A stretch of 64,000 nt of DNA, from NCBI GenBank assembly GCA_963836235.1, contig CAWIIP010000002.1, positions 1,792,001 to 1,856,000 on the forward strand, given 5' to 3'. Made by a program: the position numbers and the translations under genes. Source of the stretch: an uncultured Pseudomonadota bacterium (GTDB lineage Bacteria > Oederibacteriota > Muellerivitia > Muellerivitales > Muellerivitaceae). Positions 1-64,000 of the stretch are shown here, one piece after another. Every line of letters begins with the position of its first letter. Positions within the stretch are counted from its first letter, which is position 1. The notes beneath the pieces are model-generated. The model was not told where the DNA came from. It saw nothing but the letters and a program-made list of their open reading frames with translations, and searched no databases.

Positions 1-72
1 CCACTTTTCCATAGGAAAATAACTAGGTTCGCTTTTTTTTTTCACAGAAGTTTTTCCAAAGAAGCCAAAATA

Positions 73-1005
73 TTATTTGAGTGCTTTCATCGTTTCCCGA
101 ATAAGGTCGGCGGATTTCTCCACCAGTTTACGCTCGTTGGGTTCCAGTGGAATCTCAATGATCGTTTCCAAACCTTTACGGCTGAGCTTGCAATAAACGC
201 CAAAATACATGTCCTTTAAGCCATATTCGCCTTCCAAGTAAGCGGAGCAGGGGACAATCAGCTTCTTGTCTTTAAGAATCGCTTCCACCATGGAACCGGC
301 GGCGGCTCCCGGAGCGTACCAGGCCGAAACTCCCAGTAAGTTCACCAGTTCACCGCCCCCTTTACGGGTGCGGTCGACGATGGCGTCCACCTGTTCGGGT
401 TTCAGGATACTGGAAATGGGAACCCCAGCGATGGTGGAGTAGCGCACGAGGGGAACCATCTCATCCCCGTGGCCTCCGATGACGGCGGCATGGACGTTTT
501 CAACGGCGACATCGGTGGCCATGGCCAAGAAGGTCCTCATCCGGCCCGAATCCAATACGCCCGCTTGGCCGATGACGCGATGCTTGGGCAATCCAGCGGC
601 CTTATAGGCTACATAGCACATGGTGTCCAAGGGATTCGTTACCACGATCAAAATCGTGTTGGGGGAAGAGGCCACCAGTTTCTTGGCGACATCGGCCACG
701 ATGCCCTGGTTGATGGCGACCAAATCCTCCCGGCTCATGCCGGGCTTGCGGGGTACGCCCGCGGTGATGACGCAAATATCCGAGTTGGCTGTGTCGGCGT
801 AATCGGTGGTGCCAGTCAGATGGGAGTTATAGCCTGATATAGGCCCGACTTGCTGCATGTCCAAGGCTTTGCCCTTCGGCATGTCTTTAGTGGCCGGGAT
901 ATCCAGGAGGACGATGTCCCCGAGATCCCTTTCCGCCATCCAGGCGGCGCAAGAAGCGCCGACATTACCGGCTCCGACCACGGTGATTTTGGGACGATTG
1001 GACAT
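73..1005 (-). CDS. mdh: Malate dehydrogenase (LDH-like NAD-dependent)
   Basis: GAGNVG Rossmann motif, TAGVPRKPGMSREDL, VIGGHGD, SAWYAP. Confidence 0.95.
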   Translation of the reverse strand: MSNRPKITVVGAGNVGASCAAWMAERDLGDIVLLDIPATKDMPKGKALDMQQVGPISGYNSHLTGTTDYADTANSDICVITAGVPRKPGMSREDLVAINQGIVADVAKKLVASSPNTILIVVTNPLDTMCYVAYKAAGLPKHRVIGQAGVLDSGRMRTFLAMATDVAVENVHAAVIGGHGDEMVPLVRYSTIAGVPISSILKPEQVDAIVDRTRKGGGELVNLLGVSAWYAPGAAAGSMVEAILKDKKLIVPCSAYLEGEYGLKDMYFGVYCKLSRKGLETIIEIPLEPNERKLVEKSADLIRETMKALK

Positions 1006-1198
1006 AAGGCCTCCTTCAATGAAAGGGAATGGAATCCGCCAAAAATGAAGCTGTAGTCTAGCGAAAGGCTTCTTGCCTGTCTATGATGCGCGGCAGGTTG
1101 CCAATGTCATTTGGATTTCCTGGGTTTACTTGACATATATGAATGGCACCATTAGGTTGGGTCCGCGGTTGGATTTGAAAATTCGGTGAGGTATTTTG

Positions 1199-1741
1199 AT
1201 GGGCGAAACGGAAAAGCGAAAAGGTTTCACGGTCTGGTTTACCGGCCTTTCGGGGTCGGGCAAGTCCACCATCGCCGAAAGGGTGGCCTTGAAGCTCGAA
1301 CGCCGGGGTCTGCCGGTGGAAATTTTGGATGGGGATGTGGTGCGCACCCATCTATCCAAAGGGCTGGGCTTCTCCCACGAGGACAGGGACGAAAACATCA
1401 AACGGGTCGGCTTCGTATGCCAACTTTTGACCCGAAACGGCGTGGCCGCCATCGCTTCCGTGATTTCGCCTTACCGGGAAGCCCGGGACCATAACCGGCA
1501 AAAAATCAGGAATTTCGTGGAAGTCTATACCCGCTGCCCCATCGAAATTTGCGCGGAAAGGGATTTAAAGGGGCTTTATCAAAAAGCGCAGGCTGGGGAG
1601 ATTAAGGGGTTTACCGGCGTGGACGATCCTTATGAACCACCCTTGAACCCTGAAGTGGTTTGCAAGACCGATACCGAATCTATTGAGGAAAGTGTCGACA
1701 AGGTCATCCAAAAACTCGAAGAACTGGGTTACCTCGTTTAA
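1199..1741 (+). CDS. cysC: Adenylyl-sulfate kinase
   Basis: [13 protein letters not shown]-loop, [16 protein letters not shown]; GAGG RBS upstream. Confidence 0.95.
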
Positions 1742-4018
1742 ATGCCAGGCTTTCCCCGTGAAGCATCTTCCTCCGGAACATTTTCTTCCTTTAAAACCAA
1801 TCCTTGGATCGTCCCGGCTTTCTTAGCCCTGGCAACGGCGGTGGTTTTTTGGCCATTCCTATTGCCCGGAAACAGCCAAATGCTATCCAAGGGGACCGAA
1901 GACCTTGCCACCCAATATGCCTGGTGGCGGAAGTTTGGATTCGGGGAACTGGCCAAAGGCCACCTGGCCCTTTGGGACAACCATCTTTTTTGCGGCATGC
2001 CTTTTTTTGGAAACCTCCAACCCGCCCTTTTATATCCCCTCAACTGGCCCTTTATGTTCCTGCCCCTGCTCTTCGCTGTTAATTCTTTCATCGCGCTACA
2101 CACTTTTTTAATGGGGTTCTTTACTTATCTATGGATATTGGGAAGGGGGTCCCGGGTGCCCTCCGCCCTTCTGGCGGCTTTCATGGCTATGTTCGGAGCC
2201 GCTTTCTTTCTGCGCATCGTGCCGGGCCATTTGATCAATATCGGGTCTATGCCATGGATCCCCTTTCTTTTACTTTGCGTGGATTCCTACCGGCTTTGGG
2301 GCAAGGTCCGCTGGGTGGTCGGCGGGATTTTCGCTTTCGCCATGCTGATTTTTTCCGGCCAGTTCCAAATCTACTATTACACCGCTCTTTTCACGGGTGC
2401 CTATGTCCTATTGACACTTCCACGAACAAAAGAGGCGGTCCGCTTTTTGAGGGGTTTTTTTCTTATGGGCTTGGGGGGACTCACCCTTGGGGCAGTTCAA
2501 GTGTTGGCGGCCTGGGACGCCGCCAGGGAAAGCCTGCGGGGGCAAGGAATGCCTTTGGATATCGCCGATATCGCGGACATCACTCCGGAGCGGCTTTGGT
2601 GTTTTTTAATGCCCAATTTTTTTGGGGAATGGAAGGACTATTGGGGTGGCGGCATCTATTGGGAGGGGGCCACTTATGTGAGCCTGACGGCTTTTGTTCT
2701 GGCGCTTTTCACCCTCAAGGTTTCGCGCCGCCCGCAAAAATTTTTTTTTGGTTGGGCGGCTTTGTTCCTCGTGCTCTTAGCCATTGGAAAAAGGGGGCCG
2801 TTTTTCATCCTGTTTTATAAATACTTCCCCTTCTTCAGCCACTTTCGGGGTATCGGTAAAGTCGATATCTTGATCACCCTTTGTTTCGCGGCCTTGGCCG
2901 CCATGGGCCTGGACGAAATCCTAGAGAATCCACAGTCATTGTTAGTCTTAGGCCGGGGACTCAGAACCGCCCTTTGGGTTTCGGGAACACTGGGGCTTGT
3001 CTTTGTCTTTCTCGCGTGGTTTCAAAGCAAACTTTATCTTAGATTCGCTTCCCACTGGGTTTCCATGGAGGTGAGCCTCCTTGTTTGCTTCCTCTTGCTG
3101 GTTCTTTTGTATTGGCTTTCGGATAAGGCACGGCAATGGCCCATCCTCCGCTATGGTTTTTTGGGTTTAGCTTTTATAGAACTTTTGGTTTTCGCCATGG
3201 AGAACAGGCCTTCTTTCGACTTTTCAGTTCTCGCCTCAAAAGTCTCAAAAATCCATCAGGTTTACCAAGAAGATCCGGGAGATTACCGCGTATTGGCCAA
3301 TTCGGACAATTACGCCCTGGGAGCGGATGGGCTGGACGTTTGGGGATACGATACAAGCGTTCCATCCCGCTACGCACATTTCCTGGCGCTGGCCCAGGAT
3401 TGCGATCCTAAAGTGGATTTTTTCATGAAATTCGACTTGGTCCGGTTTCCTCCAGTGCTGGGGCTGCTCCGGTTGCGTTATGTTTTTCGAAACGCGGGGG
3501 ATAGTTGGGATATCCAGCGCCTGCATTTGAAAGAGGCCCCCCGGATTTTCGCGACCAACCAATGGGAGATTTTGCCGGAAGCGGAGAGTTTAAAAAGAGT
3601 GATGCGAGCGGATTTCGACCCGCAACAGGAGGTTTTCCTGGAAACGGATCTCGGGACTTCCCGGGCCACGGGGACACTCGTGAGCCAAGTGTCATTGAAG
3701 GATATCAACAGCGATGAGATTCTCATTCACGTCAAGGTTTCCAAGCCGGCGGTGCTGGTTCTCGCGGATAATTATAGCCAAGGATGGAAAGCCGAGTCTT
3801 ATCCTGATCCGAGCCAGGAAACTTATCGGGTTCTTCCCGCCGACGGTTTTTTAAGGGCCGTTCCACTGACGGCGGGGGAGCATCATATTCGGATGTTTTA
3901 CAGGCCGGCGGCTTTCGTCATCGGCAAATGGATTTCGACCACCGCTTGGCTGGCTTTCGCGGGGTTCTTATTTTGGAAAAGAAAAATAATTTTCGAGAAG
4001 AATCTTGAACCCAGGTGA
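1742..4018 (+). CDS. YfhO-like polytopic membrane protein (GT-C glycosyltransferase-like)
   Basis: LALWDNHLFCGMPF..LLYP N-terminal motif, many TM segments, C-terminal NYSQGW..RAVPLTAGEHHI..YRP. Confidence 0.8.
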   Translation: MPGFPREASSSGTFSSFKTNPWIVPAFLALATAVVFWPFLLPGNSQMLSKGTEDLATQYAWWRKFGFGELAKGHLALWDNHLFCGMPFFGNLQPALLYPLNWPFMFLPLLFAVNSFIALHTFLMGFFTYLWILGRGSRVPSALLAAFMAMFGAAFFLRIVPGHLINIGSMPWIPFLLLCVDSYRLWGKVRWVVGGIFAFAMLIFSGQFQIYYYTALFTGAYVLLTLPRTKEAVRFLRGFFLMGLGGLTLGAVQVLAAWDAARESLRGQGMPLDIADIADITPERLWCFLMPNFFGEWKDYWGGGIYWEGATYVSLTAFVLALFTLKVSRRPQKFFFGWAALFLVLLAIGKRGPFFILFYKYFPFFSHFRGIGKVDILITLCFAALAAMGLDEILENPQSLLVLGRGLRTALWVSGTLGLVFVFLAWFQSKLYLRFASHWVSMEVSLLVCFLLLVLLYWLSDKARQWPILRYGFLGLAFIELLVFAMENRPSFDFSVLASKVSKIHQVYQEDPGDYRVLANSDNYALGADGLDVWGYDTSVPSRYAHFLALAQDCDPKVDFFMKFDLVRFPPVLGLLRLRYVFRNAGDSWDIQRLHLKEAPRIFATNQWEILPEAESLKRVMRADFDPQQEVFLETDLGTSRATGTLVSQVSLKDINSDEILIHVKVSKPAVLVLADNYSQGWKAESYPDPSQETYRVLPADGFLRAVPLTAGEHHIRMFYRPAAFVIGKWISTTAWLAFAGFLFWKRKIIFEKNLEPR

Positions 4019-6260
4019 AATTTTAACCCGGACTCAAAGAACCGGCAGTCGGCTTTTCCAATCACCTTGGGTTTTCCCGGGCTTATTACTGGCTTCCACC
4101 TTGGCAGTCTTTTGGAGTTTCCTGTCCCCTAAGACCTCAAAAGTCCTGTCCCTCCCCGATGGGGATTTGAGCAGTATCTTGATTTGGTGGTACCAGTTCG
4201 GTTTCGGGGAGCTTCAAAAAGGCCATCTGGCGCTTTGGAATCCTTATCTTTGCGGTGGAGTTCCTTTTTTCGGTGAATTTCAATCGGCGCTTCTTTATCC
4301 CCCGAATTGGCTGCTCATGGTTTTGCCTCTCCCCTTCGCGTTAAATCTCAATTTCGCGCTTCATGTTTTTCTATCTGGGTGGTTCACCTTCCTTTGGGTG
4401 CGTTGGAGGGGGTCAAATCCCGCTTCCGCTTTAGCCGCGGCTTTTGGCTTCATGTTTGGGGGAGCTACCTTCCTTCATTTGGTGCCGGGGCATTTGCCCA
4501 ATCTCGAAGCGATGGCCTGGATTCCACTAGTCTTTTTGGCGCTTGACGGGTGTTTAGACGGGGTGGAAAAAAAATGGATTCTTTTAGGCATGTTCGCCCT
4601 TTCCATGCAAATCTTGTCGGGCCACATCCAATACTGCTATTACACCGTTTTCACCGCGAGTCTCTACGCGTTTTTAAACCTCCCCTGGGTTCGAGAAAAA
4701 AGAAGTTTTTTTGCGGGATGGACGGCTATGGGAATCGGAGCGGGATTGTTGACCGCGATACAGCTTTTAGCGGGGTGGGAAGCCGCGGGAGAAAGCATTC
4801 GGACCCGGCACCTCTCCATGGACTTCCTCAACATCGCTTCTCTTACGCCCGAAAGGCTTTGGTGCCTCTTGATGCCAAATTTTTTCGGGGGCTGGAGGGA
4901 TTATTGGGGCGGAAGTTTTTATTGGGAAGGGGTGATTTTCATCAGCGTAACCGCCTTCCTGATGGCCCTTTTCGCCTTGAAGGTTTCCCCCCATCCCCAG
5001 AAGAAAATCTTCGCGGGGCTCGCCTTATTCCTAGTTTCCCTGGCCATCGGTACCCGGCTGCCGCTTTTCGCTTTTTTCTGTAAGTGGGTACCCTTGTTTG
5101 GGGATTTTCGGGGGGTCGGAAAGTTCAACGTCTTGATCACCTTGTGTCTGTTGGTCTTGGCCTCCTTGGGTATGGATGAGATTTTCAACAATCCCCAAAG
5201 CTTGAGGGGATTTGGGCGCCTGGCCGGATGGATAAGCGGGATATCCCTTTTGGCGGCAGGTCTTTTCTTCGCGACACCCCGTTTTGGAGGGGCCTGGTTG
5301 TTCCGGCAATACCTAACTTACGCTGATTCCATGGCCCTCCATCTTTTGCTTTGTGGTGCCTTATCAGCGGGACTAGCGTTATTGGCGCGGGTGAGCCAAG
5401 GAAAGCCGGCGTTACAGTGGCTGTTCATGGTAGCGGTCTTCCTAGAACTTTTCTTTTTCGCCAAGGACAATTTGCCGTTTTTTGATTTTAAGGCGGCAAC
5501 CGCGAAGGCCACGGAAATTCAAGATATCTACACCAAGGACCCGGGCGAATACCGGATTTCAACCCCCATACCCGATAGAACATTGGGGGCCCGTGGATGG
5601 GACATCTGGGGGGAAGACCCTGTTAACAGTTCCCGTTACGCGCGGTTTCTCTGCGCAACCCAGGGTTTGGATGTCAACAAAGATGCCCTCCTCATTCCAT
5701 TTTTCCATCAATGGCCGTCCACGCTGGGTTTGCTGAGATTGCGATATGTTCTCAAGGAAGAACCGGGCCGGGAGATATTGGAAAAGACTGGATTCCGGGA
5801 GCCGCCACGGTTTTTTTTAACCGACCATTTTGAGGTGTTGAAACCGGATGAAGTTCTTAGCCAAACCCTCGATCCAGGGTTTGATCCGATGAAAGAAGTA
5901 CTTTTGGAATCGGAACCCGGAATTACACCGGGGACGGGAGTGGGCGATAACCGAGTTTCGTTGAAAGATATTTCCAGCGATAAAATCGAAATCGAGGCGA
6001 ACATTTCCAGGCCGACTCTTTTAGTGGTCACGGATAACTATAGCCAAGGATGGAAGATCGAACCGATTTCCATGGATAGCCAGGGCCAATATCAAGTTAT
6101 GCCCGCCAATGGTTTTCAAAGGGCGACGCCCCTTTCAACGGGCCAGCATCATTTTTACATGGAATACCGCCCCGGACTTTTTAATTTTGGCAAATGGATT
6201 TCCATTTTTTCTTGGATTTGTTTTTTTGCCCTTTTCGTCCTGAAAAGGCGAAGCCTATAA
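4005..6260 (+). CDS. YfhO-like polytopic membrane protein, tandem paralog
   Basis: LALWNPYLCGGVPF, shares TPERLWC.LMPNFFG.W.DYWGG with the preceding ORF. Confidence 0.8.
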   Translation: MNPGEILTRTQRTGSRLFQSPWVFPGLLLASTLAVFWSFLSPKTSKVLSLPDGDLSSILIWWYQFGFGELQKGHLALWNPYLCGGVPFFGEFQSALLYPPNWLLMVLPLPFALNLNFALHVFLSGWFTFLWVRWRGSNPASALAAAFGFMFGGATFLHLVPGHLPNLEAMAWIPLVFLALDGCLDGVEKKWILLGMFALSMQILSGHIQYCYYTVFTASLYAFLNLPWVREKRSFFAGWTAMGIGAGLLTAIQLLAGWEAAGESIRTRHLSMDFLNIASLTPERLWCLLMPNFFGGWRDYWGGSFYWEGVIFISVTAFLMALFALKVSPHPQKKIFAGLALFLVSLAIGTRLPLFAFFCKWVPLFGDFRGVGKFNVLITLCLLVLASLGMDEIFNNPQSLRGFGRLAGWISGISLLAAGLFFATPRFGGAWLFRQYLTYADSMALHLLLCGALSAGLALLARVSQGKPALQWLFMVAVFLELFFFAKDNLPFFDFKAATAKATEIQDIYTKDPGEYRISTPIPDRTLGARGWDIWGEDPVNSSRYARFLCATQGLDVNKDALLIPFFHQWPSTLGLLRLRYVLKEEPGREILEKTGFREPPRFFLTDHFEVLKPDEVLSQTLDPGFDPMKEVLLESEPGITPGTGVGDNRVSLKDISSDKIEIEANISRPTLLVVTDNYSQGWKIEPISMDSQGQYQVMPANGFQRATPLSTGQHHFYMEYRPGLFNFGKWISIFSWICFFALFVLKRRSL

Positions 6261-6268
6261 TAAAAGCC

Positions 6269-6949
6269 ATGGAAGAGATCACCGCCGAACAATTCGTTGA
6301 AAATGCCAAGACCTGGAAACCCGAGGAGGATTTCAAGACCCGGGTCGATAAGCAATTGCGCGCGGCCCACGCCCCGGAGGAACTGGTCGGTGAACTGGGC
6401 CGGGCCTTTCGCCGCTGTTCCGACAGCACCTATGGTTACATCCAATACATCCACGAGCTGGCCACCACGAAGGAAATCGACCGAAAGAATTTCCTTCCCC
6501 AAGTCGCCCATTTGGTTGGACTGGTCCAGGATGTTCAGGACGCGGGACGGAATTATCGGGAGGTTTTTAAGAAATACGACGCCCTCACCCGTTCCGCCCT
6601 CACCCAGGACCAATTCGACACGGTTTATTACGACGCCATCCAGAATATCGAACTGAGGGTGCTGCTTAAGAAAATCATCGAGGAAGTAGAAATGGTTTTA
6701 CAGTCTTTCTCACTGGTAAGCGGCGATCTTTCGGGAATTCAATGCATCGACCTTTACGAAAGCAGCATCCGCTTCCAGCTTTTCCTCCAGTATTTTATGA
6801 GCAAGAAAAATTTCTCGCAGGAGGAACTCTGGTCCATTCTCTTCGATGTTTACAACCAGGTAGGGGAGATGGAAAATCTTTCAATCGAGTCTACGGCGGA
6901 ACAACTACGGGAACTCCACGAAAAAATTCAGAAATTCAAGACGAACTAA
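6269..6949 (+). CDS. Hypothetical helical protein
   Basis: Long ORF following the YfhO pair; ATG at 6269 chosen because it does not overlap the previous gene. Confidence 0.65.
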   Translation: MEEITAEQFVENAKTWKPEEDFKTRVDKQLRAAHAPEELVGELGRAFRRCSDSTYGYIQYIHELATTKEIDRKNFLPQVAHLVGLVQDVQDAGRNYREVFKKYDALTRSALTQDQFDTVYYDAIQNIELRVLLKKIIEEVEMVLQSFSLVSGDLSGIQCIDLYESSIRFQLFLQYFMSKKNFSQEELWSILFDVYNQVGEMENLSIESTAEQLRELHEKIQKFKTN

Positions 6950-7028
6950 AGACAACTTAAGTTTTTAAATGAAGTCACTGAATGCTAGTTGGGTGACAGA
7001 TCGACGGGCTAACGATTTCGTGGATGAA

Positions 7029-7961
7029 CTAGACTGGAATGGTTAAGCCTTCGTAGGCGCAGATGGTATTGGTAAAGAGGTTTTTGGCGTCCTCTTCTTT
7101 GCGTTGGATAAAAGCGTCGTCGTGGTTGGGGTCGTGGTGGTAAAGCACCAGCTGTTTCACGCCGGCTTCCTTGGCGACGAAGCAGGCCATTTCCGGGGTG
7201 GAATGCCCGTAGCCCTGGGTGGAGACGACTCCCGTATATTGTTCCATCGTGTATTGGGCGTCATGGATCAGCAGATCCGCTCCCTTGGAAAACTGAATCA
7301 GCCTTCGGTCTCCCGCGGCGTAGCTTTCAATATCGGTGGCGTAAACCACCGATTTTCCGGCGTATTGCAGCTTGTAAACCAGTGTCCCGTTCTTGGGGTG
7401 GTTGTAAGCCCGGTATTGGCTGACGATGACCTTGTCCTTGAACGTCGCCTTGAAATCCGTCTGCAAATTCACCAGTTCCGCTTCATTGCCTTCGGCCAGG
7501 AGAATCTGGTCGAAAGGCTTGAGTGTGGCGATTTTCTTGATGGAATGGGTTTCCTTCAAGTCGACCGGAAAAAACATTTGGTCCATCATCATTTCTAACA
7601 CATATTCCAGGCCGGTCTTGGAATCCACCGGTCCATAAACCGAAGGCCCGAAGATGGAAAGGGAAGAATCCCCGATGTAAAGGGGCGGGAAAAAAGGCAG
7701 TCCCATGATGTGGTCGTGATGGGTATGGGAAATCAGGATAGTCGTGGTGAGACGCTTCATCTTTTCGCGGTTGGCGAAAAAATTGCGGACCATCTGCTGT
7801 CCGGCCGCGACGATCCCGGTGCCAGCATCCAGGAAAATCGTGTGGTCCAGGACATTCACTTGAACGCAGGAGGAGTTGCCGCCGATTTTAAGCGTGGTCG
7901 GACCAGGGACGGGAATGCTTCCCCGAACCCCCCGGAACGTTATAGTGAAATCGTGCGCCAT
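7029..7961 (-). CDS. MBL-fold metallo-hydrolase (RNase Z / phosphodiesterase-like)
   Basis: GVRGSIP, DAGTG, SHTHHDH, GHST, HHDP motifs. Confidence 0.85.
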   Translation of the reverse strand: MAHDFTITFRGVRGSIPVPGPTTLKIGGNSSCVQVNVLDHTIFLDAGTGIVAAGQQMVRNFFANREKMKRLTTTILISHTHHDHIMGLPFFPPLYIGDSSLSIFGPSVYGPVDSKTGLEYVLEMMMDQMFFPVDLKETHSIKKIATLKPFDQILLAEGNEAELVNLQTDFKATFKDKVIVSQYRAYNHPKNGTLVYKLQYAGKSVVYATDIESYAAGDRRLIQFSKGADLLIHDAQYTMEQYTGVVSTQGYGHSTPEMACFVAKEAGVKQLVLYHHDPNHDDAFIQRKEEDAKNLFTNTICAYEGLTIPV

Positions 7962-8095
7962 TCAGCTCCTTTGTCGTTGAAACTAGCGGTAAAAACAGGC
8001 TTATTATTTCCAAAAAAAACCGGTTTGGCAATGGTTTCAGGACGTAAACCGGGCTAATCGGCATAAACGCCAATGGAAACCAAGAAGAACGTTGA

Positions 8096-8266
8096 TCAGG
8101 GCTCCCAAAGGGCGCGCGGTCCGCAGTTTTCGCATTCGGGAGTTTTATCCCCCGCCTTGAAGTAACGGTTCATAATCCTGTTCTCATTAGCGCAGGTCAC
8201 GCAGAGGTGCGGGCCGGTGTAAAGGAACTTCTCGCCCGGTTTTCGGGCCGAGATGTCGATGTTCAT
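8096..8266 (-). CDS. Small zinc-ribbon protein
   Basis: CVTC...CENC; start uncertain (ORF open up to 8359). Confidence 0.55.
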   Translation of the reverse strand: MNIDISARKPGEKFLYTGPHLCVTCANENRIMNRYFKAGDKTPECENCGPRALWEP

Positions 8267-8342
8267 TTTGTTTTTAGAGTTGGGATCCAGCGGCGTGCCG
8301 GACGGTAAAGTTTCCAAAATCTTCTCACTTGGTACTGGAATA

Positions 8343-8372
8343 AAAAAACCCCGCCTCAAGAAGACGGGGCTT
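8343..8372 (-). terminator. Probable intrinsic terminator after aconitase
   Basis: CCCCG..CGGGG stem with an A-run on + (U-run on -). Confidence 0.55.
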
Positions 8373-8394
8373 GGAACTCAGAAAACTTTCTTAA

Positions 8395-10398
8395 CTATTT
8401 TACTTTTTCTTTCTTAGCGGCCTTAGCTTTTCCCTTGGGAGCAGCAGCCGAGGCTTCCGCGCTTTTTTGCTTGGTCCAGTTCAGCAAGCCCCCCGCTAGG
8501 ATGATTTCCTGCTGGCGGCTGGTCAAGCCATGCACTACCTGGATGGATTTGCCCGTCGTGAGGTTCTTCACCGGAAAGGGATGATCCACCTTGATCACCT
8601 GTTTCAAGTCCGGAATCTCCAGTTTATCTCCCTGCGAAATGCCGTCGTAGTCGGCGGCCTGCACGAAGGTCAAAGGCAAAATGCCGAAGTTGACCAGGTT
8701 TGCCCGGTGGATACGGGCGAAGCTTTTCACGATGACCGCTTTCAAGCCCAGGTACATGGGCGCCAAAGCCGCATGCTCGCGGCTGGAACCCTGCCCGTAA
8801 TTGTCGCCGCCCACCACGAAGCTTTTTCCCGCTTCCTTGGCCCTTTTGGGATAGGTGGGATCAATGATGTTGAAAACGAATTCCGAAATGGCGGGGATGT
8901 TCGAGCGCAAGGGCAATACCTTGGAACCCGCGGGCATGATGTGGTCGGTCGTGATGTTGTCGGCCACCTTCAAAACGACCGGACCTTCCAACGTTTCGGC
9001 CAAGGGCTCGTTCACCGGCAGGGGCTTGATGTTTGGCCCCCGGACCACCTCGACCTTTTTGGGGTCCTTGGCGGGGGGAATAATGCCGTCGTCGTCCCAA
9101 ACGAATTTATCGGGGATCTCGATCTTGGGAGCCTTGCCCAGGGTGGTGGGGTCGGTGATCTTGCCCGTCAAAGCGCAGGCGACGCAGCTCTCGGGGGAAG
9201 CCAGATAAACCTTGGCGTCACGGGTTCCGGACCGGCCCTCGAAATTGCGGTTGAAACTGCGGATGGAAACCGCGCCGGAAGAAGGCGCTTGCCCCATGCC
9301 GATGCAGGGCCCACAAGCGGACTCGATGATGCGGGCGCCGGAGGAAATGATGTCGGCCAAGGCCCCGTTTTTCGCGATCATCTCGAAAACCTGCTTGGAA
9401 CCAGGGGTGACGGTCATGGAGACGCTGGGATGGATATGCTTGCCCTTGAGCATTTTGGCCACCATCATCAGGTCGCTGTAGGAGCTGTTGGTGCAGGAAC
9501 CCACGCAAACCTGCTGGACGTCGATATTCTTGAGCTTCGAAACCTCGATGACATTGTCCGGGCTGTGGGGCTGGGCCATCAGGGGCTCCAGCTTGTTCAA
9601 GTCGATGATGAGTTCCTCATCGTAGGCGGCGCCAGGATCGGCGGCCAGGGGGGCCCAATCCTTGGCACGGCCTTGGGCCTTCATATATTCACGGGTATTC
9701 TCGTCCGAGGGAAAGATCGAAGTGGTAGCCCCCAGTTCGGCTCCCATATTGGTAATAGTGGCCCTGGCGGTGGCCGAGAGGCTCTTGACGCCCTGGCCGG
9801 TGTATTCCAGGATTTTGCCGACACCGCCCTTGACGGTTAATTTGCGCAAAACTTCCAAAATGATGTCCTTAGCGGTGACCCAAGGCTGGAGTTTGCCTTT
9901 GAGTTCCACCCTTAAGACCTTGGGCATGGTCATATAGAAGGGACCGCCGCCCATGGCGACCGCCACATCCAAACCGCCAGCGCCGATGGCCAACTCACCC
10001 ACCCCTCCGCAGGTGGGGGTGTGGGAATCGGAACCCAGGAGGGTCTGGCCGGGGATGGCAAATCGTTCCAGGTGGACTTGGTGGCAAATGCCGTTGCCGG
10101 GACGGGAGAAGTAAATGCCGTGCTTGGCGGCCACGGATTGAAGATAGCGATGGTCGTCCGCGTTCTCAAAACCGGTCTGAAGCATATTGTGGTCGACGTA
10201 GGAAACGGAAAGCTTGGTGTGAACCTGGGGAACGCCGATAGCCTCAAACTGCAGGTAAGCCATGGTGCCGGTGGCGTCTTGGGTGAGGGTTTGGTCGATC
10301 CTGATGCCCACTTCCTCCCCGGCGACGGGATTGCCCGAAACCAAATGGACGTTGATGATCTTTTGAACCAGGTTAAACCGCTTGTCGTTTGTCGCCAT
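8395..10398 (-). CDS. Aconitate hydratase
   Basis: DSHT, GSCTN, CGPCIG Fe-S cysteines, NRNFEGR, TTDHI, GQGSSREHA; GGAGG RBS before MATNDK. Confidence 0.93.
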   Translation of the reverse strand: MATNDKRFNLVQKIINVHLVSGNPVAGEEVGIRIDQTLTQDATGTMAYLQFEAIGVPQVHTKLSVSYVDHNMLQTGFENADDHRYLQSVAAKHGIYFSRPGNGICHQVHLERFAIPGQTLLGSDSHTPTCGGVGELAIGAGGLDVAVAMGGGPFYMTMPKVLRVELKGKLQPWVTAKDIILEVLRKLTVKGGVGKILEYTGQGVKSLSATARATITNMGAELGATTSIFPSDENTREYMKAQGRAKDWAPLAADPGAAYDEELIIDLNKLEPLMAQPHSPDNVIEVSKLKNIDVQQVCVGSCTNSSYSDLMMVAKMLKGKHIHPSVSMTVTPGSKQVFEMIAKNGALADIISSGARIIESACGPCIGMGQAPSSGAVSIRSFNRNFEGRSGTRDAKVYLASPESCVACALTGKITDPTTLGKAPKIEIPDKFVWDDDGIIPPAKDPKKVEVVRGPNIKPLPVNEPLAETLEGPVVLKVADNITTDHIMPAGSKVLPLRSNIPAISEFVFNIIDPTYPKRAKEAGKSFVVGGDNYGQGSSREHAALAPMYLGLKAVIVKSFARIHRANLVNFGILPLTFVQAADYDGISQGDKLEIPDLKQVIKVDHPFPVKNLTTGKSIQVVHGLTSRQQEIILAGGLLNWTKQKSAEASAAAPKGKAKAAKKEKVK

Positions 10399-10648
10399 GA
10401 ATGCCTCCAAATAGGTATATATAATGAATAAGGATGAACCGCCCGTTTTTTTGAGGGGCCCATTATGGGTCGGGGCCGCCGCCCAATTCAACCCTATAAA
10501 GGTTACGTCAAGTTAACGGTGAAACCAAACGAGTTTGCCTCTTCTTTTGCGTTGAAACCAGGATTTAGAGCCTCTCACCCCGATAAAAACAGAAGGGTCC
10601 TTTAAATTTAATGAAGGGATGTTTAATTTATAGAAAGAAAGGGAAGAT

Positions 10649-10858
10649 ATGTTGGCGGCGACCTTAAAAATTGAAGGCATGACCTGCGACCATTGCGTTC
10701 ATTCAGTTCAACAAGCCTTGTCCTCTCTTCCGGGGGTGATAAGGGCGCGGGTGAGCCTGGCCCAAAAAGAGGCCCTGGTGGAATCCGAAGGCCCCTTGGA
10801 CTTATCCGCGGCGATAAAAGCCGTTGAAGAAGAAGGTTATCAAGCGCATGTCCCTTGA
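10649..10858 (+). CDS. copZ: Heavy-metal (Cu) chaperone, HMA domain
   Basis: GMTCDHC motif, 69 aa, adjacent to P1B ATPase. Confidence 0.88.
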   Translation: MLAATLKIEGMTCDHCVHSVQQALSSLPGVIRARVSLAQKEALVESEGPLDLSAAIKAVEEEGYQAHVP

Positions 10859-13055
10859 GACCTTTGTCGGACCGGAAGTTTCCCCCGAAAACCAATCCAA
10901 TTCGGTCATTCTTTCGGTGGAAGGGATGACCTGCGCTTCCTGCGCCGCCCGCATCGAGCGTAAGCTGAGGGCCGTTCCGGGGGTTACGGGCGCTACTGTT
11001 AATTTCGCTTCCCAAAAGGCTTATGTCCAAGCCGAATCACGGCTTCCCCTCGAGGTCCTGGAATCCGCCGTGGAAAAGGCGGGCTATAAGGCCAGGCCCT
11101 ATCTTCCCGAACATAGGGCTTTACGGATGTACCAAACCGAGCAAAACCGGCTGGGGTGGCGGCTAATCTTGGGCGGGCTTCTTGTCCTGCCCTTCCTGGT
11201 GGAACACCTGCTGATGCTTTTGAGGCCCTTTGAGCTTCCATTAAATGTCCAATTTCTACTGGCGGCGCCGGTTTACTTTATTGTTGGCTGGCCCTTCCAC
11301 CAAGCGGCCTTGAGGGGCCTGCGTCAGGGCGAAGTCACCATGGACACGCTCATTTCCCTGGGTTCTTCCACGGCCTTTTTCGCCTCCCTCCCCGCTTTGA
11401 TGGGCGCCCCCGTGGATGTTTACTTCGACGCGGCGGGACTCATTCTCTTTTTCGTGACCTTGGGCAGATACCTGGAAATTTTCTCCAAGCGCCGGGCCAA
11501 CCGGGCGCTGGAACTGCTGACGAACCTTCAGCCCCGCGTCGCCCATGTCATCAAGGAAACGCACCAAGTGGATGTTCCGGTCGAGATGGTGGTCCTGGGG
11601 AATACCCTTTGCGTCAGGCCGGGGGAAGCCATTCCGGTGGATGGGGACGTCGTCGAGGGGAAGGGGCGGGTGGATGAATCCCTCTTAACCGGCGAATCGG
11701 CGCCCGTTGAGAAGCGGCCGGGCAGCGCGTTATTCGCGGGGACGATCAACGGGACCACCACGCTCAACATGAAAGCCTGGGCGACGGGAGCGGATACGGC
11801 TTTGGCCCATATCATCCGCTTGGTAGAAGAAGCCCAGGGCTCGAAGGCCCCCATCCAAAAAGCCGCGGATAGAGCGGCGGCGATTTTCGTGCCGGTGGTC
11901 CTCCTCCTGTCCCTTTTGACTGTTCTGGGCTGGGTGCTCTTAGCCGGGCATCCGCTTTCCCAGGGCTTGGAGAGGGCGGTTTCGGTGCTGGTCATCGCCT
12001 GCCCCTGCGCCCTCGGGCTGGCAACCCCTATCGCCTTGATGGTGGGTATCGGGGTGGCCGCCAAGCGGGGCATCCTCATCCGCCGGGCGGAAGTGCTGGA
12101 AAAGTCATCCGAAGTGGACGTGATCGTGTTCGATAAAACGGGCACCCTCACCGAGGGAAAACCCCGGCTGGTGGACCTGTTGCCCTTGGACGGCGAACAG
12201 GAGGAAAAGGTTCTTCGTTACGCGGCGGCCCTGGAAAGAGGAACCAACCACCCGCTGGCATCGGCCGTACTAAAGGAAGCGATGGTGTTGGACTTGATCC
12301 TGCCCAGTGTCGAGCGCATGGTGGAAACGCCGGGCGCGGGGTTGCAAGGGTTCGTCGAGGGCCACGAAGTAGCCATTGGGACCAAGGCCTTCATCGAATC
12401 CCTTGAGGGAATAGTGCCTTCCCCCCAAGTCCGGGCTAATGTCGAAGCCTACCGGCTGGGCGGCCAAACGGTCTCCCTCATGGCCTTAGATAAGAAGATT
12501 GTTGGCCTATTCGCCATGGAAGACCCGCCCCGGGCCGATTCCAGGGAAGTGATCGCCAAGCTGAAAGGCCTGGGGCTTAAAGTCCACCTCCTGACCGGCG
12601 ATGGGGAAGTGGTGGCCGAAAAGGTGGGGGAAAGGGTCGGGGTGGACGTGGTGCGGGCCAACGTGAACCCCCAAGGCAAGCTGGACTACATCGAGGAACT
12701 TCAAAAACAAGGTTTGAAAGTGGCCATGGTAGGGGACGGCTATAACGACGCGGCGGCCTTGACGGCGGCGGACCTGGGGATCGCCATGGGCTCGGGCACG
12801 GATGTAGCCAAGGAATCGGGGGACATGGTGCTCACCCAGGGCGGGCTTTATAAGGTCATCGAAGCCCTCAAAGTTTCCAGGGCGACTTTTTCCATCATCC
12901 GGCAGAACCTCTTCTGGGCCTTCGCCTACAATCTAGTAGCCCTGCCCCTCGCCATCTTCACGCGGATTCCACCCGCGGTTGCGGCCCTGGCCATGTCCCT
13001 TTCCTCGGTGACGGTAGTTTTGAACGCGCTGAGGCTTTATCGGAAAAGGTTTTAA
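10848..13055 (+). CDS. copA: Cu(I)-type P1B ATPase
   Basis: GMTCASC, TGES, CPC, DKTGT, GDGYND, YN and MSLSS membrane ligands. Confidence 0.92.
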   Translation: MSLETFVGPEVSPENQSNSVILSVEGMTCASCAARIERKLRAVPGVTGATVNFASQKAYVQAESRLPLEVLESAVEKAGYKARPYLPEHRALRMYQTEQNRLGWRLILGGLLVLPFLVEHLLMLLRPFELPLNVQFLLAAPVYFIVGWPFHQAALRGLRQGEVTMDTLISLGSSTAFFASLPALMGAPVDVYFDAAGLILFFVTLGRYLEIFSKRRANRALELLTNLQPRVAHVIKETHQVDVPVEMVVLGNTLCVRPGEAIPVDGDVVEGKGRVDESLLTGESAPVEKRPGSALFAGTINGTTTLNMKAWATGADTALAHIIRLVEEAQGSKAPIQKAADRAAAIFVPVVLLLSLLTVLGWVLLAGHPLSQGLERAVSVLVIACPCALGLATPIALMVGIGVAAKRGILIRRAEVLEKSSEVDVIVFDKTGTLTEGKPRLVDLLPLDGEQEEKVLRYAAALERGTNHPLASAVLKEAMVLDLILPSVERMVETPGAGLQGFVEGHEVAIGTKAFIESLEGIVPSPQVRANVEAYRLGGQTVSLMALDKKIVGLFAMEDPPRADSREVIAKLKGLGLKVHLLTGDGEVVAEKVGERVGVDVVRANVNPQGKLDYIEELQKQGLKVAMVGDGYNDAAALTAADLGIAMGSGTDVAKESGDMVLTQGGLYKVIEALKVSRATFSIIRQNLFWAFAYNLVALPLAIFTRIPPAVAALAMSLSSVTVVLNALRLYRKRF

Positions 13056-13200
13056 AACAGGGCTAAGTATCCCTTTTTGACCGGTTGGTGTTAGTCCGGC
13101 TCGGATGTTTCATAGTTATAAGGGTTGCCAAGGGCATCGAACATATCGTAAGAGCCGTCGTTTAATTTCAAAATGATTTCCAAGAAGGAGAATCATCAAA

Positions 13201-13917
13201 GTGTTCCACTGGTTGCAGGCCTTACTCGCCCATCAAGGTTATTGGGTTATCTTCTTAGTCGTGTTCTTGAATAATCTTTGTTTTCCGGTGCCGGGCGATT
13301 CGATGCTGTTGGGCGGAGGTTTTCTGGCGGAAAAGGGGATTCTTTCCTTGTGGGCCGTGATCGCTGTCGGAACAGGAGGTTGCTTCCTGGGGGGGAATGG
13401 CGGTTATTGGTTCGGGTCGCGGTTCGGGTACCGCTTTTTGAAAAAGAACCGCTGGCTCCAGGTTTCGCCCCAAAGAATCGGACAAATTGAATATTTTTTC
13501 AAAAAATATGGGGCCAAAGCCGTTTTTTTAGCCCGGTTCGTGGCCCTGCTCCATCCCGTAACCGGCCTCCTAGCGGGCATGGGAAGAACCCCCTTCCGCC
13601 TCTTCCTTTTTTATAACTTGGCCGGGGCTTTCGCCTACTCCGCCCTCTATGCTTTGGTCGGTTATTTTTTCGGGCAAAGATGGGAACTCTTCAAAAGTTG
13701 GATCGGTCCGGTCGCCCTTTACACGATCCTCATTGCCGCCGCCCTCTTTTCCCTCGGCCTATTTTTACGACATTCAATCCGCGACTTTTTTGATAGTTTT
13801 TCCTCCCGAAAAGAAGCCAAGCGGGGAAAGAACAAAAAAATTCAAAAGCCGTCCTCCGTCGGCCATCCACGAGTGGCAGGAGGAAACCTTAAGAAAGGGA
13901 GGGGCCTATCAAAATGA
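13201..13917 (+). CDS. DedA family membrane protein
   Basis: FPVPGD, GYWFG, KYGAKAVFLARF, AGM motifs; GTG start with AGGAG RBS. Confidence 0.88.
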   Translation: MFHWLQALLAHQGYWVIFLVVFLNNLCFPVPGDSMLLGGGFLAEKGILSLWAVIAVGTGGCFLGGNGGYWFGSRFGYRFLKKNRWLQVSPQRIGQIEYFFKKYGAKAVFLARFVALLHPVTGLLAGMGRTPFRLFLFYNLAGAFAYSALYALVGYFFGQRWELFKSWIGPVALYTILIAAALFSLGLFLRHSIRDFFDSFSSRKEAKRGKNKKIQKPSSVGHPRVAGGNLKKGRGLSK

Positions 13918-14229
13918 GAGGCCGCCCGAAAAAAAGTAACAAGAAATTAAACATAACCTGAACTTTCACGGGCGGGAAAGAGTACAATCAAATTGATCAA
14001 AAGGTTATTTCAGCTTTCTTACCCCAGATCCCGGCCCCGGAGAATGTCCTAAGGGAATCCGAACCAAGCTTCTACCTCCATTTGGTTCAACCAACTCGGC
14101 CTTTTCAAATCACGTTCATTTCAATGAATCTCCAGCAGGATAGGCCCTCCCATTCCAAAAAAAAGAGGCCACCTGACGGGAATCATACTCAAAATTTTTA
14201 CGAATTTAAAAATAACCTGCGATCCTTGA

Positions 14230-15870
<1,641 letters not shown>

Positions 15871-15896
15871 AACACAGTTTAAAAAAATTTTTTACG

Positions 15897-15982
15897 ACCA
15901 AGGGCACCAAGGAAGATAAAAAAGCAGAGAATGAAACTTTAGAAATCGACTTTTTCAGTCCTTCTTGGTGTACTTGGTGGTT
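15897..15982. repeat. Family A short inverted-repeat element (CACCAAG units), copy 1
   Basis: ACCAAGGGCACCAAG..AT-rich..CTTGGTGTACTTGGTGGTT between convergent genes. Confidence 0.7.
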
Positions 15983-15996
15983 CAACCGCCTTGGGT

Positions 15997-16695
15997 TTAG
16001 GCTAAGTCGAAAAGCAATATCTCCGTTGGTTCCTGGGCCGTGAAAGAAACGGCCATTTCGCCGGAAAAACCGGCCCCATCCCCTGTTTGAAGTTGAAGCT
16101 TGTCCAGTTCGATCCCGCCTTTGACCACGTGTAACCAGGCGCTTCGGCCGGGCTTGAGCTCGTGGATCATATGGTTCCCCTTGTGGATGAGCGTGGAGTA
16201 CATTTGAACGTCCTGCTGTATCTTCAGCGAGGCTTCTTTTCCGTCGGGGGAGGCGATGAGCTTCAAGATTCCCTTGCGTTCGGCGAGGGTGAAGAATTTT
16301 TTCCGGCCACCCGGTTCCATGACCCCGGCCGAGGGGGAAAATCCGCTTTGAAAGACATGGGCGTCCTCGGGGGATAATATATGGAAGGCGGATAGTTTCG
16401 TGCCGCCGGCGACGTTGGCGCGGAGGAATTCATCCGTCTTCACCAATTCGGGGCTTTCCAACAGGCCCTTCATGACCATCAGGCCCTCGCGCACATAGGT
16501 GACAAGAACCATATCTTCGTGGGTGTGCAAGATGAATCCCCGGCCCGGGGAAAGGACTTCCTCGTTGAAGATTTTGAGCGCGCCAAATCCGTTTTGAAGG
16601 GGATCGGCCTGGTTTTCCCAGTCGAAAGTCATCCAGGTGGTTTGGTTACCGTCGGCGATATGGCGCCTTTCTTCCGACCTTCTAATCGTAATCAT
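15997..16695 (-). CDS. Pirin family protein, degenerate metal site
   Basis: YhhW-like sequence with HTH but no downstream H-x-E; C-terminal SPDG..QDV..AWLHVVKG. Confidence 0.85.
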   Translation of the reverse strand: MITIRRSEERRHIADGNQTTWMTFDWENQADPLQNGFGALKIFNEEVLSPGRGFILHTHEDMVLVTYVREGLMVMKGLLESPELVKTDEFLRANVAGGTKLSAFHILSPEDAHVFQSGFSPSAGVMEPGGRKKFFTLAERKGILKLIASPDGKEASLKIQQDVQMYSTLIHKGNHMIHELKPGRSAWLHVVKGGIELDKLQLQTGDGAGFSGEMAVSFTAQEPTEILLFDLA

Positions 16696-16832
16696 TCTTC
16701 ATCTCCCTGGGCGCCGGTTTTTCAGCCCATCCTTCAAATCAAGGCGGGCAAGACGTTACTGCCAACTCAATCCAACCACTCAGGGTTCCAAAACTTATCG
16801 AACATGAGGCGGCCTACAAAAGGATTAAATAC

Positions 16833-16849
16833 AGCAAGAAACGAACCAG
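16833..16849 (-). promoter_or_regulatory. Sigma54 -24/-12 promoter upstream of pirin
   Basis: CTGGTTCGTTTCTTGCT on - strand (GG-N10-GC). Confidence 0.65.
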
Positions 16850-16901
16850 ATAAGGGAATGGTTCTTTTGCTTGTTTTTCGCGGCCGGGTCCGCCAAACCG
16901 A

Positions 16902-16933
16902 ATCAAGTTGAGAAAAAAACGAATCGTTTTGAT
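16902..16933. promoter_or_regulatory. Putative enhancer (UAS) copy 1
   Basis: ATCAAGTTGAG-N10-ATCGTTTTGAT. Confidence 0.65.
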
Positions 16934-16962
16934 CTTTCCATGACCGCCGCGCCCGATGAAGT

Positions 16963-17382
16963 CTAACTTTTTTCAGGCGTGGACAGGACATCGGAGATGG
17001 CCTGGAGAAGCTGCTCCACCTTGAAAGGCTTTCCCAATTTGGGATTGGGAATATTGTTCAAGAATTTCGCCCGCGCGTCGGAAAAGATCCCGCCGGTGAT
17101 GAACACGATCTTTTTTTCCAGGCCGGGATTACTTTTCTCGACCTCCTGGTAAAATTCGACCCCGTTCATGTCGGGCATATTCAAGTCGCTCACGATGACT
17201 TCCACCTTGGTGATTCCGCGGGCGAGGATGTTCAAGGCTTCGACAGCCGATGGGACGGAAATAACGAAATGCCCGTTTGAGCGCAGCATCTCCGTGAACA
17301 AACGCGCGTTCCCGGACTCATCATCCACCAAAAGAACCCGCAGGCCCGGGGCCGGCTTTTCCCCGCCATTCATGACCGTCAT
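16963..17382 (-). CDS. Single-domain response regulator
   Basis: [22 protein letters not shown]. Confidence 0.9.
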   Translation of the reverse strand: MTVMNGGEKPAPGLRVLLVDDESGNARLFTEMLRSNGHFVISVPSAVEALNILARGITKVEVIVSDLNMPDMNGVEFYQEVEKSNPGLEKKIVFITGGIFSDARAKFLNNIPNPKLGKPFKVEQLLQAISDVLSTPEKS

Positions 17383-19718
17383 TTCGCGTCCAACACCTTG
17401 CGGACCCGCTCCGCCAGCTCGTCGTTGGAAAAGGGTTTTTGGATCAAATGGATGGCTAGGTCGATCGTTCCCTCCTCGGACAACACATCCAGCGGATAGC
17501 CGGACATGTAGAGGACAACCATTTTAGGCCTGGTTTTCTTCAACTGGTCCGCCAGTTCCTTGCCGTTCATCTTGGGCATGACGGTGTCGGTCAATAAAAG
17601 GTGGATGACGTCCCCGTACGTCTCCGCCTGCTGGACCGCTTCCACGCCGTTGCGCGCCTGCAGGACGCGGTAGCCGCGGTGCTCCAGCGCCCGTACCATG
17701 ACTTTGCGTACCTGTTCCTCATCCTCCGCCACGAGGACGGTCTCCGATCCGCCGATGGAGGGGGACTCCGCCTTGGGCAGGGCGGCCGCCCCGGCCACTT
17801 CCTTGGCGGCGGGTAAATAAATGGTAAAGGTAGTCCCCATGCCCGGGGCGCTGTAGACCCAGAGATACCCCCCCCATTGGTGCACGATGCCGTAAACGGT
17901 CGCCAAGCCCAGGCCCGTTCCTTTTTCCCCCTTGGTGGTGAAAAAGGGCTCGAAGAGATGCTTCTGGGTTTCGTCGTCCATCCCGGTGCCCGTGTCCGTC
18001 ACCGAAAGGCTCACATAGGCGCCGGAGGGGATAGTGACTCCCTTAATCTCGAGGGCCCCGGCCAGCTCGATGTTTTTAGTGGCCAGCATCAGCTTTCCCC
18101 CCTTCGGCATGGCGTCCCGGGCGTTCAAGACCAGGTTCAGGATGACCTGCTGGATTTGGCCCGGGTCGGCCTTGACCGACCTCAAGTTCTTCTCCTGGAC
18201 GAGGTCGAAGTTTATGGAAGCGTCGATCAGGCGCTTGAACATCAGGCTCATTTCCGAGCCCATTTCATTGAGGTCGACAAGCTGGGGCTGGGAAATCTGT
18301 TTTTTCCCGAAAGCCAGCAGTTGGCGCGTCAAGTCGGCCCCCCTTTTGACCGCCTTCTCGATTTCCTCCACGTCCAAAAGATGGGGATCGCCCGGCGCCA
18401 GGGCGGCCTTGAGAAAACCGCTGTTCCCCCCGATGGCGCTCAGGAGATTATTGAAGTCGTGGGCCACGCCCCCGGCCAAACGCCCCAGGGCGTCCAGTTT
18501 TTGCGACAGCCGCATCTGCTCCTCGTGTTTTTTCTGGGTTTCCAGGGCGTTCTTTTTCTCCGTGATGTCCCGCGAGATGGAGGAAACGCCGACGATTTTT
18601 CCCAGGGCGTCCTTGATGGGCGACACGGTGACGGCCACTTCGACCATCTCCCCATTCCTCTTCAACAGCGTCGTTTCATAGTTCGAAACGTTCTCCTCTT
18701 TGGTAGCCAGGGCCCTTACTTTTTCCATTTCCATCTTGCGGTCGGTGGGGACGAGGAGGGCGGTGTTTTCCCCCAGGATTTCCTCCGAATGGTAGCCGAA
18801 CATGGTTTCGGCGGCGTGGTTCCAACTGAAAATCTTCCCGTCCAGGTCGCTGCCGATGACGGCGTCGGTGGTCTGTTCCAAAATAGAGGCCAATTGGGAG
18901 AGCGTTTCCTCGGACTTGCGGCGCTCGGTGATGTCCAGGGCCATGCCCATGTTGCCCAGCAGGTTCCCCTTCGAGTCCCGCATGGGGGTGACGTACCATT
19001 CGCACAGGATGGTCTTGCCGTCCTTGCGACGGTGCGCTGAGACCTCCCCCTGAATGGTCTTATCGCCTTTTTGAAGCCGCTCATAGCTGGCCTCGGCCCG
19101 GGATAAGTCGGACGGCGAGATCAGGGTTTCCTCCAGCTTCTTGCCCCGTACTTCATTGAAGAAATAGCCGAAGGTCCGCTCGGCCGCCGGGTTCCAATAG
19201 GTGAAGTGGTTGTCCTTGTCGGCGAGCACGCAGGCAATGGGCATGCATTCCATCTGCAATTGGAGCCGTTCCAAAAGTTCGCTCTTTTCCGCCAAAAGCC
19301 TTTCCTTCACGGCTTCGGCCCTCTCGCTTTCATTGATGTCACGGGCGATCACGGCGGCACCAACGACCCGGTTTTGAGGTTCCTCCAGCGGAGAAACGGT
19401 CAGCGAGAGGAGGACTTCCTTTCCGCTCTTGGGCTGGTGGCTGGTGAGGAAGTTAGCCACCGCTTTTCCTTCCCGGATGGACTCCAAAATCCGTGGAAAC
19501 TCGACCAGGCGGTCCGCCGGGACGATCATGGAAAGGTTTTGGCCGATGATTTCTTTGGGCGTGAAGCCGTAAATCCGTTGGGCGCCGGGGTTCCAGCTTA
19601 ATAAGATGCCGTCCAGGGAGACCGAGTAGATGGCGTCGTTGGAGGATTCGACGATGGAAGCCAGCCGGGCCGCGTCATCGGCGCTGTTTTTATTTTCGAC
19701 GACATTCCCGCTTTTCAT
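17379..19718 (-). CDS. Triple-PAS hybrid sensor histidine kinase
   Basis: Three PAS repeats, AHDFNN H-box, PFFTTK..GTGLGL, C-terminal receiver. Confidence 0.93.
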   Translation of the reverse strand: MKSGNVVENKNSADDAARLASIVESSNDAIYSVSLDGILLSWNPGAQRIYGFTPKEIIGQNLSMIVPADRLVEFPRILESIREGKAVANFLTSHQPKSGKEVLLSLTVSPLEEPQNRVVGAAVIARDINESERAEAVKERLLAEKSELLERLQLQMECMPIACVLADKDNHFTYWNPAAERTFGYFFNEVRGKKLEETLISPSDLSRAEASYERLQKGDKTIQGEVSAHRRKDGKTILCEWYVTPMRDSKGNLLGNMGMALDITERRKSEETLSQLASILEQTTDAVIGSDLDGKIFSWNHAAETMFGYHSEEILGENTALLVPTDRKMEMEKVRALATKEENVSNYETTLLKRNGEMVEVAVTVSPIKDALGKIVGVSSISRDITEKKNALETQKKHEEQMRLSQKLDALGRLAGGVAHDFNNLLSAIGGNSGFLKAALAPGDPHLLDVEEIEKAVKRGADLTRQLLAFGKKQISQPQLVDLNEMGSEMSLMFKRLIDASINFDLVQEKNLRSVKADPGQIQQVILNLVLNARDAMPKGGKLMLATKNIELAGALEIKGVTIPSGAYVSLSVTDTGTGMDDETQKHLFEPFFTTKGEKGTGLGLATVYGIVHQWGGYLWVYSAPGMGTTFTIYLPAAKEVAGAAALPKAESPSIGGSETVLVAEDEEQVRKVMVRALEHRGYRVLQARNGVEAVQQAETYGDVIHLLLTDTVMPKMNGKELADQLKKTRPKMVVLYMSGYPLDVLSEEGTIDLAIHLIQKPFSNDELAERVRKVLDAK

Positions 19719-19785
19719 GAAAGCCCCTTTGAAGGAGATTGAGCCCCTTTTCGGGGCATCCGCAAACTAATTGCACAGGCAATAA

Positions 19786-19801
19786 GGCAAGAAGCAAGCC
19801 A
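19786..19801 (-). promoter_or_regulatory. Sigma54 promoter upstream of hybrid kinase
   Basis: TGGCTTGCTTCTTGCC on - strand. Confidence 0.7.
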
Positions 19802-19861
19802 CGACTTGGGCAGGACCCATATCGTTTTTATGCGTTTCGATGGCCCGGACTTCCAGGAGTG

Positions 19862-19893
19862 ATCAAAACGAGAATTTTTAAGATCATTTTGAT
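19862..19893. promoter_or_regulatory. Putative enhancer (UAS) copy 2
   Basis: ATCAAAACGAG-N10-ATCATTTTGAT. Confidence 0.75.
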
Positions 19894-20000
19894 CGCTCGT
19901 TTCCCGGGCAGGCCTCTTTCAAGTGGAACCTCAAAACCAGCCGTTCTATCTTTTCGAGGCGGGCGGAGGATTTGGAACGATTCCCGTGGGGAAATTCCCA

Positions 20001-20016
20001 CGGTATGGAACTTGCC
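20001..20016 (+). promoter_or_regulatory. Sigma54 promoter upstream of rhodanese
   Basis: CGGTATGGAACTTGCC (GG-N10-GC); a weaker second match follows at 20021. Confidence 0.65.
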
Positions 20017-20064
20017 TTAAGGCATGGCATTAGCTCGTAAAAAAATTAAAAAGAGGTAAAAAAC

Positions 20065-20496
20065 ATGTCGATGACCAAAGAAGCAGTCAAGGACAAGATG
20101 AACGATAAGAACACCCTGGTATTGAACGTCCTGCCGGAAACGGATTTCGCGAAGCTCCACATCAAGGGCTCGGAAAACCTTCCGATGGGACTCAACACGG
20201 CCGATTTCGTCCAGGCGGTCGAGAAAAAATACGGGAAAGACAAGTTCATCATCACCTATTGCGCCGGTTTGACCTGCAACGCAGGCCCGAGCGCGGCCAA
20301 GGCCCTGCAGGAAAAGGGCTTCAAGGCGAATGACTATGCCGGCGGAACCCAGGAATGGTCCGAAGCGGGCTTTCCCACCGAGGGAACCGAAGCGAAGAAC
20401 GTAGCGGCAGTCCCAGCGGCCACGGCAGCTACTCCCGTAGCGACGACCGTTCCGGCACCAGCAGTAGCGGCCGTACCCGCAGGAGCAGCGAAGTAG
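20065..20496 (+). CDS. Rhodanese-like domain protein with Ala/Pro-rich tail
   Basis: HIKGS, ITYCAGLTC active-site Cys, YAGGTQEW. Confidence 0.85.
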   Translation: MSMTKEAVKDKMNDKNTLVLNVLPETDFAKLHIKGSENLPMGLNTADFVQAVEKKYGKDKFIITYCAGLTCNAGPSAAKALQEKGFKANDYAGGTQEWSEAGFPTEGTEAKNVAAVPAATAATPVATTVPAPAVAAVPAGAAK

Positions 20497-20507
20497 TTTT
20501 TTCTTTG

Positions 20508-20545
20508 AAGGCCCGCGGTCCCAAGGGGGAGCGCGGGCTTTCTTT
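20508..20545 (+). terminator. Probable intrinsic terminator
   Basis: GCCCGCG..CGCGGGC stem followed by TTTCTTT. Confidence 0.55.
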
Positions 20546-20609
20546 AAACGTCCGTTGTGGCTTCAAATGAAACTCAAATTAATGAGAATGCAGGAAGAAA
20601 GATAAAAAA

Positions 20610-21164
20610 ATGAAAAAGCTTGCTTTGACAGCCGGTTATTTGCTTGTTTTAGCCTTCGCGAATTCTTTCGCGATCGCCGATGGAGTCGCGCCTGGATTGC
20701 CCGCCCCGCAAATTGGAGTAGAGGGTGGGTTCAACGTCGCGAGCCTGAACGGCCCGGTGGGTGATGTGTACGCCTCCCGTTTGGGATTCGTGGGCGGAGC
20801 TTTCCTGAACTTGCCCCTTGGGCCGACGCTGGCGTTTCAGCCGGAGCTTCTTTACGAACAGAAGGGCGGGCAGGTCAACGGCAATCCTTACCGGCTGGAC
20901 TATGTGGAAGTCCCGGTTCTCCTGGACGTTTCCTTACTGGGGCCCTTGGGAATTCTTTTGGGGCCTTCCTTCGCCGCCAACGTGGACAATCAGGGCGTGA
21001 ACAATCCCAACAGCACGGACGTGGGACTGATCCTGGGCGCCCAATTGGATCTTCTGCCGATTCTTCTCAGCTGCCGCTATGAAGTGGGATTGACGGACGT
21101 GACTACCGATGCCAACGTCCAAAACGGCACCTTCACCTTTTTGGCGGGGCTGTCGTTTATTTAA
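20610..21164 (+). CDS. Outer-membrane beta-barrel (porin/PorT-like) protein
   Basis: Signal peptide, FQPELLYEQKG, LDYVEVPVL, terminal aromatic residue. Confidence 0.75.
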   Translation: MKKLALTAGYLLVLAFANSFAIADGVAPGLPAPQIGVEGGFNVASLNGPVGDVYASRLGFVGGAFLNLPLGPTLAFQPELLYEQKGGQVNGNPYRLDYVEVPVLLDVSLLGPLGILLGPSFAANVDNQGVNNPNSTDVGLILGAQLDLLPILLSCRYEVGLTDVTTDANVQNGTFTFLAGLSFI

Positions 21165-21225
21165 TAGCCGGGAGAAAAAGTTCAAGAGGTTTTGACTTAG
21201 ACGTTCCATCAAAAAGGAAAAGAAA

Positions 21226-21825
21226 ATGTATACCGCGAAAAACTACGACCGGCTGCTGGGCATCCGGGGATTCAGCGACAAACTGCTGAAAGCCCATTTC
21301 AAGCTCTATGAAGGGTACGTCGCCCACATCAACAAGATGATCGACTACCTCAAGGGGGCGGATAAAGAGACCCAGGAATATGACGAAGTCAAAAGAAGGT
21401 TCGGCTGGGAGTTCAACGGTATGCGGCTCCACGAGGCCTATTTCGGGAACATGACGGCGAAGCCCGCCGAACTGGACCCGGACTCGGATTTGGGCGTCCA
21501 GATCGCGGAGTCCTTCGGGTCCATCGAGGCCTGGAAGAAGGATTTCAAGGCGGTTTCCGCGATGCGGGGCATCGGCTGGGCGGTTCTGGCCTGGGACCCG
21601 GAGGGGCATCAGCTCTTCAACGTTTGGATCAACGAGCACGACGCGGGGCACCTGGTTTACTGCGTGTCTATCCTGGTCAACGACGTTTTCGAGCACGCCT
21701 ACCTGGCGGATTACGGTTCGGAGCGGAAAGATTATATCGAAGCCTTCCTGAAGGTGGTTGACTGGGGCGAAGCACAGAAAAGATTCACCGGCATGGCCAA
21801 GCTGACGATCTCCCATGCCTATTGA
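21226..21825 (+). CDS. Fe/Mn superoxide dismutase family protein
   Basis: H (AHFKLY), H (RLHEAYF), FGS, GIGWAVL, DVFEHAY. Confidence 0.88.
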   Translation: MYTAKNYDRLLGIRGFSDKLLKAHFKLYEGYVAHINKMIDYLKGADKETQEYDEVKRRFGWEFNGMRLHEAYFGNMTAKPAELDPDSDLGVQIAESFGSIEAWKKDFKAVSAMRGIGWAVLAWDPEGHQLFNVWINEHDAGHLVYCVSILVNDVFEHAYLADYGSERKDYIEAFLKVVDWGEAQKRFTGMAKLTISHAY

Positions 21826-22099
21826 CCTCAAAGGGGATTGGATCGTGAAAAACCCGAAACCTTTTTCGAAGCGGAAAGTCACGGGCTATCCGCTGACGGT
21901 TCGGAAAGGCGGGGCGGCCCTCCCGGTTTCCGGGCCGGCCGAGGCAAACTATGGTTACGACGCTCCCGCCGACCGGACCGAGATTTTATGGAAATGCCTG
22001 GAATGCGGGGAACTGAAGCCTCGAACCAAGTGGGTCCTGGGCCCCTGCCCCTCCTGTGGCGCGCCGAAATCCCAATTCGTACTGGTGGACGAAGATTGA
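21815..22099 (+). CDS. Rubredoxin-like small protein
   Basis: WKCLECG...CPSCGAPKSQF. Confidence 0.7.
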   Translation: MPIDLKGDWIVKNPKPFSKRKVTGYPLTVRKGGAALPVSGPAEANYGYDAPADRTEILWKCLECGELKPRTKWVLGPCPSCGAPKSQFVLVDED

Positions 22100-22110
22100 T
22101 CCTTAATAAC

Positions 22111-22245
22111 ATGAAAAACTACAACGAAATCTTCTTGGCCGCGCAGACCGCCTCTGCCGTGAAGTTCCCGCTCGTGCCGACCAACTTGAAAAAATATTTC
22201 TTGAAAAAGCGTGACCCGCGAAGAATCACGAAAGCCAAAAGTTGA
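22111..22245 (+). CDS. Possible 44-aa basic peptide
   Basis: ATG 11 nt after previous stop (MKNYNEIFLAAQ...); weak RBS. Confidence 0.3.
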   Translation: MKNYNEIFLAAQTASAVKFPLVPTNLKKYFLKKRDPRRITKAKS

Positions 22246-22274
22246 GAGAAGGGTCCGGTGCGTGAATTTTCCGA

Positions 22275-22290
22275 CGGCACGTTCCTTGCT
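22275..22290 (+). promoter_or_regulatory. Sigma54 promoter upstream of His-rich lipopeptide
   Basis: CGGCACGTTCCTTGCT, near-consensus. Confidence 0.8.
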
Positions 22291-22368
22291 TTAAACATGC
22301 TTGTTGATGTCATCAAAAGGGCCGACCTTAGCGGGCATCGGCACTTTACTTTTAATGGGAGGTGTTGA

Positions 22369-22569
22369 ATGAAGTCTAGGAACTTAGGAATCCTCGCCCT
22401 TTTGACGGTGATCATTGGAGCGATTGTATCGGGTTGTTATCCCTATCATCGGGGCGTGGGAGTCGATATCGCGGTTCACGATAATCGGTGGCATTACGAC
22501 CATGATTATGACGATAACTGGCGCGCCCACCACGCGTGGCATGATGACCGGCATGACTGGGATCATTGA
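22369..22569 (+). CDS. Small His/Asp/Trp-rich lipoprotein
   Basis: GGAGGT RBS, lipobox IVSGC, HDNRWHYDHDYDDNWRAHHAWHDDRHDWDH. Confidence 0.75.
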   Translation: MKSRNLGILALLTVIIGAIVSGCYPYHRGVGVDIAVHDNRWHYDHDYDDNWRAHHAWHDDRHDWDH

Positions 22570-22621
22570 CCCCCGGTAAAAGGGAACATATCTGTTCCCG
22601 ACGATTGCAATAGATTTGATC

Positions 22622-22656
22622 AAACCGCTCAACCTCAAGGTTGGGCGGTTTTTTTT
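22622..22656 (+). terminator. Intrinsic terminator
   Basis: AAACCGCTCAACC-loop-GGTTGGGCGGTTTTTTTT. Confidence 0.75.
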
Positions 22657-22691
22657 GACCTGTTCCGGAACAATCGCCGGTTTTAAAAGGA

Positions 22692-22724
22692 ATCAAAGTG
22701 AGAATTTAAAAATATCATTTTGAT
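22692..22724. promoter_or_regulatory. Putative enhancer (UAS) copy 3
   Basis: ATCAAAGTGAG-N11-ATCATTTTGAT. Confidence 0.75.
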
Positions 22725-22765
22725 CTTTCGGAGGGCGACGGCCCTTGGAATCGCCACGGTTTTCA

Positions 22766-22781
22766 GGGCCCGATTCTTGCT
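22766..22781 (+). promoter_or_regulatory. Sigma54 promoter heading the 22.8 kb gene run
   Basis: GGGCCCGATTCTTGCT. Confidence 0.7.
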
Positions 22782-22837
22782 TTAACAGTGTCTTGAACCA
22801 GCTGTTTCACACCTGAACATTCAACAAGGAGAGTTTC

Positions 22838-23073
22838 ATGCCTCACTGGGAAATGAACCAATGGGTCGGAAATTGCAAAACCAACCAAGTGGGAACCATC
22901 GCTTCCGACATTTTAAAGGCGGCGGCGGGGACTTCAAGGGTTACCTCATTGTCGTGGAAGAGAAGCGTTATGAAATTTGGGATGAGACAACCTTGGTCTT
23001 GATTCCACGGGAGTCGGTGAAACCCGCCCCGCTGGCCCTGGTTCCAACCGGAGCTTCGGGGGACAAAACATGA
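22838..23073 (+). pseudogene. Frameshifted paralog of 27412..27621 (pseudogene or -1 programmed frameshift)
   Basis: Frame 0 VGNCKTNQVGTIASDILK, then -1 frame GGGGDFKGY..EIWDETTLVL; both halves align to the intact paralog. Confidence 0.75.
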
Positions 23074-23282
23074 TCGGGGGATATTTGCTTTTGTTCATTT
23101 TCCTTTCCGATCTATGGGCCATCTCCACGATCTTCAACAGCGGCGCGCCCCCGGGTTCCAAGGTTTTTTGGTGTCTTCTGGTTTTATTGATCCCGGTTTT
23201 GGGATTCATTGTTTCCTATTTGGCCGGCCCTGAGGACAAGTCTCTCTTGAACGTGGTTAAAAAAACTATTTCTGAAGTGTAG
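23070..23282 (+). CDS. Stand-alone PLDc_N (cardiolipin synthase N-terminal-like) membrane protein
   Basis: DLWAI..KVFWCLLVLLIPVLG..YLAGP. Confidence 0.8.
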   Translation: MIGGYLLLFIFLSDLWAISTIFNSGAPPGSKVFWCLLVLLIPVLGFIVSYLAGPEDKSLLNVVKKTISEV

Positions 23283-23311
23283 GCAGTCAAAACTCTAAAG
23301 GAGATTGCGTC

Positions 23312-24079
23312 ATGAAAAATCCAGTATGGGTGATGTTCGCGGTGACCGGGTTGGTGGCTCTTTTGTCTCCCGGGGTTTGGGCCGATCCGGTGGTGGGTTC
23401 CCCGACCGTTACCCACTTCAGCGGCAACCAGTTACAGCAGGGTTCTACCCAATGGTACGAAAAGCCGGCCACCCTTGTGGGTCCGGCGCAGGAGATCGGC
23501 GCCAAGGGCGGTAGGCTCCTGGTCCTACAGACGGGGAGCGTTCTTTACATGGAAGGCGATTCGACCTTGCACAAGTACCAGATGAACGCCAACGCCCTGC
23601 TCGGGTCCGCGGTGGTGAAGGCCCGGGAGGATGAAGACCTTTTGAAAGCCCTCCAGGCTGGACGGGCCGGTTCCATTGTTTTGACCATCCCCGTCGTGAA
23701 TTTCAAATCACGGGAAAAGGGCCTGGACGACAACGCTGATAAGGCCCTCAAAGCCGTAGAAAACCCCAATATCCAGTTTGTGTTGAAGAGTGAAAGCCTC
23801 AAGGCGGGCAAGGAAATGGGTTCCAACCTCCTTACAGCCATAGGAAACCTGACGGTGGCGGGAACCTCCATTCCCGTCACCTTGTCCGGCGACGCCGTGA
23901 TCCAGGGAGAGCGGGTCGAGTTTAAAGGGGTCCAAAACCTGAAGATGAGCGATTTTAAAATCACTCCTCCTTCCGTTTCCATTTTGATCGTCTCCATCAC
24001 CTGCAAGGACGAAATCACGGTCCATTACGATGTTATCTTTGGGCCGAAGAATAAAAGCCGTACAGAAACGAAAAAGTAA
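23312..24079 (+). CDS. YceI-like lipid/polyisoprenoid-binding secreted protein
   Basis: Signal peptide, GDSTLH, GNLTVAG, LKMSDFKITPP. Confidence 0.8.
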   Translation: MKNPVWVMFAVTGLVALLSPGVWADPVVGSPTVTHFSGNQLQQGSTQWYEKPATLVGPAQEIGAKGGRLLVLQTGSVLYMEGDSTLHKYQMNANALLGSAVVKAREDEDLLKALQAGRAGSIVLTIPVVNFKSREKGLDDNADKALKAVENPNIQFVLKSESLKAGKEMGSNLLTAIGNLTVAGTSIPVTLSGDAVIQGERVEFKGVQNLKMSDFKITPPSVSILIVSITCKDEITVHYDVIFGPKNKSRTETKK

Positions 24080-24108
24080 GAGGCCTTTTAAAAAACATAG
24101 GAGAAGAA

Positions 24109-25512
24109 ATGAAAAAATCACAGAAGTGGATGTTCGTGGCCGCCTTGATCTTGGGATTCTCCACCCGGGGGAAAGCCGCTGAAATTTTTAAAAACGACGA
24201 TTTGGACTTGAGCATCGGAGGACGGTTCCAGGAACTGGGTGAATTGGATTATGTCAGCGACGAAACGGTCCGCGACAAAGCCCAGGTTTACCTGTTCAAT
24301 GTTGAGGACCGATTGATCCTCTCGGGCGACTACAAAGGCTACCTCTTCCACTTCGAGGAAGCTTTGGGTGGAGAAGACATCAACAGCAGCAATAATAACT
24401 TGGGCCTGCTGGAATACAACGTGGACATTCCGGTGATTCCCGATATGGCCTATGTGAAAGTCGGCCAATTCAAGGTTCCGACTAATTTGGAAAGCGCCTA
24501 TTACGAGGGCAACCAGCTCTTTACCGGTCATTCGGACCTCATGAACCTGTTTTTTAACCAAGGTTACGACAACGGCCTCTCCCTTTGGGGCCGTTTGGGG
24601 ATGATGGATTTCGCGGGAGGCGTGTTGAGCGGCGCGCCTGATCTGCCCCAGCGTTATTTGCCGGAACTTTTCGAGTTTCCCCCGCTGATGTTTTTGCGGA
24701 TCGGGTTCAACGACGGCATTTCGGACGATCCCTTCCATCAAATGCAGACGGGATTCGCCAAGCCGACACAAACCGAATTCGCCATGCACGTGAACGGCGA
24801 ATACGAGAATGACAGCAACGCGGGCCATTCCACCGACCTGAGTCTGGAGTCTTCTTACCTGACGACCTTCTCGGCGAACAGCCCCTATGGTAATGCGCTC
24901 TTAACGTCGATTTTCAATCCCTACTTGAGCGCCGCCGGAATCGCTCCGGTTCACGCGAGCTATTGGAACGCCAGCTTTGATACCCAGTTCCGGACGCCGA
25001 TGGGAGACACAACCTTTACCTTGGCGGCCCAAGTTAATATTGCGGGCTATAAGTCCACCCTGCCCACGCCGATTGCCCTGCCGGGCGGCGCCATGGTTTC
25101 CTCTGGATCATTAAATATCGGCGGCGGCGAATTGATCGCCTCGATGGGGGACAAACCCTGGGAATTGGCGGGCCGTTTCGCGGTGGTGATCCCCGACACC
25201 AATATGATTTCCGCCTTCACTCCCACCGCCGGTCCCTTAAAAGGCATACCCCAGGTCGAGAGCATGGGAAGCAATCCCATATTCGAAGTCACTTTCCCTT
25301 CGGTCACCCTGCATATGAACGAGGACACAAAGATCGTGGCGGAAACCCAATTCTTGATCCAAGCGCCGGAAGTCACTTCCACGCCGGCCAACTCCACCTC
25401 GGGCGACGGCACCTATTTGATCACCCAAATGCCGTCCCAGTTTGGCGGCGGCGTGGAAAGCCGGGGCGCTTTTGTGCCGATCGGCAACATGGAAATGCAG
25501 TTTAGTTTCTAA
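24109..25512 (+). CDS. Outer-membrane porin (OprO/P-like)
   Basis: Signal peptide, VKVGQFKVP, C-terminal QFSF. Confidence 0.65.
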   Translation: MKKSQKWMFVAALILGFSTRGKAAEIFKNDDLDLSIGGRFQELGELDYVSDETVRDKAQVYLFNVEDRLILSGDYKGYLFHFEEALGGEDINSSNNNLGLLEYNVDIPVIPDMAYVKVGQFKVPTNLESAYYEGNQLFTGHSDLMNLFFNQGYDNGLSLWGRLGMMDFAGGVLSGAPDLPQRYLPELFEFPPLMFLRIGFNDGISDDPFHQMQTGFAKPTQTEFAMHVNGEYENDSNAGHSTDLSLESSYLTTFSANSPYGNALLTSIFNPYLSAAGIAPVHASYWNASFDTQFRTPMGDTTFTLAAQVNIAGYKSTLPTPIALPGGAMVSSGSLNIGGGELIASMGDKPWELAGRFAVVIPDTNMISAFTPTAGPLKGIPQVESMGSNPIFEVTFPSVTLHMNEDTKIVAETQFLIQAPEVTSTPANSTSGDGTYLITQMPSQFGGGVESRGAFVPIGNMEMQFSF

Positions 25513-25593
25513 CGAAAATCAGAGAACGTGGCCCTCGAAAGGACAAGGCAATGGATCTTCTGAGGGTCTTTTTTCAAGGAAGGATCCGAAATC

Positions 25594-26205
25594 ATGATGA
25601 CCAAGCCCCCAAACAGAATCCTTCACGGGATTCTTCCTGGTGCTTTGTTGACGGCGCTCTGCGCCGCGTTCTTTCCCAGCGCGGGGTTCGCCGCCGATCC
25701 CGTTTCTCTCGTTTTCCAGGGGAAAGACCGTTCCTACGAGATGGCGGGGTCTTTTGAGGTGGAAGCCGACCCGGCGGTTGCCTGGTGTGTCCTGACGGGT
25801 TACGAACAACTCACCCGGTTCGTTGGAAATTTGAAAAGGAGCCGGGTGGAAAAGGACTTGGGACCCCACCATTTTCTTTTGGAGCAGGAGTTCGAGGGCG
25901 GGTTCCTTTTCATCACCAAAAGGGTCCGGGTCCTCCTGGACGTCCATGAGACCGAAGACCGGTCCATCGATTTCACGGATATCGATGGCAAGGATTTTAA
26001 GTTTTACCAGGGTTCCTGGAACCTGTCGCCGGGGGCGGAAAAGGGGTTGAACATCACTTACCGGTTGAAAGCCGAGCAAAATTTTGACGCCCCCTTTGCC
26101 GGGGACTATACGCGCGGCGGTGTGAAGGACCTGCTAGAGGCCGTGCGCCGGGAAATCCTCCGGCGCCAGGCGGAAAAAACGAAGGGAGACCACCGTCCCG
26201 GTTGA
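25594..26205 (+). CDS. SRPBCC/polyketide-cyclase-like secreted protein
   Basis: AWCVLTGYEQLTRFV, FKFYQGSW. Confidence 0.8.
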   Translation: MMTKPPNRILHGILPGALLTALCAAFFPSAGFAADPVSLVFQGKDRSYEMAGSFEVEADPAVAWCVLTGYEQLTRFVGNLKRSRVEKDLGPHHFLLEQEFEGGFLFITKRVRVLLDVHETEDRSIDFTDIDGKDFKFYQGSWNLSPGAEKGLNITYRLKAEQNFDAPFAGDYTRGGVKDLLEAVRREILRRQAEKTKGDHRPG

Positions 26206-26260
26206 ACGGGTTGGAGCGAGCCATCGTTTGAAGCGAAACAACAAATAAAAAGGAGTTGTT

Positions 26261-27337
26261 ATGACAACCGCGATTTTGGAAGAAAAAAAGACAGTCGTTA
26301 TGAAAGCCTTGGTCTACCACGGCGCCGGAAGAAAGGCTTGGGAAGATAAACCCAAGGCCTCCCTCCAACTGCCGACGGACGCGGTCGTGCGGATCACCAC
26401 CTCCACCCTCTGTGGAACGGACCTTCACATTATGAAAGGGGACCTCCCCCTGGTCACGGACGGACGGATTCTCGGCCATGAAGGGGTCGGCATCGTCGAG
26501 GAAACGGGAACAGGCGTCACCCGTTTTAAGAAGGGGGACAAGGTGATCATCTCCTGCGTCACCGCCTGTGGGAAATGCGACAACTGCAAGAAAAGCATGT
26601 ACTCCCATTGCCGCGACGGCGGATGGATTTTGGGCTACCTGATCGACGGCACCCAGGCTCAATATGTCCGGATTCCCCACGCCGACAACAGCCTGTACCT
26701 GGCCCCGGAGGGCCTGGACGAAGAGTCCTTGACGATGCTTTCGGATATCTTTCCAACCGGTTTTGAGTGCGGCGTTTTGAACGGCCAAGTGAAACCGGGC
26801 GACACCGTGGCCATCGTGGGTTCCGGCCCCATCGGGCTTGCCGCGCTCCTGACCGCGCAGTTTTATTCGCCCGCCGAAATCATCATGATCGACATGGACG
26901 ACAACCGCCTCCAGACGGCGAAGGCTTTCGGGGCGACCCGAACCGTTAACAGCGCCGACGGCAAGGCGGCGGAAAAAGTGATGGCGATGACCGGGGGCGA
27001 GGGCGTGGACGTGGCCATTGAGGCGGTGGGCGCGCCGTCGTCCTTTGATACCTGCCAATCCATCATCGCCGCCGGCGGGCGAATCGCGAACATCGGGGTG
27101 CACGGCAAGCCGGTGGAACTGCACCTGGAAAAGCTGTGGGACCGCAACATGACCCTGACCACCCGTTTGGTGGACACGGTTACCACGCCCATGCTGCTGA
27201 AGGTATTGCGGTCCGGGAAGCTGGACGCAAAGAAGCTGGTTACCCACCGGTTCGCGCTATCGGACGTGATGAAGGCCTATGACACCTTCGGTAACGCAGC
27301 CAAGGAAAAGGCCTTGAAGGTGATCCTGACGGCTTGA
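26261..27337 (+). CDS. Zinc-dependent alcohol dehydrogenase
   Basis: CGTDLH, GHEGVG, CGKCDNC..C, GSGPIG. Confidence 0.93.
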   Translation: MTTAILEEKKTVVMKALVYHGAGRKAWEDKPKASLQLPTDAVVRITTSTLCGTDLHIMKGDLPLVTDGRILGHEGVGIVEETGTGVTRFKKGDKVIISCVTACGKCDNCKKSMYSHCRDGGWILGYLIDGTQAQYVRIPHADNSLYLAPEGLDEESLTMLSDIFPTGFECGVLNGQVKPGDTVAIVGSGPIGLAALLTAQFYSPAEIIMIDMDDNRLQTAKAFGATRTVNSADGKAAEKVMAMTGGEGVDVAIEAVGAPSSFDTCQSIIAAGGRIANIGVHGKPVELHLEKLWDRNMTLTTRLVDTVTTPMLLKVLRSGKLDAKKLVTHRFALSDVMKAYDTFGNAAKEKALKVILTA

Positions 27338-27411
27338 ATCACGGGTGGCGGGTTGAAGTTGGCGGTGAAATGGTTTTTTGTTCGAGGTTCTAAATAAGAA
27401 AAGGGGATTTT

Positions 27412-27621
27412 ATGGATCAATTCAAAATGCGGCAAAACGTCGGGAATTGCAAAACCAACAAGGTGGGGACAATCGCGTCCGAGTCCCTCAAGGGGGCCGG
27501 CGGCGATTTTACCGGGTTCCTCGTGCGGCTGAAAAACAAGAGTTTTGAGATTTGGGACGAGTCCACCCTGGTCCTGCTTCCCAACCGTCTGGGCCGAAAC
27601 ATCCGCTCCGCCCGGGTTTAA
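27412..27621 (+). CDS. Small hypothetical protein (GNCKTN..EIWDE family)
   Basis: GGGGA RBS; paralog at 22838. Confidence 0.7.
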   Translation: MDQFKMRQNVGNCKTNKVGTIASESLKGAGGDFTGFLVRLKNKSFEIWDESTLVLLPNRLGRNIRSARV

Positions 27622-27684
27622 GCGATCCCGGATGAACGTCGATCGAACGCGTAGAAAATTTGGAATTTGACAGGAGGCTGTTTT

Positions 27685-27975
27685 ATGGGCGAGCAAAGGG
27701 AAGCTTATATTGAAAAGTTCAAATCGAAGCTGGACGAGTGGAATTCGGAAATCGACAAGTTGCAGGCCAAGGCCAAGGGCGCGCATGACATTGCCCGGGT
27801 TTCGTACGACAAACAAATCGAGGAGCTGAAGGCCAAACGGGACGATCTGAAGTTGAAGATGTCCAACCTCCACACCCGGGGCGAAGTCGCCTGGGAAGAT
27901 TTGCGGGATGGGATCGGGACGGCTTGGAAAAACCTGGGTGATTCGATCGAGGAAGCCAAATCCAGGTTCAAGTAG
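27685..27975 (+). CDS. Small coiled-coil stress-type protein
   Basis: AGGAGG RBS; KLDEWNSEIDKL..AWEDLRDG..AW..KSRFK. Confidence 0.8.
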   Translation: MGEQREAYIEKFKSKLDEWNSEIDKLQAKAKGAHDIARVSYDKQIEELKAKRDDLKLKMSNLHTRGEVAWEDLRDGIGTAWKNLGDSIEEAKSRFK

Positions 27976-28018
27976 AGGAAGTGGTAGGGCAGTTAAAATT
28001 CAGTCAAAGGAACGCAAA

Positions 28019-28618
28019 ATGAAAAATAAAAATTTGATTTGGTTGATGGTTTCCATCTTGTTCGCCGGATTCGCCGGGATCGCCCGGGCGGATGACGACG
28101 CTCGTGTTATCTGCAAATTGGGACAAAACTCGGCGAAGGACCACTTGAGAGACGCTTCACTCTACTTGTCCTTCAAAGGCGCCAAGGCCCAAAGCCTGCC
28201 CGCTACTCCCTCGGGAGAGGAGACGCGGTTCTACTCCAAGGTTTGGGACGGGATCTACCTGCAAGTCACCACTGAAACGGGTGAAAAGGGCACCACGGGT
28301 TACATGTTCACTTTTTCAAAGGATGAGGGGAACCAGGATAACCTGACGGCGAAGGAATCCAAGGACGCTCCCACCCTGCGGGAAGTCTCCGCCGCGGATT
28401 TTCGAAGCGATGATAATTTCTCCGCCCGCCCCCTGAAGCCGGGTCCCGGAACGCCGGAAGATCGGGGCGCCTTGAGGGTCATCCATTACGACGGTTTTGA
28501 CGTGGAAATCCGGGTGCTGGAATTCAACATCGGCGACGCCGCGATGAAGGAAAAACCTTACTTCAAGTCCCTCTCCTGCCTAGTGACGGTGACGGAAACA
28601 GAGCCGACGAAAGAATGA
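28019..28618 (+). CDS. Secreted hypothetical protein
   Basis: Signal peptide ending ARA; AAGGA RBS. Confidence 0.7.
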   Translation: MKNKNLIWLMVSILFAGFAGIARADDDARVICKLGQNSAKDHLRDASLYLSFKGAKAQSLPATPSGEETRFYSKVWDGIYLQVTTETGEKGTTGYMFTFSKDEGNQDNLTAKESKDAPTLREVSAADFRSDDNFSARPLKPGPGTPEDRGALRVIHYDGFDVEIRVLEFNIGDAAMKEKPYFKSLSCLVTVTETEPTKE

Positions 28619-28644
28619 AGCGGCTTTCCGGGGCGGTGATTTAA

Positions 28645-31026
28645 ATGACTGATCCGGCCATTTCGGCATCCGAAGGCTTGCGGGATATTGTCACGACCGA
28701 CCTCAAGAATGATTTGGTCAAGGCTTTGAGGGATTCGGAGGAACATTTCCGGGCCCTCGTGAGCCTGCTGCCCGTCTGCCTGATGGTCTGCCGGGGGGGA
28801 AAAATCATTTATGCCAACCCCCGGCTGGTTCAATTGCTTGGTTATCCCAATGCCGAAGAAGTGACCGGCCAGCCAACCCTGTCCCTGATCCATCCTGATT
28901 TCCACGAAAAAATCAAAAACCGCGTCAAAAATCTTTCCGATGAGGGAGGGCTTGCCAACCCGGTGATGGAACTGAAGATTAAAAATAAAAAAGGGGAGTG
29001 GGTTGACGTCGAAGGGGAATCTATCTCTGTGATCCACCAGGGCGTGCCCGCGATCATGGTTTTCTTCCGCGACATCCAGGAGCGGAAGAAGTCCAATGAA
29101 ACCCGGCGAAACTCCGAGGAGAATTTTAAGGCCATCATCCAGCAGATACCGGACGGAATCTTCATCGAGAATCCAGAACGTATCCTTTTCGTCAGCCAGA
29201 GCGTCGTGCGGATGCTGGGTTACGAAAGGGAAGAGGAGTTGGTGGGCCATCCGCCCCTGGCTTTCGTCCATCCCGACTACCATCCCGTCCTCCAGAAACG
29301 TATCGCGAGGATTTACGGCAAGGAAGGGGTCAATCCGCTCGTTGAAACCGAATGGCTCAAGAAAGACGGCAGCCGGTTGGCGGTGGAAGCCTCCAGCATT
29401 TCAGTCCTCTATGAAGGCCAACCGGCGGTCATGGCGGTGTTGCGGGATACCGCCCCCCGAAAAAAAGCCGAGGAAATCCTGCGAAAGTCCGAGGAGAATT
29501 TCAGGTCGATCATCCAGCAAATGCCGGACGGCGTCCTGATCGTTGACCGGGAAAGGGTCTTGTTCGCGAACCAAACCTTCGCCGGTCTTTTGGGCTACGC
29601 CGCCGCGGAAGAACTGGTGGGCCGTCCGAAGTTTGATTTCATTCATGCTGATTACCATTCCATCGTCGGGAACCGGATCGACCGGATCATCGGGAAGGGA
29701 GGGGTCAATCCCCTCTTGGAATTGAAAATGCTCAGCCGGGGTGGGGAAGCCGTGGATTTCGAGTCGTCTAGCATCTCCATCCAGTTTGAGGGGAAACCGG
29801 CGGTTATGGCGGTCCTGCGGGATATCACCTTGCAAAAGCAAATGGAAAACAACGCGGTCCTCAACGAGAAACTGGCCACGGTGGGAACCTTGGCGGCGGG
29901 TATCGCCCACGAGATCAACAACCCCCTTACCTACGTCCTGGCCAACCTGGTCTTCCTGCGGGAAAACTTGGATGAATTAAAACACCAGATGGAGGAGAAG
30001 GGCCATGCGGATGGGGCCTACCCGAAGATATTCAAGGAAATGCAGGAGGAACTGGCCGAAACCCGGCATGGCGGGGAAAGAATCCGGGACATCGTCCGGG
30101 GATTGAAATCCTTTGTGCGTTCGGACGAGGACGAAGTGGCGCCGGTCGACCTGAACCAAACGGTCGATTCGGCCATCAACATGACCTTTCATGAGTTCAA
30201 GCACAAAGCCCGGGTGGAGAAGGATTTTGCCCTGCACCTTCCGCCTTTAACAGCCAACGCCGGAAAGCTTCAGCAGGTTTTCATCAATTTATTGATCAAC
30301 GCCGCCCAGGCCATGGGGGGCAACGACCCGGCGGAAAATAAGGTCCACATCCGCACGGGACAAAAGGACGGAAGCCTTTTCGCCGAGTTCACTGACACGG
30401 GCAAAGGGATACCCGAAAATATCCTGCCCCGCATTTTCGACCCCTTTTTCACCACCAAACCCACCGGCGTGGGGACGGGTCTAGGCCTTCCCATCTGCGA
30501 TAAGATCGTGAAGTTTTATAAGGGGACAATCGAGGTTCAAAGCTGGCCCGATCACGGCACCACCTTCACGGTGCGCCTGCCGCTGGAGAACGGCTTCCAG
30601 GCCGCGACGGCTACTTTCCAACCGCCACCCCTCCCGGAGCGCTGCCGGATTTTGATCGTGGATGACGAGCCCGGCAACCTCGAGGTTTTGAACCGGGTAC
30701 TGCGAAAGAAGAACGACGTCCTGTCCGCCCTGACCGGGTTGGACGCGCTGGCCATCCTGGAAAGGGAGGGGGGAAAGGTGGACGCCATCGTGAGCGACCT
30801 CAACATGCCGGACATGAACGGGATAAACCTCTATAAAGTCGTGTCCCAGAAATTCCCCGGGCTGGAAAAAAGGTTCGTTTTCATCACGGGGGGCCTCTAT
30901 ACGGAAGAAGCGAGAAACTTCCTCAAAACGGTTCCCAACCCCTTCCTGGAAAAGCCCTTCGAGTTTGAGGACCTTCTGAAGGCCCTAACCCCCTGGACTG
31001 GCGTTTCCCCGAAGGATTCGAAATGA
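28645..31026 (+). CDS. Triple-PAS hybrid sensor histidine kinase
   Basis: Three near-repeated PAS domains, AHEINNP, PFFTTKP.G.GTGLGL, receiver. Confidence 0.93.
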
Positions 31027-31238
31027 CGACGAACGATAAACATCAACATCCGGAGGATATGGAGCAGCCGAGCGACGATTCGCGAGATCCCTATTGGCGG
31101 CGGGCGCGCCATGACTGGTGGTTCCTCATCTTGGTGGTCCTGATACTGGCGGCCATCGCGGCCTATGTGTTGAACCTGGACCTGTCCATGATGCCCCGCG
31201 GTGAGGCGTTTCCACTGTTGGACCTCGGTGCCAAATAA
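31023..31238 (+). CDS. Small membrane protein (PYWRR family) copy 1
   Basis: PYWRRARHDWWF + TM; paralog at 31751. Confidence 0.75.
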   Translation: MTTNDKHQHPEDMEQPSDDSRDPYWRRARHDWWFLILVVLILAAIAAYVLNLDLSMMPRGEAFPLLDLGAK

Positions 31239-31296
31239 TGGAAAAACATCCGCCGCAAGCCGTCCCAAAGGATTGTTCTTCCCGGAAAGGAAAAAA

Positions 31297-31476
31297 ATGA
31301 AACTCATTCGCAAGCCGGGCCGCCTAGGCGTTCGCGGCAACCAAAAGGGCCAGTCGACCACCTATGCCGTCGTCCTCGGTTTTTTGATCTCGGTCGGGCT
31401 GTTTGTGGCGGTCAAGTATTTTCACGACCGGGACAACGGCCTCACCATTCACCTGCCGAAAGTGGAAGTGCATTAA
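31297..31476 (+). CDS. Small single-TM protein with pilin-like leader
   Basis: AAGGA RBS; NQKG|QSTTYAVVLG. Confidence 0.6.
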   Translation: MKLIRKPGRLGVRGNQKGQSTTYAVVLGFLISVGLFVAVKYFHDRDNGLTIHLPKVEVH

Positions 31477-31525
31477 CGGGATTCGGCTTTTGAACCGTTA
31501 TTAAAAAACAGAAGGAGAGTGGAAT

Positions 31526-31699
31526 ATGTTTTCAGGCTTATTGGGTTTATTGATTTTCATCGGCGATATTTACGCCATTATCGCGATTCTCAAGAGTGGG
31601 ATTAGCACGGGCGCGAAGGCTTTGTGGTGCCTCTTGGTCCTAGTGCTGCCCGTTTTGGGGCTGATCATCTGGTATTTCGCGGGCCCCCGGATGCGGTAG
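31526..31699 (+). CDS. Stand-alone PLDc_N membrane protein, copy 2 (not in ORF track)
   Basis: AGGAG RBS; MFSGLLGLLIFIGDIYAII..KALWCLLVLVLPVLG..YFAGPR, 57 aa. Confidence 0.8.
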   Translation: MFSGLLGLLIFIGDIYAIIAILKSGISTGAKALWCLLVLVLPVLGLIIWYFAGPRMR

Positions 31700-31750
31700 G
31701 GCTGGTTTAGGGATGGACCAACTTGGGTTTCAACGGAAAGAGACGGCACT

Positions 31751-31975
31751 ATGACAAAGCATAAGTACGAGCATCAACACACGCGTTACCCCCAACCGGA
31801 AGTCAGCGAGGTCCGCACCCCCTATTGGCGGCGGGCGCACCGGGACTGGCGCTTCCTGGCCGTGGTCTTCCTGATGCTGGTGGCCATGGGGGTCTATGTG
31901 GCCACCCTGAATCTGTCTTTAAGGCCTCATGGCCAGGGACAAGGGCTTCCCCTGGTGGATACCGACGCCAAATAG
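31751..31975 (+). CDS. Small membrane protein (PYWRR family) copy 2
   Basis: PYWRRAHRDWRF + TM. Confidence 0.75.
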   Translation: MTKHKYEHQHTRYPQPEVSEVRTPYWRRAHRDWRFLAVVFLMLVAMGVYVATLNLSLRPHGQGQGLPLVDTDAK

Positions 31976-32077
31976 GGGGCGGTGGAGATCAAATAAAAAA
32001 AACCTTATTTTTTAATCAGCGGCTGATCATCAAAAATTTAAGGGATATTGGGTGGGGTTTTGCGCGAATCCTTGCAT

Positions 32078-32131
32078 GACCTGAGATGGCTGAAGTCCCG
32101 GCATTCATTTTCCTTCGGCGCATATCACGAC
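32078..32131 (+). pseudogene. Fragment of pirin 5' region
   Basis: GACCTGAGATGGCTGAAGTCCCGGCATTCATTTTCCTTCGGCG nearly identical to 32861-32903. Confidence 0.7.
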
Positions 32132-32154
32132 TAGGCTTAACCAAGCCTCGAGAT

Positions 32155-32183
32155 TTGACAATTATATCGTTGGCCGATATAAT
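32155..32183 (+). promoter_or_regulatory. Consensus sigma70 promoter with overlapping palindromic operator (higBA)
   Basis: TTGACA-17-TATAAT; ATTATATCG-N5-CGATATAAT palindrome. Confidence 0.85.
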
Positions 32184-32191
32184 CCTCTTAA

Positions 32192-32482
32192 ATGATTCGT
32201 TCCATCGCCGATAAATTAACGCGGGATGTTTTCGATGGAATCAACTCCAAGGCGTCCCGTGGCCTCCCCTTGGAACTGCACCCGAAAGCCAGGCGTTTAA
32301 TGGACTTCCTCAACGCCGCTGGAAATATCAATGACCTGCGGGTGCCGCCGGGAAATCATTTGGAAGCGTTAAGGGGTGATTGGCGGAGGTTTTATAGCGT
32401 CCGCATCAACGACCAATGGCGAATTGCCTTTCGTTGGGTTGAAAACGCAGCGGAAGAAGTTCAAATTGTGGATTACCATTGA
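32192..32482 (+). CDS. higB: HigB toxin (RelE superfamily)
   Basis: DLRVPPGNHLEAL.G..YSVRINDQWRI.F.W..VQIVDYH. Confidence 0.93.
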   Translation: MIRSIADKLTRDVFDGINSKASRGLPLELHPKARRLMDFLNAAGNINDLRVPPGNHLEALRGDWRRFYSVRINDQWRIAFRWVENAAEEVQIVDYH

Positions 32483-32509
32483 GGTTCAGTTTTTTAAAAG
32501 GAGAAGGCT

Positions 32510-32803
32510 ATGCTACCGAAGTCCCGTCCTGCGACCCATCCCGGGGAAATTTTAAACGAAGAGTTTTTGAAACCCTTGGGAGTTTCACAAAATTCCTTTG
32601 CCGCGCACTTGGGATGGTCTCACGCCAAAGTAAATGAAATCATCCATGGGCGGAGGGGAATTACCCCCGAGGCGGCATTGTCTTTAGCGGATGTTTTAAG
32701 AACAACTCCTGATTTGTGGCTGAATTTGCAGAGAAATTATGATTTGTCGAAAGCTCAGAAAATCCACCATAAGAAAAAACCGATTTTAGCGAAAGCCGGA
32801 TAA
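32510..32803 (+). CDS. higA: HigA antitoxin
   Basis: THPGEILNEEFLKPLG, RGITPE.AL, WLNLQ..YDL. Confidence 0.93.
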   Translation: MLPKSRPATHPGEILNEEFLKPLGVSQNSFAAHLGWSHAKVNEIIHGRRGITPEAALSLADVLRTTPDLWLNLQRNYDLSKAQKIHHKKKPILAKAG

Positions 32804-32821
32804 AGAAATTAAGCCATCTCC

Positions 32822-33523
32822 ATGATGACCCTACGAAAGTCTAACGAACGCGGCTTGAGCGACCTGGGTTGGCTGAAGTCCCGGCATTCCTTTTCCTTTG
32901 GCGAATACTTTGACGACGCCCAAATGGGGTTCGGCGATCTGCGAGTGATCAATGAGGACCGCATTCAGGGAGGGACCGGCTTTTCGACCCACGGGCACCG
33001 GGATATGGAAATCATCTCCTACGTCCTCAGCGGGGCGCTGGACCATAAGGATTCCATGGGCACGGCGGCGACGATATTGCCGGGAGAAGTTCAACGCATG
33101 AGCGCGGGCACGGGGGTGAGGCATTCGGAGCATAACCACCTGAGGGACCAGGAAACTCATTTCTTCCAAATCTGGATTTTGCCGGAAGAGGACAACCTGA
33201 AACCGGGCTACGCCCAAAAGGATTTCTCGAAGGAACTGGGGCAAGGAAAGCTATTCCTGGCGGCTTCCAAAGACGGCCGGGAAGGGTCCATCACCTTGAA
33301 CCAGGACGCCAACCTCTACCTGGGCCAATTGAAGGCGGGGGAGAAGGTGGAGTTGCCGATGCACTGGGACCGCAAGGGATGGCTGCAATTGGCCACCGGG
33401 GAATTGACGGTGAACGGCCAAAAGCTATCCGAGGGCGACGGACTGGCGATCAGCGAGGAAGGCCATGTCAGTGTCCAGGTACTAAAGGACTCGCACTTTC
33501 TTTACTTCAACCTGCCCGGTTGA
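32822..33523 (+). CDS. Pirin family protein (YhhW-like)
   Basis: HGHRDMEI, MSAGTGVRHSE, FQIWI. Confidence 0.93.
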   Translation: MMTLRKSNERGLSDLGWLKSRHSFSFGEYFDDAQMGFGDLRVINEDRIQGGTGFSTHGHRDMEIISYVLSGALDHKDSMGTAATILPGEVQRMSAGTGVRHSEHNHLRDQETHFFQIWILPEEDNLKPGYAQKDFSKELGQGKLFLAASKDGREGSITLNQDANLYLGQLKAGEKVELPMHWDRKGWLQLATGELTVNGQKLSEGDGLAISEEGHVSVQVLKDSHFLYFNLPG

Positions 33524-33529
33524 AAGACT

Positions 33530-33952
33530 TTATTTCCAAGTCCGTCCCCGGGTTGAACTGTCGACCGACCACTTGCCCCCGCCCTTGGTGGCGATAAAGA
33601 GGAACAAGAAGCAGTAAAGCACCGCCAGCTCGCCGTGGTTGACGATGGGGAAAAAGTTGTTATCGGTCGCGAACTTCCAATGGAATTGGAAATAGGCCAC
33701 CGCCATTTGGCCGCTGGCCAGGAAGGCGGCCAGGTGGGTGAGAAAGCCCGCCAAAATCATCAGCCCGCAAACCAGCTCAATCATGCCGCCGAACCAAAGT
33801 TCGGACCCGACCGGAGGCCTCATGTTGGGGTCGGTCAATAGCCCTAAAATCTTCTGCGCCCCGTGGAACGAGAATAAAAACCCGGCCATGATCCTCAATA
33901 AGCTATAGGCTTCTTCCGAATACTTCGAAAATGAATTTCCGATTTTCATCAT
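33530..33952 (-). CDS. DoxX family membrane protein
   Basis: LLRI..HGAQK, AAFLASGQMAVAYF, NHGELAVLYC. Confidence 0.9.
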   Translation of the reverse strand: MMKIGNSFSKYSEEAYSLLRIMAGFLFSFHGAQKILGLLTDPNMRPPVGSELWFGGMIELVCGLMILAGFLTHLAAFLASGQMAVAYFQFHWKFATDNNFFPIVNHGELAVLYCFLFLFIATKGGGKWSVDSSTRGRTWK

Positions 33953-34016
33953 TTGTCCCGCCTCCTTAAGTTTTGATAAGTGCCTTCATTTTGATTCACG
34001 ATCCGCAGCCCGGGAT

Positions 34017-34256
34017 TTAATACCGGTCGTTCACATGGGCCACCCGGATATTGTTGATGACCTGGTGAACCCCGCCGATGCCCTGAACCAGGGTGGTGAT
34101 CGCCCGCTTGTCCTCGTAATCGTTGTTGGTGCCCGACAGGTGAACCACGCCGTCCTTCACTTGGACGTGCATGTGCTCGCCCATTTGCCGGATTCGGCTG
34201 GTGATCAGGGATTCCAGCTCGACATCGTTTGAGTTCGAATGTGTTTCGTGTGCCAT
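34017..34256 (-). CDS. BON domain protein
   Basis: VQVKDGVVHLSG..GVHQVINNIRV. Confidence 0.85.
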   Translation of the reverse strand: MAHETHSNSNDVELESLITSRIRQMGEHMHVQVKDGVVHLSGTNNDYEDKRAITTLVQGIGGVHQVINNIRVAHVNDRY

Positions 34257-34316
34257 TTTAAACCTTTCAAATCTTATTTGTGCCGCGACTCAAACAACTA
34301 TCCAATCCATCCGGCG

Positions 34317-35015
34317 TCAAAGTGCGAAAAAGCTGATACCCGCCTGCAAAGGGATAAAAACCGAAGGATTCGGCAAGGGAATGCCCAAGCCTTTGGGGGA
34401 CGTGAAATCGATGTCGACCCTCGACTGCAGGAAAACCGCCATGTCGCCGGAAAAGCGGTAAAGAACTCCCGCGCCCGGCGCCAAATAGAAGTCCATTTCG
34501 GCTTCGTCGATCTTAGCCGTGGGGTCTCCGGGGGCGTTGTTCTGGACGTAGGTGTTCAGGGCGACGCCGGCCCCTCCGAAGACATAGGGGCGAAAGAGGC
34601 CGTCGCCGAAGGTCACCCGGAGAATGGCGACCAGGGGAATATAGGCCAAGAGGGCGTTCGTCGCGCCGGAGGAGGGGGCGATGTTGTATTGGTAATAACC
34701 GGTGCCGATGAAGACGCAAAAAGTCCTGTCGAGGCGATAGCCGATGTTGATGTCGCCCCCCAGACCCAGGGCAGGATTCACCATACTGCTGAAGGAAGGA
34801 ATGGAGAAACTGCCGTCGACTTGTTCCACCCATTTTTGGTCCTGAGTCAAGGCGGGTTGATCGGGATTAGGGCTTGAGACGCTTTGGCTTTGAGGGGAGG
34901 ACGGGGCATTTTGATCTTGAATCGAATAGGTCGGCGTTTGAGTGGGGTTGTTCTGGGCTTGAACGGTTGAAGCGGCCAGAACCGATAGGAAAATCATGGA
35001 TGTTAAAAATTTCAT
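34317..35015 (-). CDS. Outer-membrane beta-barrel protein
   Basis: Signal peptide, RPYVFGGAG, terminal GISF. Confidence 0.7.
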   Translation of the reverse strand: MKFLTSMIFLSVLAASTVQAQNNPTQTPTYSIQDQNAPSSPQSQSVSSPNPDQPALTQDQKWVEQVDGSFSIPSFSSMVNPALGLGGDINIGYRLDRTFCVFIGTGYYQYNIAPSSGATNALLAYIPLVAILRVTFGDGLFRPYVFGGAGVALNTYVQNNAPGDPTAKIDEAEMDFYLAPGAGVLYRFSGDMAVFLQSRVDIDFTSPKGLGIPLPNPSVFIPLQAGISFFAL

Positions 35016-35142
35016 TCTTTACTCCTCTGGGTAAAGCCAGGAAATGGAAGACCGCGATGCCGGAAGAAAGGGGCCGGGTGGCGGAAAAGTATTTCGCCCC
35101 ACCCGATTTGGGCCCCTGCCGCTTCGGCCATCTGTATCACCC

Positions 35143-35352
35143 TTAATTATGACCGCCGACACCGATCCTCATGTCCACTCCACTGCGGGGCTGGTCATGA
35201 TGGTCGTAATAATGACGGTGATGATGGTGGTGATGGTAATAATGCCTTTCGGGCACCACGATAACGGCGCCACCACGAACTTCATCGGCCGCGGTGATTC
35301 CGGTGACCGCTAAAAACAGCAGTCCCAGCGAAACCTTCAATAAACTTTTCAT
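35143..35352 (-). CDS. Small secreted His-rich peptide
   Basis: AAGGAG RBS, signal peptide, RHYYHHHHHHRHYYDHHD. Confidence 0.75.
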   Translation of the reverse strand: MKSLLKVSLGLLFLAVTGITAADEVRGGAVIVVPERHYYHHHHHHRHYYDHHDQPRSGVDMRIGVGGHN

Positions 35353-35387
35353 ACATTCTCCTTATTCGTAAGTCTGGTTGAGTTAAG

Positions 35388-35403
35388 AGCAAGAAGCGAG
35401 CCG
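35388..35403 (-). promoter_or_regulatory. Sigma54 promoter upstream of His-rich peptide
   Basis: CGGCTCGCTTCTTGCT on - strand. Confidence 0.7.
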
Positions 35404-35465
35404 CCCCCTTGGGCGGCATTCGACCGCCTTTTGAACCTTCCGGGAACTTGACGCCCCCGAAAGGA

Positions 35466-35498
35466 ATCAAAATGAGGGCTCGGTGCGATCATTTTGAT
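35466..35498. promoter_or_regulatory. Putative enhancer (UAS) copy 4
   Basis: ATCAAAATGAG-N11-ATCATTTTGAT. Confidence 0.8.
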
Positions 35499-35604
35499 CG
35501 GGATCGGCGCGGCCTTTGCTTGGGGAGAAAATTCCTCGACGCCTCCGGCGGGCTTTTCCTTTTATCGAGAGGGGTTTGGGCGATTCCGGGCGCTTGAAAG
35601 GGCG

Positions 35605-35620
35605 GGGCACGTTCCTTGCT
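35605..35620 (+). promoter_or_regulatory. Sigma54 promoter upstream of ice-binding protein
   Basis: GGGCACGTTCCTTGCT, same core as 22275. Confidence 0.8.
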
Positions 35621-35684
35621 CTAACCCCTGTTCTGGATTTCAGGATTGGTTTTGGGATTCAAATAAATATTTCAGGAAGTCAAA

Positions 35685-36446
35685 GTGAAAAAGATTCTAG
35701 TTGGTTTAATTTTGATGGCATCGCTTCCGATCATTTTCATGGCTGGATGCGGCAGTTCAAACCCTTCAGGCCCGACGAGTTCGGCAACCGCGACTCCGGC
35801 GCCCTATACGACGCCCCAAAAGACGCCTATGGCGATGGTCGTCCTTAATTCGGCCGCGAATTACGTGATCTTGTCCGCGACCGGGATCACCAACAGCGGA
35901 CCCAGCACCACTTGCGGCGGTTACGGGGTCTATCCGGATGGACTGACTTCGGTGACCGGGTCACCGGCTATCGTGGAGAGCTGCGGCGGGGATATCGATG
36001 TCGCCGACGGTGCGGCCAATACCGCTGAAGGGGATTTGGGCACCGCCTATACGGACGCCATGGGACGGACCGGTGGGGCCATCCTGCCGCCCGGAGCCGA
36101 TATCGGAGGCCAAACTCTTTATCCCGGACTTTACACTGAAACGGGCAACCTAAATATCGCCTCGGCCGATCTTCACCTGAGCGGCAATGGCGTCTTTATT
36201 TTCAAGGTCAGCGGCAACCTGGTCGTGGGACCGGGCCGACAGGTCATCCTGGCCAATAGCGCGAGCGCCGCCAATGTTTTTTGGGCGGTGGCCGGTTACG
36301 GAGCCTTGAATACCACGGTTGCTTTCAAAGGAAACATCATGGCCCATACAGCCGTGACCCTCAATACGGGGGCCACGCTGACGGGTAGGGCTTTGGCTGA
36401 GACCGCGAATGTGACTTTGCTGACCAATACCATCACCCATCCCTAA
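35685..36446 (+). CDS. Ice-binding-like DUF3494 lipoprotein
   Basis: Lipobox MAGC; AYTDAMGR, GQTLYPGLY, VFIF, AANVFWAV, FKGNIMA, GRALA. Confidence 0.88.
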   Translation: MKKILVGLILMASLPIIFMAGCGSSNPSGPTSSATATPAPYTTPQKTPMAMVVLNSAANYVILSATGITNSGPSTTCGGYGVYPDGLTSVTGSPAIVESCGGDIDVADGAANTAEGDLGTAYTDAMGRTGGAILPPGADIGGQTLYPGLYTETGNLNIASADLHLSGNGVFIFKVSGNLVVGPGRQVILANSASAANVFWAVAGYGALNTTVAFKGNIMAHTAVTLNTGATLTGRALAETANVTLLTNTITHP

Positions 36447-36541
36447 GGGATGGTTTTTAAAGTAAATATTGCCAAGCGGCCTAGCTGGGAGTTCTCCCCG
36501 CCAGGCTGCCTAAATTTGTTGGGATTTGAAAGGAAAAAGAA

Positions 36542-36988
36542 ATGAAAAAGGGCACAAAAGCAGGGGTTTTTTTAAGCTTCGGGGCGTTTTTAACCTTGGG
36601 AATGATGGCCTTCCTATTCTCCGGTTGCGGGGAGAAGAAGGTCGAGAATACCGAGGTGCCGAAGGCGCCGGAAACCAACGAGGCGGCGAAGGTCGAAACG
36701 GCCGCACCGGCTCCGGTGGAGAAGTACGTGGTCAAGGAAGGGGACACCTTGTGGGCGATCTCCAACCAATCGGGAAATTACTCCGATTCTTTCGAGTGGC
36801 CGCTGATCTTCAAGACGAACCGGGATGAAATCGTCGATCCGGATCAGATCACTCCCGGACAGGTTCTCGTCATCCAAAGGGGACAAACGGCGGAGCAAAC
36901 CGAGCATACCCGCCAGCTAGCCAGCGACACGCCGGCTTTCGTGTCCCACGAAGAGCCGAGGACGACCCTTCCGGTTAATTACTTCTAG
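36542..36988 (+). CDS. LysM domain lipoprotein
   Basis: FSGC lipobox; YVVKEGDTLWAIS..WPLIFKTN..DPDQITPGQVL. Confidence 0.9.
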   Translation: MKKGTKAGVFLSFGAFLTLGMMAFLFSGCGEKKVENTEVPKAPETNEAAKVETAAPAPVEKYVVKEGDTLWAISNQSGNYSDSFEWPLIFKTNRDEIVDPDQITPGQVLVIQRGQTAEQTEHTRQLASDTPAFVSHEEPRTTLPVNYF

Positions 36989-37019
36989 AGCTTCACGCCC
37001 ATCAGCGAAAAGCTTCATA

Positions 37020-37053
37020 ACCACGGATGAAACCATCCGTGGTTGATTTTTTT
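37020..37053 (+). terminator. Intrinsic terminator
   Basis: ACCACGGATG-AAAC-CATCCGTGGT followed by T-run. Confidence 0.65.
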
Positions 37054-37073
37054 ACCCCGAATTGAGGAGTCCC

Positions 37074-38300
37074 ATGAACGCATTACCGAAGACCGAATTG
37101 GAAAATACGGAGAAGGACACGAAGCGGGTCATTCGATTTGAACTGGCGCCCTCGACCATGATCACGCTGGTTCTGGTCCTCGCCGGCTTATGGCTGTTGT
37201 TCAAGCTTTTGCCCGTCATTCTCGTGCTGGTCGCGGCTTTTTTTATCGTGGGAACCCTGAACCCGGCCGTTCATTGGCTGGAAAGCAAACGGGTCAGCCG
37301 GATGCTGGCGATCGGGATTGTTTTCGGGTCGCTCCTGGTCGTCACCCTGACGATGGCGATATTGACGGTTCCGGCGCTTTTGGCACAGGCCTCGTCGATC
37401 CTGGAACAGGAACCGGCTTTGCGAGCCCAATTGGCGGACCGGCTTTCCGGCTTTCCCCTCAGCGAGGCCTTGGGGAAATGGCTGCGTAATTTCAAGTATG
37501 GCGGTCCTATCAGCACGGCGGGCGCCACGGCCTTCGCCTATTCCATGGACGCCCTGGCTTTCGTCACTTACAGCCTCAGCGCCATCTTCCTGGCCCTCTA
37601 TATCATGCTCGACCGCGACCGGCTGCGGGGCGGGCTTTTCGCCGCCGTTCCCCGGTCGCACCACATCCGGCTTTCCCGGGTGATGATGAACCTGGAAACC
37701 ATCGTGGGCGCTTATATCCGGGGCCAGCTGATCACGAGCGCGGCTATCGGCGTTTTCATCCTGATCCTCCTGGTGGCCTGCGGGGTCGAGAACGCCGTGG
37801 CGCTGGCGGTCTTCGGTGCCGTCGCCGACATCCTGCCCTATATCGGCATCTTCCTCCCGATCGCCGCGGCGATCCTATCGGCGGTTCCCCGGGGCCCGGT
37901 GGTCACGATCGTCGTCCTCGCCCTCATGTTCATTTACATGGAATTCGAGAGCCGGGTGCTGGTGCCGAAGGTTTACGGCCAGGCCCTGCGCCTGCCCTCC
38001 ACGGTAATCCTTTTTTCGCTTTTGGCCGGGGGGACTTTGGCGGGAATCACGGGCGCCCTGCTGGCGCTTCCTTTCGCGGCGGCCGCCATGATGCTGATTG
38101 AGGAACTGAGGGTGCAATTGCCCGGTGAACAGGCGCAAGTGGCGGATGAGGCGTTGAAAGAGAAGGATGACCGGGGCGAAGAGGAATATGAACGCCGGAC
38201 CGAGGGGGTTTCGGCCGAGAAATCCGCCGCCATCGCGGTGGAGATATCCGGGGACCGGGTGAAGGAAGAAAGTGAGTCTTTGAAAATGGTGGAGCCGTGA
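37074..38300 (+). CDS. AI-2E family transporter
   Basis: GAYIRGQ, LPYIG, LVPKVYG, GALLALP. Confidence 0.9.
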   Translation: MNALPKTELENTEKDTKRVIRFELAPSTMITLVLVLAGLWLLFKLLPVILVLVAAFFIVGTLNPAVHWLESKRVSRMLAIGIVFGSLLVVTLTMAILTVPALLAQASSILEQEPALRAQLADRLSGFPLSEALGKWLRNFKYGGPISTAGATAFAYSMDALAFVTYSLSAIFLALYIMLDRDRLRGGLFAAVPRSHHIRLSRVMMNLETIVGAYIRGQLITSAAIGVFILILLVACGVENAVALAVFGAVADILPYIGIFLPIAAAILSAVPRGPVVTIVVLALMFIYMEFESRVLVPKVYGQALRLPSTVILFSLLAGGTLAGITGALLALPFAAAAMMLIEELRVQLPGEQAQVADEALKEKDDRGEEEYERRTEGVSAEKSAAIAVEISGDRVKEESESLKMVEP

Positions 38301-38355
38301 AGGCGTTGGAATGGCGGCCGGGAATGTTTAAAAAAATCATCGGGAAAGAGGAGAG

Positions 38356-39153
38356 ATGATCATGCTTGAGAAAAAACAACAGAAAGCGCTTCAGGACAAA
38401 CTGGTCAGCATGGCCAAAAAGGTTTATCGTGGCCCTTGGGAATTGGGGAAGTTTTCCAAGAACGAAAGAGCCAACGTCATCATCAATAACATCGAGAAGA
38501 TGCCCCATATTTTCGTCATGGCCTGCCTCTTGGGCCGCCAGTTCCACGATGAGAAGGCCTGGGAAACGATGGCTTACCTGGAAGAAAGGACCGGCACGCT
38601 CGACATCCAGAAATTGAGCCGCCTCACCTTGGGCGACTGGGAAGAGGCTTTCACGAAACCCACCCCCTTACACGGCTTTCCACACGAAATGGCCCGCACG
38701 GTTATGGCGGCCGTCCAACGTATCGTCAAGGAATATGGCGGCAATGCGTCGCGTTTATGGAGTGACAAGCCCTCCAGCGCCACGATGATCAAACGGTTCC
38801 TGGAATTTGAGGGAATCGGCCCCAAGGTTTCGACCATGGCCGCTAATATTCTGGCGCGCTATTTTAAAATCAAGATGAGCGATTATTATTCCATTGAAGT
38901 GACGGTGGATGGGCGCATGAAGCGGGTTCTTTCCCGAATGGGCATCGTCGACTCCAAAAAACCAAGATATATCCAATTGACCGTCCGGGAAATGTATCCG
39001 AAGTACCCGGGGATTTTTGACCCGATTTTTTGGGAAATTGGAAAGTTCCATTGTTTTCAGGTTCATCCGGATTGCGCCGGGTGCCCGGCTAATGGATTGT
39101 GCCAGTACAGCCTGGTTCAGGGAAAAAAGGAACGACCGGTGTTGATCCGTTGA
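38356..39153 (+). CDS. HhH-GPD / endonuclease III-like DNA glycosylase
   Basis: EGIGPKV HhH, VD..KRV, C-x6-C-x2-C-x5-C Fe-S motif. Confidence 0.85.
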   Translation: MIMLEKKQQKALQDKLVSMAKKVYRGPWELGKFSKNERANVIINNIEKMPHIFVMACLLGRQFHDEKAWETMAYLEERTGTLDIQKLSRLTLGDWEEAFTKPTPLHGFPHEMARTVMAAVQRIVKEYGGNASRLWSDKPSSATMIKRFLEFEGIGPKVSTMAANILARYFKIKMSDYYSIEVTVDGRMKRVLSRMGIVDSKKPRYIQLTVREMYPKYPGIFDPIFWEIGKFHCFQVHPDCAGCPANGLCQYSLVQGKKERPVLIR

Positions 39154-40265
39154 AGCGCCGACGGTTTTATTTCACATCGAGTCGAAAGACGAGGGGGGTC
39201 GGCTTTTTCCTGGCCCTTGTCTCACTTTGGGTCGGGGGATGCAGCACCCTTCCCGCTCATTACGTGCCGATCTTGCCGGCCCCGGTGACGAGTTTCCCTC
39301 CGGTCAAACCCGGTCTGGTTCGCTTGCCGGTGGATATCGTCTTTCCCAGCGGCGGCGACTTCCTCCAGCATCTTTCCAACCTTTTCAAGGGCGGGCTCCA
39401 GCAACTGGTGCCGGATATCAGCCGGGCGCCGGGGCTAGACGTGAAATCCCACGTGGCCAGCCTCTGGGCGACCATCGAGGCACCGATCTTTTTGGATAAG
39501 GACCTTTGGCTTGTCATCCACCCCCGGACTTTGGCCATCGGGATGATGAGGACCGACCTGAAGCGGATCGCGACCCTCCATAGCGTTTTGGAAATGACCG
39601 CCAACCCCGAAATTATTTTCGGGCCCAAGCCCCTGGCTGGCCCCACGGCCATGCCCCCACTCGGCCGCTTTCGGCCGGGTCCTGGCACCTTCCGGGCGAT
39701 GAGCAATGTCCGCATCAGTTATAAAGAAGCCAATGACTATTTCCGGGACCCCCGGTTGAAGATTATCGGCATGGTTTTGCCCGGGACGGGGGGCCAGAAG
39801 GTGACGCTCGATGGGATCCGGTTGTACGGATCGGGCGGGAAGGTGATCGTCGAAGTGAAGCTTCATTACAACCCGCTGATCGTCAATTTAGGGACCAAAC
39901 CGGCCAAACTGACGATCTACCTCCGGGGGACTCCCCGATTTCTTCCGCAAAAACGCATGTTCGACATGCCGGACCTTGATTACGACATCAAGTCCAGCGA
40001 CCTGATGGTCCAAGTGGCCGACTGGCTCTTCAAGTCGGATTTCAGAAACCAATTGCGCAAAATTGCCGTGCTTCCCATCGGCCCCAAAGTGGATCTGATC
40101 AAGGCAAAAGTAAACAAGGCCCTCAACCGGCCCCTGGACCGATTCGCCAGCCTCCAGACCCAGGTGAATTATTTAAGGATATTGGACGGGTTCGCGGACA
40201 ATGAGGGAATCGAAGTGCGCGTGGCCATCCGGGGGACGGCCACCCTCGAAGTGACCTGGAATTAA
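39150..40265 (+). CDS. DUF4403-like lipoprotein
   Basis: VGGC lipobox; long beta-rich ORF; TTG start overlapping previous stop (uncertain). Confidence 0.6.
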   Translation: MKRRRFYFTSSRKTRGVGFFLALVSLWVGGCSTLPAHYVPILPAPVTSFPPVKPGLVRLPVDIVFPSGGDFLQHLSNLFKGGLQQLVPDISRAPGLDVKSHVASLWATIEAPIFLDKDLWLVIHPRTLAIGMMRTDLKRIATLHSVLEMTANPEIIFGPKPLAGPTAMPPLGRFRPGPGTFRAMSNVRISYKEANDYFRDPRLKIIGMVLPGTGGQKVTLDGIRLYGSGGKVIVEVKLHYNPLIVNLGTKPAKLTIYLRGTPRFLPQKRMFDMPDLDYDIKSSDLMVQVADWLFKSDFRNQLRKIAVLPIGPKVDLIKAKVNKALNRPLDRFASLQTQVNYLRILDGFADNEGIEVRVAIRGTATLEVTWN

Positions 40266-40316
40266 GAAGGTCCGTTGGGTTCGGGACTTCTCCGGGGAAA
40301 CTTCAGCGCCCAAGCC

Positions 40317-40649
40317 TCAGGGTTTAATGGAAAGAGAACGGGTTCTTTTCTTAAGGACCGGCTTTTTGCCTCTCAGAGAGGACCAAAGGCTTCCCGCGAG
40401 GATTCCGCCGACGGCGGCCCAGGCGACAGATTTTTTCGGGTTTTCCTCGATGAACTGTTCGGCCTTTTTTTTCTGTTTTTTCAAGTTTCCCAACATATCC
40501 CGCATCGTGATTTTTGACAGGCCCAACTCGGCCAGAAACCCCTTGAAATTTTTACCCACGGCTTTTTTTTGCTTCAACGATAAAATTTTATTTTTGCCTT
40601 CGTTTAAATAATCGAAGAGTTTCTTTTTGACCGGTTCACGCGTGGACAT
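40317..40649 (-). CDS. ElaB/YqjD (DUF883)-like tail-anchored protein
   Basis: FIEENPKKSVAWAAVGGILAG C-terminal motif. Confidence 0.65.
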   Translation of the reverse strand: MSTREPVKKKLFDYLNEGKNKILSLKQKKAVGKNFKGFLAELGLSKITMRDMLGNLKKQKKKAEQFIEENPKKSVAWAAVGGILAGSLWSSLRGKKPVLKKRTRSLSIKP

Positions 40650-40666
40650 CTTTTGTTCCCCTATCT

Positions 40667-40981
40667 TTATTTTGTGGATGGAATCAACAACCTCAAAACC
40701 AACAATCCCAGAAGACCGCCGCCGATAAAAACGACCCCGCGCGGGATGCCGCAATCATCCATCGCTACGAAAAATAAGCCGAGCGTGACGCAGGTCAGGC
40801 TCATGGAAATCGAAAAGACCACGACGGCCAGCTTCACCACCCACCTTTGAAATTCCCCTTTGTGTTTTTCCAAGGACCTTTCGGCTCGATCCTCGATGGA
40901 ACCGATGTTTTTTAAGGCTAAAAAGGCCATTTCCCGGAGGCGGCTGAAAAGTGGAATGACCGCCGTTGTTTTTCGTGACAT
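40667..40981 (-). CDS. Small two-TM protein (YqjE/holin-like)
   Basis: Two hydrophobic segments, next to ElaB-like gene. Confidence 0.55.
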   Translation of the reverse strand: MSRKTTAVIPLFSRLREMAFLALKNIGSIEDRAERSLEKHKGEFQRWVVKLAVVVFSISMSLTCVTLGLFFVAMDDCGIPRGVVFIGGGLLGLLVLRLLIPSTK

Positions 40982-41043
40982 TTTTGCTTTCTGACGGGCT
41001 CGTCCCCATCTTCAAGGGTCCGACCGATGACGACTTCTAACAA

Positions 41044-41059
41044 AGCAAGAAGCAGGCCG
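41044..41059 (-). promoter_or_regulatory. Sigma54 promoter
   Basis: CGGCCTGCTTCTTGCT on - strand. Confidence 0.7.
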
Positions 41060-41121
41060 CGCGTTGAACCGCTCTTAACGGCCTTCTTTGGAACCCTTCG
41101 CGGTTCATCATTCGGAAAGGA

Positions 41122-41154
41122 ATCAAAATGAGAGTCCGGAATAATCATTTTGAT
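41122..41154. promoter_or_regulatory. Putative enhancer (UAS) copy 5
   Basis: ATCAAAATGAG-N11-ATCATTTTGAT. Confidence 0.8.
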
Positions 41155-41258
41155 CGGCTATCGGTGATAGGGCCGCTGAAAATATTTTTCCACGGCAAAG
41201 AATAGTCTTTTTTCGAGGCAGTCATGGGATTTACGGCTGCCTTCGACCCATCGCCACA

Positions 41259-41274
41259 CGGCATTGAACTTGCT
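41259..41274 (+). promoter_or_regulatory. Sigma54 promoter
   Basis: CGGCATTGAACTTGCT. Confidence 0.75.
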
Positions 41275-41308
41275 CTATTCATGTTAGGAAAATTCAAGGA
41301 GGAAGCTC

Positions 41309-41719
41309 ATGAACGGTTCAACTTATTTAGCCCTGTCCATTTTGCTGATGGGGTCCGCCGGTCTGGCTTCGGCCCAAATCATGGTCGCGACGCCATCGGC
41401 GCCGGCATCAATGACAACATCGGCGATACCGATTACGGGAGCCGCCGCCGATGGACCCGCCTCAAAGACCGAAATAAACGCGCGGATCACGGACCAAGAA
41501 ACCCGGATTGACGCGGATTCGAAAGTGGGCAAGCTGACCCTGGAGCAGGCGAAGCCCCTCAAGTGCTCCTTGAAAAAGATCAAGAAGCAGAAGAAGGCCG
41601 ATTACGCTGAAAATGGTAAAAATGAATTGGGCGGCGACCAAAAAACCGATTTAAACAACCAGTTGGACGCGAACGAGAAAAACCTCACCACCACCAATGG
41701 AGTTAAAAATACGAATTGA
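41309..41719 (+). CDS. Secreted helical hypothetical protein
   Basis: AGGAGG RBS, signal peptide, QETRI..GKLT..A. Confidence 0.75.
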   Translation: MNGSTYLALSILLMGSAGLASAQIMVATPSAPASMTTSAIPITGAAADGPASKTEINARITDQETRIDADSKVGKLTLEQAKPLKCSLKKIKKQKKADYAENGKNELGGDQKTDLNNQLDANEKNLTTTNGVKNTN

Positions 41720-41782
41720 CCCGGCTGGAATGTCCGGTCCTCACTTGAGGGAATAGGGGTGATGTTTTCGCGGATTGGCGGA

Positions 41783-41798
41783 CGGTACGGAAGTTGCT
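41783..41798 (+). promoter_or_regulatory. Sigma54 promoter
   Basis: CGGTACGGAAGTTGCT. Confidence 0.7.
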
Positions 41799-41848
41799 TT
41801 AAGTTGGATGATGTCAGTTGGAAAAATAAAATTTAGGGAGCGGGAAAA

Positions 41849-42124
41849 ATGTATTACTCGATGCAGTTCCACAACTTGGTTTGGTTTTTAATCGTAGGAG
41901 GTTTTGCCGGCTGGCTGGCCAGCGTCGTGGTCACGGGCGGCGGCATGGGAATCTTCGCGGATATCGCCGTGGGTGTGGCGGGGGCCATGGTCGGCGGGGT
42001 TTTGGCTGATTCTCTCAATTGGAATATCTATGGATTTTGGGGCGTACTGGGTGTTTCGATTTTGGGCTCCATGATTTTGATCGTCATATTTCGGGGCCTT
42101 TTTGGTAAGAGGCAGCGGGCTTAA
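41849..42124 (+). CDS. GlsB/YeaQ/YmgE family stress membrane protein
   Basis: LIVGGFAGWLAS..G.G...DI.VGVAGAMVGG. Confidence 0.88.
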   Translation: MYYSMQFHNLVWFLIVGGFAGWLASVVVTGGGMGIFADIAVGVAGAMVGGVLADSLNWNIYGFWGVLGVSILGSMILIVIFRGLFGKRQRA

Positions 42125-42227
42125 CCGGATTCGAAAGAGTCCTTCGTCACATCCAGCGAAACAACCAACCCGGTGATGGGCCTCAGGGAAGGTCCATCCC
42201 CTTCCATCAAGAAAAGGAAAAGCAAAA

Positions 42228-42347
42228 ATGGCGAAAAAAACCAGGGGCGCAAGAATGGTAGCCGCGAAAAAAAGAGCCGCGAAAAGGCATGGCGGCAAGG
42301 GGCCGGTGAAAGACAGGCCCGCCGGCAAACACATCATGAAAACCTAA
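42228..42347 (+). CDS. 39-aa highly basic peptide (not in ORF track)
   Basis: AAGGA RBS; MAKKTRGARMVAAKKRAAKRHGGKGPVKDRPAGKHIMKT. Confidence 0.55.
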   Translation: MAKKTRGARMVAAKKRAAKRHGGKGPVKDRPAGKHIMKT

Positions 42348-42453
42348 AACCACCCGTTAAAAGGGCCGTCCGCATGGGCGAGGTTCATGTCGGGGCGATC
42401 ACCTAGGCGTCACCACGGTCGTTAGAAAATCACAGATTAAACCAGGAGAGATT

Positions 42454-43221
42454 ATGAAACCGATGTTTTTAAGCGTTCTCAAGTACACGGGAGCCTGTTT
42501 GCTCCTCTTCGCCTTTTCTTTCATGGTCGGAACGAAAGTTCTTTCCGCCGAACCCACCCTCCTTCACCTGGATTTCCAGGATGAGCAGGGCCAGCCGGTC
42601 AGTGTGACCCGGGCGACCTTGGTTTTGGTGGCCGGCAGTTACATTGATAAATTGCCGTTGGAAGTCGCGAATCATGGGCTGGATCTTCCGCTGGACGCTT
42701 CCTGGCTGAAAGCGAATTGGCCCGGGGGCACAAGCCGCTTTAAGAATATGGACCGGGCCTATGTGTTCCTGAAAGCCCCGGGATATGCCTCGATCTGCTC
42801 GGACCCGATCCATTGGATCGGAACCGAAACGGACGGTTTGGGGAAGGATGTCGTCATCTCCTTTCCGCGCGGCAAAACATTAGCGGTCTCGAGAGGACAG
42901 GCGGTTTCTTTCCCGGTGAACTTTCGAAAGTCCAATGACCGGTTTTTGAAGCTGTCGGATGGAAAAGGAAATCCTTTAGCGGGAATCCAGGTTAAGTCCT
43001 ACATTTATTGGTCCAAAAGCGACGACGGCGACTTGAACGGGTCGGATTTCCTGAGCGAGGGGACGAGCGACGCGACCGGGCGAGTTCCCGTGATGGACGG
43101 GGATTTTATTTACGCCTTTCAAGTAACTCCCAAGACCGCTGACGGCACTAAAGCCGCTACCGTGCTCATCGTGAGGCGGTTTGATAGCAAGGAATATCCT
43201 GTCACCGTGCCGCTGAATTAG
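42454..43221 (+). CDS. Secreted hypothetical protein (beta-sandwich-like)
   Basis: AGGAG RBS, signal peptide, DEQGQPV and DGKGNPLAG repeats. Confidence 0.7.
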   Translation: MKPMFLSVLKYTGACLLLFAFSFMVGTKVLSAEPTLLHLDFQDEQGQPVSVTRATLVLVAGSYIDKLPLEVANHGLDLPLDASWLKANWPGGTSRFKNMDRAYVFLKAPGYASICSDPIHWIGTETDGLGKDVVISFPRGKTLAVSRGQAVSFPVNFRKSNDRFLKLSDGKGNPLAGIQVKSYIYWSKSDDGDLNGSDFLSEGTSDATGRVPVMDGDFIYAFQVTPKTADGTKAATVLIVRRFDSKEYPVTVPLN

Positions 43222-43310
43222 GGACGGATTCGGATCCGGAATCAGCCGGATCGAAGGATTTCCAAACCAGTTTTTTTAACCAGTTCATACAAGCAAGAAA
43301 AGAGGAAGTT

Positions 43311-43823
43311 ATGTTTTCGGATTTGAGAAAAGTTTGGTCGGTCGGTTTGATGATGGCGGGAGTTCTTTTGTTGCCGCTCTGTTCCCGGGCGGACTCGGGT
43401 TATAACCCGACGAATTCGGGGGGCAATTTCGGCTTGGGCTTGGAGGTGGGTGATCCGGGCAACTGGGGCATCACGGGCAAAATCTGGATCGACCGGGTGA
43501 ACGCCTTTCAGCCGGCGGTGAAATTCGACTCCGCGGGTGACGCCCTCCTGCAGTTGGATTATTTGTGGCACAACTTCGACATCATCCACATGAAGGATAC
43601 CGACGGCGAAATGCCGGTTTATATTGGACTGGGCGGAGATCTCCTGCTTCAAGACACGGTGCAAATCGCGGGCCGGGTTCCGATCGGTATTTCCTACATT
43701 TTCGACAAGCGGAACGTGCCGGTGGATATTTACCTGCAGGCGGTACCAACCCTTTGGTTTTTTAGCGGCGGCCTGACGACGTTCGATGTCTATGGTGAAT
43801 TGGGCGCGCATTACTACTTCTGA
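43311..43823 (+). CDS. Small outer-membrane beta-barrel (DUF3996-like)
   Basis: FGLGLEVGDP..GITGK, RVPIGISY, terminal HYYF. Confidence 0.7.
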   Translation: MFSDLRKVWSVGLMMAGVLLLPLCSRADSGYNPTNSGGNFGLGLEVGDPGNWGITGKIWIDRVNAFQPAVKFDSAGDALLQLDYLWHNFDIIHMKDTDGEMPVYIGLGGDLLLQDTVQIAGRVPIGISYIFDKRNVPVDIYLQAVPTLWFFSGGLTTFDVYGELGAHYYF

Positions 43824-43848
43824 TCAGTGAAAAGAAAGGATATTCGAA

Positions 43849-43995
43849 ATGTTATTTACGATCGCGGCCGTGCTGGTGGTTCTTTGGCTTTTAGGTTTCG
43901 TGAGTTCCTACACCCTGGGGGGATATATCCACATACTCCTGGTCATAGCCCTCATTGTTTTAGTTGTCGGCTTTTTACAGGGCCGGAAGGCTTAA
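43849..43995 (+). CDS. lmo0937-like small membrane protein (not in ORF track)
   Basis: MLFTIAAVLVVLWLLGFVSSYTLGGYIHILLVIA..QGRKA. Confidence 0.85.
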   Translation: MLFTIAAVLVVLWLLGFVSSYTLGGYIHILLVIALIVLVVGFLQGRKA

Positions 43996-44106
43996 CTTCT
44001 GAGAAACCCCACGGCTTGAGGCTTAAGCCACGAGGTTCTTGAAGGGATGAGGTTTTTAAAAAGTCCGCGCGAGCGGACTTTTTATCTTTCCGTTAAAGGT
44101 CGCGTC

Positions 44107-44460
44107 ATGAGAATTTTTTTCATCTTTGGGCTGATCCTGACCCTCACGGGCTGCGCCACTTTCGGCATCAATGATCCCCAACTGAAATTAAAGGTCGAGC
44201 CGGACCCGGCGGTCCGGGGGAAGAGGGCCTTGTTCGTCCTGAATGCGCCGATGGACGCGGAGAAGGTCACGGGAGTGCTGGAAATTTTCACCAGCCCGTT
44301 GTTTAAATTCAAAAAAGATCTCAAAAAGAAATATTGGTTCATTTCAAACAAGATTCCCGAGACGGCTTTGGTGCCGCCCGGGATTTATTGGGTGAGGCTG
44401 TCCTATTCTTTGGGGAATCAGACACCCCATTTCATGAGGATGCAACTGCGGCTGAAGTAA
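44107..44460 (+). CDS. Hypothetical lipoprotein
   Basis: LTGC lipobox. Confidence 0.65.
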   Translation: MRIFFIFGLILTLTGCATFGINDPQLKLKVEPDPAVRGKRALFVLNAPMDAEKVTGVLEIFTSPLFKFKKDLKKKYWFISNKIPETALVPPGIYWVRLSYSLGNQTPHFMRMQLRLK

Positions 44461-44501
44461 CAGTCTTGTTTTTTCCCCGGCACTAAAAAAGAAAGAAGGC
44501 G

Positions 44502-44921
44502 ATGATGTCCATTTCAAAAGAAACGGTATTAGAGTCGATAAAACAGGACCATGTGATGGTTTTGAACGTGCTTCCGGAAGCGGAATTCCAAAAGCTTCAT
44601 ATCGAGGGCTCCCGTAACCTGCCTTTAACCACGGACCATGGGGCTTTCGCGGAGGCGGTTGAAAAGCAGTACGGCAAGAAGCGGTTTTTTATCATTTATG
44701 GCTCCAACATCGGCAGCCGGACGGCCATCGACGCGTCCGACGCGCTGTTGAAGAGGGGCTTCAAAGCCGAAGTCTACCTCAGCGGGATGAGGGGATGGAC
44801 CGAGGCCGGCTTTCCGACGGGCCGGAACCGACGCCCCGAAAAAGGCGGCTTCTCTGTGAGTGGGCTGGTGAACGGGCGCGATTCGGAATCTCCCGGTGTC
44901 CGGAAGTACACGTCGGAATAA
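44502..44921 (+). CDS. Rhodanese-like protein lacking catalytic Cys
   Basis: Paralog of 20065 (VLNVLPE..F.KLHI.GS.NLP) but IIYGSNIGS in place of ITYCAGLTC. Confidence 0.8.
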   Translation: MMSISKETVLESIKQDHVMVLNVLPEAEFQKLHIEGSRNLPLTTDHGAFAEAVEKQYGKKRFFIIYGSNIGSRTAIDASDALLKRGFKAEVYLSGMRGWTEAGFPTGRNRRPEKGGFSVSGLVNGRDSESPGVRKYTSE

Positions 44922-45059
44922 CGAGCCCGGCGCTTTTTTACGGGGAACCCCCGCGCCTTCTTTTGACTTTTTCACCTTCCGGTTAAAATATCCCGAGGAC
45001 TAGGTATGCCGAGGGAAACTGTTTAGCATGGGTTGAAATAAGACTTCGGGGAGATTTGA

Positions 45060-46442
45060 ATGCCGATCTTTTTTTCCTGGTCCCTGGGCCATGTTTTTGC
45101 GATCTTCAATTTTCTTTTGGCCGTCCTTTTCGTTTCCTTCATCTTGCGCTCCAAGAGGCCGCCGGGAAGCACCCTGGCCTGGCTTTTTTTCGTGCTGGCG
45201 GCGCCCTATATCGGAATTCCCTTCTTTATTTTCCTTGCCGACCGGAAGACCAAGAGCCGCTTCCACCAAAAGAAATCTCTCTACGAGCCCAATCCACCTC
45301 AAGAAGGCCAATGGGAGGGGGCGGTGGAAAAGTTGCTGGCCGGGCTGGGAGTGACGCCTTCCCGCGGCGGCCAAAAGGCCGAACTGGTTTCCACCGGGGA
45401 GGAGGCCTACGCCCGGATCGCCGGGATGATTTCCACCGCCCGCAAGCGCATCCATTTGACCACCTTCATTTTCGCCAAGGACCCGGTGGCCGAAAGTCTC
45501 ATCGAACTGCTGGAAAAAAAGGCCGAAGAGGGCGTGGCGGTGCGGGTGCTGCTGGATTCCATGGGATCGCTCATGGCCAAGCGGCCCTCCTTCAAGGGTT
45601 TGGTGGAAAAAGGCGGACAGGTCGTTTTTTTCAATCCCGTGTTCCACCTGCCTTTCCGGGGGAGGGCCAACCTGCGCAACCATCGCAAGCTCCTGATCGC
45701 CGATTCCGAAAGGGCCATCCTGGGGGGGATGAACATCGCTAAGGAATATATGGGCCCCAACCCCGATCCCAATCGCTGGACCGACCTTTGCCTGGAGGTG
45801 GAGGGTTCCTGCGTTCGGGATATGGAAGCGGTCTTCGCCGAGGACTGGAAATTCGCCACGCAGGAGGAGCCGGGCGGGGAACCGCCCGCCCCGGTGGAAG
45901 ACAGGGGGGACTGCCGACTTCAAGTGATCGCCGAGGGGCCGGACGTGAGATTCGACCCCCTTTACGACACCCTCATCTCGTTGATTTACCAGGCCTCGCG
46001 CAGAATCTGGATCGCTACGCCTTACTTCATCCCCGACGAATCCCTCACCCGGGCGCTGGAGCTGGCGGGCCGCCGGGGAATCGAAGTGCGGGTATTGGTT
46101 CCCCGGAACTCCAACCATCTTCTCGCCGACCTGGCTCGGGGGACCTATCTGCGCCAGCTTTTGAAATCCGGGTGCCAGGTCGATCTGGCGGAGAAAATGC
46201 TGCACGCCAAGGCCTTCCTGGTGGACGGGAATTACGCCATTCTTGGATCGGCCAATTTCGATATGAGGAGCCTGCTGCTGAATTACGAGATCGGCGTCTT
46301 GACCCGCGCCGGCGGGCCGCTGGCGGCTTTGGAAAAATGGTTCCAGGCGCAATTCGAGGCGGCGGGAAAGTCCGATTTAAAGGTGAATTATTTCCGGGAT
46401 ATGGCCGAGAGCGTGGGGCGAGTTTTGGGCCCGCTGATTTAG
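45060..46442 (+). CDS. cls: Cardiolipin synthase (PLD family)
   Basis: RNHRKLLIAD and LHAKAFLVD HKD motifs, ATPYFIP, GSANFD.RS. Confidence 0.9.
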   Translation: MPIFFSWSLGHVFAIFNFLLAVLFVSFILRSKRPPGSTLAWLFFVLAAPYIGIPFFIFLADRKTKSRFHQKKSLYEPNPPQEGQWEGAVEKLLAGLGVTPSRGGQKAELVSTGEEAYARIAGMISTARKRIHLTTFIFAKDPVAESLIELLEKKAEEGVAVRVLLDSMGSLMAKRPSFKGLVEKGGQVVFFNPVFHLPFRGRANLRNHRKLLIADSERAILGGMNIAKEYMGPNPDPNRWTDLCLEVEGSCVRDMEAVFAEDWKFATQEEPGGEPPAPVEDRGDCRLQVIAEGPDVRFDPLYDTLISLIYQASRRIWIATPYFIPDESLTRALELAGRRGIEVRVLVPRNSNHLLADLARGTYLRQLLKSGCQVDLAEKMLHAKAFLVDGNYAILGSANFDMRSLLLNYEIGVLTRAGGPLAALEKWFQAQFEAAGKSDLKVNYFRDMAESVGRVLGPLI

Positions 46443-46461
46443 AACTTCCCACAAAAACCGA

Positions 46462-46579
46462 TTGAACCACCAAGACACCAAGGGCACCAAGAAAGTCAAA
46501 AACAAAGGCTGGATTTATAAGGTTTTCCAATGTTTTTTATTTTGCTGTTCTTAGTGTTCTTGGTGTCTTGGTGGTTCAA
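46462..46579. repeat. Family A inverted-repeat element, copy 2
   Basis: AACCACCAAGACACCAAGGGCACCAAG..CTTGGTGTCTTGGTGGTT. Confidence 0.8.
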
Positions 46580-46672
46580 AGGGGTTTTGTTTTTAATTTT
46601 TGCGTCGGTTGGTAGAATGGGGAAGTTTGAGGGGGCCTTGGCAGCCCTGAAATTTGAACAAGGGGAAGAGAT

Positions 46673-47983
46673 ATGAAACGAAAGACTCTACTGGTTTTGG
46701 CGTTGTTCTTAATACCGGCACTCAGCGTCTTTGGCGAGAATAACAACCATGACGGCGGATCGGGCGGCGGCCGATCCAACGGCGGCCATCCGAGAGGCGG
46801 CAATGGCGGCGGCCACGCCGCGCGGCAGCCGGTGGTCATCAACATGACGCACCCTTCCAGCGGCGGCCATAACACCAACTTCCCGTCCCAGCAGGGGCAT
46901 TCGAGTTTCAGCGGCCAGCCCTCCTACGGGCGGGTCCAATGGAACGCCTCCAGTCACAATGCTCCCAACCACTTTTCCCGGCCCGATGTGAAATCCTACT
47001 CGAGCCCCGGCGTGAGGGCGTCGGTTTCGGTCCACCACCATCCCTACACCCAGGGTTACGTGCGCAAGAAACTGCAGAACATCGGTGTCAAGCACGAGCC
47101 CAGCTATATCACCGACCGCGCGGAAATCATCCACACCGACCGGGCCCATTCCATCATCGGTTATCCCCGCGTGGGGCCGGACCATATGGCCCTTTCGGCC
47201 AATGCCTTCTCCCCCCGGCGTTTCAACGACCCCCTGGTCCGCAACCACATGGCCCTGGTGGACGGGGCGGATTGGCGCCTGCGCATCGGCGGATTTGAGC
47301 GTACCGAATTCGAACCCGGCCGTTATTACTGGCACGCCGGCGACGGTTTCAACTACTGCCATTACATCGACAACTCGGGTTACCATTGGTGGGGCTGGTA
47401 CGTGGGCGGAAGCCAGTTTTTCTGGACCCGCAATTTCGGCGGCCGCTATTGGTGGTACGATTCGGGCTTCGACCGATGGTGCTTCTGGAACGAGGGCTTC
47501 TGGTGGTGGCAGGATCCCTATCACGTGGGCGACCTCTATTGCTACAACAACGACAACTACATCCCCTGCAACTCGGCGGAGGACCAGGTGGTCGTGACGA
47601 GCCCTGAAAATTCCAGCTTCCAAACCTATACCAGCCCCGATGGCAGCCGGATGGTGAAAATCTCAACCGATACCCAGGATGCCTTTCTCTACGACACGGC
47701 TACTCCTCCCAACTTCCAGCCTATCTATATGGCTTCGGGAGTGCAAAGCGTCCAGTTTTCCGACACCAGCAACGGGAGACCGCTGGAGATCATCTTGAAG
47801 CTCAACGACGGCTCCTTCGACATGTTCGATGGGCAGGGGAACTCTTATAATCCCGGCAGTGCCGACGCCGACCAGAGCGGCTATTCCGACGGGTCCCAGC
47901 CCTCGGCGCCTTCCGATGGAGGAACGCCGCCCGCGGGCTCCAACGCCCCGGCGGCGCCCGGTCCCGGACAAGCCGGAACCTGA
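46673..47983 (+). CDS. Secreted hypothetical protein with Trp/Tyr-rich core
   Basis: Signal peptide, Gly/Ser-rich N-terminus, YHWWGWY..YWWYD..FWWWQD, Pro-rich tail. Confidence 0.8.
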   Translation: MKRKTLLVLALFLIPALSVFGENNNHDGGSGGGRSNGGHPRGGNGGGHAARQPVVINMTHPSSGGHNTNFPSQQGHSSFSGQPSYGRVQWNASSHNAPNHFSRPDVKSYSSPGVRASVSVHHHPYTQGYVRKKLQNIGVKHEPSYITDRAEIIHTDRAHSIIGYPRVGPDHMALSANAFSPRRFNDPLVRNHMALVDGADWRLRIGGFERTEFEPGRYYWHAGDGFNYCHYIDNSGYHWWGWYVGGSQFFWTRNFGGRYWWYDSGFDRWCFWNEGFWWWQDPYHVGDLYCYNNDNYIPCNSAEDQVVVTSPENSSFQTYTSPDGSRMVKISTDTQDAFLYDTATPPNFQPIYMASGVQSVQFSDTSNGRPLEIILKLNDGSFDMFDGQGNSYNPGSADADQSGYSDGSQPSAPSDGGTPPAGSNAPAAPGPGQAGT

Positions 47984-48274
47984 TTCCAGCCTAAGTTATC
48001 CGCACCAAGGGTCCGGCCCTCCATCACTTCGGTGGTTTGAGAAGGCCGGGCCCTTTTTTGTTGCGGAGAAAAAATTCGGCCCCGCCATCTTTTTTAAAAG
48101 AGGGTTATATGACCGTCTCTCTATTTTCAAATTCCTCAATTTTCGAAGTAACCGACTTCTTTGTAGGTCCCGGTTTAATTTTTTCACCGGCCCGCTAGGC
48201 TTTTCCCCTCCTCCACCCCAAAATGTCCCACATCAGCCCCATCGGTTTTGGATGGAAACCCAAGGAGACGCGCC

Positions 48275-48943
48275 ATGGACGTGAATGAAGCTTTGAGAAG
48301 CCGTTATACCTGCCGGGATTTCAAACCGACCGCCTTGCCCAAGGGAGTGATATCGGAAATCCTTGAAGCGGCCGGCCGGGCGCCTTCTTGGGCCGATACC
48401 CAGCCTTGGGAAGTCTTCGTGGCGGGAGGCGACGCTTTGGAGAGGCTTCGCCAGGCTTACTTGGCCAACTTCGCCAAGGGGGTCGCTCCCCACCCGGATA
48501 TTCCGGCTCCGACCCAATGGCCGGCGGACCTGAAACAGCGCATGGACGAGCTGTTGGTCCTCCATAAAAAGGAAGCCCAGGCCCTTTCGGGAAATTCCTC
48601 GGACCCCCAGGCTTACCTGACCCGCCAGATGAGGTTCTTCAACGCGCCGGTCGTGGTTTTTATTTGCATGGATAAGGCCCTTACTTCCTGGTCGGTTTTC
48701 GACCTGGGCTTCTTCACCCAAAGCCTCATGCTGGCTGCCACGGAAAAGGGGCTGGATACGGCCCCCGCCTATCGGCTGGTCTCCTATCCCGACCTGGTGA
48801 GGCAAGAGCTGGGAATCCACCCGGAGCTTTCGGTCGTATTCGGGGTCGCCTTGGGCTATGGCATGGACCGTTCCGATGCCGTCGGGTTCCAAAGCCCCCG
48901 GCGGGACAACCGGGATGTGGTCCGTTTCAAGGGTTTTGAGTGA
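48275..48943 (+). CDS. Nitroreductase family protein
   Basis: SRYTCRDF, RAPSWADTQPW, FFNAP, DLG.F.QSLMLAA, VALGY. Confidence 0.9.
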   Translation: MDVNEALRSRYTCRDFKPTALPKGVISEILEAAGRAPSWADTQPWEVFVAGGDALERLRQAYLANFAKGVAPHPDIPAPTQWPADLKQRMDELLVLHKKEAQALSGNSSDPQAYLTRQMRFFNAPVVVFICMDKALTSWSVFDLGFFTQSLMLAATEKGLDTAPAYRLVSYPDLVRQELGIHPELSVVFGVALGYGMDRSDAVGFQSPRRDNRDVVRFKGFE

Positions 48944-48945
48944 GG
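48925..48945 (+). repeat. 21-bp direct repeat, left copy
   Basis: TTTCAAGGGTTTTGAGTGAGG, identical to 50989-51009. Confidence 0.9.
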
Positions 48946-49069
48946 GGGATGATTGTTTAAAGGCGTTTGTTCAATTTTTTAGGGTCCTGTTTCAGATGGA
49001 ACACAGCAAAAATTTGAATGGTCGAAGTTCCGCAAACATAAAAAATCCCGTATGGAAACCTGGATATAA

Positions 49070-49442
49070 GGCTTGGCGGGCTCATTGCCACCTGGCCCGG
49101 CGGCCCAAACCCACCCAAAGCGAGAAAGCCGCCCTGGCCCGCGCCGCCAAGGCCATGAACCCCCTCCACCTCGAAAAAACCTTCAACCTCTTCACTCCCG
49201 CCACCCTTTACCGGTGGTATCGGGAATTGGTTCGGGAAAAATGCCGTTACCCCCGCATTCAAAAAAAGCCGGGCAGGCCCAGGATTTCCGCTGAACTCGA
49301 AGCCTTGATCGTCAAACTGGCCCTGGAAAACCCTCAAGACGGCTACGATTCCCTCGTCGGCAAGCTCCAAACCCTTGGGTTTCAAGCCAATTCGGAAACC
49401 GTTCAAAACGTCCTCAAACGCAACGGCTTCCCGCCTTCCCCT
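49070..49442 (+). pseudogene. N-terminal fragment of rve/integrase-core transposase
   Basis: PATLYRWYRELV..PGRPRI..IVKLALENP..GY; cut where the IS3 end begins. Confidence 0.75.
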
Positions 49443-49962
49443 TGACCTGCCCCCAAAAAACTAATCCACCTGTACGGTTATAATAATCCGAAAGGTTGGT
49501 TGAAAAGGGGGCTTTATGCCGAGAAAAAAGCACAATGCAGAACAGATCATTTCCATACTTCGCCAGGTGGAAGTAGAGCAGGCCAAAGGGCGTTCCGTTG
49601 AGGAAGTCTGCCGCGAAGTTCAAATCACGTCTTTCACCTACTACCGTTGGCGCAAAATGTACGGTGGGCTGAAGATGGACCAAGCCAAAAAGCTCAAAGA
49701 CCTCGAAAGAGAAAACGCCCAGCTCAAGAAGGTAGTGGCTGATTTGGTGCTGGATAAAGCGATTCTGAAAGAGTTGGCCCGGGGAAACTTCTAAGCCCGG
49801 AAAAACGTCGCCGTGGAATCCAATTAGCTTGTGAAAAAGTACAGGTTTCCCAAAGACGTGCCTGCCGGGCATTAGGACAATCCAGAAGTACCCAGCGATA
49901 TATTCCGCAGGTTAGATCAGATGAACCTGTTTTGGTGGGACGGATGGTGGAGTTGGCTTGTG
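49443..49962 (+). mobile_element. Truncated IS3-family element (left end, orfA 49516-49794, start of orfB)
   Basis: TGACCTGCCCC left end; YYRWRKMYGG..LERENAQLKK.VADL.LD; GGGAAACTTCTAAGCCC frameshift window; orfB ends at ..VELACE. Confidence 0.85.
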
Positions 49963-50987
49963 AAAAAGGGGTCAGGCGTCCATTTTCCACTTATTGATCT
50001 TTTCATTTAAGCCTTTGTCCTTCAATAGCCTCTGCTTCATCTTCACCCAACGGTTTCCCACCGCCGTCAGTCCCACTCCCATCCTCAGTCCTATCCCCTT
50101 TAAGCTTAATCCTGATTCCCGTTTCAACAAGTATATCGCCACGTCCAGCGCTTCCGAGCCCCTTTTCCCGGCCCTTAAAAGTTCTTCCGGCTTTTCACCA
50201 TAGGCTTTTGCCACCCGGGCGATCAGCCTTTGCGGATCCTGTTTGACCACGTGTTTTTGATATTTTGGCACGTCCAAATGCTTATGCTTTTGTCCCACCT
50301 CATGAACCCTATCTAGGAACCCTTTTCCTCCCAAGTAAAGCCTTGAATATAAGTCCTCCCAAGGCGATTCTTTTTTTCCAACCCCCTCCGCCACGAAAAC
50401 CCGGTAGGCTTTTTGTGCTTGTTTTAGGCTTTTACCGAAATGTCCCAAAAGCCAGCCGGTTTCCATCCATTTTTCAGATTTCTCCAACCCCGCCGTGGCC
50501 CGGTAGCTGCTCCATTTCCATTCACCCGGACTTTTAACCATCCTGGCCCTCACGGGGTTCAGCACCACATACCGGCATAATTCTTTCAAATAGCTTTCTT
50601 TCTCCACCACGATCGCTTTATATCGGCCCTGGAAAAGATGTCCCACCCGGCGGTGCTTCTTGTTGAATTTCTGGGTGTAGATGCCGTTAAAATGTTTCAT
50701 GGCAAGGGAGAGGTTGGCGGCGGGTGTCTCCAGGAGCAGGTGATAATGATTGTCCATCAAGACCCAGGCGTGGCAGGTGACGTCATGGTGTTCAACCGTT
50801 TCAGCCAAAACACGGATAAACACATTCCGGTCAGCGTCATCGAGGACGATTTTTCTTCGCTCGTTCCCGCGGGAAGTTACGTGGTAAACAGCGCCCTCAT
50901 AATGGATGCGTTTGGGTCTTGGCACAGCCGTATTTTAACGGCTTAACCCGGGTAGTAAAGTGGATTATGGAGGCCTGACCCCTTTTT
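49963..50987 (-). mobile_element. Y1/RAYT-like transposase unit with 30-bp terminal inverted repeats
   Basis: AAAAAGGGGTCAGGCGTCCATTTTCCACTT (49963-49992) vs AAGTGGATTATGGAGGCCTGACCCCTTTTT (50958-50987), 27/30. Confidence 0.8.
49972..50925 (-). CDS. HUH Y1 (RAYT-like) transposase with C-terminal HTH
   Basis: YHVTSRGN, LMDNHYHL, GHLFQGRYK, YVVLNPVRA, WSSY. Confidence 0.92.
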   Translation of the reverse strand: MPRPKRIHYEGAVYHVTSRGNERRKIVLDDADRNVFIRVLAETVEHHDVTCHAWVLMDNHYHLLLETPAANLSLAMKHFNGIYTQKFNKKHRRVGHLFQGRYKAIVVEKESYLKELCRYVVLNPVRARMVKSPGEWKWSSYRATAGLEKSEKWMETGWLLGHFGKSLKQAQKAYRVFVAEGVGKKESPWEDLYSRLYLGGKGFLDRVHEVGQKHKHLDVPKYQKHVVKQDPQRLIARVAKAYGEKPEELLRAGKRGSEALDVAIYLLKRESGLSLKGIGLRMGVGLTAVGNRWVKMKQRLLKDKGLNEKINKWKMDA

Positions 50988-50988
50988 T

Positions 50989-51009
50989 TTTCAAGGGTTT
51001 TGAGTGAGG
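50989..51009 (+). repeat. 21-bp direct repeat, right copy
   Basis: Identical to 48925-48945. Confidence 0.9.
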
Positions 51010-51062
51010 CGGGTGGTTTCAGTCCCTCTGCGGTAGAAACCAGCAACCATTCTTCGGCATTT

Positions 51063-52337
51063 CTACCGAATGGGAAAGCCGCCCCCGAAGGGGCTGGCGT
51101 CATCGGGCGTGGGTGTGAAGGTGGGAGTGGGAAGGGGAGTATCCGTCGCGACGGGGGAATTTTCCGCCGAGGCTGGAGATGAATTGGGCGCGATCAATTT
51201 CAAGCGGATGACGCAATTGTTCTGGATATCGGTGACATAGAGCCGGTTCTGGGAGTCGCAAGCCAGGCCCCGGAACCGCGGGGAGGAAGCCAACTTCATG
51301 TTCTCGTCCGCGGCCCTCCATTCGCCGATAAAATCAAACCGGGCGTTGAAGATATTCACCCGGCCCGTCAGGCCGTCGGCCACGGCGATCATTTTGGTTT
51401 TGGTGACGACCACCCCGGCGGGTTCCTTGAATTGGTCGGGACCGTCCCCATACCAGCCCTCCATCGTGACGGGGGCGTTGTTGACCGGGGTGGGCTCAAT
51501 GGTGGTGGCGCTCGAATCGGTGGTGACGGGGGATTGGTCGATGCCGGCGGGCGACCGGTCGTTGAAGACCTGGATGCGGTTGTTGCCCGTATCCGCCAGG
51601 ATGCCCTGGTCGATGTTGTTCAAAGCCAAACCCAGGGGAAAGTTGAGGGAGCCGGGCTGGGTGCCAAAGGTCCCCCAGGTGAAGTTGAACTTCCCCATAT
51701 TGCTGAAGTTGGAGACGCGGGAGTTTCCCGAATCCAACACCCAAATATTCCCGAAATGGTCCTTGGCCACCACCCGGGGGGCGGTGAACTGGCGGTTCCG
51801 GGTTCCCAATCTTCCCCAGGAAAGCAGAACGAGACCGTTGGGGTCCAGCAGCACGATGCGGTTGTTGAGGGTATCGGCGACATAGATTTGCCCGTCGGGA
51901 ACGACCAGTACCCCCGCCGGATGGTCGAATTGAGGGTCATTTCGCCAGACGGCGGCGGGGCCGTAAGAGCCGATGGACTTGATGGGCTTTCCGTCGCAGG
52001 TCCATTCCTGAACGCGGTTGTTTTGGGTGTCCGCGATGTAAAGGTTGTCGTCGGGTCCCACGCAAATTCCCTCGGGGCCGTTGAGTTCGTTGGGGCCCGA
52101 TCCCTTGGTTCCCAAGAGGGTGTCGAAGGCGTAAATTTTCTCGCCGACCCAATTTTTAGGCAAGGCATTGGCCGGGGGGGTCTGGTCGGGAGGGATGGCG
52201 GCGGTAGGCGTGGGGAGGAGAGCGGCAATAGGCGTGGAGACCGTGTTATCGCTATCGGCCCAGGTGATGCCGGGCGCGGCGGCCAAGCTTAAGCCAAGGG
52301 CGATAAAAGCCGGGATAAATTTCGAGAGGGAATACAT
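51063..52337 (-). CDS. Secreted NHL-repeat beta-propeller protein
   Basis: Repeated P.G...YIADT.NNR motifs, signal peptide, PT-rich linkers. Confidence 0.88.
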   Translation of the reverse strand: MYSLSKFIPAFIALGLSLAAAPGITWADSDNTVSTPIAALLPTPTAAIPPDQTPPANALPKNWVGEKIYAFDTLLGTKGSGPNELNGPEGICVGPDDNLYIADTQNNRVQEWTCDGKPIKSIGSYGPAAVWRNDPQFDHPAGVLVVPDGQIYVADTLNNRIVLLDPNGLVLLSWGRLGTRNRQFTAPRVVAKDHFGNIWVLDSGNSRVSNFSNMGKFNFTWGTFGTQPGSLNFPLGLALNNIDQGILADTGNNRIQVFNDRSPAGIDQSPVTTDSSATTIEPTPVNNAPVTMEGWYGDGPDQFKEPAGVVVTKTKMIAVADGLTGRVNIFNARFDFIGEWRAADENMKLASSPRFRGLACDSQNRLYVTDIQNNCVIRLKLIAPNSSPASAENSPVATDTPLPTPTFTPTPDDASPFGGGFPIR

Positions 52338-52529
52338 GAATGCAATGCTATAGGCCCTCCCAAGCCGAGTCAATGCCCAGGCCTACACCTCACGCCTCGA
52401 AAGGTTACCCCTCTTTTGCGATTCTTGACGACCCCCGGAATCTTGCTATCCTAACCCCCAGTTTCAAGAGGTTGACTCTTCTCTATATACATACGACTTC
52501 CTCATTCTTCGAACTCAAAGAGGTACATC

Positions 52530-53663
52530 ATGCAACGACGGTTTTGGGTAGCGACGGTGTTAGTGGCGTTGGTTTTGAGCGTGGCTTGCGGGCCCAAGTT
52601 GAATCCCAACGAAATCCGCATCGGGGAATATGGTTCCCTCACGGGTGCCCAAGCGACTTTCGGGATTTCCACCCAAAACGGTATCGAACTGGCGGTGGAC
52701 GAGGTGAACGCGGCGGGCGGCATCAACGGGAAGACTCTCAAAGTGATAGCCTTGGACGACCAGGGAAAGCCCGAAGAAGCGGCGGTGGTCGTGACGAAGT
52801 TAATCACACAAGAAAAGGCCCAAGTGATCCTGGGGGAAGTGGCCAGTTCCCTTTCCCTGGCGGCGGCGCCGATTTGCCAGGAGCACAAGACTCCTATGAT
52901 TTCCCCCTCCTCCACCAACCCCAAGGTGACCCAAGTGGGGGATTATATTTTTCGCGTCTGCTTCATCGACCCCTTCCAGGGCCAAGTGATGGCGGATTTC
53001 GCCATGGGCGCTTTGAAGGCCAAGACCGCGGCTATCCTGCGGGACCAGAAAAGCGATTACAGCATGGGCCTGGCGGATTTTTTCATCAAGCGCTTCAAAG
53101 ATAAGGGCGGAACCATCCTGGTCGACCAGAGTTACGTGGCGGGAGACGTGGATTTCAAATCCCAACTGACCAACATCCGGGAACAAAAGCCCGACGTGAT
53201 TTTCGTGCCCGGTTATTATGGCGAAGTGGGGCTCATCGCAAAGCAGGCGCGGGAACTGGGCGTCAAGGTTCCGCTCTTGGGCGGCGACGGGTGGGATTCC
53301 TCCAAACTTTATGAGATCGGCGGGGCGGCGCTGGACGGTTGTTATTTCTCCAGCCACTATTCCCCGGATTCGACCGACCCGAAGGTCCAGGATTTCGTGA
53401 AGAAGTACCAGGCTAAATTCGGCCAAGTGCCGGATGCCCTGGCGACGCTGGGTTATGATTCGGCGGGAGTATTGGTGGCGGGCTTGAAGAGCGCGAAATC
53501 CCTGGAGGGTGCCGATATCCGTGACGCCATCGCGGCCACGAAGAACTACGCGGGAGTGACCGGCTCCATCAGCTTAGACGCGGACCGAAACGCCGTCAAA
53601 CCGGCGGTTGTGTTAAAAATTTCCGGCAACAAATCCTCTTTCGTCACAACCGTAAATCCATAA
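52530..53663 (+). CDS. livK: Branched-chain amino acid ABC substrate-binding lipoprotein
   Basis: VAC lipobox, SLTG..ATFG, FRVCFIDPFQG, GGDGWDS. Confidence 0.9.
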   Translation: MQRRFWVATVLVALVLSVACGPKLNPNEIRIGEYGSLTGAQATFGISTQNGIELAVDEVNAAGGINGKTLKVIALDDQGKPEEAAVVVTKLITQEKAQVILGEVASSLSLAAAPICQEHKTPMISPSSTNPKVTQVGDYIFRVCFIDPFQGQVMADFAMGALKAKTAAILRDQKSDYSMGLADFFIKRFKDKGGTILVDQSYVAGDVDFKSQLTNIREQKPDVIFVPGYYGEVGLIAKQARELGVKVPLLGGDGWDSSKLYEIGGAALDGCYFSSHYSPDSTDPKVQDFVKKYQAKFGQVPDALATLGYDSAGVLVAGLKSAKSLEGADIRDAIAATKNYAGVTGSISLDADRNAVKPAVVLKISGNKSSFVTTVNP

Positions 53664-53665
53664 TC

Positions 53666-53870
53666 GCTGTCATTGCGAGACACGAATTTTGTGTCGAAGC
53701 AACCTCAGTTTGTGGTTGGTTTTAAGTGTCCTCGGCTGATTTTGAATTTTATTTAAACTGAGGTTGTACTTGGGCCTTTGGCCCAAGCATGATTGGCCGA
53801 ATTAAGGCCAATTACTTTAAGCCTGTCGTCACCGTCCCGCTATTCGCGGGACACCCCTCGCAATGACAGC
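53666..53870. repeat. Family B palindromic element, copy 1
   Basis: GCTGTCATTGCGAG..CTCGCAATGACAGC perfect 14-bp IR with internal hairpins. Confidence 0.8.
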
Positions 53871-54094
53871 ATATTTTGGTATTTTTGGATCCTGGAAAAG
53901 TAAGACAGTTCCTGGGCCTTTTTTGCGTTGGGGGCCCGGATCGGTCGGTCTTTGTGCGAAAACCCCGGCAGGTTTTTGTGCAGTCTTTCGAATTCTCCTT
54001 GTTGAGCTCCATTTTTCTTGAAAAGAACTCAAGCCCGGCCTTTAATTGAATTCCCCTCGGCTAAAGGGGGGATTTTCTGGAAGGAGACCTCCTC

Positions 54095-55381
54095 ATGGCT
54101 AAAGGAACGCTGACGCGCGATACCCAACCGGGTTTTTTCAATCTCCGCGAGATCATCGAAGGGGAGTGGGTTGAAGCCCATTACCAGCCCATCGTTTCCC
54201 TCAAGCGGCGTACCATCGTGGGGTTGGAAGGATTGACCCGGGGCCTGCAACCGGGAAGCCGCCATTTGATTTCCCCGATGGATCTTTTCCACCAGGCCGC
54301 CATCCAGGGCCTGCAACTGGATTTGGACCGGTTGTGCCGCAAAAAAATCATGGATGGTTTCCGCCGGATTCACGCCTGTTCCCCCGACCTGATTCTTTCC
54401 GTTAATTTGGACGCCTCCATTTTGGATCAAGGCGTGGTGGGTTCGGGCCACCTGCGCCAGCAAGTTTTAGAAATGGGCCTCAAACCCGAAAATATTTGCA
54501 TCGAAATTATCGAATCCGACGTGGAAGACCTGAAAGCATTCCAGCGGTTCGTCCAGCTCCACCGCAGTTACGGCTTCCTCATCGCGTTAGACGACGTGGG
54601 CGCGGGCCATTCCAACCTCAACCGAATCCCTTTGATCAAGCCCGATATCCTTAAAATTGACCGTTTTCTTGTGCAAGATATCCAGGATGATTTTTACAAA
54701 CAAGAAGTGCTGAAATCCCTGGTCCGCATGGCCCGGCACCTGGGAACGCTCATCATCGCCGAGGGGGTGGAAACCCAGGAAGAAGCGGTCTGCCTTTTAG
54801 ACATGGATGTGGACATGATCCAAGGCTATTACTTCTCCCGTCCCCAAAGGCCCGACCAGTTGGAGTACGAGCCGGTTCTGACCCGTATCGACGGATTGGG
54901 AGGCGCCTTCAAGCGTAATTTCCTGAAGCGGCTGGGAACCCGAAAATTCAACATGAACCGCTACTACGCCACGCTTCTCGAGATACAGACGGAACTCAGC
55001 CGGATGAACCCGGTCCATTTTGATTCCATCTTGAAGCGGATGGCGGGCGAATTTCCGCATGTGGAGAGCCTTTATATACTGGATGAATCGGGCCTTCAGG
55101 TTTCGGAAAGTGTTTTCAATGACGAAGGCCGAACCAAACGCAACCCGGTGGTTTTTAGGCCCGCGCCGAAGGGCTCGGATCATACAATGAAGGATTATTA
55201 TTATTTCCTCATGGAGGCGGGGCTGAATAAGACCAGCTACGTGACGGAGCCTTATTTATCAATGGCGTCGGGGAACAGCTGCGTCACGCTTTCTTCGGTC
55301 GTCAAAAATGAAAATCAGAAAAAATATATTCTTTGCCTGGATATCAACACGGATGCCCTGGGGCAGGAACAAACCGAATAA
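54095..55381 (+). CDS. EAL-domain protein with C-terminal sensor-like domain (YkuI-like)
   Basis: YQPI, EGL, DDVGAG, KID, EGVE, QGYYFSRP; C-terminal TEPYLS. Confidence 0.88.
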   Translation: MAKGTLTRDTQPGFFNLREIIEGEWVEAHYQPIVSLKRRTIVGLEGLTRGLQPGSRHLISPMDLFHQAAIQGLQLDLDRLCRKKIMDGFRRIHACSPDLILSVNLDASILDQGVVGSGHLRQQVLEMGLKPENICIEIIESDVEDLKAFQRFVQLHRSYGFLIALDDVGAGHSNLNRIPLIKPDILKIDRFLVQDIQDDFYKQEVLKSLVRMARHLGTLIIAEGVETQEEAVCLLDMDVDMIQGYYFSRPQRPDQLEYEPVLTRIDGLGGAFKRNFLKRLGTRKFNMNRYYATLLEIQTELSRMNPVHFDSILKRMAGEFPHVESLYILDESGLQVSESVFNDEGRTKRNPVVFRPAPKGSDHTMKDYYYFLMEAGLNKTSYVTEPYLSMASGNSCVTLSSVVKNENQKKYILCLDINTDALGQEQTE

Positions 55382-55388
55382 AAATTCT

Positions 55389-55500
55389 TTACCACCAAGA
55401 CACCAAGGGCACCAAGAAAAATAAAAATTATTCCTGAATTTATATTTTTTGAAACTTTTGTCTTTCGCCATTCTTGGTGTCTTCGTGCCTTGGTGGTTAA
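55389..55500. repeat. Family A inverted-repeat element, copy 3
   Basis: ACCACCAAGACACCAAGGGCACCAAG..CTTGGTGTCTTCGTGCCTTGGTGGT. Confidence 0.8.
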
Positions 55501-55506
55501 GAGGTT

Positions 55507-56670
55507 TTAACCGGGTTGGAGTTCGATCAGGCTGACTTCCGGGGTGAGGCCGAACCGGACGGGAAGGGTCCAATAGCCCGTTCCCGGGGTCACGTAAAGC
55601 TGGCTTTCCCCTTCCTTAAAAAGTCCCATGTGGTATTTCATGAAGAGCTTGGCCAAGGACCAATTCAAGGCCTTGAAGCCGACCTGTCCGCCATGGGTGT
55701 GGCCGCTTAAAGTGAGTTCCACTTTCCGTTCTATCGCTTCCTTGAAGCCCTGGGGTTGATGGGCCAGCAAAATCGTGGGCGCCCCCTCGGGTTTTCCTTC
55801 CAAAGCCTTGTCGAAGTCGGGGGCCACCGAACCCCAGTTGCCAAAACGTCGCGCGCCTTGGTCGCCGACTCCCGCGATCCAGATAAAGGACTCCCCACGC
55901 TGGATAGCCATTCCCTCGTTCACCAACATTTGCAGGCGGCTGTCCTCCAGCACTTGAAGGGTTTTTTCCGGGTTGGCGTAAACGTCGTGATTGCCCAGCA
56001 CCCCGATGGCGGGCAGATAGGGGTCCAAGACCTCCAGGCTTTTCAGGAACTTGGGAAGATACTGGGGGTCGTCGTCGGTGATGTCGCCGCAGACGACGAA
56101 GAGATCAGGTTTGGCCTCCTGGGCCACCCGGGCGAATTTTTGAAGCCGGGAGAGCGGCGTGAAAAGGCCCACATGCAGGTCGGAGACCATGGCGATTTTA
56201 TAACCCGAGAACTCGGGCGGAAGGTTCTTGATGCGCACCGAGACTTTTTCCAATTTCACCAGGAACAGCGCTTGAAAGAGACCCACGATCGTCATGAAAC
56301 CGATCAGCCCCAGGAAGATAGTGACCGGCAGATGGGCGAATTGGGCGAAAGGAATCCACCGCCATCCCAAGGAAGCCAGCCAAACCAGCCCCAATAACAA
56401 AAGAAAAACGGAGGAAAGTAAAATCAGGAAGTTCCAAAAGACCCAGAAGGGGCCCAGGATGGCCCGGGATAGGCGGAAAAAGGGGGAGGAGTGGCGCTTT
56501 AGAAGAAGGGGCAAAAGAAGCCAAAGGAGATTGCCCAGGACCGCCCCCAGCATGACGAAATGCGCCCCGGCGGGGTAAATGCTCAGGCCGGCCCAAATGG
56601 CGAGGGCGTTCATCAGGAAAAACACGCTTAAGACCAGGTTGAAGATGAGAACGGTGCGACGGGTGGCCAA
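55507..56670 (-). CDS. Membrane-anchored metallophosphoesterase
   Basis: SDLH, GD, GNHD, LAHQP, SGHTHGGQ. Confidence 0.9.
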   Translation of the reverse strand: MATRRTVLIFNLVLSVFFLMNALAIWAGLSIYPAGAHFVMLGAVLGNLLWLLLPLLLKRHSSPFFRLSRAILGPFWVFWNFLILLSSVFLLLLGLVWLASLGWRWIPFAQFAHLPVTIFLGLIGFMTIVGLFQALFLVKLEKVSVRIKNLPPEFSGYKIAMVSDLHVGLFTPLSRLQKFARVAQEAKPDLFVVCGDITDDDPQYLPKFLKSLEVLDPYLPAIGVLGNHDVYANPEKTLQVLEDSRLQMLVNEGMAIQRGESFIWIAGVGDQGARRFGNWGSVAPDFDKALEGKPEGAPTILLAHQPQGFKEAIERKVELTLSGHTHGGQVGFKALNWSLAKLFMKYHMGLFKEGESQLYVTPGTGYWTLPVRFGLTPEVSLIELQPG

Positions 56671-56751
56671 GAGTTCCTCCGGGTTGTAAAAGCCAACGTA
56701 CTATTTAGTTGAGAGGGTGTTTTTGTCAAGGGTGGACAAAAAGAAAAATTT

Positions 56752-56873
56752 TTACCACCAAGGGCACCAAGAAAGGCTTTAGAAAGAACTGGCCAAAATT
56801 AAATGGTTGAATGATTTTTTTTAGACTATAAATGATTAAGTTTTCTTGGTGCCCTTGGTGCCTTGGTGGTTAA
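56752..56873. repeat. Family A inverted-repeat element, copy 4
   Basis: ACCACCAAGGGCACCAAG..CTTGGTGCCCTTGGTGCCTTGGTGGT. Confidence 0.8.
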
Positions 56874-56895
56874 ACTCTTTGAGGTGTTTTTGGCT

Positions 56896-57798
56896 ATGGA
56901 AGGGTTTCTTCAACTGCTACTGAACGGTACGGCGCTGGGTTCCATCTACGCCCTGATTGCCTTGGGCTACACGATGGTCTACGGCATTTTGCGCCTGATT
57001 AATTTCGCTCACGGGGATGTGGTCATGGTGGGCGCCTACGCCGGGCTTTTTACCGCCCTGATCCTCCACTCTTCCGACCATCCCAGCATCCTCAGTTTCC
57101 TGATTGTGTTGGTTGTGGCCATGCTAGCCTCGGCTCTTTTGGGCTTTCTCATCGAACGTCTGGCCTACCGGCCCTTAAGAAACGTGCCCCGCTTGAATCT
57201 TTTGATTACCGCTGTTGGAGTATCCCTGCTTTTGGAAAACCTGGGACAAGTGGTGTTTGGGGCGACTCCCCGGGTTTTTCCGGACATCCTGCCCAATATT
57301 ACCCTTATTCAATACGGTCAGGTGGCCGTCACCAACCAACAAGTCACGGTTTTCGGGACCTCGCTTTTCTTGATGGTCGTCCTGGAGTGGATCGTCCAGA
57401 AAACCAAACTGGGGCGGGCCATGAGGGCGGTTTCCCATTCGCATGAGACGGCATCCCTAGTGGGGATACCGACCGACACTATCATCACCATCACCTTCAT
57501 CATCGGGTCGGCACTGGCGGCGGCGGCGGGCATCCTGGTTTGTATTTCCTATCCCCGGGTGGACCCCTTGATGGGCGTCATGATCGGCCTTAAGGCTTTC
57601 GTGGCGGCGGTGTTGGGCGGCATCGGGAGCATCCGGGGCGCGGTCGTGGGCGGGTTTCTGATGGGTATTTCGGAGGCTATGGTAGTGGGTTATGGTTCTT
57701 CCACTTACCGGGATGCGCTGGCCTTCGCCATTCTCATTCTCATTCTTATTTTCAAGCCCGCCGGATTGTTCGGAAAATACCAGCCGGAGAAGGTGTGA
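56896..57798 (+). CDS. livH: Branched-chain amino acid ABC permease
   Basis: YALIALGYTMVYGI..LINFAHG, KAFVAAVLGGIGSI. Confidence 0.93.
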   Translation: MEGFLQLLLNGTALGSIYALIALGYTMVYGILRLINFAHGDVVMVGAYAGLFTALILHSSDHPSILSFLIVLVVAMLASALLGFLIERLAYRPLRNVPRLNLLITAVGVSLLLENLGQVVFGATPRVFPDILPNITLIQYGQVAVTNQQVTVFGTSLFLMVVLEWIVQKTKLGRAMRAVSHSHETASLVGIPTDTIITITFIIGSALAAAAGILVCISYPRVDPLMGVMIGLKAFVAAVLGGIGSIRGAVVGGFLMGISEAMVVGYGSSTYRDALAFAILILILIFKPAGLFGKYQPEKV

Positions 57799-57882
57799 CA
57801 AGGGCGGGATTTTGAAACCGCCGAAATATGAAAGTATTGAAAAGGATTGGGGCCAACCGCCCTTTTCCCGGGAAAGGAAACT

Positions 57883-58182
57883 ATGTCTTACGAAAGATGC
57901 ATGGGTTTGGAAATCAAAGATGAGGCCTTGTACCAGCAATACCGGGATGGCATGACCCCGATGCTTGCCCCCTATGGCGGAAGTTTCCGTTACGACTTTA
58001 AAGTGGCGGAGGTTCTTCGGTCCGAAACCCCGGCTCCGATCAACCGTGTTTTTATCATCTCTTTCAAGGACAAGGCTTCCCACGACGCTTTTTTCCAAAA
58101 CCCGGACTATCTCCAGGTCCGGCAGCGTTTTTTTAATCCCTCGGTCGGCAATGTCACTAAACTGGCGGGTTACGAACTTTAA
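57883..58182 (+). CDS. DUF1330-like small protein
   Basis: YQQYR..YGG.F.YDF..INRVF..FF.NPDY; AAGGA RBS. Confidence 0.75.
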   Translation: MSYERCMGLEIKDEALYQQYRDGMTPMLAPYGGSFRYDFKVAEVLRSETPAPINRVFIISFKDKASHDAFFQNPDYLQVRQRFFNPSVGNVTKLAGYEL

Positions 58183-58202
58183 AGCGAGGTTGAACCTTTC
58201 CG

Positions 58203-59171
58203 ATGAAATCCAACCTTAAATCCCTTTTCATTCTCGTGGGTATTTCCCTCGCCGCCCAAGGGCTGGCCATGGTGATGCCGGATTATTTCACCGAGCTTTT
58301 CATGTACGGGTGCATCAACGCCATTCTGGCGGTGTCCTTGAACCTGGTGAACGGGCTTTCGGGGCAATTTTCCCTAGGCCACGCGGGGTTTATGGCGGTG
58401 GGGGCCTATACGGCGGCTTCGGTGAATGTTTTTTTTCTTTCGTCCCTACACGGCAGCCCGGTGGGGGACCAGGTTTCGCTCCTCATTTCATTGGCGGCGG
58501 CGGCTTTGATTAGCGCCCTGGCGGGATACCTGGTGGGGCTGCCCTCCCTTCGATTGAAAGGGGACTACCTGGCCATCGCCACCCTGGGATTCGGCGAGAT
58601 CATCCGGGTCATTATCCTCAATATCCAAAAGGTAGGAGGCGCCAGGGGCTTCATCGGTATTCCCACCTCCTCGACGCCTTTCCTGGCAGTTTTCATTTTG
58701 GTTCTCTTTGTGCTTTTGACCCACCGGTTTGTCCTGTCGTCCCATGGACGGGCCCTGCTTTCCATCCGCGAAAACGAGATCGCGGCGGAAGCTATGGGCG
58801 TGGATACGACCTTCTATAAAGTACAGGCTTTCGTCATTTCGGCGGCGGGAGCAGGCGTGGCGGGAGGGCTTTTTGCCCATTACCTTTCCTATATCAACCC
58901 CAGCTCATTCGATTTCATGAAGTCGGTGGAAATCGTGATCATGGTGGTCTTGGGCGGCATGGGGTCGGTTTCGGGTTCCATCATCGCGGCTTTCCTGCTG
59001 ACCTTGTTGCCGGAAGCCCTGCGGCCCCTGCAGGACATCACCCATGTGGACCTGCGCATGGTGATCTACTCACTGGCGCTGATTCTGATGATGCTCTTGA
59101 GGCCCAAGGGCCTTTTCGGGCGCAAGGAGTTGTGGGAAATATTGAGGCCGGGGCGCGCCCCCAAAGGCTGA
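58203..59171 (+). CDS. livM: Branched-chain amino acid ABC permease
   Basis: GQFSLGHAGFMAVGAY, LRLKGDYLAIATLGFGE. Confidence 0.93.
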   Translation: MKSNLKSLFILVGISLAAQGLAMVMPDYFTELFMYGCINAILAVSLNLVNGLSGQFSLGHAGFMAVGAYTAASVNVFFLSSLHGSPVGDQVSLLISLAAAALISALAGYLVGLPSLRLKGDYLAIATLGFGEIIRVIILNIQKVGGARGFIGIPTSSTPFLAVFILVLFVLLTHRFVLSSHGRALLSIRENEIAAEAMGVDTTFYKVQAFVISAAGAGVAGGLFAHYLSYINPSSFDFMKSVEIVIMVVLGGMGSVSGSIIAAFLLTLLPEALRPLQDITHVDLRMVIYSLALILMMLLRPKGLFGRKELWEILRPGRAPKG

Positions 59172-59202
59172 TCCGGGAGAATTTGGCAAAAGAATCGTCC
59201 AA

Positions 59203-59583
59203 CGACCCATCGAAAAATAAGGGGAATAAGAATGTCTCCGAAGGCTTCGGAAACATCAAAAAACCCCTGAAAAAATGCATATCGAAAAATGAGGAAAAAT
59301 GGGTACTTTTAGAGAAAGTCGTATTTCCGCTGACCGGCCTCTGGAATAAGTGGTACATCGAGGGGGTACCGCTTTATTGGTTGGACCGCTATGAGGGCTG
59401 GACCCTTGCTTGGGGTGCTCAACGCTACTTCCCGCCGGTTGATTGGGGAAAGTGTGGCGGAAGACCCATCGAAAAATAAGGGGAATAATGATATTTCGGA
59501 AGACTTCCGAAACATCAATAAATGGGGAAAAACGGGGTCTTTTAGAGGATGTTGCATTTCCGCTGACCCGCCTCTGGAATAAG
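59203..59583 (+). repeat. Diverged non-coding direct duplication (~59203-59350 and ~59463-59583)
   Basis: GACCCATCGAAAAATAAGGGGAATAA and ATTTCCGCTGACC.GCCTCTGGAATAAG occur twice. Confidence 0.75.
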
Positions 59584-59687
59584 CGGACCCTCCAGGAAGC
59601 CCAGGCCCTGGTGGGGAAGGTGGCAGACGTCAGCCCCGAGGAAGAAACGGCCCAGGTCGAAAAGGATCATGGCCCGGCCAAGGAAGA

Positions 59688-59804
59688 CCTGTCCCCCGAA
59701 GCTTCAGCGAAGGTGGAGGACCCGCTCAAGGCCGTTGGAGATGGGGTAACATGCCTCCAAAAGATAGAAGCGGCCTGCCCTCCGTAGCTTTATGCGAAGG
59801 AGGG
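59688..59804 (+). repeat. Family C short REP-like units (two copies)
   Basis: CCTGTCCCCCGAAGCTTCAGCGAAGGTGGA and CCTGCCCTCCGTAGCTTTATGCGAAGGAGGG. Confidence 0.55.
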
Positions 59805-59896
59805 TCAGCACGGCCACCGATGCTAAATCGGCTACGGATAAGGCGAAGAGCTTGATCGGGTTTTAAATTTGAGATGTTTAGGGTCATAAACCAAAA

Positions 59897-60640
59897 ATGG
59901 ATAATGGTGGCCTGGCACCATTGTTCTGGGAATTAAAAAAAGTGTTTAAGCCCGAAACTTGTTATATGTGCGATCAACTTCGAACCTCGAAAGAGCATGT
60001 TCCGCCAAAATGCTTGTTCCCTGAAGTTAGTTATTTGAAAGAAATGGGGCTAATTGATCTTGATTTAAGGAAGAATCTAATAAAGGTGCCTTCGTGTGAT
60101 GCCCACAATACGGAGAAGTCTAAAGATGATGAGTATCTTTTGTACGCTTTAGGTACCGGCCATTCAATAAATAAACTTGGTGAAACTTATTTCCTTTTGA
60201 AGGTAAAACGGGCGATGAAACGAAATCCAAATTTAATGAATCGTCTTTTAACTGGATCTGAGCCAGTAATTTTCAAGGACGAAGTCGGGGAATTTGGAAC
60301 GCTAAAAATACAAGCCGAATTTGAAAGGCTTGTATCAATAATGGATAAGATTGGCAGAGGAATTTACTATAAGATTTTCAAAAACAAATGGTTAGATGGC
60401 GTTTATGTAGATATGGAGTTTTTGGTTGCTGAAAGAACGATCGAAGAAGAAAATTTTTGGAAGAATTTTAGAAACGCAGTCCAAAATGCCTTTATAAGTG
60501 AAATGCCAATGGGCGAAAACAAAGAGGTCTTTAATTATAATTATAAAGAGGTGAAAGAAAACGATATGTTGTTGATGCGATTAGGATTTTATGAAAAAGC
60601 AAAAGTGAATTTGATTTTTGCTAAATCAAGAATTATGTAG
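59897..60640 (+). CDS. HNH-like nuclease, AT-rich
   Basis: CYMC..KEHVPPK..VPSCDAHN..KS. Confidence 0.75.
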   Translation: MDNGGLAPLFWELKKVFKPETCYMCDQLRTSKEHVPPKCLFPEVSYLKEMGLIDLDLRKNLIKVPSCDAHNTEKSKDDEYLLYALGTGHSINKLGETYFLLKVKRAMKRNPNLMNRLLTGSEPVIFKDEVGEFGTLKIQAEFERLVSIMDKIGRGIYYKIFKNKWLDGVYVDMEFLVAERTIEEENFWKNFRNAVQNAFISEMPMGENKEVFNYNYKEVKENDMLLMRLGFYEKAKVNLIFAKSRIM

Positions 60641-60648
60641 GTGCTGAC

Positions 60649-61398
60649 TTGGAAAAAAGAACACATCCAATAGAAAAACTGATAGAGCTGTTTGATGAGA
60701 TTGTCGGAAACGAGATGGGGATAAGCGCCAGCGAAATATGTTATGCGATGTCTTTGATACGGCAGGTATTAGAAATAGAAGATATTTATTCTGAATTTCC
60801 ACTTCTTGCTCTTTATTGCAATTGGTGCCTGCATGTAAAGCTTGATAAATCAAGAGCCAAGGTTTTTCTTGAGAACGTATTCAGCTCTTTTGTTAGGGCC
60901 GAATCTGATAGTAAAAGTATGGGAAGTAAGAAAGCCTTTTATATTTCCTTAAAAATGTCAGAACAACTTTCGGCAAATAAGTTGAAAAAAGAATTTATAA
61001 ATCTTTTTAAGAAAATTGATGTTCCCATAGGCGGTTTTGAAGATTTAGAAAATTGGCATGGTTTCTTCTCCGGAATTCTGAAAATCCTTTTAGGCAATGT
61101 AATTGTTATTCAAGATGTTAAGGCAGTTTTTGAGGAAAGGGTCGATTTGTACGAAGAGGCACTAAGAACTTTGGGCATTAGAGATCGAATACAAACTATA
61201 AATTTTTGGATTGAAAAGAATATTGATGGCGATGCAATTTGGTATTTTCAATTAGATGCAACAATAATTTATAAGGGCAATTTATTTAACCCTGAGAAAA
61301 TTCCACAAGACCTTAAAATAATTACTTTGAGTGATAATACTTGCCGAATTCACGGAGTAAGTGCAACACTTCGCCGGAAGACTTCCGCCGGAGTTTGA
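60649..61398 (+). CDS. AT-rich hypothetical protein; stop codon hit by IS30
   Basis: LYCNWCLH motif; last ~17 codons are IS-derived. Confidence 0.7.
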   Translation: MEKRTHPIEKLIELFDEIVGNEMGISASEICYAMSLIRQVLEIEDIYSEFPLLALYCNWCLHVKLDKSRAKVFLENVFSSFVRAESDSKSMGSKKAFYISLKMSEQLSANKLKKEFINLFKKIDVPIGGFEDLENWHGFFSGILKILLGNVIVIQDVKAVFEERVDLYEEALRTLGIRDRIQTINFWIEKNIDGDAIWYFQLDATIIYKGNLFNPEKIPQDLKIITLSDNTCRIHGVSATLRRKTSAGV

Positions 61399-62397
61399 AA
61401 GCCCAAACATTTTTTGGGCCTGTTATTAAGCCATCTTTCAATGGCTTTGAGCTCTTTGAGAGACACTTTAGCAAGGTCGGTCTTTTTAGGCAAATGGCGG
61501 CGGACAAGACCGATAGTATTTTCCACTGTGCCTTTTTCCCAACTGTGGAAAGGAACGCAGAAAAAGGATTTTGTACCAAGCACATGGTTGGTTTCCAGGT
61601 GGTTGGTGTTTTCGGTTCCGTTGTCGTAGGTCAGGCTCAAACGAGCCTCTTGAGGAAAGCGGCATAAAGAGCGGTTGAGGCTGTGACTCATGTGGGAAGC
61701 GGTTTTTCGTTTCAGCTTTCCCAATTTGGAAAAACGGCTTTGACGCTCGACAAGTGCCCGGAGAGCAACTTTACTTTGACGAGAAACCATCGTGTCCGTT
61801 TCCCAGTGGCCGAACTGCTTGCGTTGGTTGACGACCTTGGGCCTTTTGTCGATGGAAACTCGGCCTGGGATATGGTTTTTGGCGTGCCTGTGGCTGTGAC
61901 CGAAGGTGAGCCGCCGCCGGTGGTGACGGACGAGGCAAGGAATCAGATCAGTGGCCTCAGCGTAAATCCACTGGTAGATGGCTTCGGGGCCAATGGTTTG
62001 CTTAGGCCGCAGGTGGCCTAAACGGCCTGAAATGAGTTCGGGAGACCAGCCTCGTTTCAATTGGCGACGGACGTAGGCACGAATTCGTTTTGTTTTCAGG
62101 CGTAAACGACAAGCCCGTTGTTGGTTGCGGGTCACATACCGTTGATGGGCCCGATGGGACAGATAGTAACCCGAACGGATGGGGGGAGCGTTGCGCTTGA
62201 GTTCCCTGGAGAGGGTGGAAGGAGACCTCTTCAAGGCACGGGAAATGGCCCGAAGGCTGAGGCCCTTTCCCTTCAAGACGGATAAATGATCTCTTTCCTC
62301 AACACTTAAATGCTTGTAGTTCTTTTTCATGGCCGCATATCCTATTGATGCGGCCTTCTTCAGGCACTAAGTGTTGCACTTACTTATGGAACTCGGG
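61344..62397 (-). mobile_element. IS30-family insertion sequence
   Basis: IRs CCGAATTCACGGAGTAAGTGCAACACTT / AAGTGTTGCACTTACTTATGGAACTCGG; CTTG on both flanks. Confidence 0.9.
61350..62330 (-). CDS. IS30-family transposase
   Basis: RSPSTLSRELKRN, WSPELI, GHWETDT, TYDNG.E, WEKGTVEN, LNNRPKKCLGFQTP. Confidence 0.95.
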   Translation of the reverse strand: MKKNYKHLSVEERDHLSVLKGKGLSLRAISRALKRSPSTLSRELKRNAPPIRSGYYLSHRAHQRYVTRNQQRACRLRLKTKRIRAYVRRQLKRGWSPELISGRLGHLRPKQTIGPEAIYQWIYAEATDLIPCLVRHHRRRLTFGHSHRHAKNHIPGRVSIDKRPKVVNQRKQFGHWETDTMVSRQSKVALRALVERQSRFSKLGKLKRKTASHMSHSLNRSLCRFPQEARLSLTYDNGTENTNHLETNHVLGTKSFFCVPFHSWEKGTVENTIGLVRRHLPKKTDLAKVSLKELKAIERWLNNRPKKCLGFQTPAEVFRRSVALTP

Positions 62398-62415
62398 CTT
62401 GAGATTAAGAATTAT

Positions 62416-62859
62416 TTAAGTTTTCGGTTTTGCGTGGCTGACATGGTTGGCGAAGTGCATGGAGTGGAAAACCAGCCATTGCCGCTTGTTGAGAAGGCCC
62501 AGGATGGGATGGCCGCTCAAGGGGCCCTCGAACTTCTCGAAAGCCTCCAAGGCCCTCCGGAAAGCCGCCAGGGCCTCGGCCTCGTTTCCCTCGACGCGGT
62601 CGGAAGGCGGGCCCTTGATGCCCCGGGGGATATAACCCCGAAAAGCGAAGAGACGGTAAAGCAGGGGCCCCACGACACGCTTTTTCCACCAGGGCATGTC
62701 CCGCTTCACGCCTTTCATGTTGCCTTCCATCGACTTGGTCAGGTGGGTGAGGATCTGGTAATAAGACCAGCTGCCGGTGGTTTCCACGGGACCCTGGCTT
62801 AAACGGTCGAGTTCGGCTCGGATATCGGCGAAATTCTTGCAGCGCAGGTCGCGGGGCAT
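62416..62859 (-). CDS. DUF1569 / DinB-like protein
   Basis: WSYYQILTHL, HP..G.L...W..FH..H..HH-like pattern; AAGGAG RBS. Confidence 0.75.
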   Translation of the reverse strand: MPRDLRCKNFADIRAELDRLSQGPVETTGSWSYYQILTHLTKSMEGNMKGVKRDMPWWKKRVVGPLLYRLFAFRGYIPRGIKGPPSDRVEGNEAEALAAFRRALEAFEKFEGPLSGHPILGLLNKRQWLVFHSMHFANHVSHAKPKT

Positions 62860-62882
62860 TTTTCTCCTTTAACAGCACCCTG

Positions 62883-63179
62883 TTAGGAAAGATACCGGGT
62901 GATTTCCAAAGCGCCATGGAAAACGCCCAAGATGTCGATATGGGATGGGGATTTCAAAAGATAAGCGATTCGATAATGGCCGTATAAAAGAATCCTGATT
63001 TCTTCACCAGGGTCGGAACGGTATTTGTGGCCCATTTCGGGAAACTGTCGGAGAAGCTGGGCTTTATCGTAGATTTCCTCAACGACCCTGTTCGCGGCGT
63101 CCGGGTTGTCGGCGGCAATGTAATCGTATATGTCCCGGAGCCACCGTAGTGCTTCCTCCGTCCACCTTATTTCCGCCAT
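62883..63179 (-). CDS. RelE/ParE family toxin
   Basis: IRWTEEA..L..IYDYIA.DNP..FPEMG..YRIAY..GVFHG. Confidence 0.9.
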   Translation of the reverse strand: MAEIRWTEEALRWLRDIYDYIAADNPDAANRVVEEIYDKAQLLRQFPEMGHKYRSDPGEEIRILLYGHYRIAYLLKSPSHIDILGVFHGALEITRYLS

Positions 63180-63352
63180 GTCTGGACCCGACGTTTCATT
63201 TCATCGTCGGAAACCACACGGCCTTCCTTGGAGTCCAACAAGCCCCGTTCAATCATCCGCTCAAAAGCGAGCTCGCGGAGGATTTCATCGTAGGTCGCGT
63301 CCTCAGGCTGGGACTGGATGACCTCGGTCATTTTATCCTTAATGTTTGACAT
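63167..63352 (-). CDS. Putative antitoxin
   Basis: QPEDATYDEI..IERGL.DS.EGR; overlaps toxin start. Confidence 0.8.
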   Translation of the reverse strand: MSNIKDKMTEVIQSQPEDATYDEILRELAFERMIERGLLDSKEGRVVSDDEMKRRVQTWRK

Positions 63353-63469
63353 GGAGCGCCCCCCTTTAGCCCGAATGGATACTGAAAGTTAGAACCGCCT
63401 TATTGTACCTGAGCGAAGGCGCGCTTCCAACAAGGCCCATTTTCGGGGAGTGACTCGCTTTGATTTCAC

Positions 63470-63643
63470 GCTGTCATTGCGAGGAGGTCGTTTTTTGACC
63501 GAGGAAGAAATCCAAAACAGTCCAAAAATTGCAGTTTGTTGAATGCTTTGGATTGTACTTGGTCTTCGACCAAGCATGGTTGGCCAAAGGCCAACTACCA
63601 CAAGCTTGTCGGCCTAAAACCCAGGCCTCCTCGCAATGACGGC
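63470..63643. repeat. Family B palindromic element, copy 2
   Basis: GCTGTCATTGCGAGG..CCTCGCAATGACGGC; internal TGTACTTGG..CCAAGCATG.TTGGCC shared with copy 1. Confidence 0.8.
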
Positions 63644-64000
63644 TATTTAATATTCTCTGAGGGTATAAAGGGTTCCGGGGCCTCTACGCTTTTCGTTTTC
63701 GTCAGTCTGGCCACGAAAAAGCCCTCGATATCCGGCGTGGGCAAAACCCGGATGGACTTTACCACTGCCGGATCGAATTTCAAATCTCCCCAGGCGGAAA
63801 GTCCCCGAGTATGGGAAGGAAGGGCTTGAGAAACTTCCTCCATTCGCAGGGCGTCGCCATAAGTTTCCAAGGCCCAGTTGAGGACCATTTCGTTTTCCTC
63901 GGGGGCGAAGGTGCAGGTGGAATAAACCATGGTCCCGCCGGGCTTCAATGAGAGGAAAGCGGATTTGAAGAGCCGCCGCTGGTCCTTGGCCATCTTACGG
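63643..64000 (-). CDS. RsmB/RsmF (NOL1/NOP2) RNA m5C methyltransferase, 3' part
   Basis: LKPGG.MVYSTCTF.PEENE, EGFFVA; runs off window edge. Confidence 0.88.
   Translation of the reverse strand, partial: RKMAKDQRRLFKSAFLSLKPGGTMVYSTCTFAPEENEMVLNWALETYGDALRMEEVSQALPSHTRGLSAWGDLKFDPAVVKSIRVLPTPDIEGFFVARLTKTKSVEAPEPFIPSENIK

Follow-up and report, generated by a model that had tools for sequence, protein, structure and literature searches.

Aromatic-responsive activators of sigma-54 promoters are represented by XylR of the TOL plasmids, DmpR/CapR, MopR, and PoxR, from Pseudomonas, Acinetobacter, and Ralstonia, and the promoters recognized by sigma-54 carry TGGCAC-N5-TTGCW-like elements in which GG and GC lie 10 nt apart. 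The psp regulon of Enterobacteria responds to envelope stress: PspF, a bEBP that lacks a sensor domain and is restrained by PspA, acts from upstream sites with sigma-54 to switch on genes for small envelope-stress proteins. Proteins such as CsbD, GlsB/YeaQ-type Transgly_assoc, BON/OsmY-like, PRC-barrel, and pirin are typical of the SigB, RpoS, and EcfG regulons. PMC13682980 describes UAS1, UAS2, and an IHF site within an extended region for DmpR.

We analyzed a 64,000-nt stretch of DNA (the window) from an uncultured peat and soil bacterium belonging to one family of candidate division FCPU426. A 25-kb region of the window is likely the core of a sigma-54 regulon of this family, in which recurring double boxes are predicted, on comparative sequence evidence, to be bound by the activator encoded at 14230.

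Two inverted 11-bp boxes, each pseudo-palindromic (ATCAAAAYGAG and ATCRTTTTGAT), make up the putative enhancer. A scan of the window with ATCAARNNGAG-N10/11-ATCRTTTTGAT returned five exact matches, all on the plus strand (Table 1), and the same pattern had no match across 100 dinucleotide shuffles. The start-to-start spacing of 21 or 22 bp places both boxes on one face of the helix; the ATCA-N3-TGAT palindrome, at 11 bp, is a small target for a dimer of a Fis-type HTH. The 3.97-Mb genome (3,967,731 bases) contains six exact matches, namely, the five in the window and C1:398788-398819, which is situated on another contig with the 3' end of an activator paralogue about 720 bp away, and tolerating up to 3 mismatches over two 10-nt halves yields nine sites genome-wide.

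Promoters were scored with a 24-nt matrix for which 32 promoters, all from other genomes, served as training sites; these had been picked in relatives with the -24/-12 consensus. Ten of its 23 genome-wide matches of at least 15 bits, and seven of the eight of at least 18 bits, are promoters named in the first-pass annotation, and these ten, with GG-N10-GC elements kept at orthologous positions, fall within a 25-kb stretch that makes up 0.6% of the genome. The genome also encodes rpoN (Sigma54_DBD at C5:123290-123766, E 2.1e-63, within a 510-aa open frame). The layout proposed in that annotation was borne out: the five double boxes with half-sites 21 to 22 bp apart, all ten promoters, the three divergent promoter pairs (at enhancers 2, 4, and 5), and the pairing of enhancers with sigma-54 promoters, for which relatives provide further support (see below). 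The -12 element of promoter 16833(-) lies 83 bp from the center of enhancer 1. No box lies closer than 230 bp to promoter 22275(+) or promoter 41783(+), the nearest enhancer being about 420 bp downstream of the former and about 650 bp upstream of the latter.

Table 1. Features of the putative regulon (window coordinates; scores are those of the promoter matrix)
Feature	Position	Strand	Basis
Single box 1 upstream of bEBP gene, ATCAAAATGAG	13908-13918	+	Box scan
Single box 2 upstream of bEBP gene, ATCAAATTGAT	13987-13997	+	Box scan
Conserved leader or promoter element, ~85 nt, between boxes and bEBP start codon	14028-14112	+	
XylR/DmpR-type bEBP gene, 546 aa, proposed activator	14230-15870	+	Pfam, alignments
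Promoter of pirin-like gene 15997-16695(-)	16833-16848	-	19.4 bits; Pfam
Enhancer 1, double box	16902-16933	+	Exact match
Receiver-only regulator, behind 19786(-)	16963-17382	-	Pfam
Promoter of PAS hybrid histidine kinase 17379-19718(-)	19786-19801	-	17.8 bits; Pfam
Enhancer 2, double box, common to divergent pair	19862-19893	+	Exact match
Promoter of rhodanese 20065-20496	20001-20016	+	15.7 bits; Pfam
Outer-membrane beta-barrel protein, behind 20001(+)	20610-21164		Pfam
SOD-like protein, behind 20001(+)	21226-21825		Pfam
DUF7130/rubredoxin-like protein, behind 20001(+)	21815-22099		Pfam
Promoter without nearby box; His-rich small secreted protein 22369-22569	22275-22290	+	29.2 bits
Terminator-like hairpin 3' of 22369-22569	22622-22651		
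Enhancer 3, double box	22692-22724	+	Exact match
Promoter of small ORFs, then PLDc_N protein 23070-23282	22766-22781	+	28.8 bits; Pfam
YceI, behind 22766(+)	23312-24079		Pfam
467-aa protein, behind 22766(+)	24109-25512		
SRPBCC protein, behind 22766(+)	25594-26205		Pfam
Zn-ADH, behind 22766(+)	26261-27337		Pfam
DoxX, behind 35388(-)	33530-33952	-	Pfam
BON protein, behind 35388(-)	34017-34256	-	Pfam
232-aa protein, behind 35388(-)	34317-35015	-	
Promoter of His-rich small protein 35143-35352(-)	35388-35403	-	21.8 bits
Enhancer 4, double box, common to divergent pair	35466-35498	+	Exact match
Promoter of ice-binding-like lipoprotein 35685-36446	35605-35620	+	31.7 bits; Pfam
Terminator-like hairpins around 35605(+) unit	36437-36453 and 37018-37045		
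Promoter of small membrane protein 40667-40981(-)	41044-41059	-	22.3 bits
Enhancer 5, double box, common to divergent pair	41122-41154	+	Exact match
Promoter of secreted 136-aa protein 41309-41719	41259-41274	+	19.6 bits
Promoter without nearby box; Transgly_assoc (GlsB/YeaQ-like) 41849-42124	41783-41798	+	15.1 bits; Pfam

The unit of promoter 22766(+) may extend as far as a hybrid kinase (28645-31026), and a LysM protein (36542-36988) is possibly also behind promoter 35605(+). Strong terminator-like hairpins occur immediately 3' of 22569, 36446, and 36988 and suggest that some transcription units are short. The first-pass annotation had envisaged dozens of genes forming one coregulated program; ten transcription units are supported, whereas the cotranscription of dozens of genes is not.

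The module is kept across genera of this FCPU426 family. The exact double box is present in 11 of 41 genomes, these being the source genome and 10 of 24 other family members, and in none of the 16 genomes of other families, and a reversed control pattern is absent from all 41. A GG-N10-GC/TTGC promoter (score of at least 9 of 12) lies within 220 bp of 25 of the 29 distinct boxes, the other four having no recognizable promoter, and a looser pattern adds 14 boxes, 12 with a promoter and 2 without. Distances from the enhancer center to the -12 element fall into two classes: on one side, 83 to 95 bp for 13 of 16 promoters, and on the other, 113 to 140 bp for 17 of 21, with most values across relatives close to 92 or 136 bp. 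This matches the layout of bEBP enhancers (UAS), in which paired inverted-repeat sites on one helix face stand some 80 to 200 bp upstream of the promoter. The stretch that separates the enhancer from the long-arm promoters contains A-tracts, T-tracts, and a recurring T-rich ...ATCGAGGC segment.

The genes behind these promoters look like a general stress set, as judged from their protein families, and not like a catabolic pathway. Targets recognized by Pfam in the window include pirin, rhodanese, BON, DoxX, Transgly_assoc, YceI, and ice-binding-like proteins, and in relatives the same module precedes genes for CsbD, DUF2934, Band 7, PPK2, PRC, Zn-ADH, Crp-like, HAD, and LysM proteins; the first genes are of the stress and envelope type, not the catabolic operons of the XylR/DmpR subfamily. 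It is possible, though doubtful, that the regulon instead serves to detoxify one toxic aromatic, quinone, or alcohol compound, a reading to which the XylR/DmpR pocket features of the sensor and the presence of two pirin/quercetinase-like proteins, DoxX, Zn-ADH, SRPBCC, YceI, rhodanese, and a SOD-like protein lend some weight. However, CsbD, DUF2934, BON, Transgly_assoc, Band 7, PPK2, and PRC, as well as the ice-binding-like and His-rich small proteins, have no such link, and no oxygenase or ring-cleavage pathway occurs among the approximately 55 genes that come first after box-linked promoters in the window and relatives. Detoxification concerns the physiological role only and is compatible with the mechanism set out below. 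The genome also contains 15 sigma-70-family genes, so the main stress switch of the organism may be something other than a sigma-54 regulon of general stress proteins.

The proposed activator, whose start codon may in fact be the ATG at 14242, is the product of the only bEBP gene in the window. Its Pfam domains are XylR_N (PF06505, E 2.2e-26, residues 11 to 102) and V4R (PF02830, E 3.3e-08, residues 121 to 178), both above the curated cutoffs, followed by Sigma54_activat (E 5.6e-73), AAA_lid_14, and HTH_8 (E 7.7e-13), and it contains a GSFTGA loop and Walker motifs. DmpR/CapR (6IY8) aligns with residues 12 to 471; full-length identity is 35% to the product of a XylR-like regulator gene adjoining xylS on plasmid pD2RT and 36 to 42% to the nearest plasmid-borne relatives. 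The zinc ligands C/E/C/C align with those of DmpR and XylR (VCW..., ...E-x2-C-x7-C), as does the equivalent of Trp128 (W of TW/EW), and the position of DmpR His100 is occupied by Tyr. Tyr is also what XylR holds at this position according to PMC7264223, which covers the roles of the zinc and pocket residues. Two to four paralogues per genome share the same recognition helix, (G)VATLYRKLK, which 20 of 22 distinct C termini preserve with no more than one substitution and which is identical in the protein from 14230 and the paralogue on contig C1.

The region upstream of this gene contains two single boxes that are probable autoregulatory sites. Box 2 overlaps a conserved GAGTACAAT, the box positions are kept in the upstream regions of orthologues, and both boxes emerge as islands of conservation in an alignment of 13 upstream regions; in 15 of 20 orthologue upstream regions, a box stands 82 to 104 bp before a TTGGTTCAACC core. 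The adjacent element (14028-14112) has two copies in the genome, is also found upstream of orthologues in relatives, and is predicted by RNAalifold to form a hairpin with three compensated pairs; it matches no Rfam family.

Boxes and activator also occur together. A loosened box pattern is present in 20 of 99 phylum genomes, and the XylR/DmpR-type sensor domain of the activator is present in 19, all of which carry the box; the further genome has a single stray match, such that the box is absent from 79 of the 80 genomes without a XylR-type gene. These counts come from related genomes and are not independent samples, and carriers and noncarriers coexist within five genera (g2, g3, g5, g10, and g12), in each of which the box tracks the activator. 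An orthologue and a box lie within about 10 kb on the same contig in no fewer than eight genomes, namely, G001, G002, G006, G010, G012, G016, and G018 and, on contig C1, the source genome (G000). That the activator at 14230 drives the regulon, as first suggested from the window itself, thus gains comparative support from its being the only bEBP there, from co-occurrence and proximity, and from its own upstream boxes.

We consider it unlikely that the boxes and promoters are real and bound by another protein (a different bEBP, an IHF-like architectural protein, or one of the Crp-like regulators of the regulon), with the XylR-type gene merely their neighbor. The genome has about nine bEBP genes, a Crp-like gene lies behind a box-linked promoter in a relative and another adjoins the C1 paralogue, the IHF consensus contains ATCAA, as does the box, and the co-occurrence could in part reflect one gene island gained or lost as a block. 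Against this, other bEBP types are found in all 41 genomes, including those without boxes, and hence their distribution does not track the boxes; an architectural protein leaves the absence of boxes from 79 of 80 genomes unexplained, and the TTR part of the IHF consensus is missing from the box; no Crp-type protein is known as an activator of sigma-54 promoters; and conserved boxes stand before the XylR-type gene itself. Still far less probable is a duplicated promoter cassette, or a small repeat, that has spread through the island without any common regulatory meaning, which would account for the resemblance among left-hand promoters and for further likeness in some intergenic stretches (e.g., the T-rich segment) but not for modules that precede different, unrelated genes, with boxes and -24/-12 elements fixed between genera, spacers inside and around them varying freely, and distances kept within a few base pairs.

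Under the preferred reading, the XylR/DmpR-type protein from 14230, and probably also the C1 paralogue, would bind the double boxes. The signal would most likely be a small ligand, either hydrophobic or aromatic, a suggestion based only on the conserved pocket and zinc residues; it would enter through the N-terminal XylR_N/V4R zinc domain and relieve inhibition of the AAA+ ATPase as in other proteins of this class. The bound oligomer would then loop to sigma-54 holoenzyme at the two flanking promoters, roughly 92 bp away in one direction and 136 bp in the other, and open both, so that one enhancer fires two divergent transcription units, with general-stress and envelope-type proteins as the output; the activator probably also controls its own gene via the two single boxes.

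Together, the enhancer and the XylR-like activator most likely constitute a previously undescribed stress switch. With XylR/DmpR it shares the XylR_N/V4R sensor, AAA+ domain, GAFTGA-type loop, and Fis-type HTH of its activator, as well as paired sites about 100 to 150 bp before a -24/-12 promoter. It differs from XylR/DmpR in that at least 10 dispersed units of the stress and envelope type replace the catabolic operon, a single enhancer regularly acts on a divergent promoter pair at distances that are fixed but unequal, and 2 to 4 paralogues per genome have the same recognition helix; the HTH itself reads NRRKAADLMGVGVATLYRKLK, against NISQAARLLGLTRPAMAYRLK in the XylR-like pD2RT regulator. 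Because the XylR/DmpR relatives described in the papers cited control catabolic operons, a stress regulon is not predicted by the family. Unlike PspF, the activator has a ligand-type sensor domain, and no gene of the PspA family turned up behind the boxes. The target set overlaps in families, small DUF proteins included, with the regulons of SigB (Bacillus), RpoS (Enterobacteria), and EcfG (Alphaproteobacteria), whereas control here would be exerted by enhancer-dependent sigma-54 and a ligand-type bEBP rather than by partner-switching replacement of the sigma factor.

The double box (ATCAARNNGAG-N10/11-ATCRTTTTGAT) that the first-pass annotation reported at five sites is present at every one of them, always on the + strand, and the pattern has no match in 100 shuffles of the window. 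Nor is the motif equally common genome-wide: five of the six exact copies in the host genome (5 contigs, 3,967,731 bases) lie in the window, the sixth lies on contig C1, and a search that tolerates as many as three mismatches across both 10-nt halves finds just three more, weaker sites. The double box is thus a sharp, rare motif that is strongly clustered in the window. Its two boxes are one word, inverted relative to each other (ATCAAAAYGA G/T), and each single box is a short palindrome of 11 bp, ATCA-N3-TGAT. The FNR consensus is TTGAT-N4-ATCAA, an arrangement that the box does not have, and we rejected an FNR/CRP-type site as its identity.

The ten -24/-12 elements proposed alongside the boxes could likewise all be located. 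Because a plain consensus count is noisy and separates promoters poorly from background (1,020 genome-wide matches at a score of at least 9/12), we used a 24-nt matrix trained on 32 promoters solely from other genomes, each chosen beside a box in its own genome with the help of a -24/-12 consensus. Run over the host genome, this matrix yields 23 matches of at least 15 bits, 10 of which are the proposed promoters, confined to a 25-kb stretch out of 3,968 kb; at 18 bits or more there are 8 matches, 7 of them among the ten. All ten aim at an open reading frame starting 25 to 130 nt downstream, mostly with a Shine-Dalgarno-like sequence ahead of it, and rpoN is found on contig C5. Promoters 22275+ and 41783+ (named by start and strand) have good scores, yet no box lies within 230 bp of either; they may use enhancers approximately 420 and 650 bp off, or their genes may be reached by read-through. 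Upstream of comparable small genes in relatives (a His-rich gene in locus L036 and a GlsB-type gene in locus L053), a box lies at a distance of about 136 bp.

The module formed by enhancer and promoters is usually polar. We took 29 distinct exact boxes from the host genome and its relatives, and for 25 of these a promoter with a score of at least 9/12 lies within 220 bp; the -12 element is 83 to 95 bp from the enhancer centre in 13 of 16 promoters on one side and 113 to 140 bp from it in 17 of 21 on the other. The four leftward promoters of the window lie 83, 90, 92, and 92 bp from the enhancer centre, and the four rightward ones lie 71, about 137, 136, and 134 bp from it. The GGCYYRTTTCTTGC-type promoters, whose gap is 53 to 65 bp, adjoin the box ending in GAG in 15 of 15 cases; four short-gap promoters (41 to 53 bp) lie across the enhancer from that box, and in a few enhancers both arms are long. 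The stretch from the enhancer to the long-arm promoters contains A-tracts, T-tracts, and a recurrent T-rich ...ATCGAGGC segment. In several genomes this segment, with A-tracts ahead, sits approximately 55 bp upstream of the long-arm promoters; it may be a bend or the site of an architectural or second regulatory protein.

The nearest relatives are assigned to the candidate division FCPU426 (Candidatus Firestonebacteria); each of their records is a metagenome-assembled genome and none a cultured member, and most come from bog, palsa, and soil. Of 41 genomes, 11 have the exact box (the host genome and 10 of 24 others of its family), while the 16 that represent other families of the phylum all lack it; a reversed control pattern has no match in any of the 41. 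From genus to genus, boxes and -24/-12 elements are constant while the spacer within the enhancer and the flanks vary freely, a pattern that functional sites leave and a recent duplication does not.

The candidate for binding these boxes is the product of the sole bEBP gene in the window, a 546-residue protein with XylR_N, V4R, Sigma54_activat, AAA_lid_14, and HTH_8 domains; the genome holds about nine clear bEBP genes. Full-length relatives of this activator, at 74% identity or more, form a separate group, and all other bEBPs reach at most 52% identity with it, over the ATPase domain only. Two scans covered 99 genomes of the phylum, one for a loosened form of the box pattern and one for the 230-residue sensor domain of the activator; 20 genomes have the box and 19 have the sensor domain, all 19 among the same 20, in a count that takes in related genomes and not independent samples. 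The twentieth (G050) has one stray box match and no activator orthologue. All carriers belong to one family, and five genera (g2, g3, g5, g10, and g12) mix carriers with noncarriers, the latter 82 to 98% complete, with box and activator always together. Linkage contributes to this co-occurrence because the two features partly share one island. A box lies no more than about 10 kb from the activator gene in G001, G002, G006, G010, G012, G016, and G018 and on contig C1 of the host genome; boxes are also found on contigs without an activator gene, such as seven contigs of G018. Outside the phylum, a metagenome-assembled genome (locus L061) encodes a homologue of 58% identity, but we ruled out the circuit there: its HTH is different, and no boxes or promoters of this type occur within 10 kb on either side.

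Genomes carry two to four activator paralogues (four in G018 and three each in G001, G002, G006, and G076). Their sensor domains are 65 to 88% identical to that of the window activator and their recognition helices are identical to its own, a combination that suggests that several sensors could act on one enhancer. The orthologous and paralogous proteins have 22 distinct C-termini; 20 keep the helix, (G)VATLYRKLK with at most one substitution, and the remaining two look frameshifted. Such retention fits a single box common to all of them. Approximately 720 bp separate the sixth box from the 3' end of the gene for a paralogue that is 77% identical to the window activator, and a left-type promoter 94 bp from this box stands ahead of a DUF2934 gene. 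In one relative, a box-linked promoter precedes the gene of a Crp-like regulator (cNMP_binding plus HTH_Crp_2), and another such regulator is encoded 1.1 kb upstream of the paralogue on C1; the two genes hint at a second regulatory layer.

Single boxes also precede the activator gene. Among 20 distinct activator upstream regions, a box stands 82 to 104 bp ahead of a conserved TTGGTTCAACC core in 15, and a further box stands 162 to 174 bp ahead of it in 10; when 13 such regions are aligned, both boxes are conservation islands. A conserved GAGTACAAT, a possible -10 element, overlaps the second upstream box. We read these boxes as probable autoregulatory sites, and they are the strongest tie of box to activator that the sequences offer. 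Adjoining the activator gene is a conserved noncoding leader of about 85 nt, CCGGCCCCGG.GAATGTC...GGAATCCGAACCAAG, loop, TTTGGTTCAACCAACTCGGCC. Its second and only other copy in the host genome is upstream of an alpha-glucan phosphorylase gene, at approximately 250 nt, and about 140 bp from the sixth enhancer, and BLAST matches were obtained in 32 loci, several of which are the same place counted twice. The fold predicted by RNAalifold has an outer stem of 4 bp and a hairpin of 8 bp, with three compensated pairs and several G-U pairs; Rfam returned no family at gathering score anywhere in the window, leader included. The leader could be a structure of the 5' untranslated region or a promoter/operator.

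The genes behind the module in the window are listed in the table. Relatives add ice-binding-like proteins in six further cases, DUF2934 in three (plus the one in the host genome), pirin, CsbD, Band 7, and Zn-ADH in two each, and PPK2, PRC-barrel, Crp-like, HAD, LysM, Transgly_assoc, receiver domain, and HAMP-rich proteins in one each; no aromatic catabolic genes were seen behind the module in the window or in relatives. Families of this kind are usual in general stress regulons, and for this reason we call the output general-stress-like; that the same genes instead make up a narrower detoxification programme seems to us less likely. The host genome also has 15 genes of the sigma-70 family, and this system need not take the place of a factor of the RpoS or SigB type. 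The small secreted His-rich proteins are also rich in Asp and Tyr, with runs such as HHHHHH; they belong to no Pfam family and may bind metal in the periplasm.

The proposal that dozens of genes form one co-regulated program is supported for ten transcription units. A search for RNA sequencing runs on window positions 34000 to 42200 listed none. Strong terminator-like hairpins follow positions 22569, 36446, and 36988, and a perfect TTGACA-17-TATAAT promoter of the sigma-70 type precedes a HigB-like toxin and HTH antitoxin (HigA) pair in mid-island, with the long + strand run on one side and the second pirin gene on the other; because hairpins may end some units and the pair has this promoter, we place the regulon within the window somewhere between 10 and about 30 genes. 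Elsewhere in the window is a low-GC segment (GC of 0.40 in 60 to 62 kb) with two open reading frames whose third-position GC is 0.30 to 0.35; beside it is an open reading frame whose N terminus, judged by eye, resembles an IS30-type transposase. We take the segment for a probable recent insertion that has no connection with the regulon.

Features of the proposed regulon and its surroundings (window positions unless a contig or locus is named)
Feature	Position	Strand	Remarks
Double box	16902	+
Double box	19862	+
Double box	22692	+
Double box	35466	+
Double box	41122	+
Sixth double box	C1:398788-398819
Activator gene	14230-15870	+
Activator paralogue	C1:399540-401144
Single boxes	13908, 13987		Ahead of activator gene
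Leader element	14028-14112	+	Directly upstream of activator gene, in host genome and relatives
Leader element, second copy	C1:398586-398662	-
T-rich ...ATCGAGGC segments	19930-19960, 35550-35575, 41205-41225		Examples
Small secreted His-rich protein	22369-22569	+	First gene behind module
Small secreted His-rich protein	35143-35352	-	First gene behind module
Small secreted His-rich protein, relative	L036:20603-20818		First gene behind module
Pirin/quercetinase-like protein			First gene
PAS hybrid kinase and receiver-only partner			First gene
GlsB/YeaQ-type protein			First gene
Rhodanese, then outer-membrane beta-barrel protein and SOD-like protein			Unit
Ice-binding-like lipoprotein, then LysM protein			Unit
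PLDc_N protein, YceI, SRPBCC protein, Zn-ADH			Run
BON and DoxX			Run
HigB/HigA pair	32155-32803
Crp-like regulator, relative	L054:12458-13153
Crp-like regulator, host contig C1	L001:12363-13106
Low-GC segment	59897-62330

The finding is real, conserved, and directly testable, and from sequence alone it supplies a full circuit for testing: a named activator, a 32- to 33-bp enhancer, ten promoters here, and several dozen in relatives. The most far-reaching reading is offered tentatively and with considerable doubt. It holds that FCPU426 has a general stress/dormancy programme run by sigma-54 and a few paralogous ligand-sensing XylR-type activators, not by a dedicated alternative sigma factor; that one recognition helix and one enhancer would integrate several chemical signals; that each polar enhancer would fire two divergent promoters, at approximately 92 and 136 bp; and that the activator genes would have their own conserved single boxes and, in common with the glycogen phosphorylase gene, a structured leader. 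The shared leader, if true, would tie the stress programme to the mobilisation of carbon stores, and the ligand, if found, would make the circuit a report of what these peat and soil bacteria perceive as stress. A single enhancer with two divergent sigma-54 promoters in fixed geometry is also a natural case useful for studies of enhancer-promoter looping.

The XylR/DmpR class is widely used as a source of aromatic biosensors. The activator can be aligned with DmpR/CapR (6IY8) over residues 12 to 471 and, over its full length, is 35% identical to the XylR-like regulator encoded beside xylS on plasmid pD2RT. Aligned with both, it keeps the zinc ligands Cys/Glu/Cys/Cys and the effector-pocket Trp; a GSFTGA loop is present and the Walker motifs are intact, and because these features are kept, ligand-gated membership of the XylR/DmpR class is credible. 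The position of DmpR His100 is a Tyr in the activator; according to the DmpR structure paper (PMC7264223), His100 positions the phenol hydroxyl in DmpR and XylR has a Tyr. PMC12316311 names V4R merely within a list of sensor domains. Literature searching found no match to a candidate XylR binding-site consensus, and the available portions of PMC13682980 and PMC3063778 give no XylR site sequence. In the xylS-xylR intergenic region of pD2RT, XylR sites were not reliably placeable, and the HTH helices of the activator differ from those of the pD2RT regulator, so we do not claim that the box resembles XylR sites. The same literature search met no description of a XylR-type activator running a dispersed stress regulon, an absence that is not proof, or of a regulon of any kind in FCPU426. 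Structurally, the activator has the features that mark members of the XylR/DmpR subfamily; control of a catabolic operon, a further feature of that subfamily, was looked for and not seen. The mechanism that we propose would be the textbook one for activators of this type (a bEBP, paired upstream sites, and -24/-12 promoters); this regulon logic is classical, and the circuit would extend the XylR/DmpR class to multi-operon stress and envelope output.
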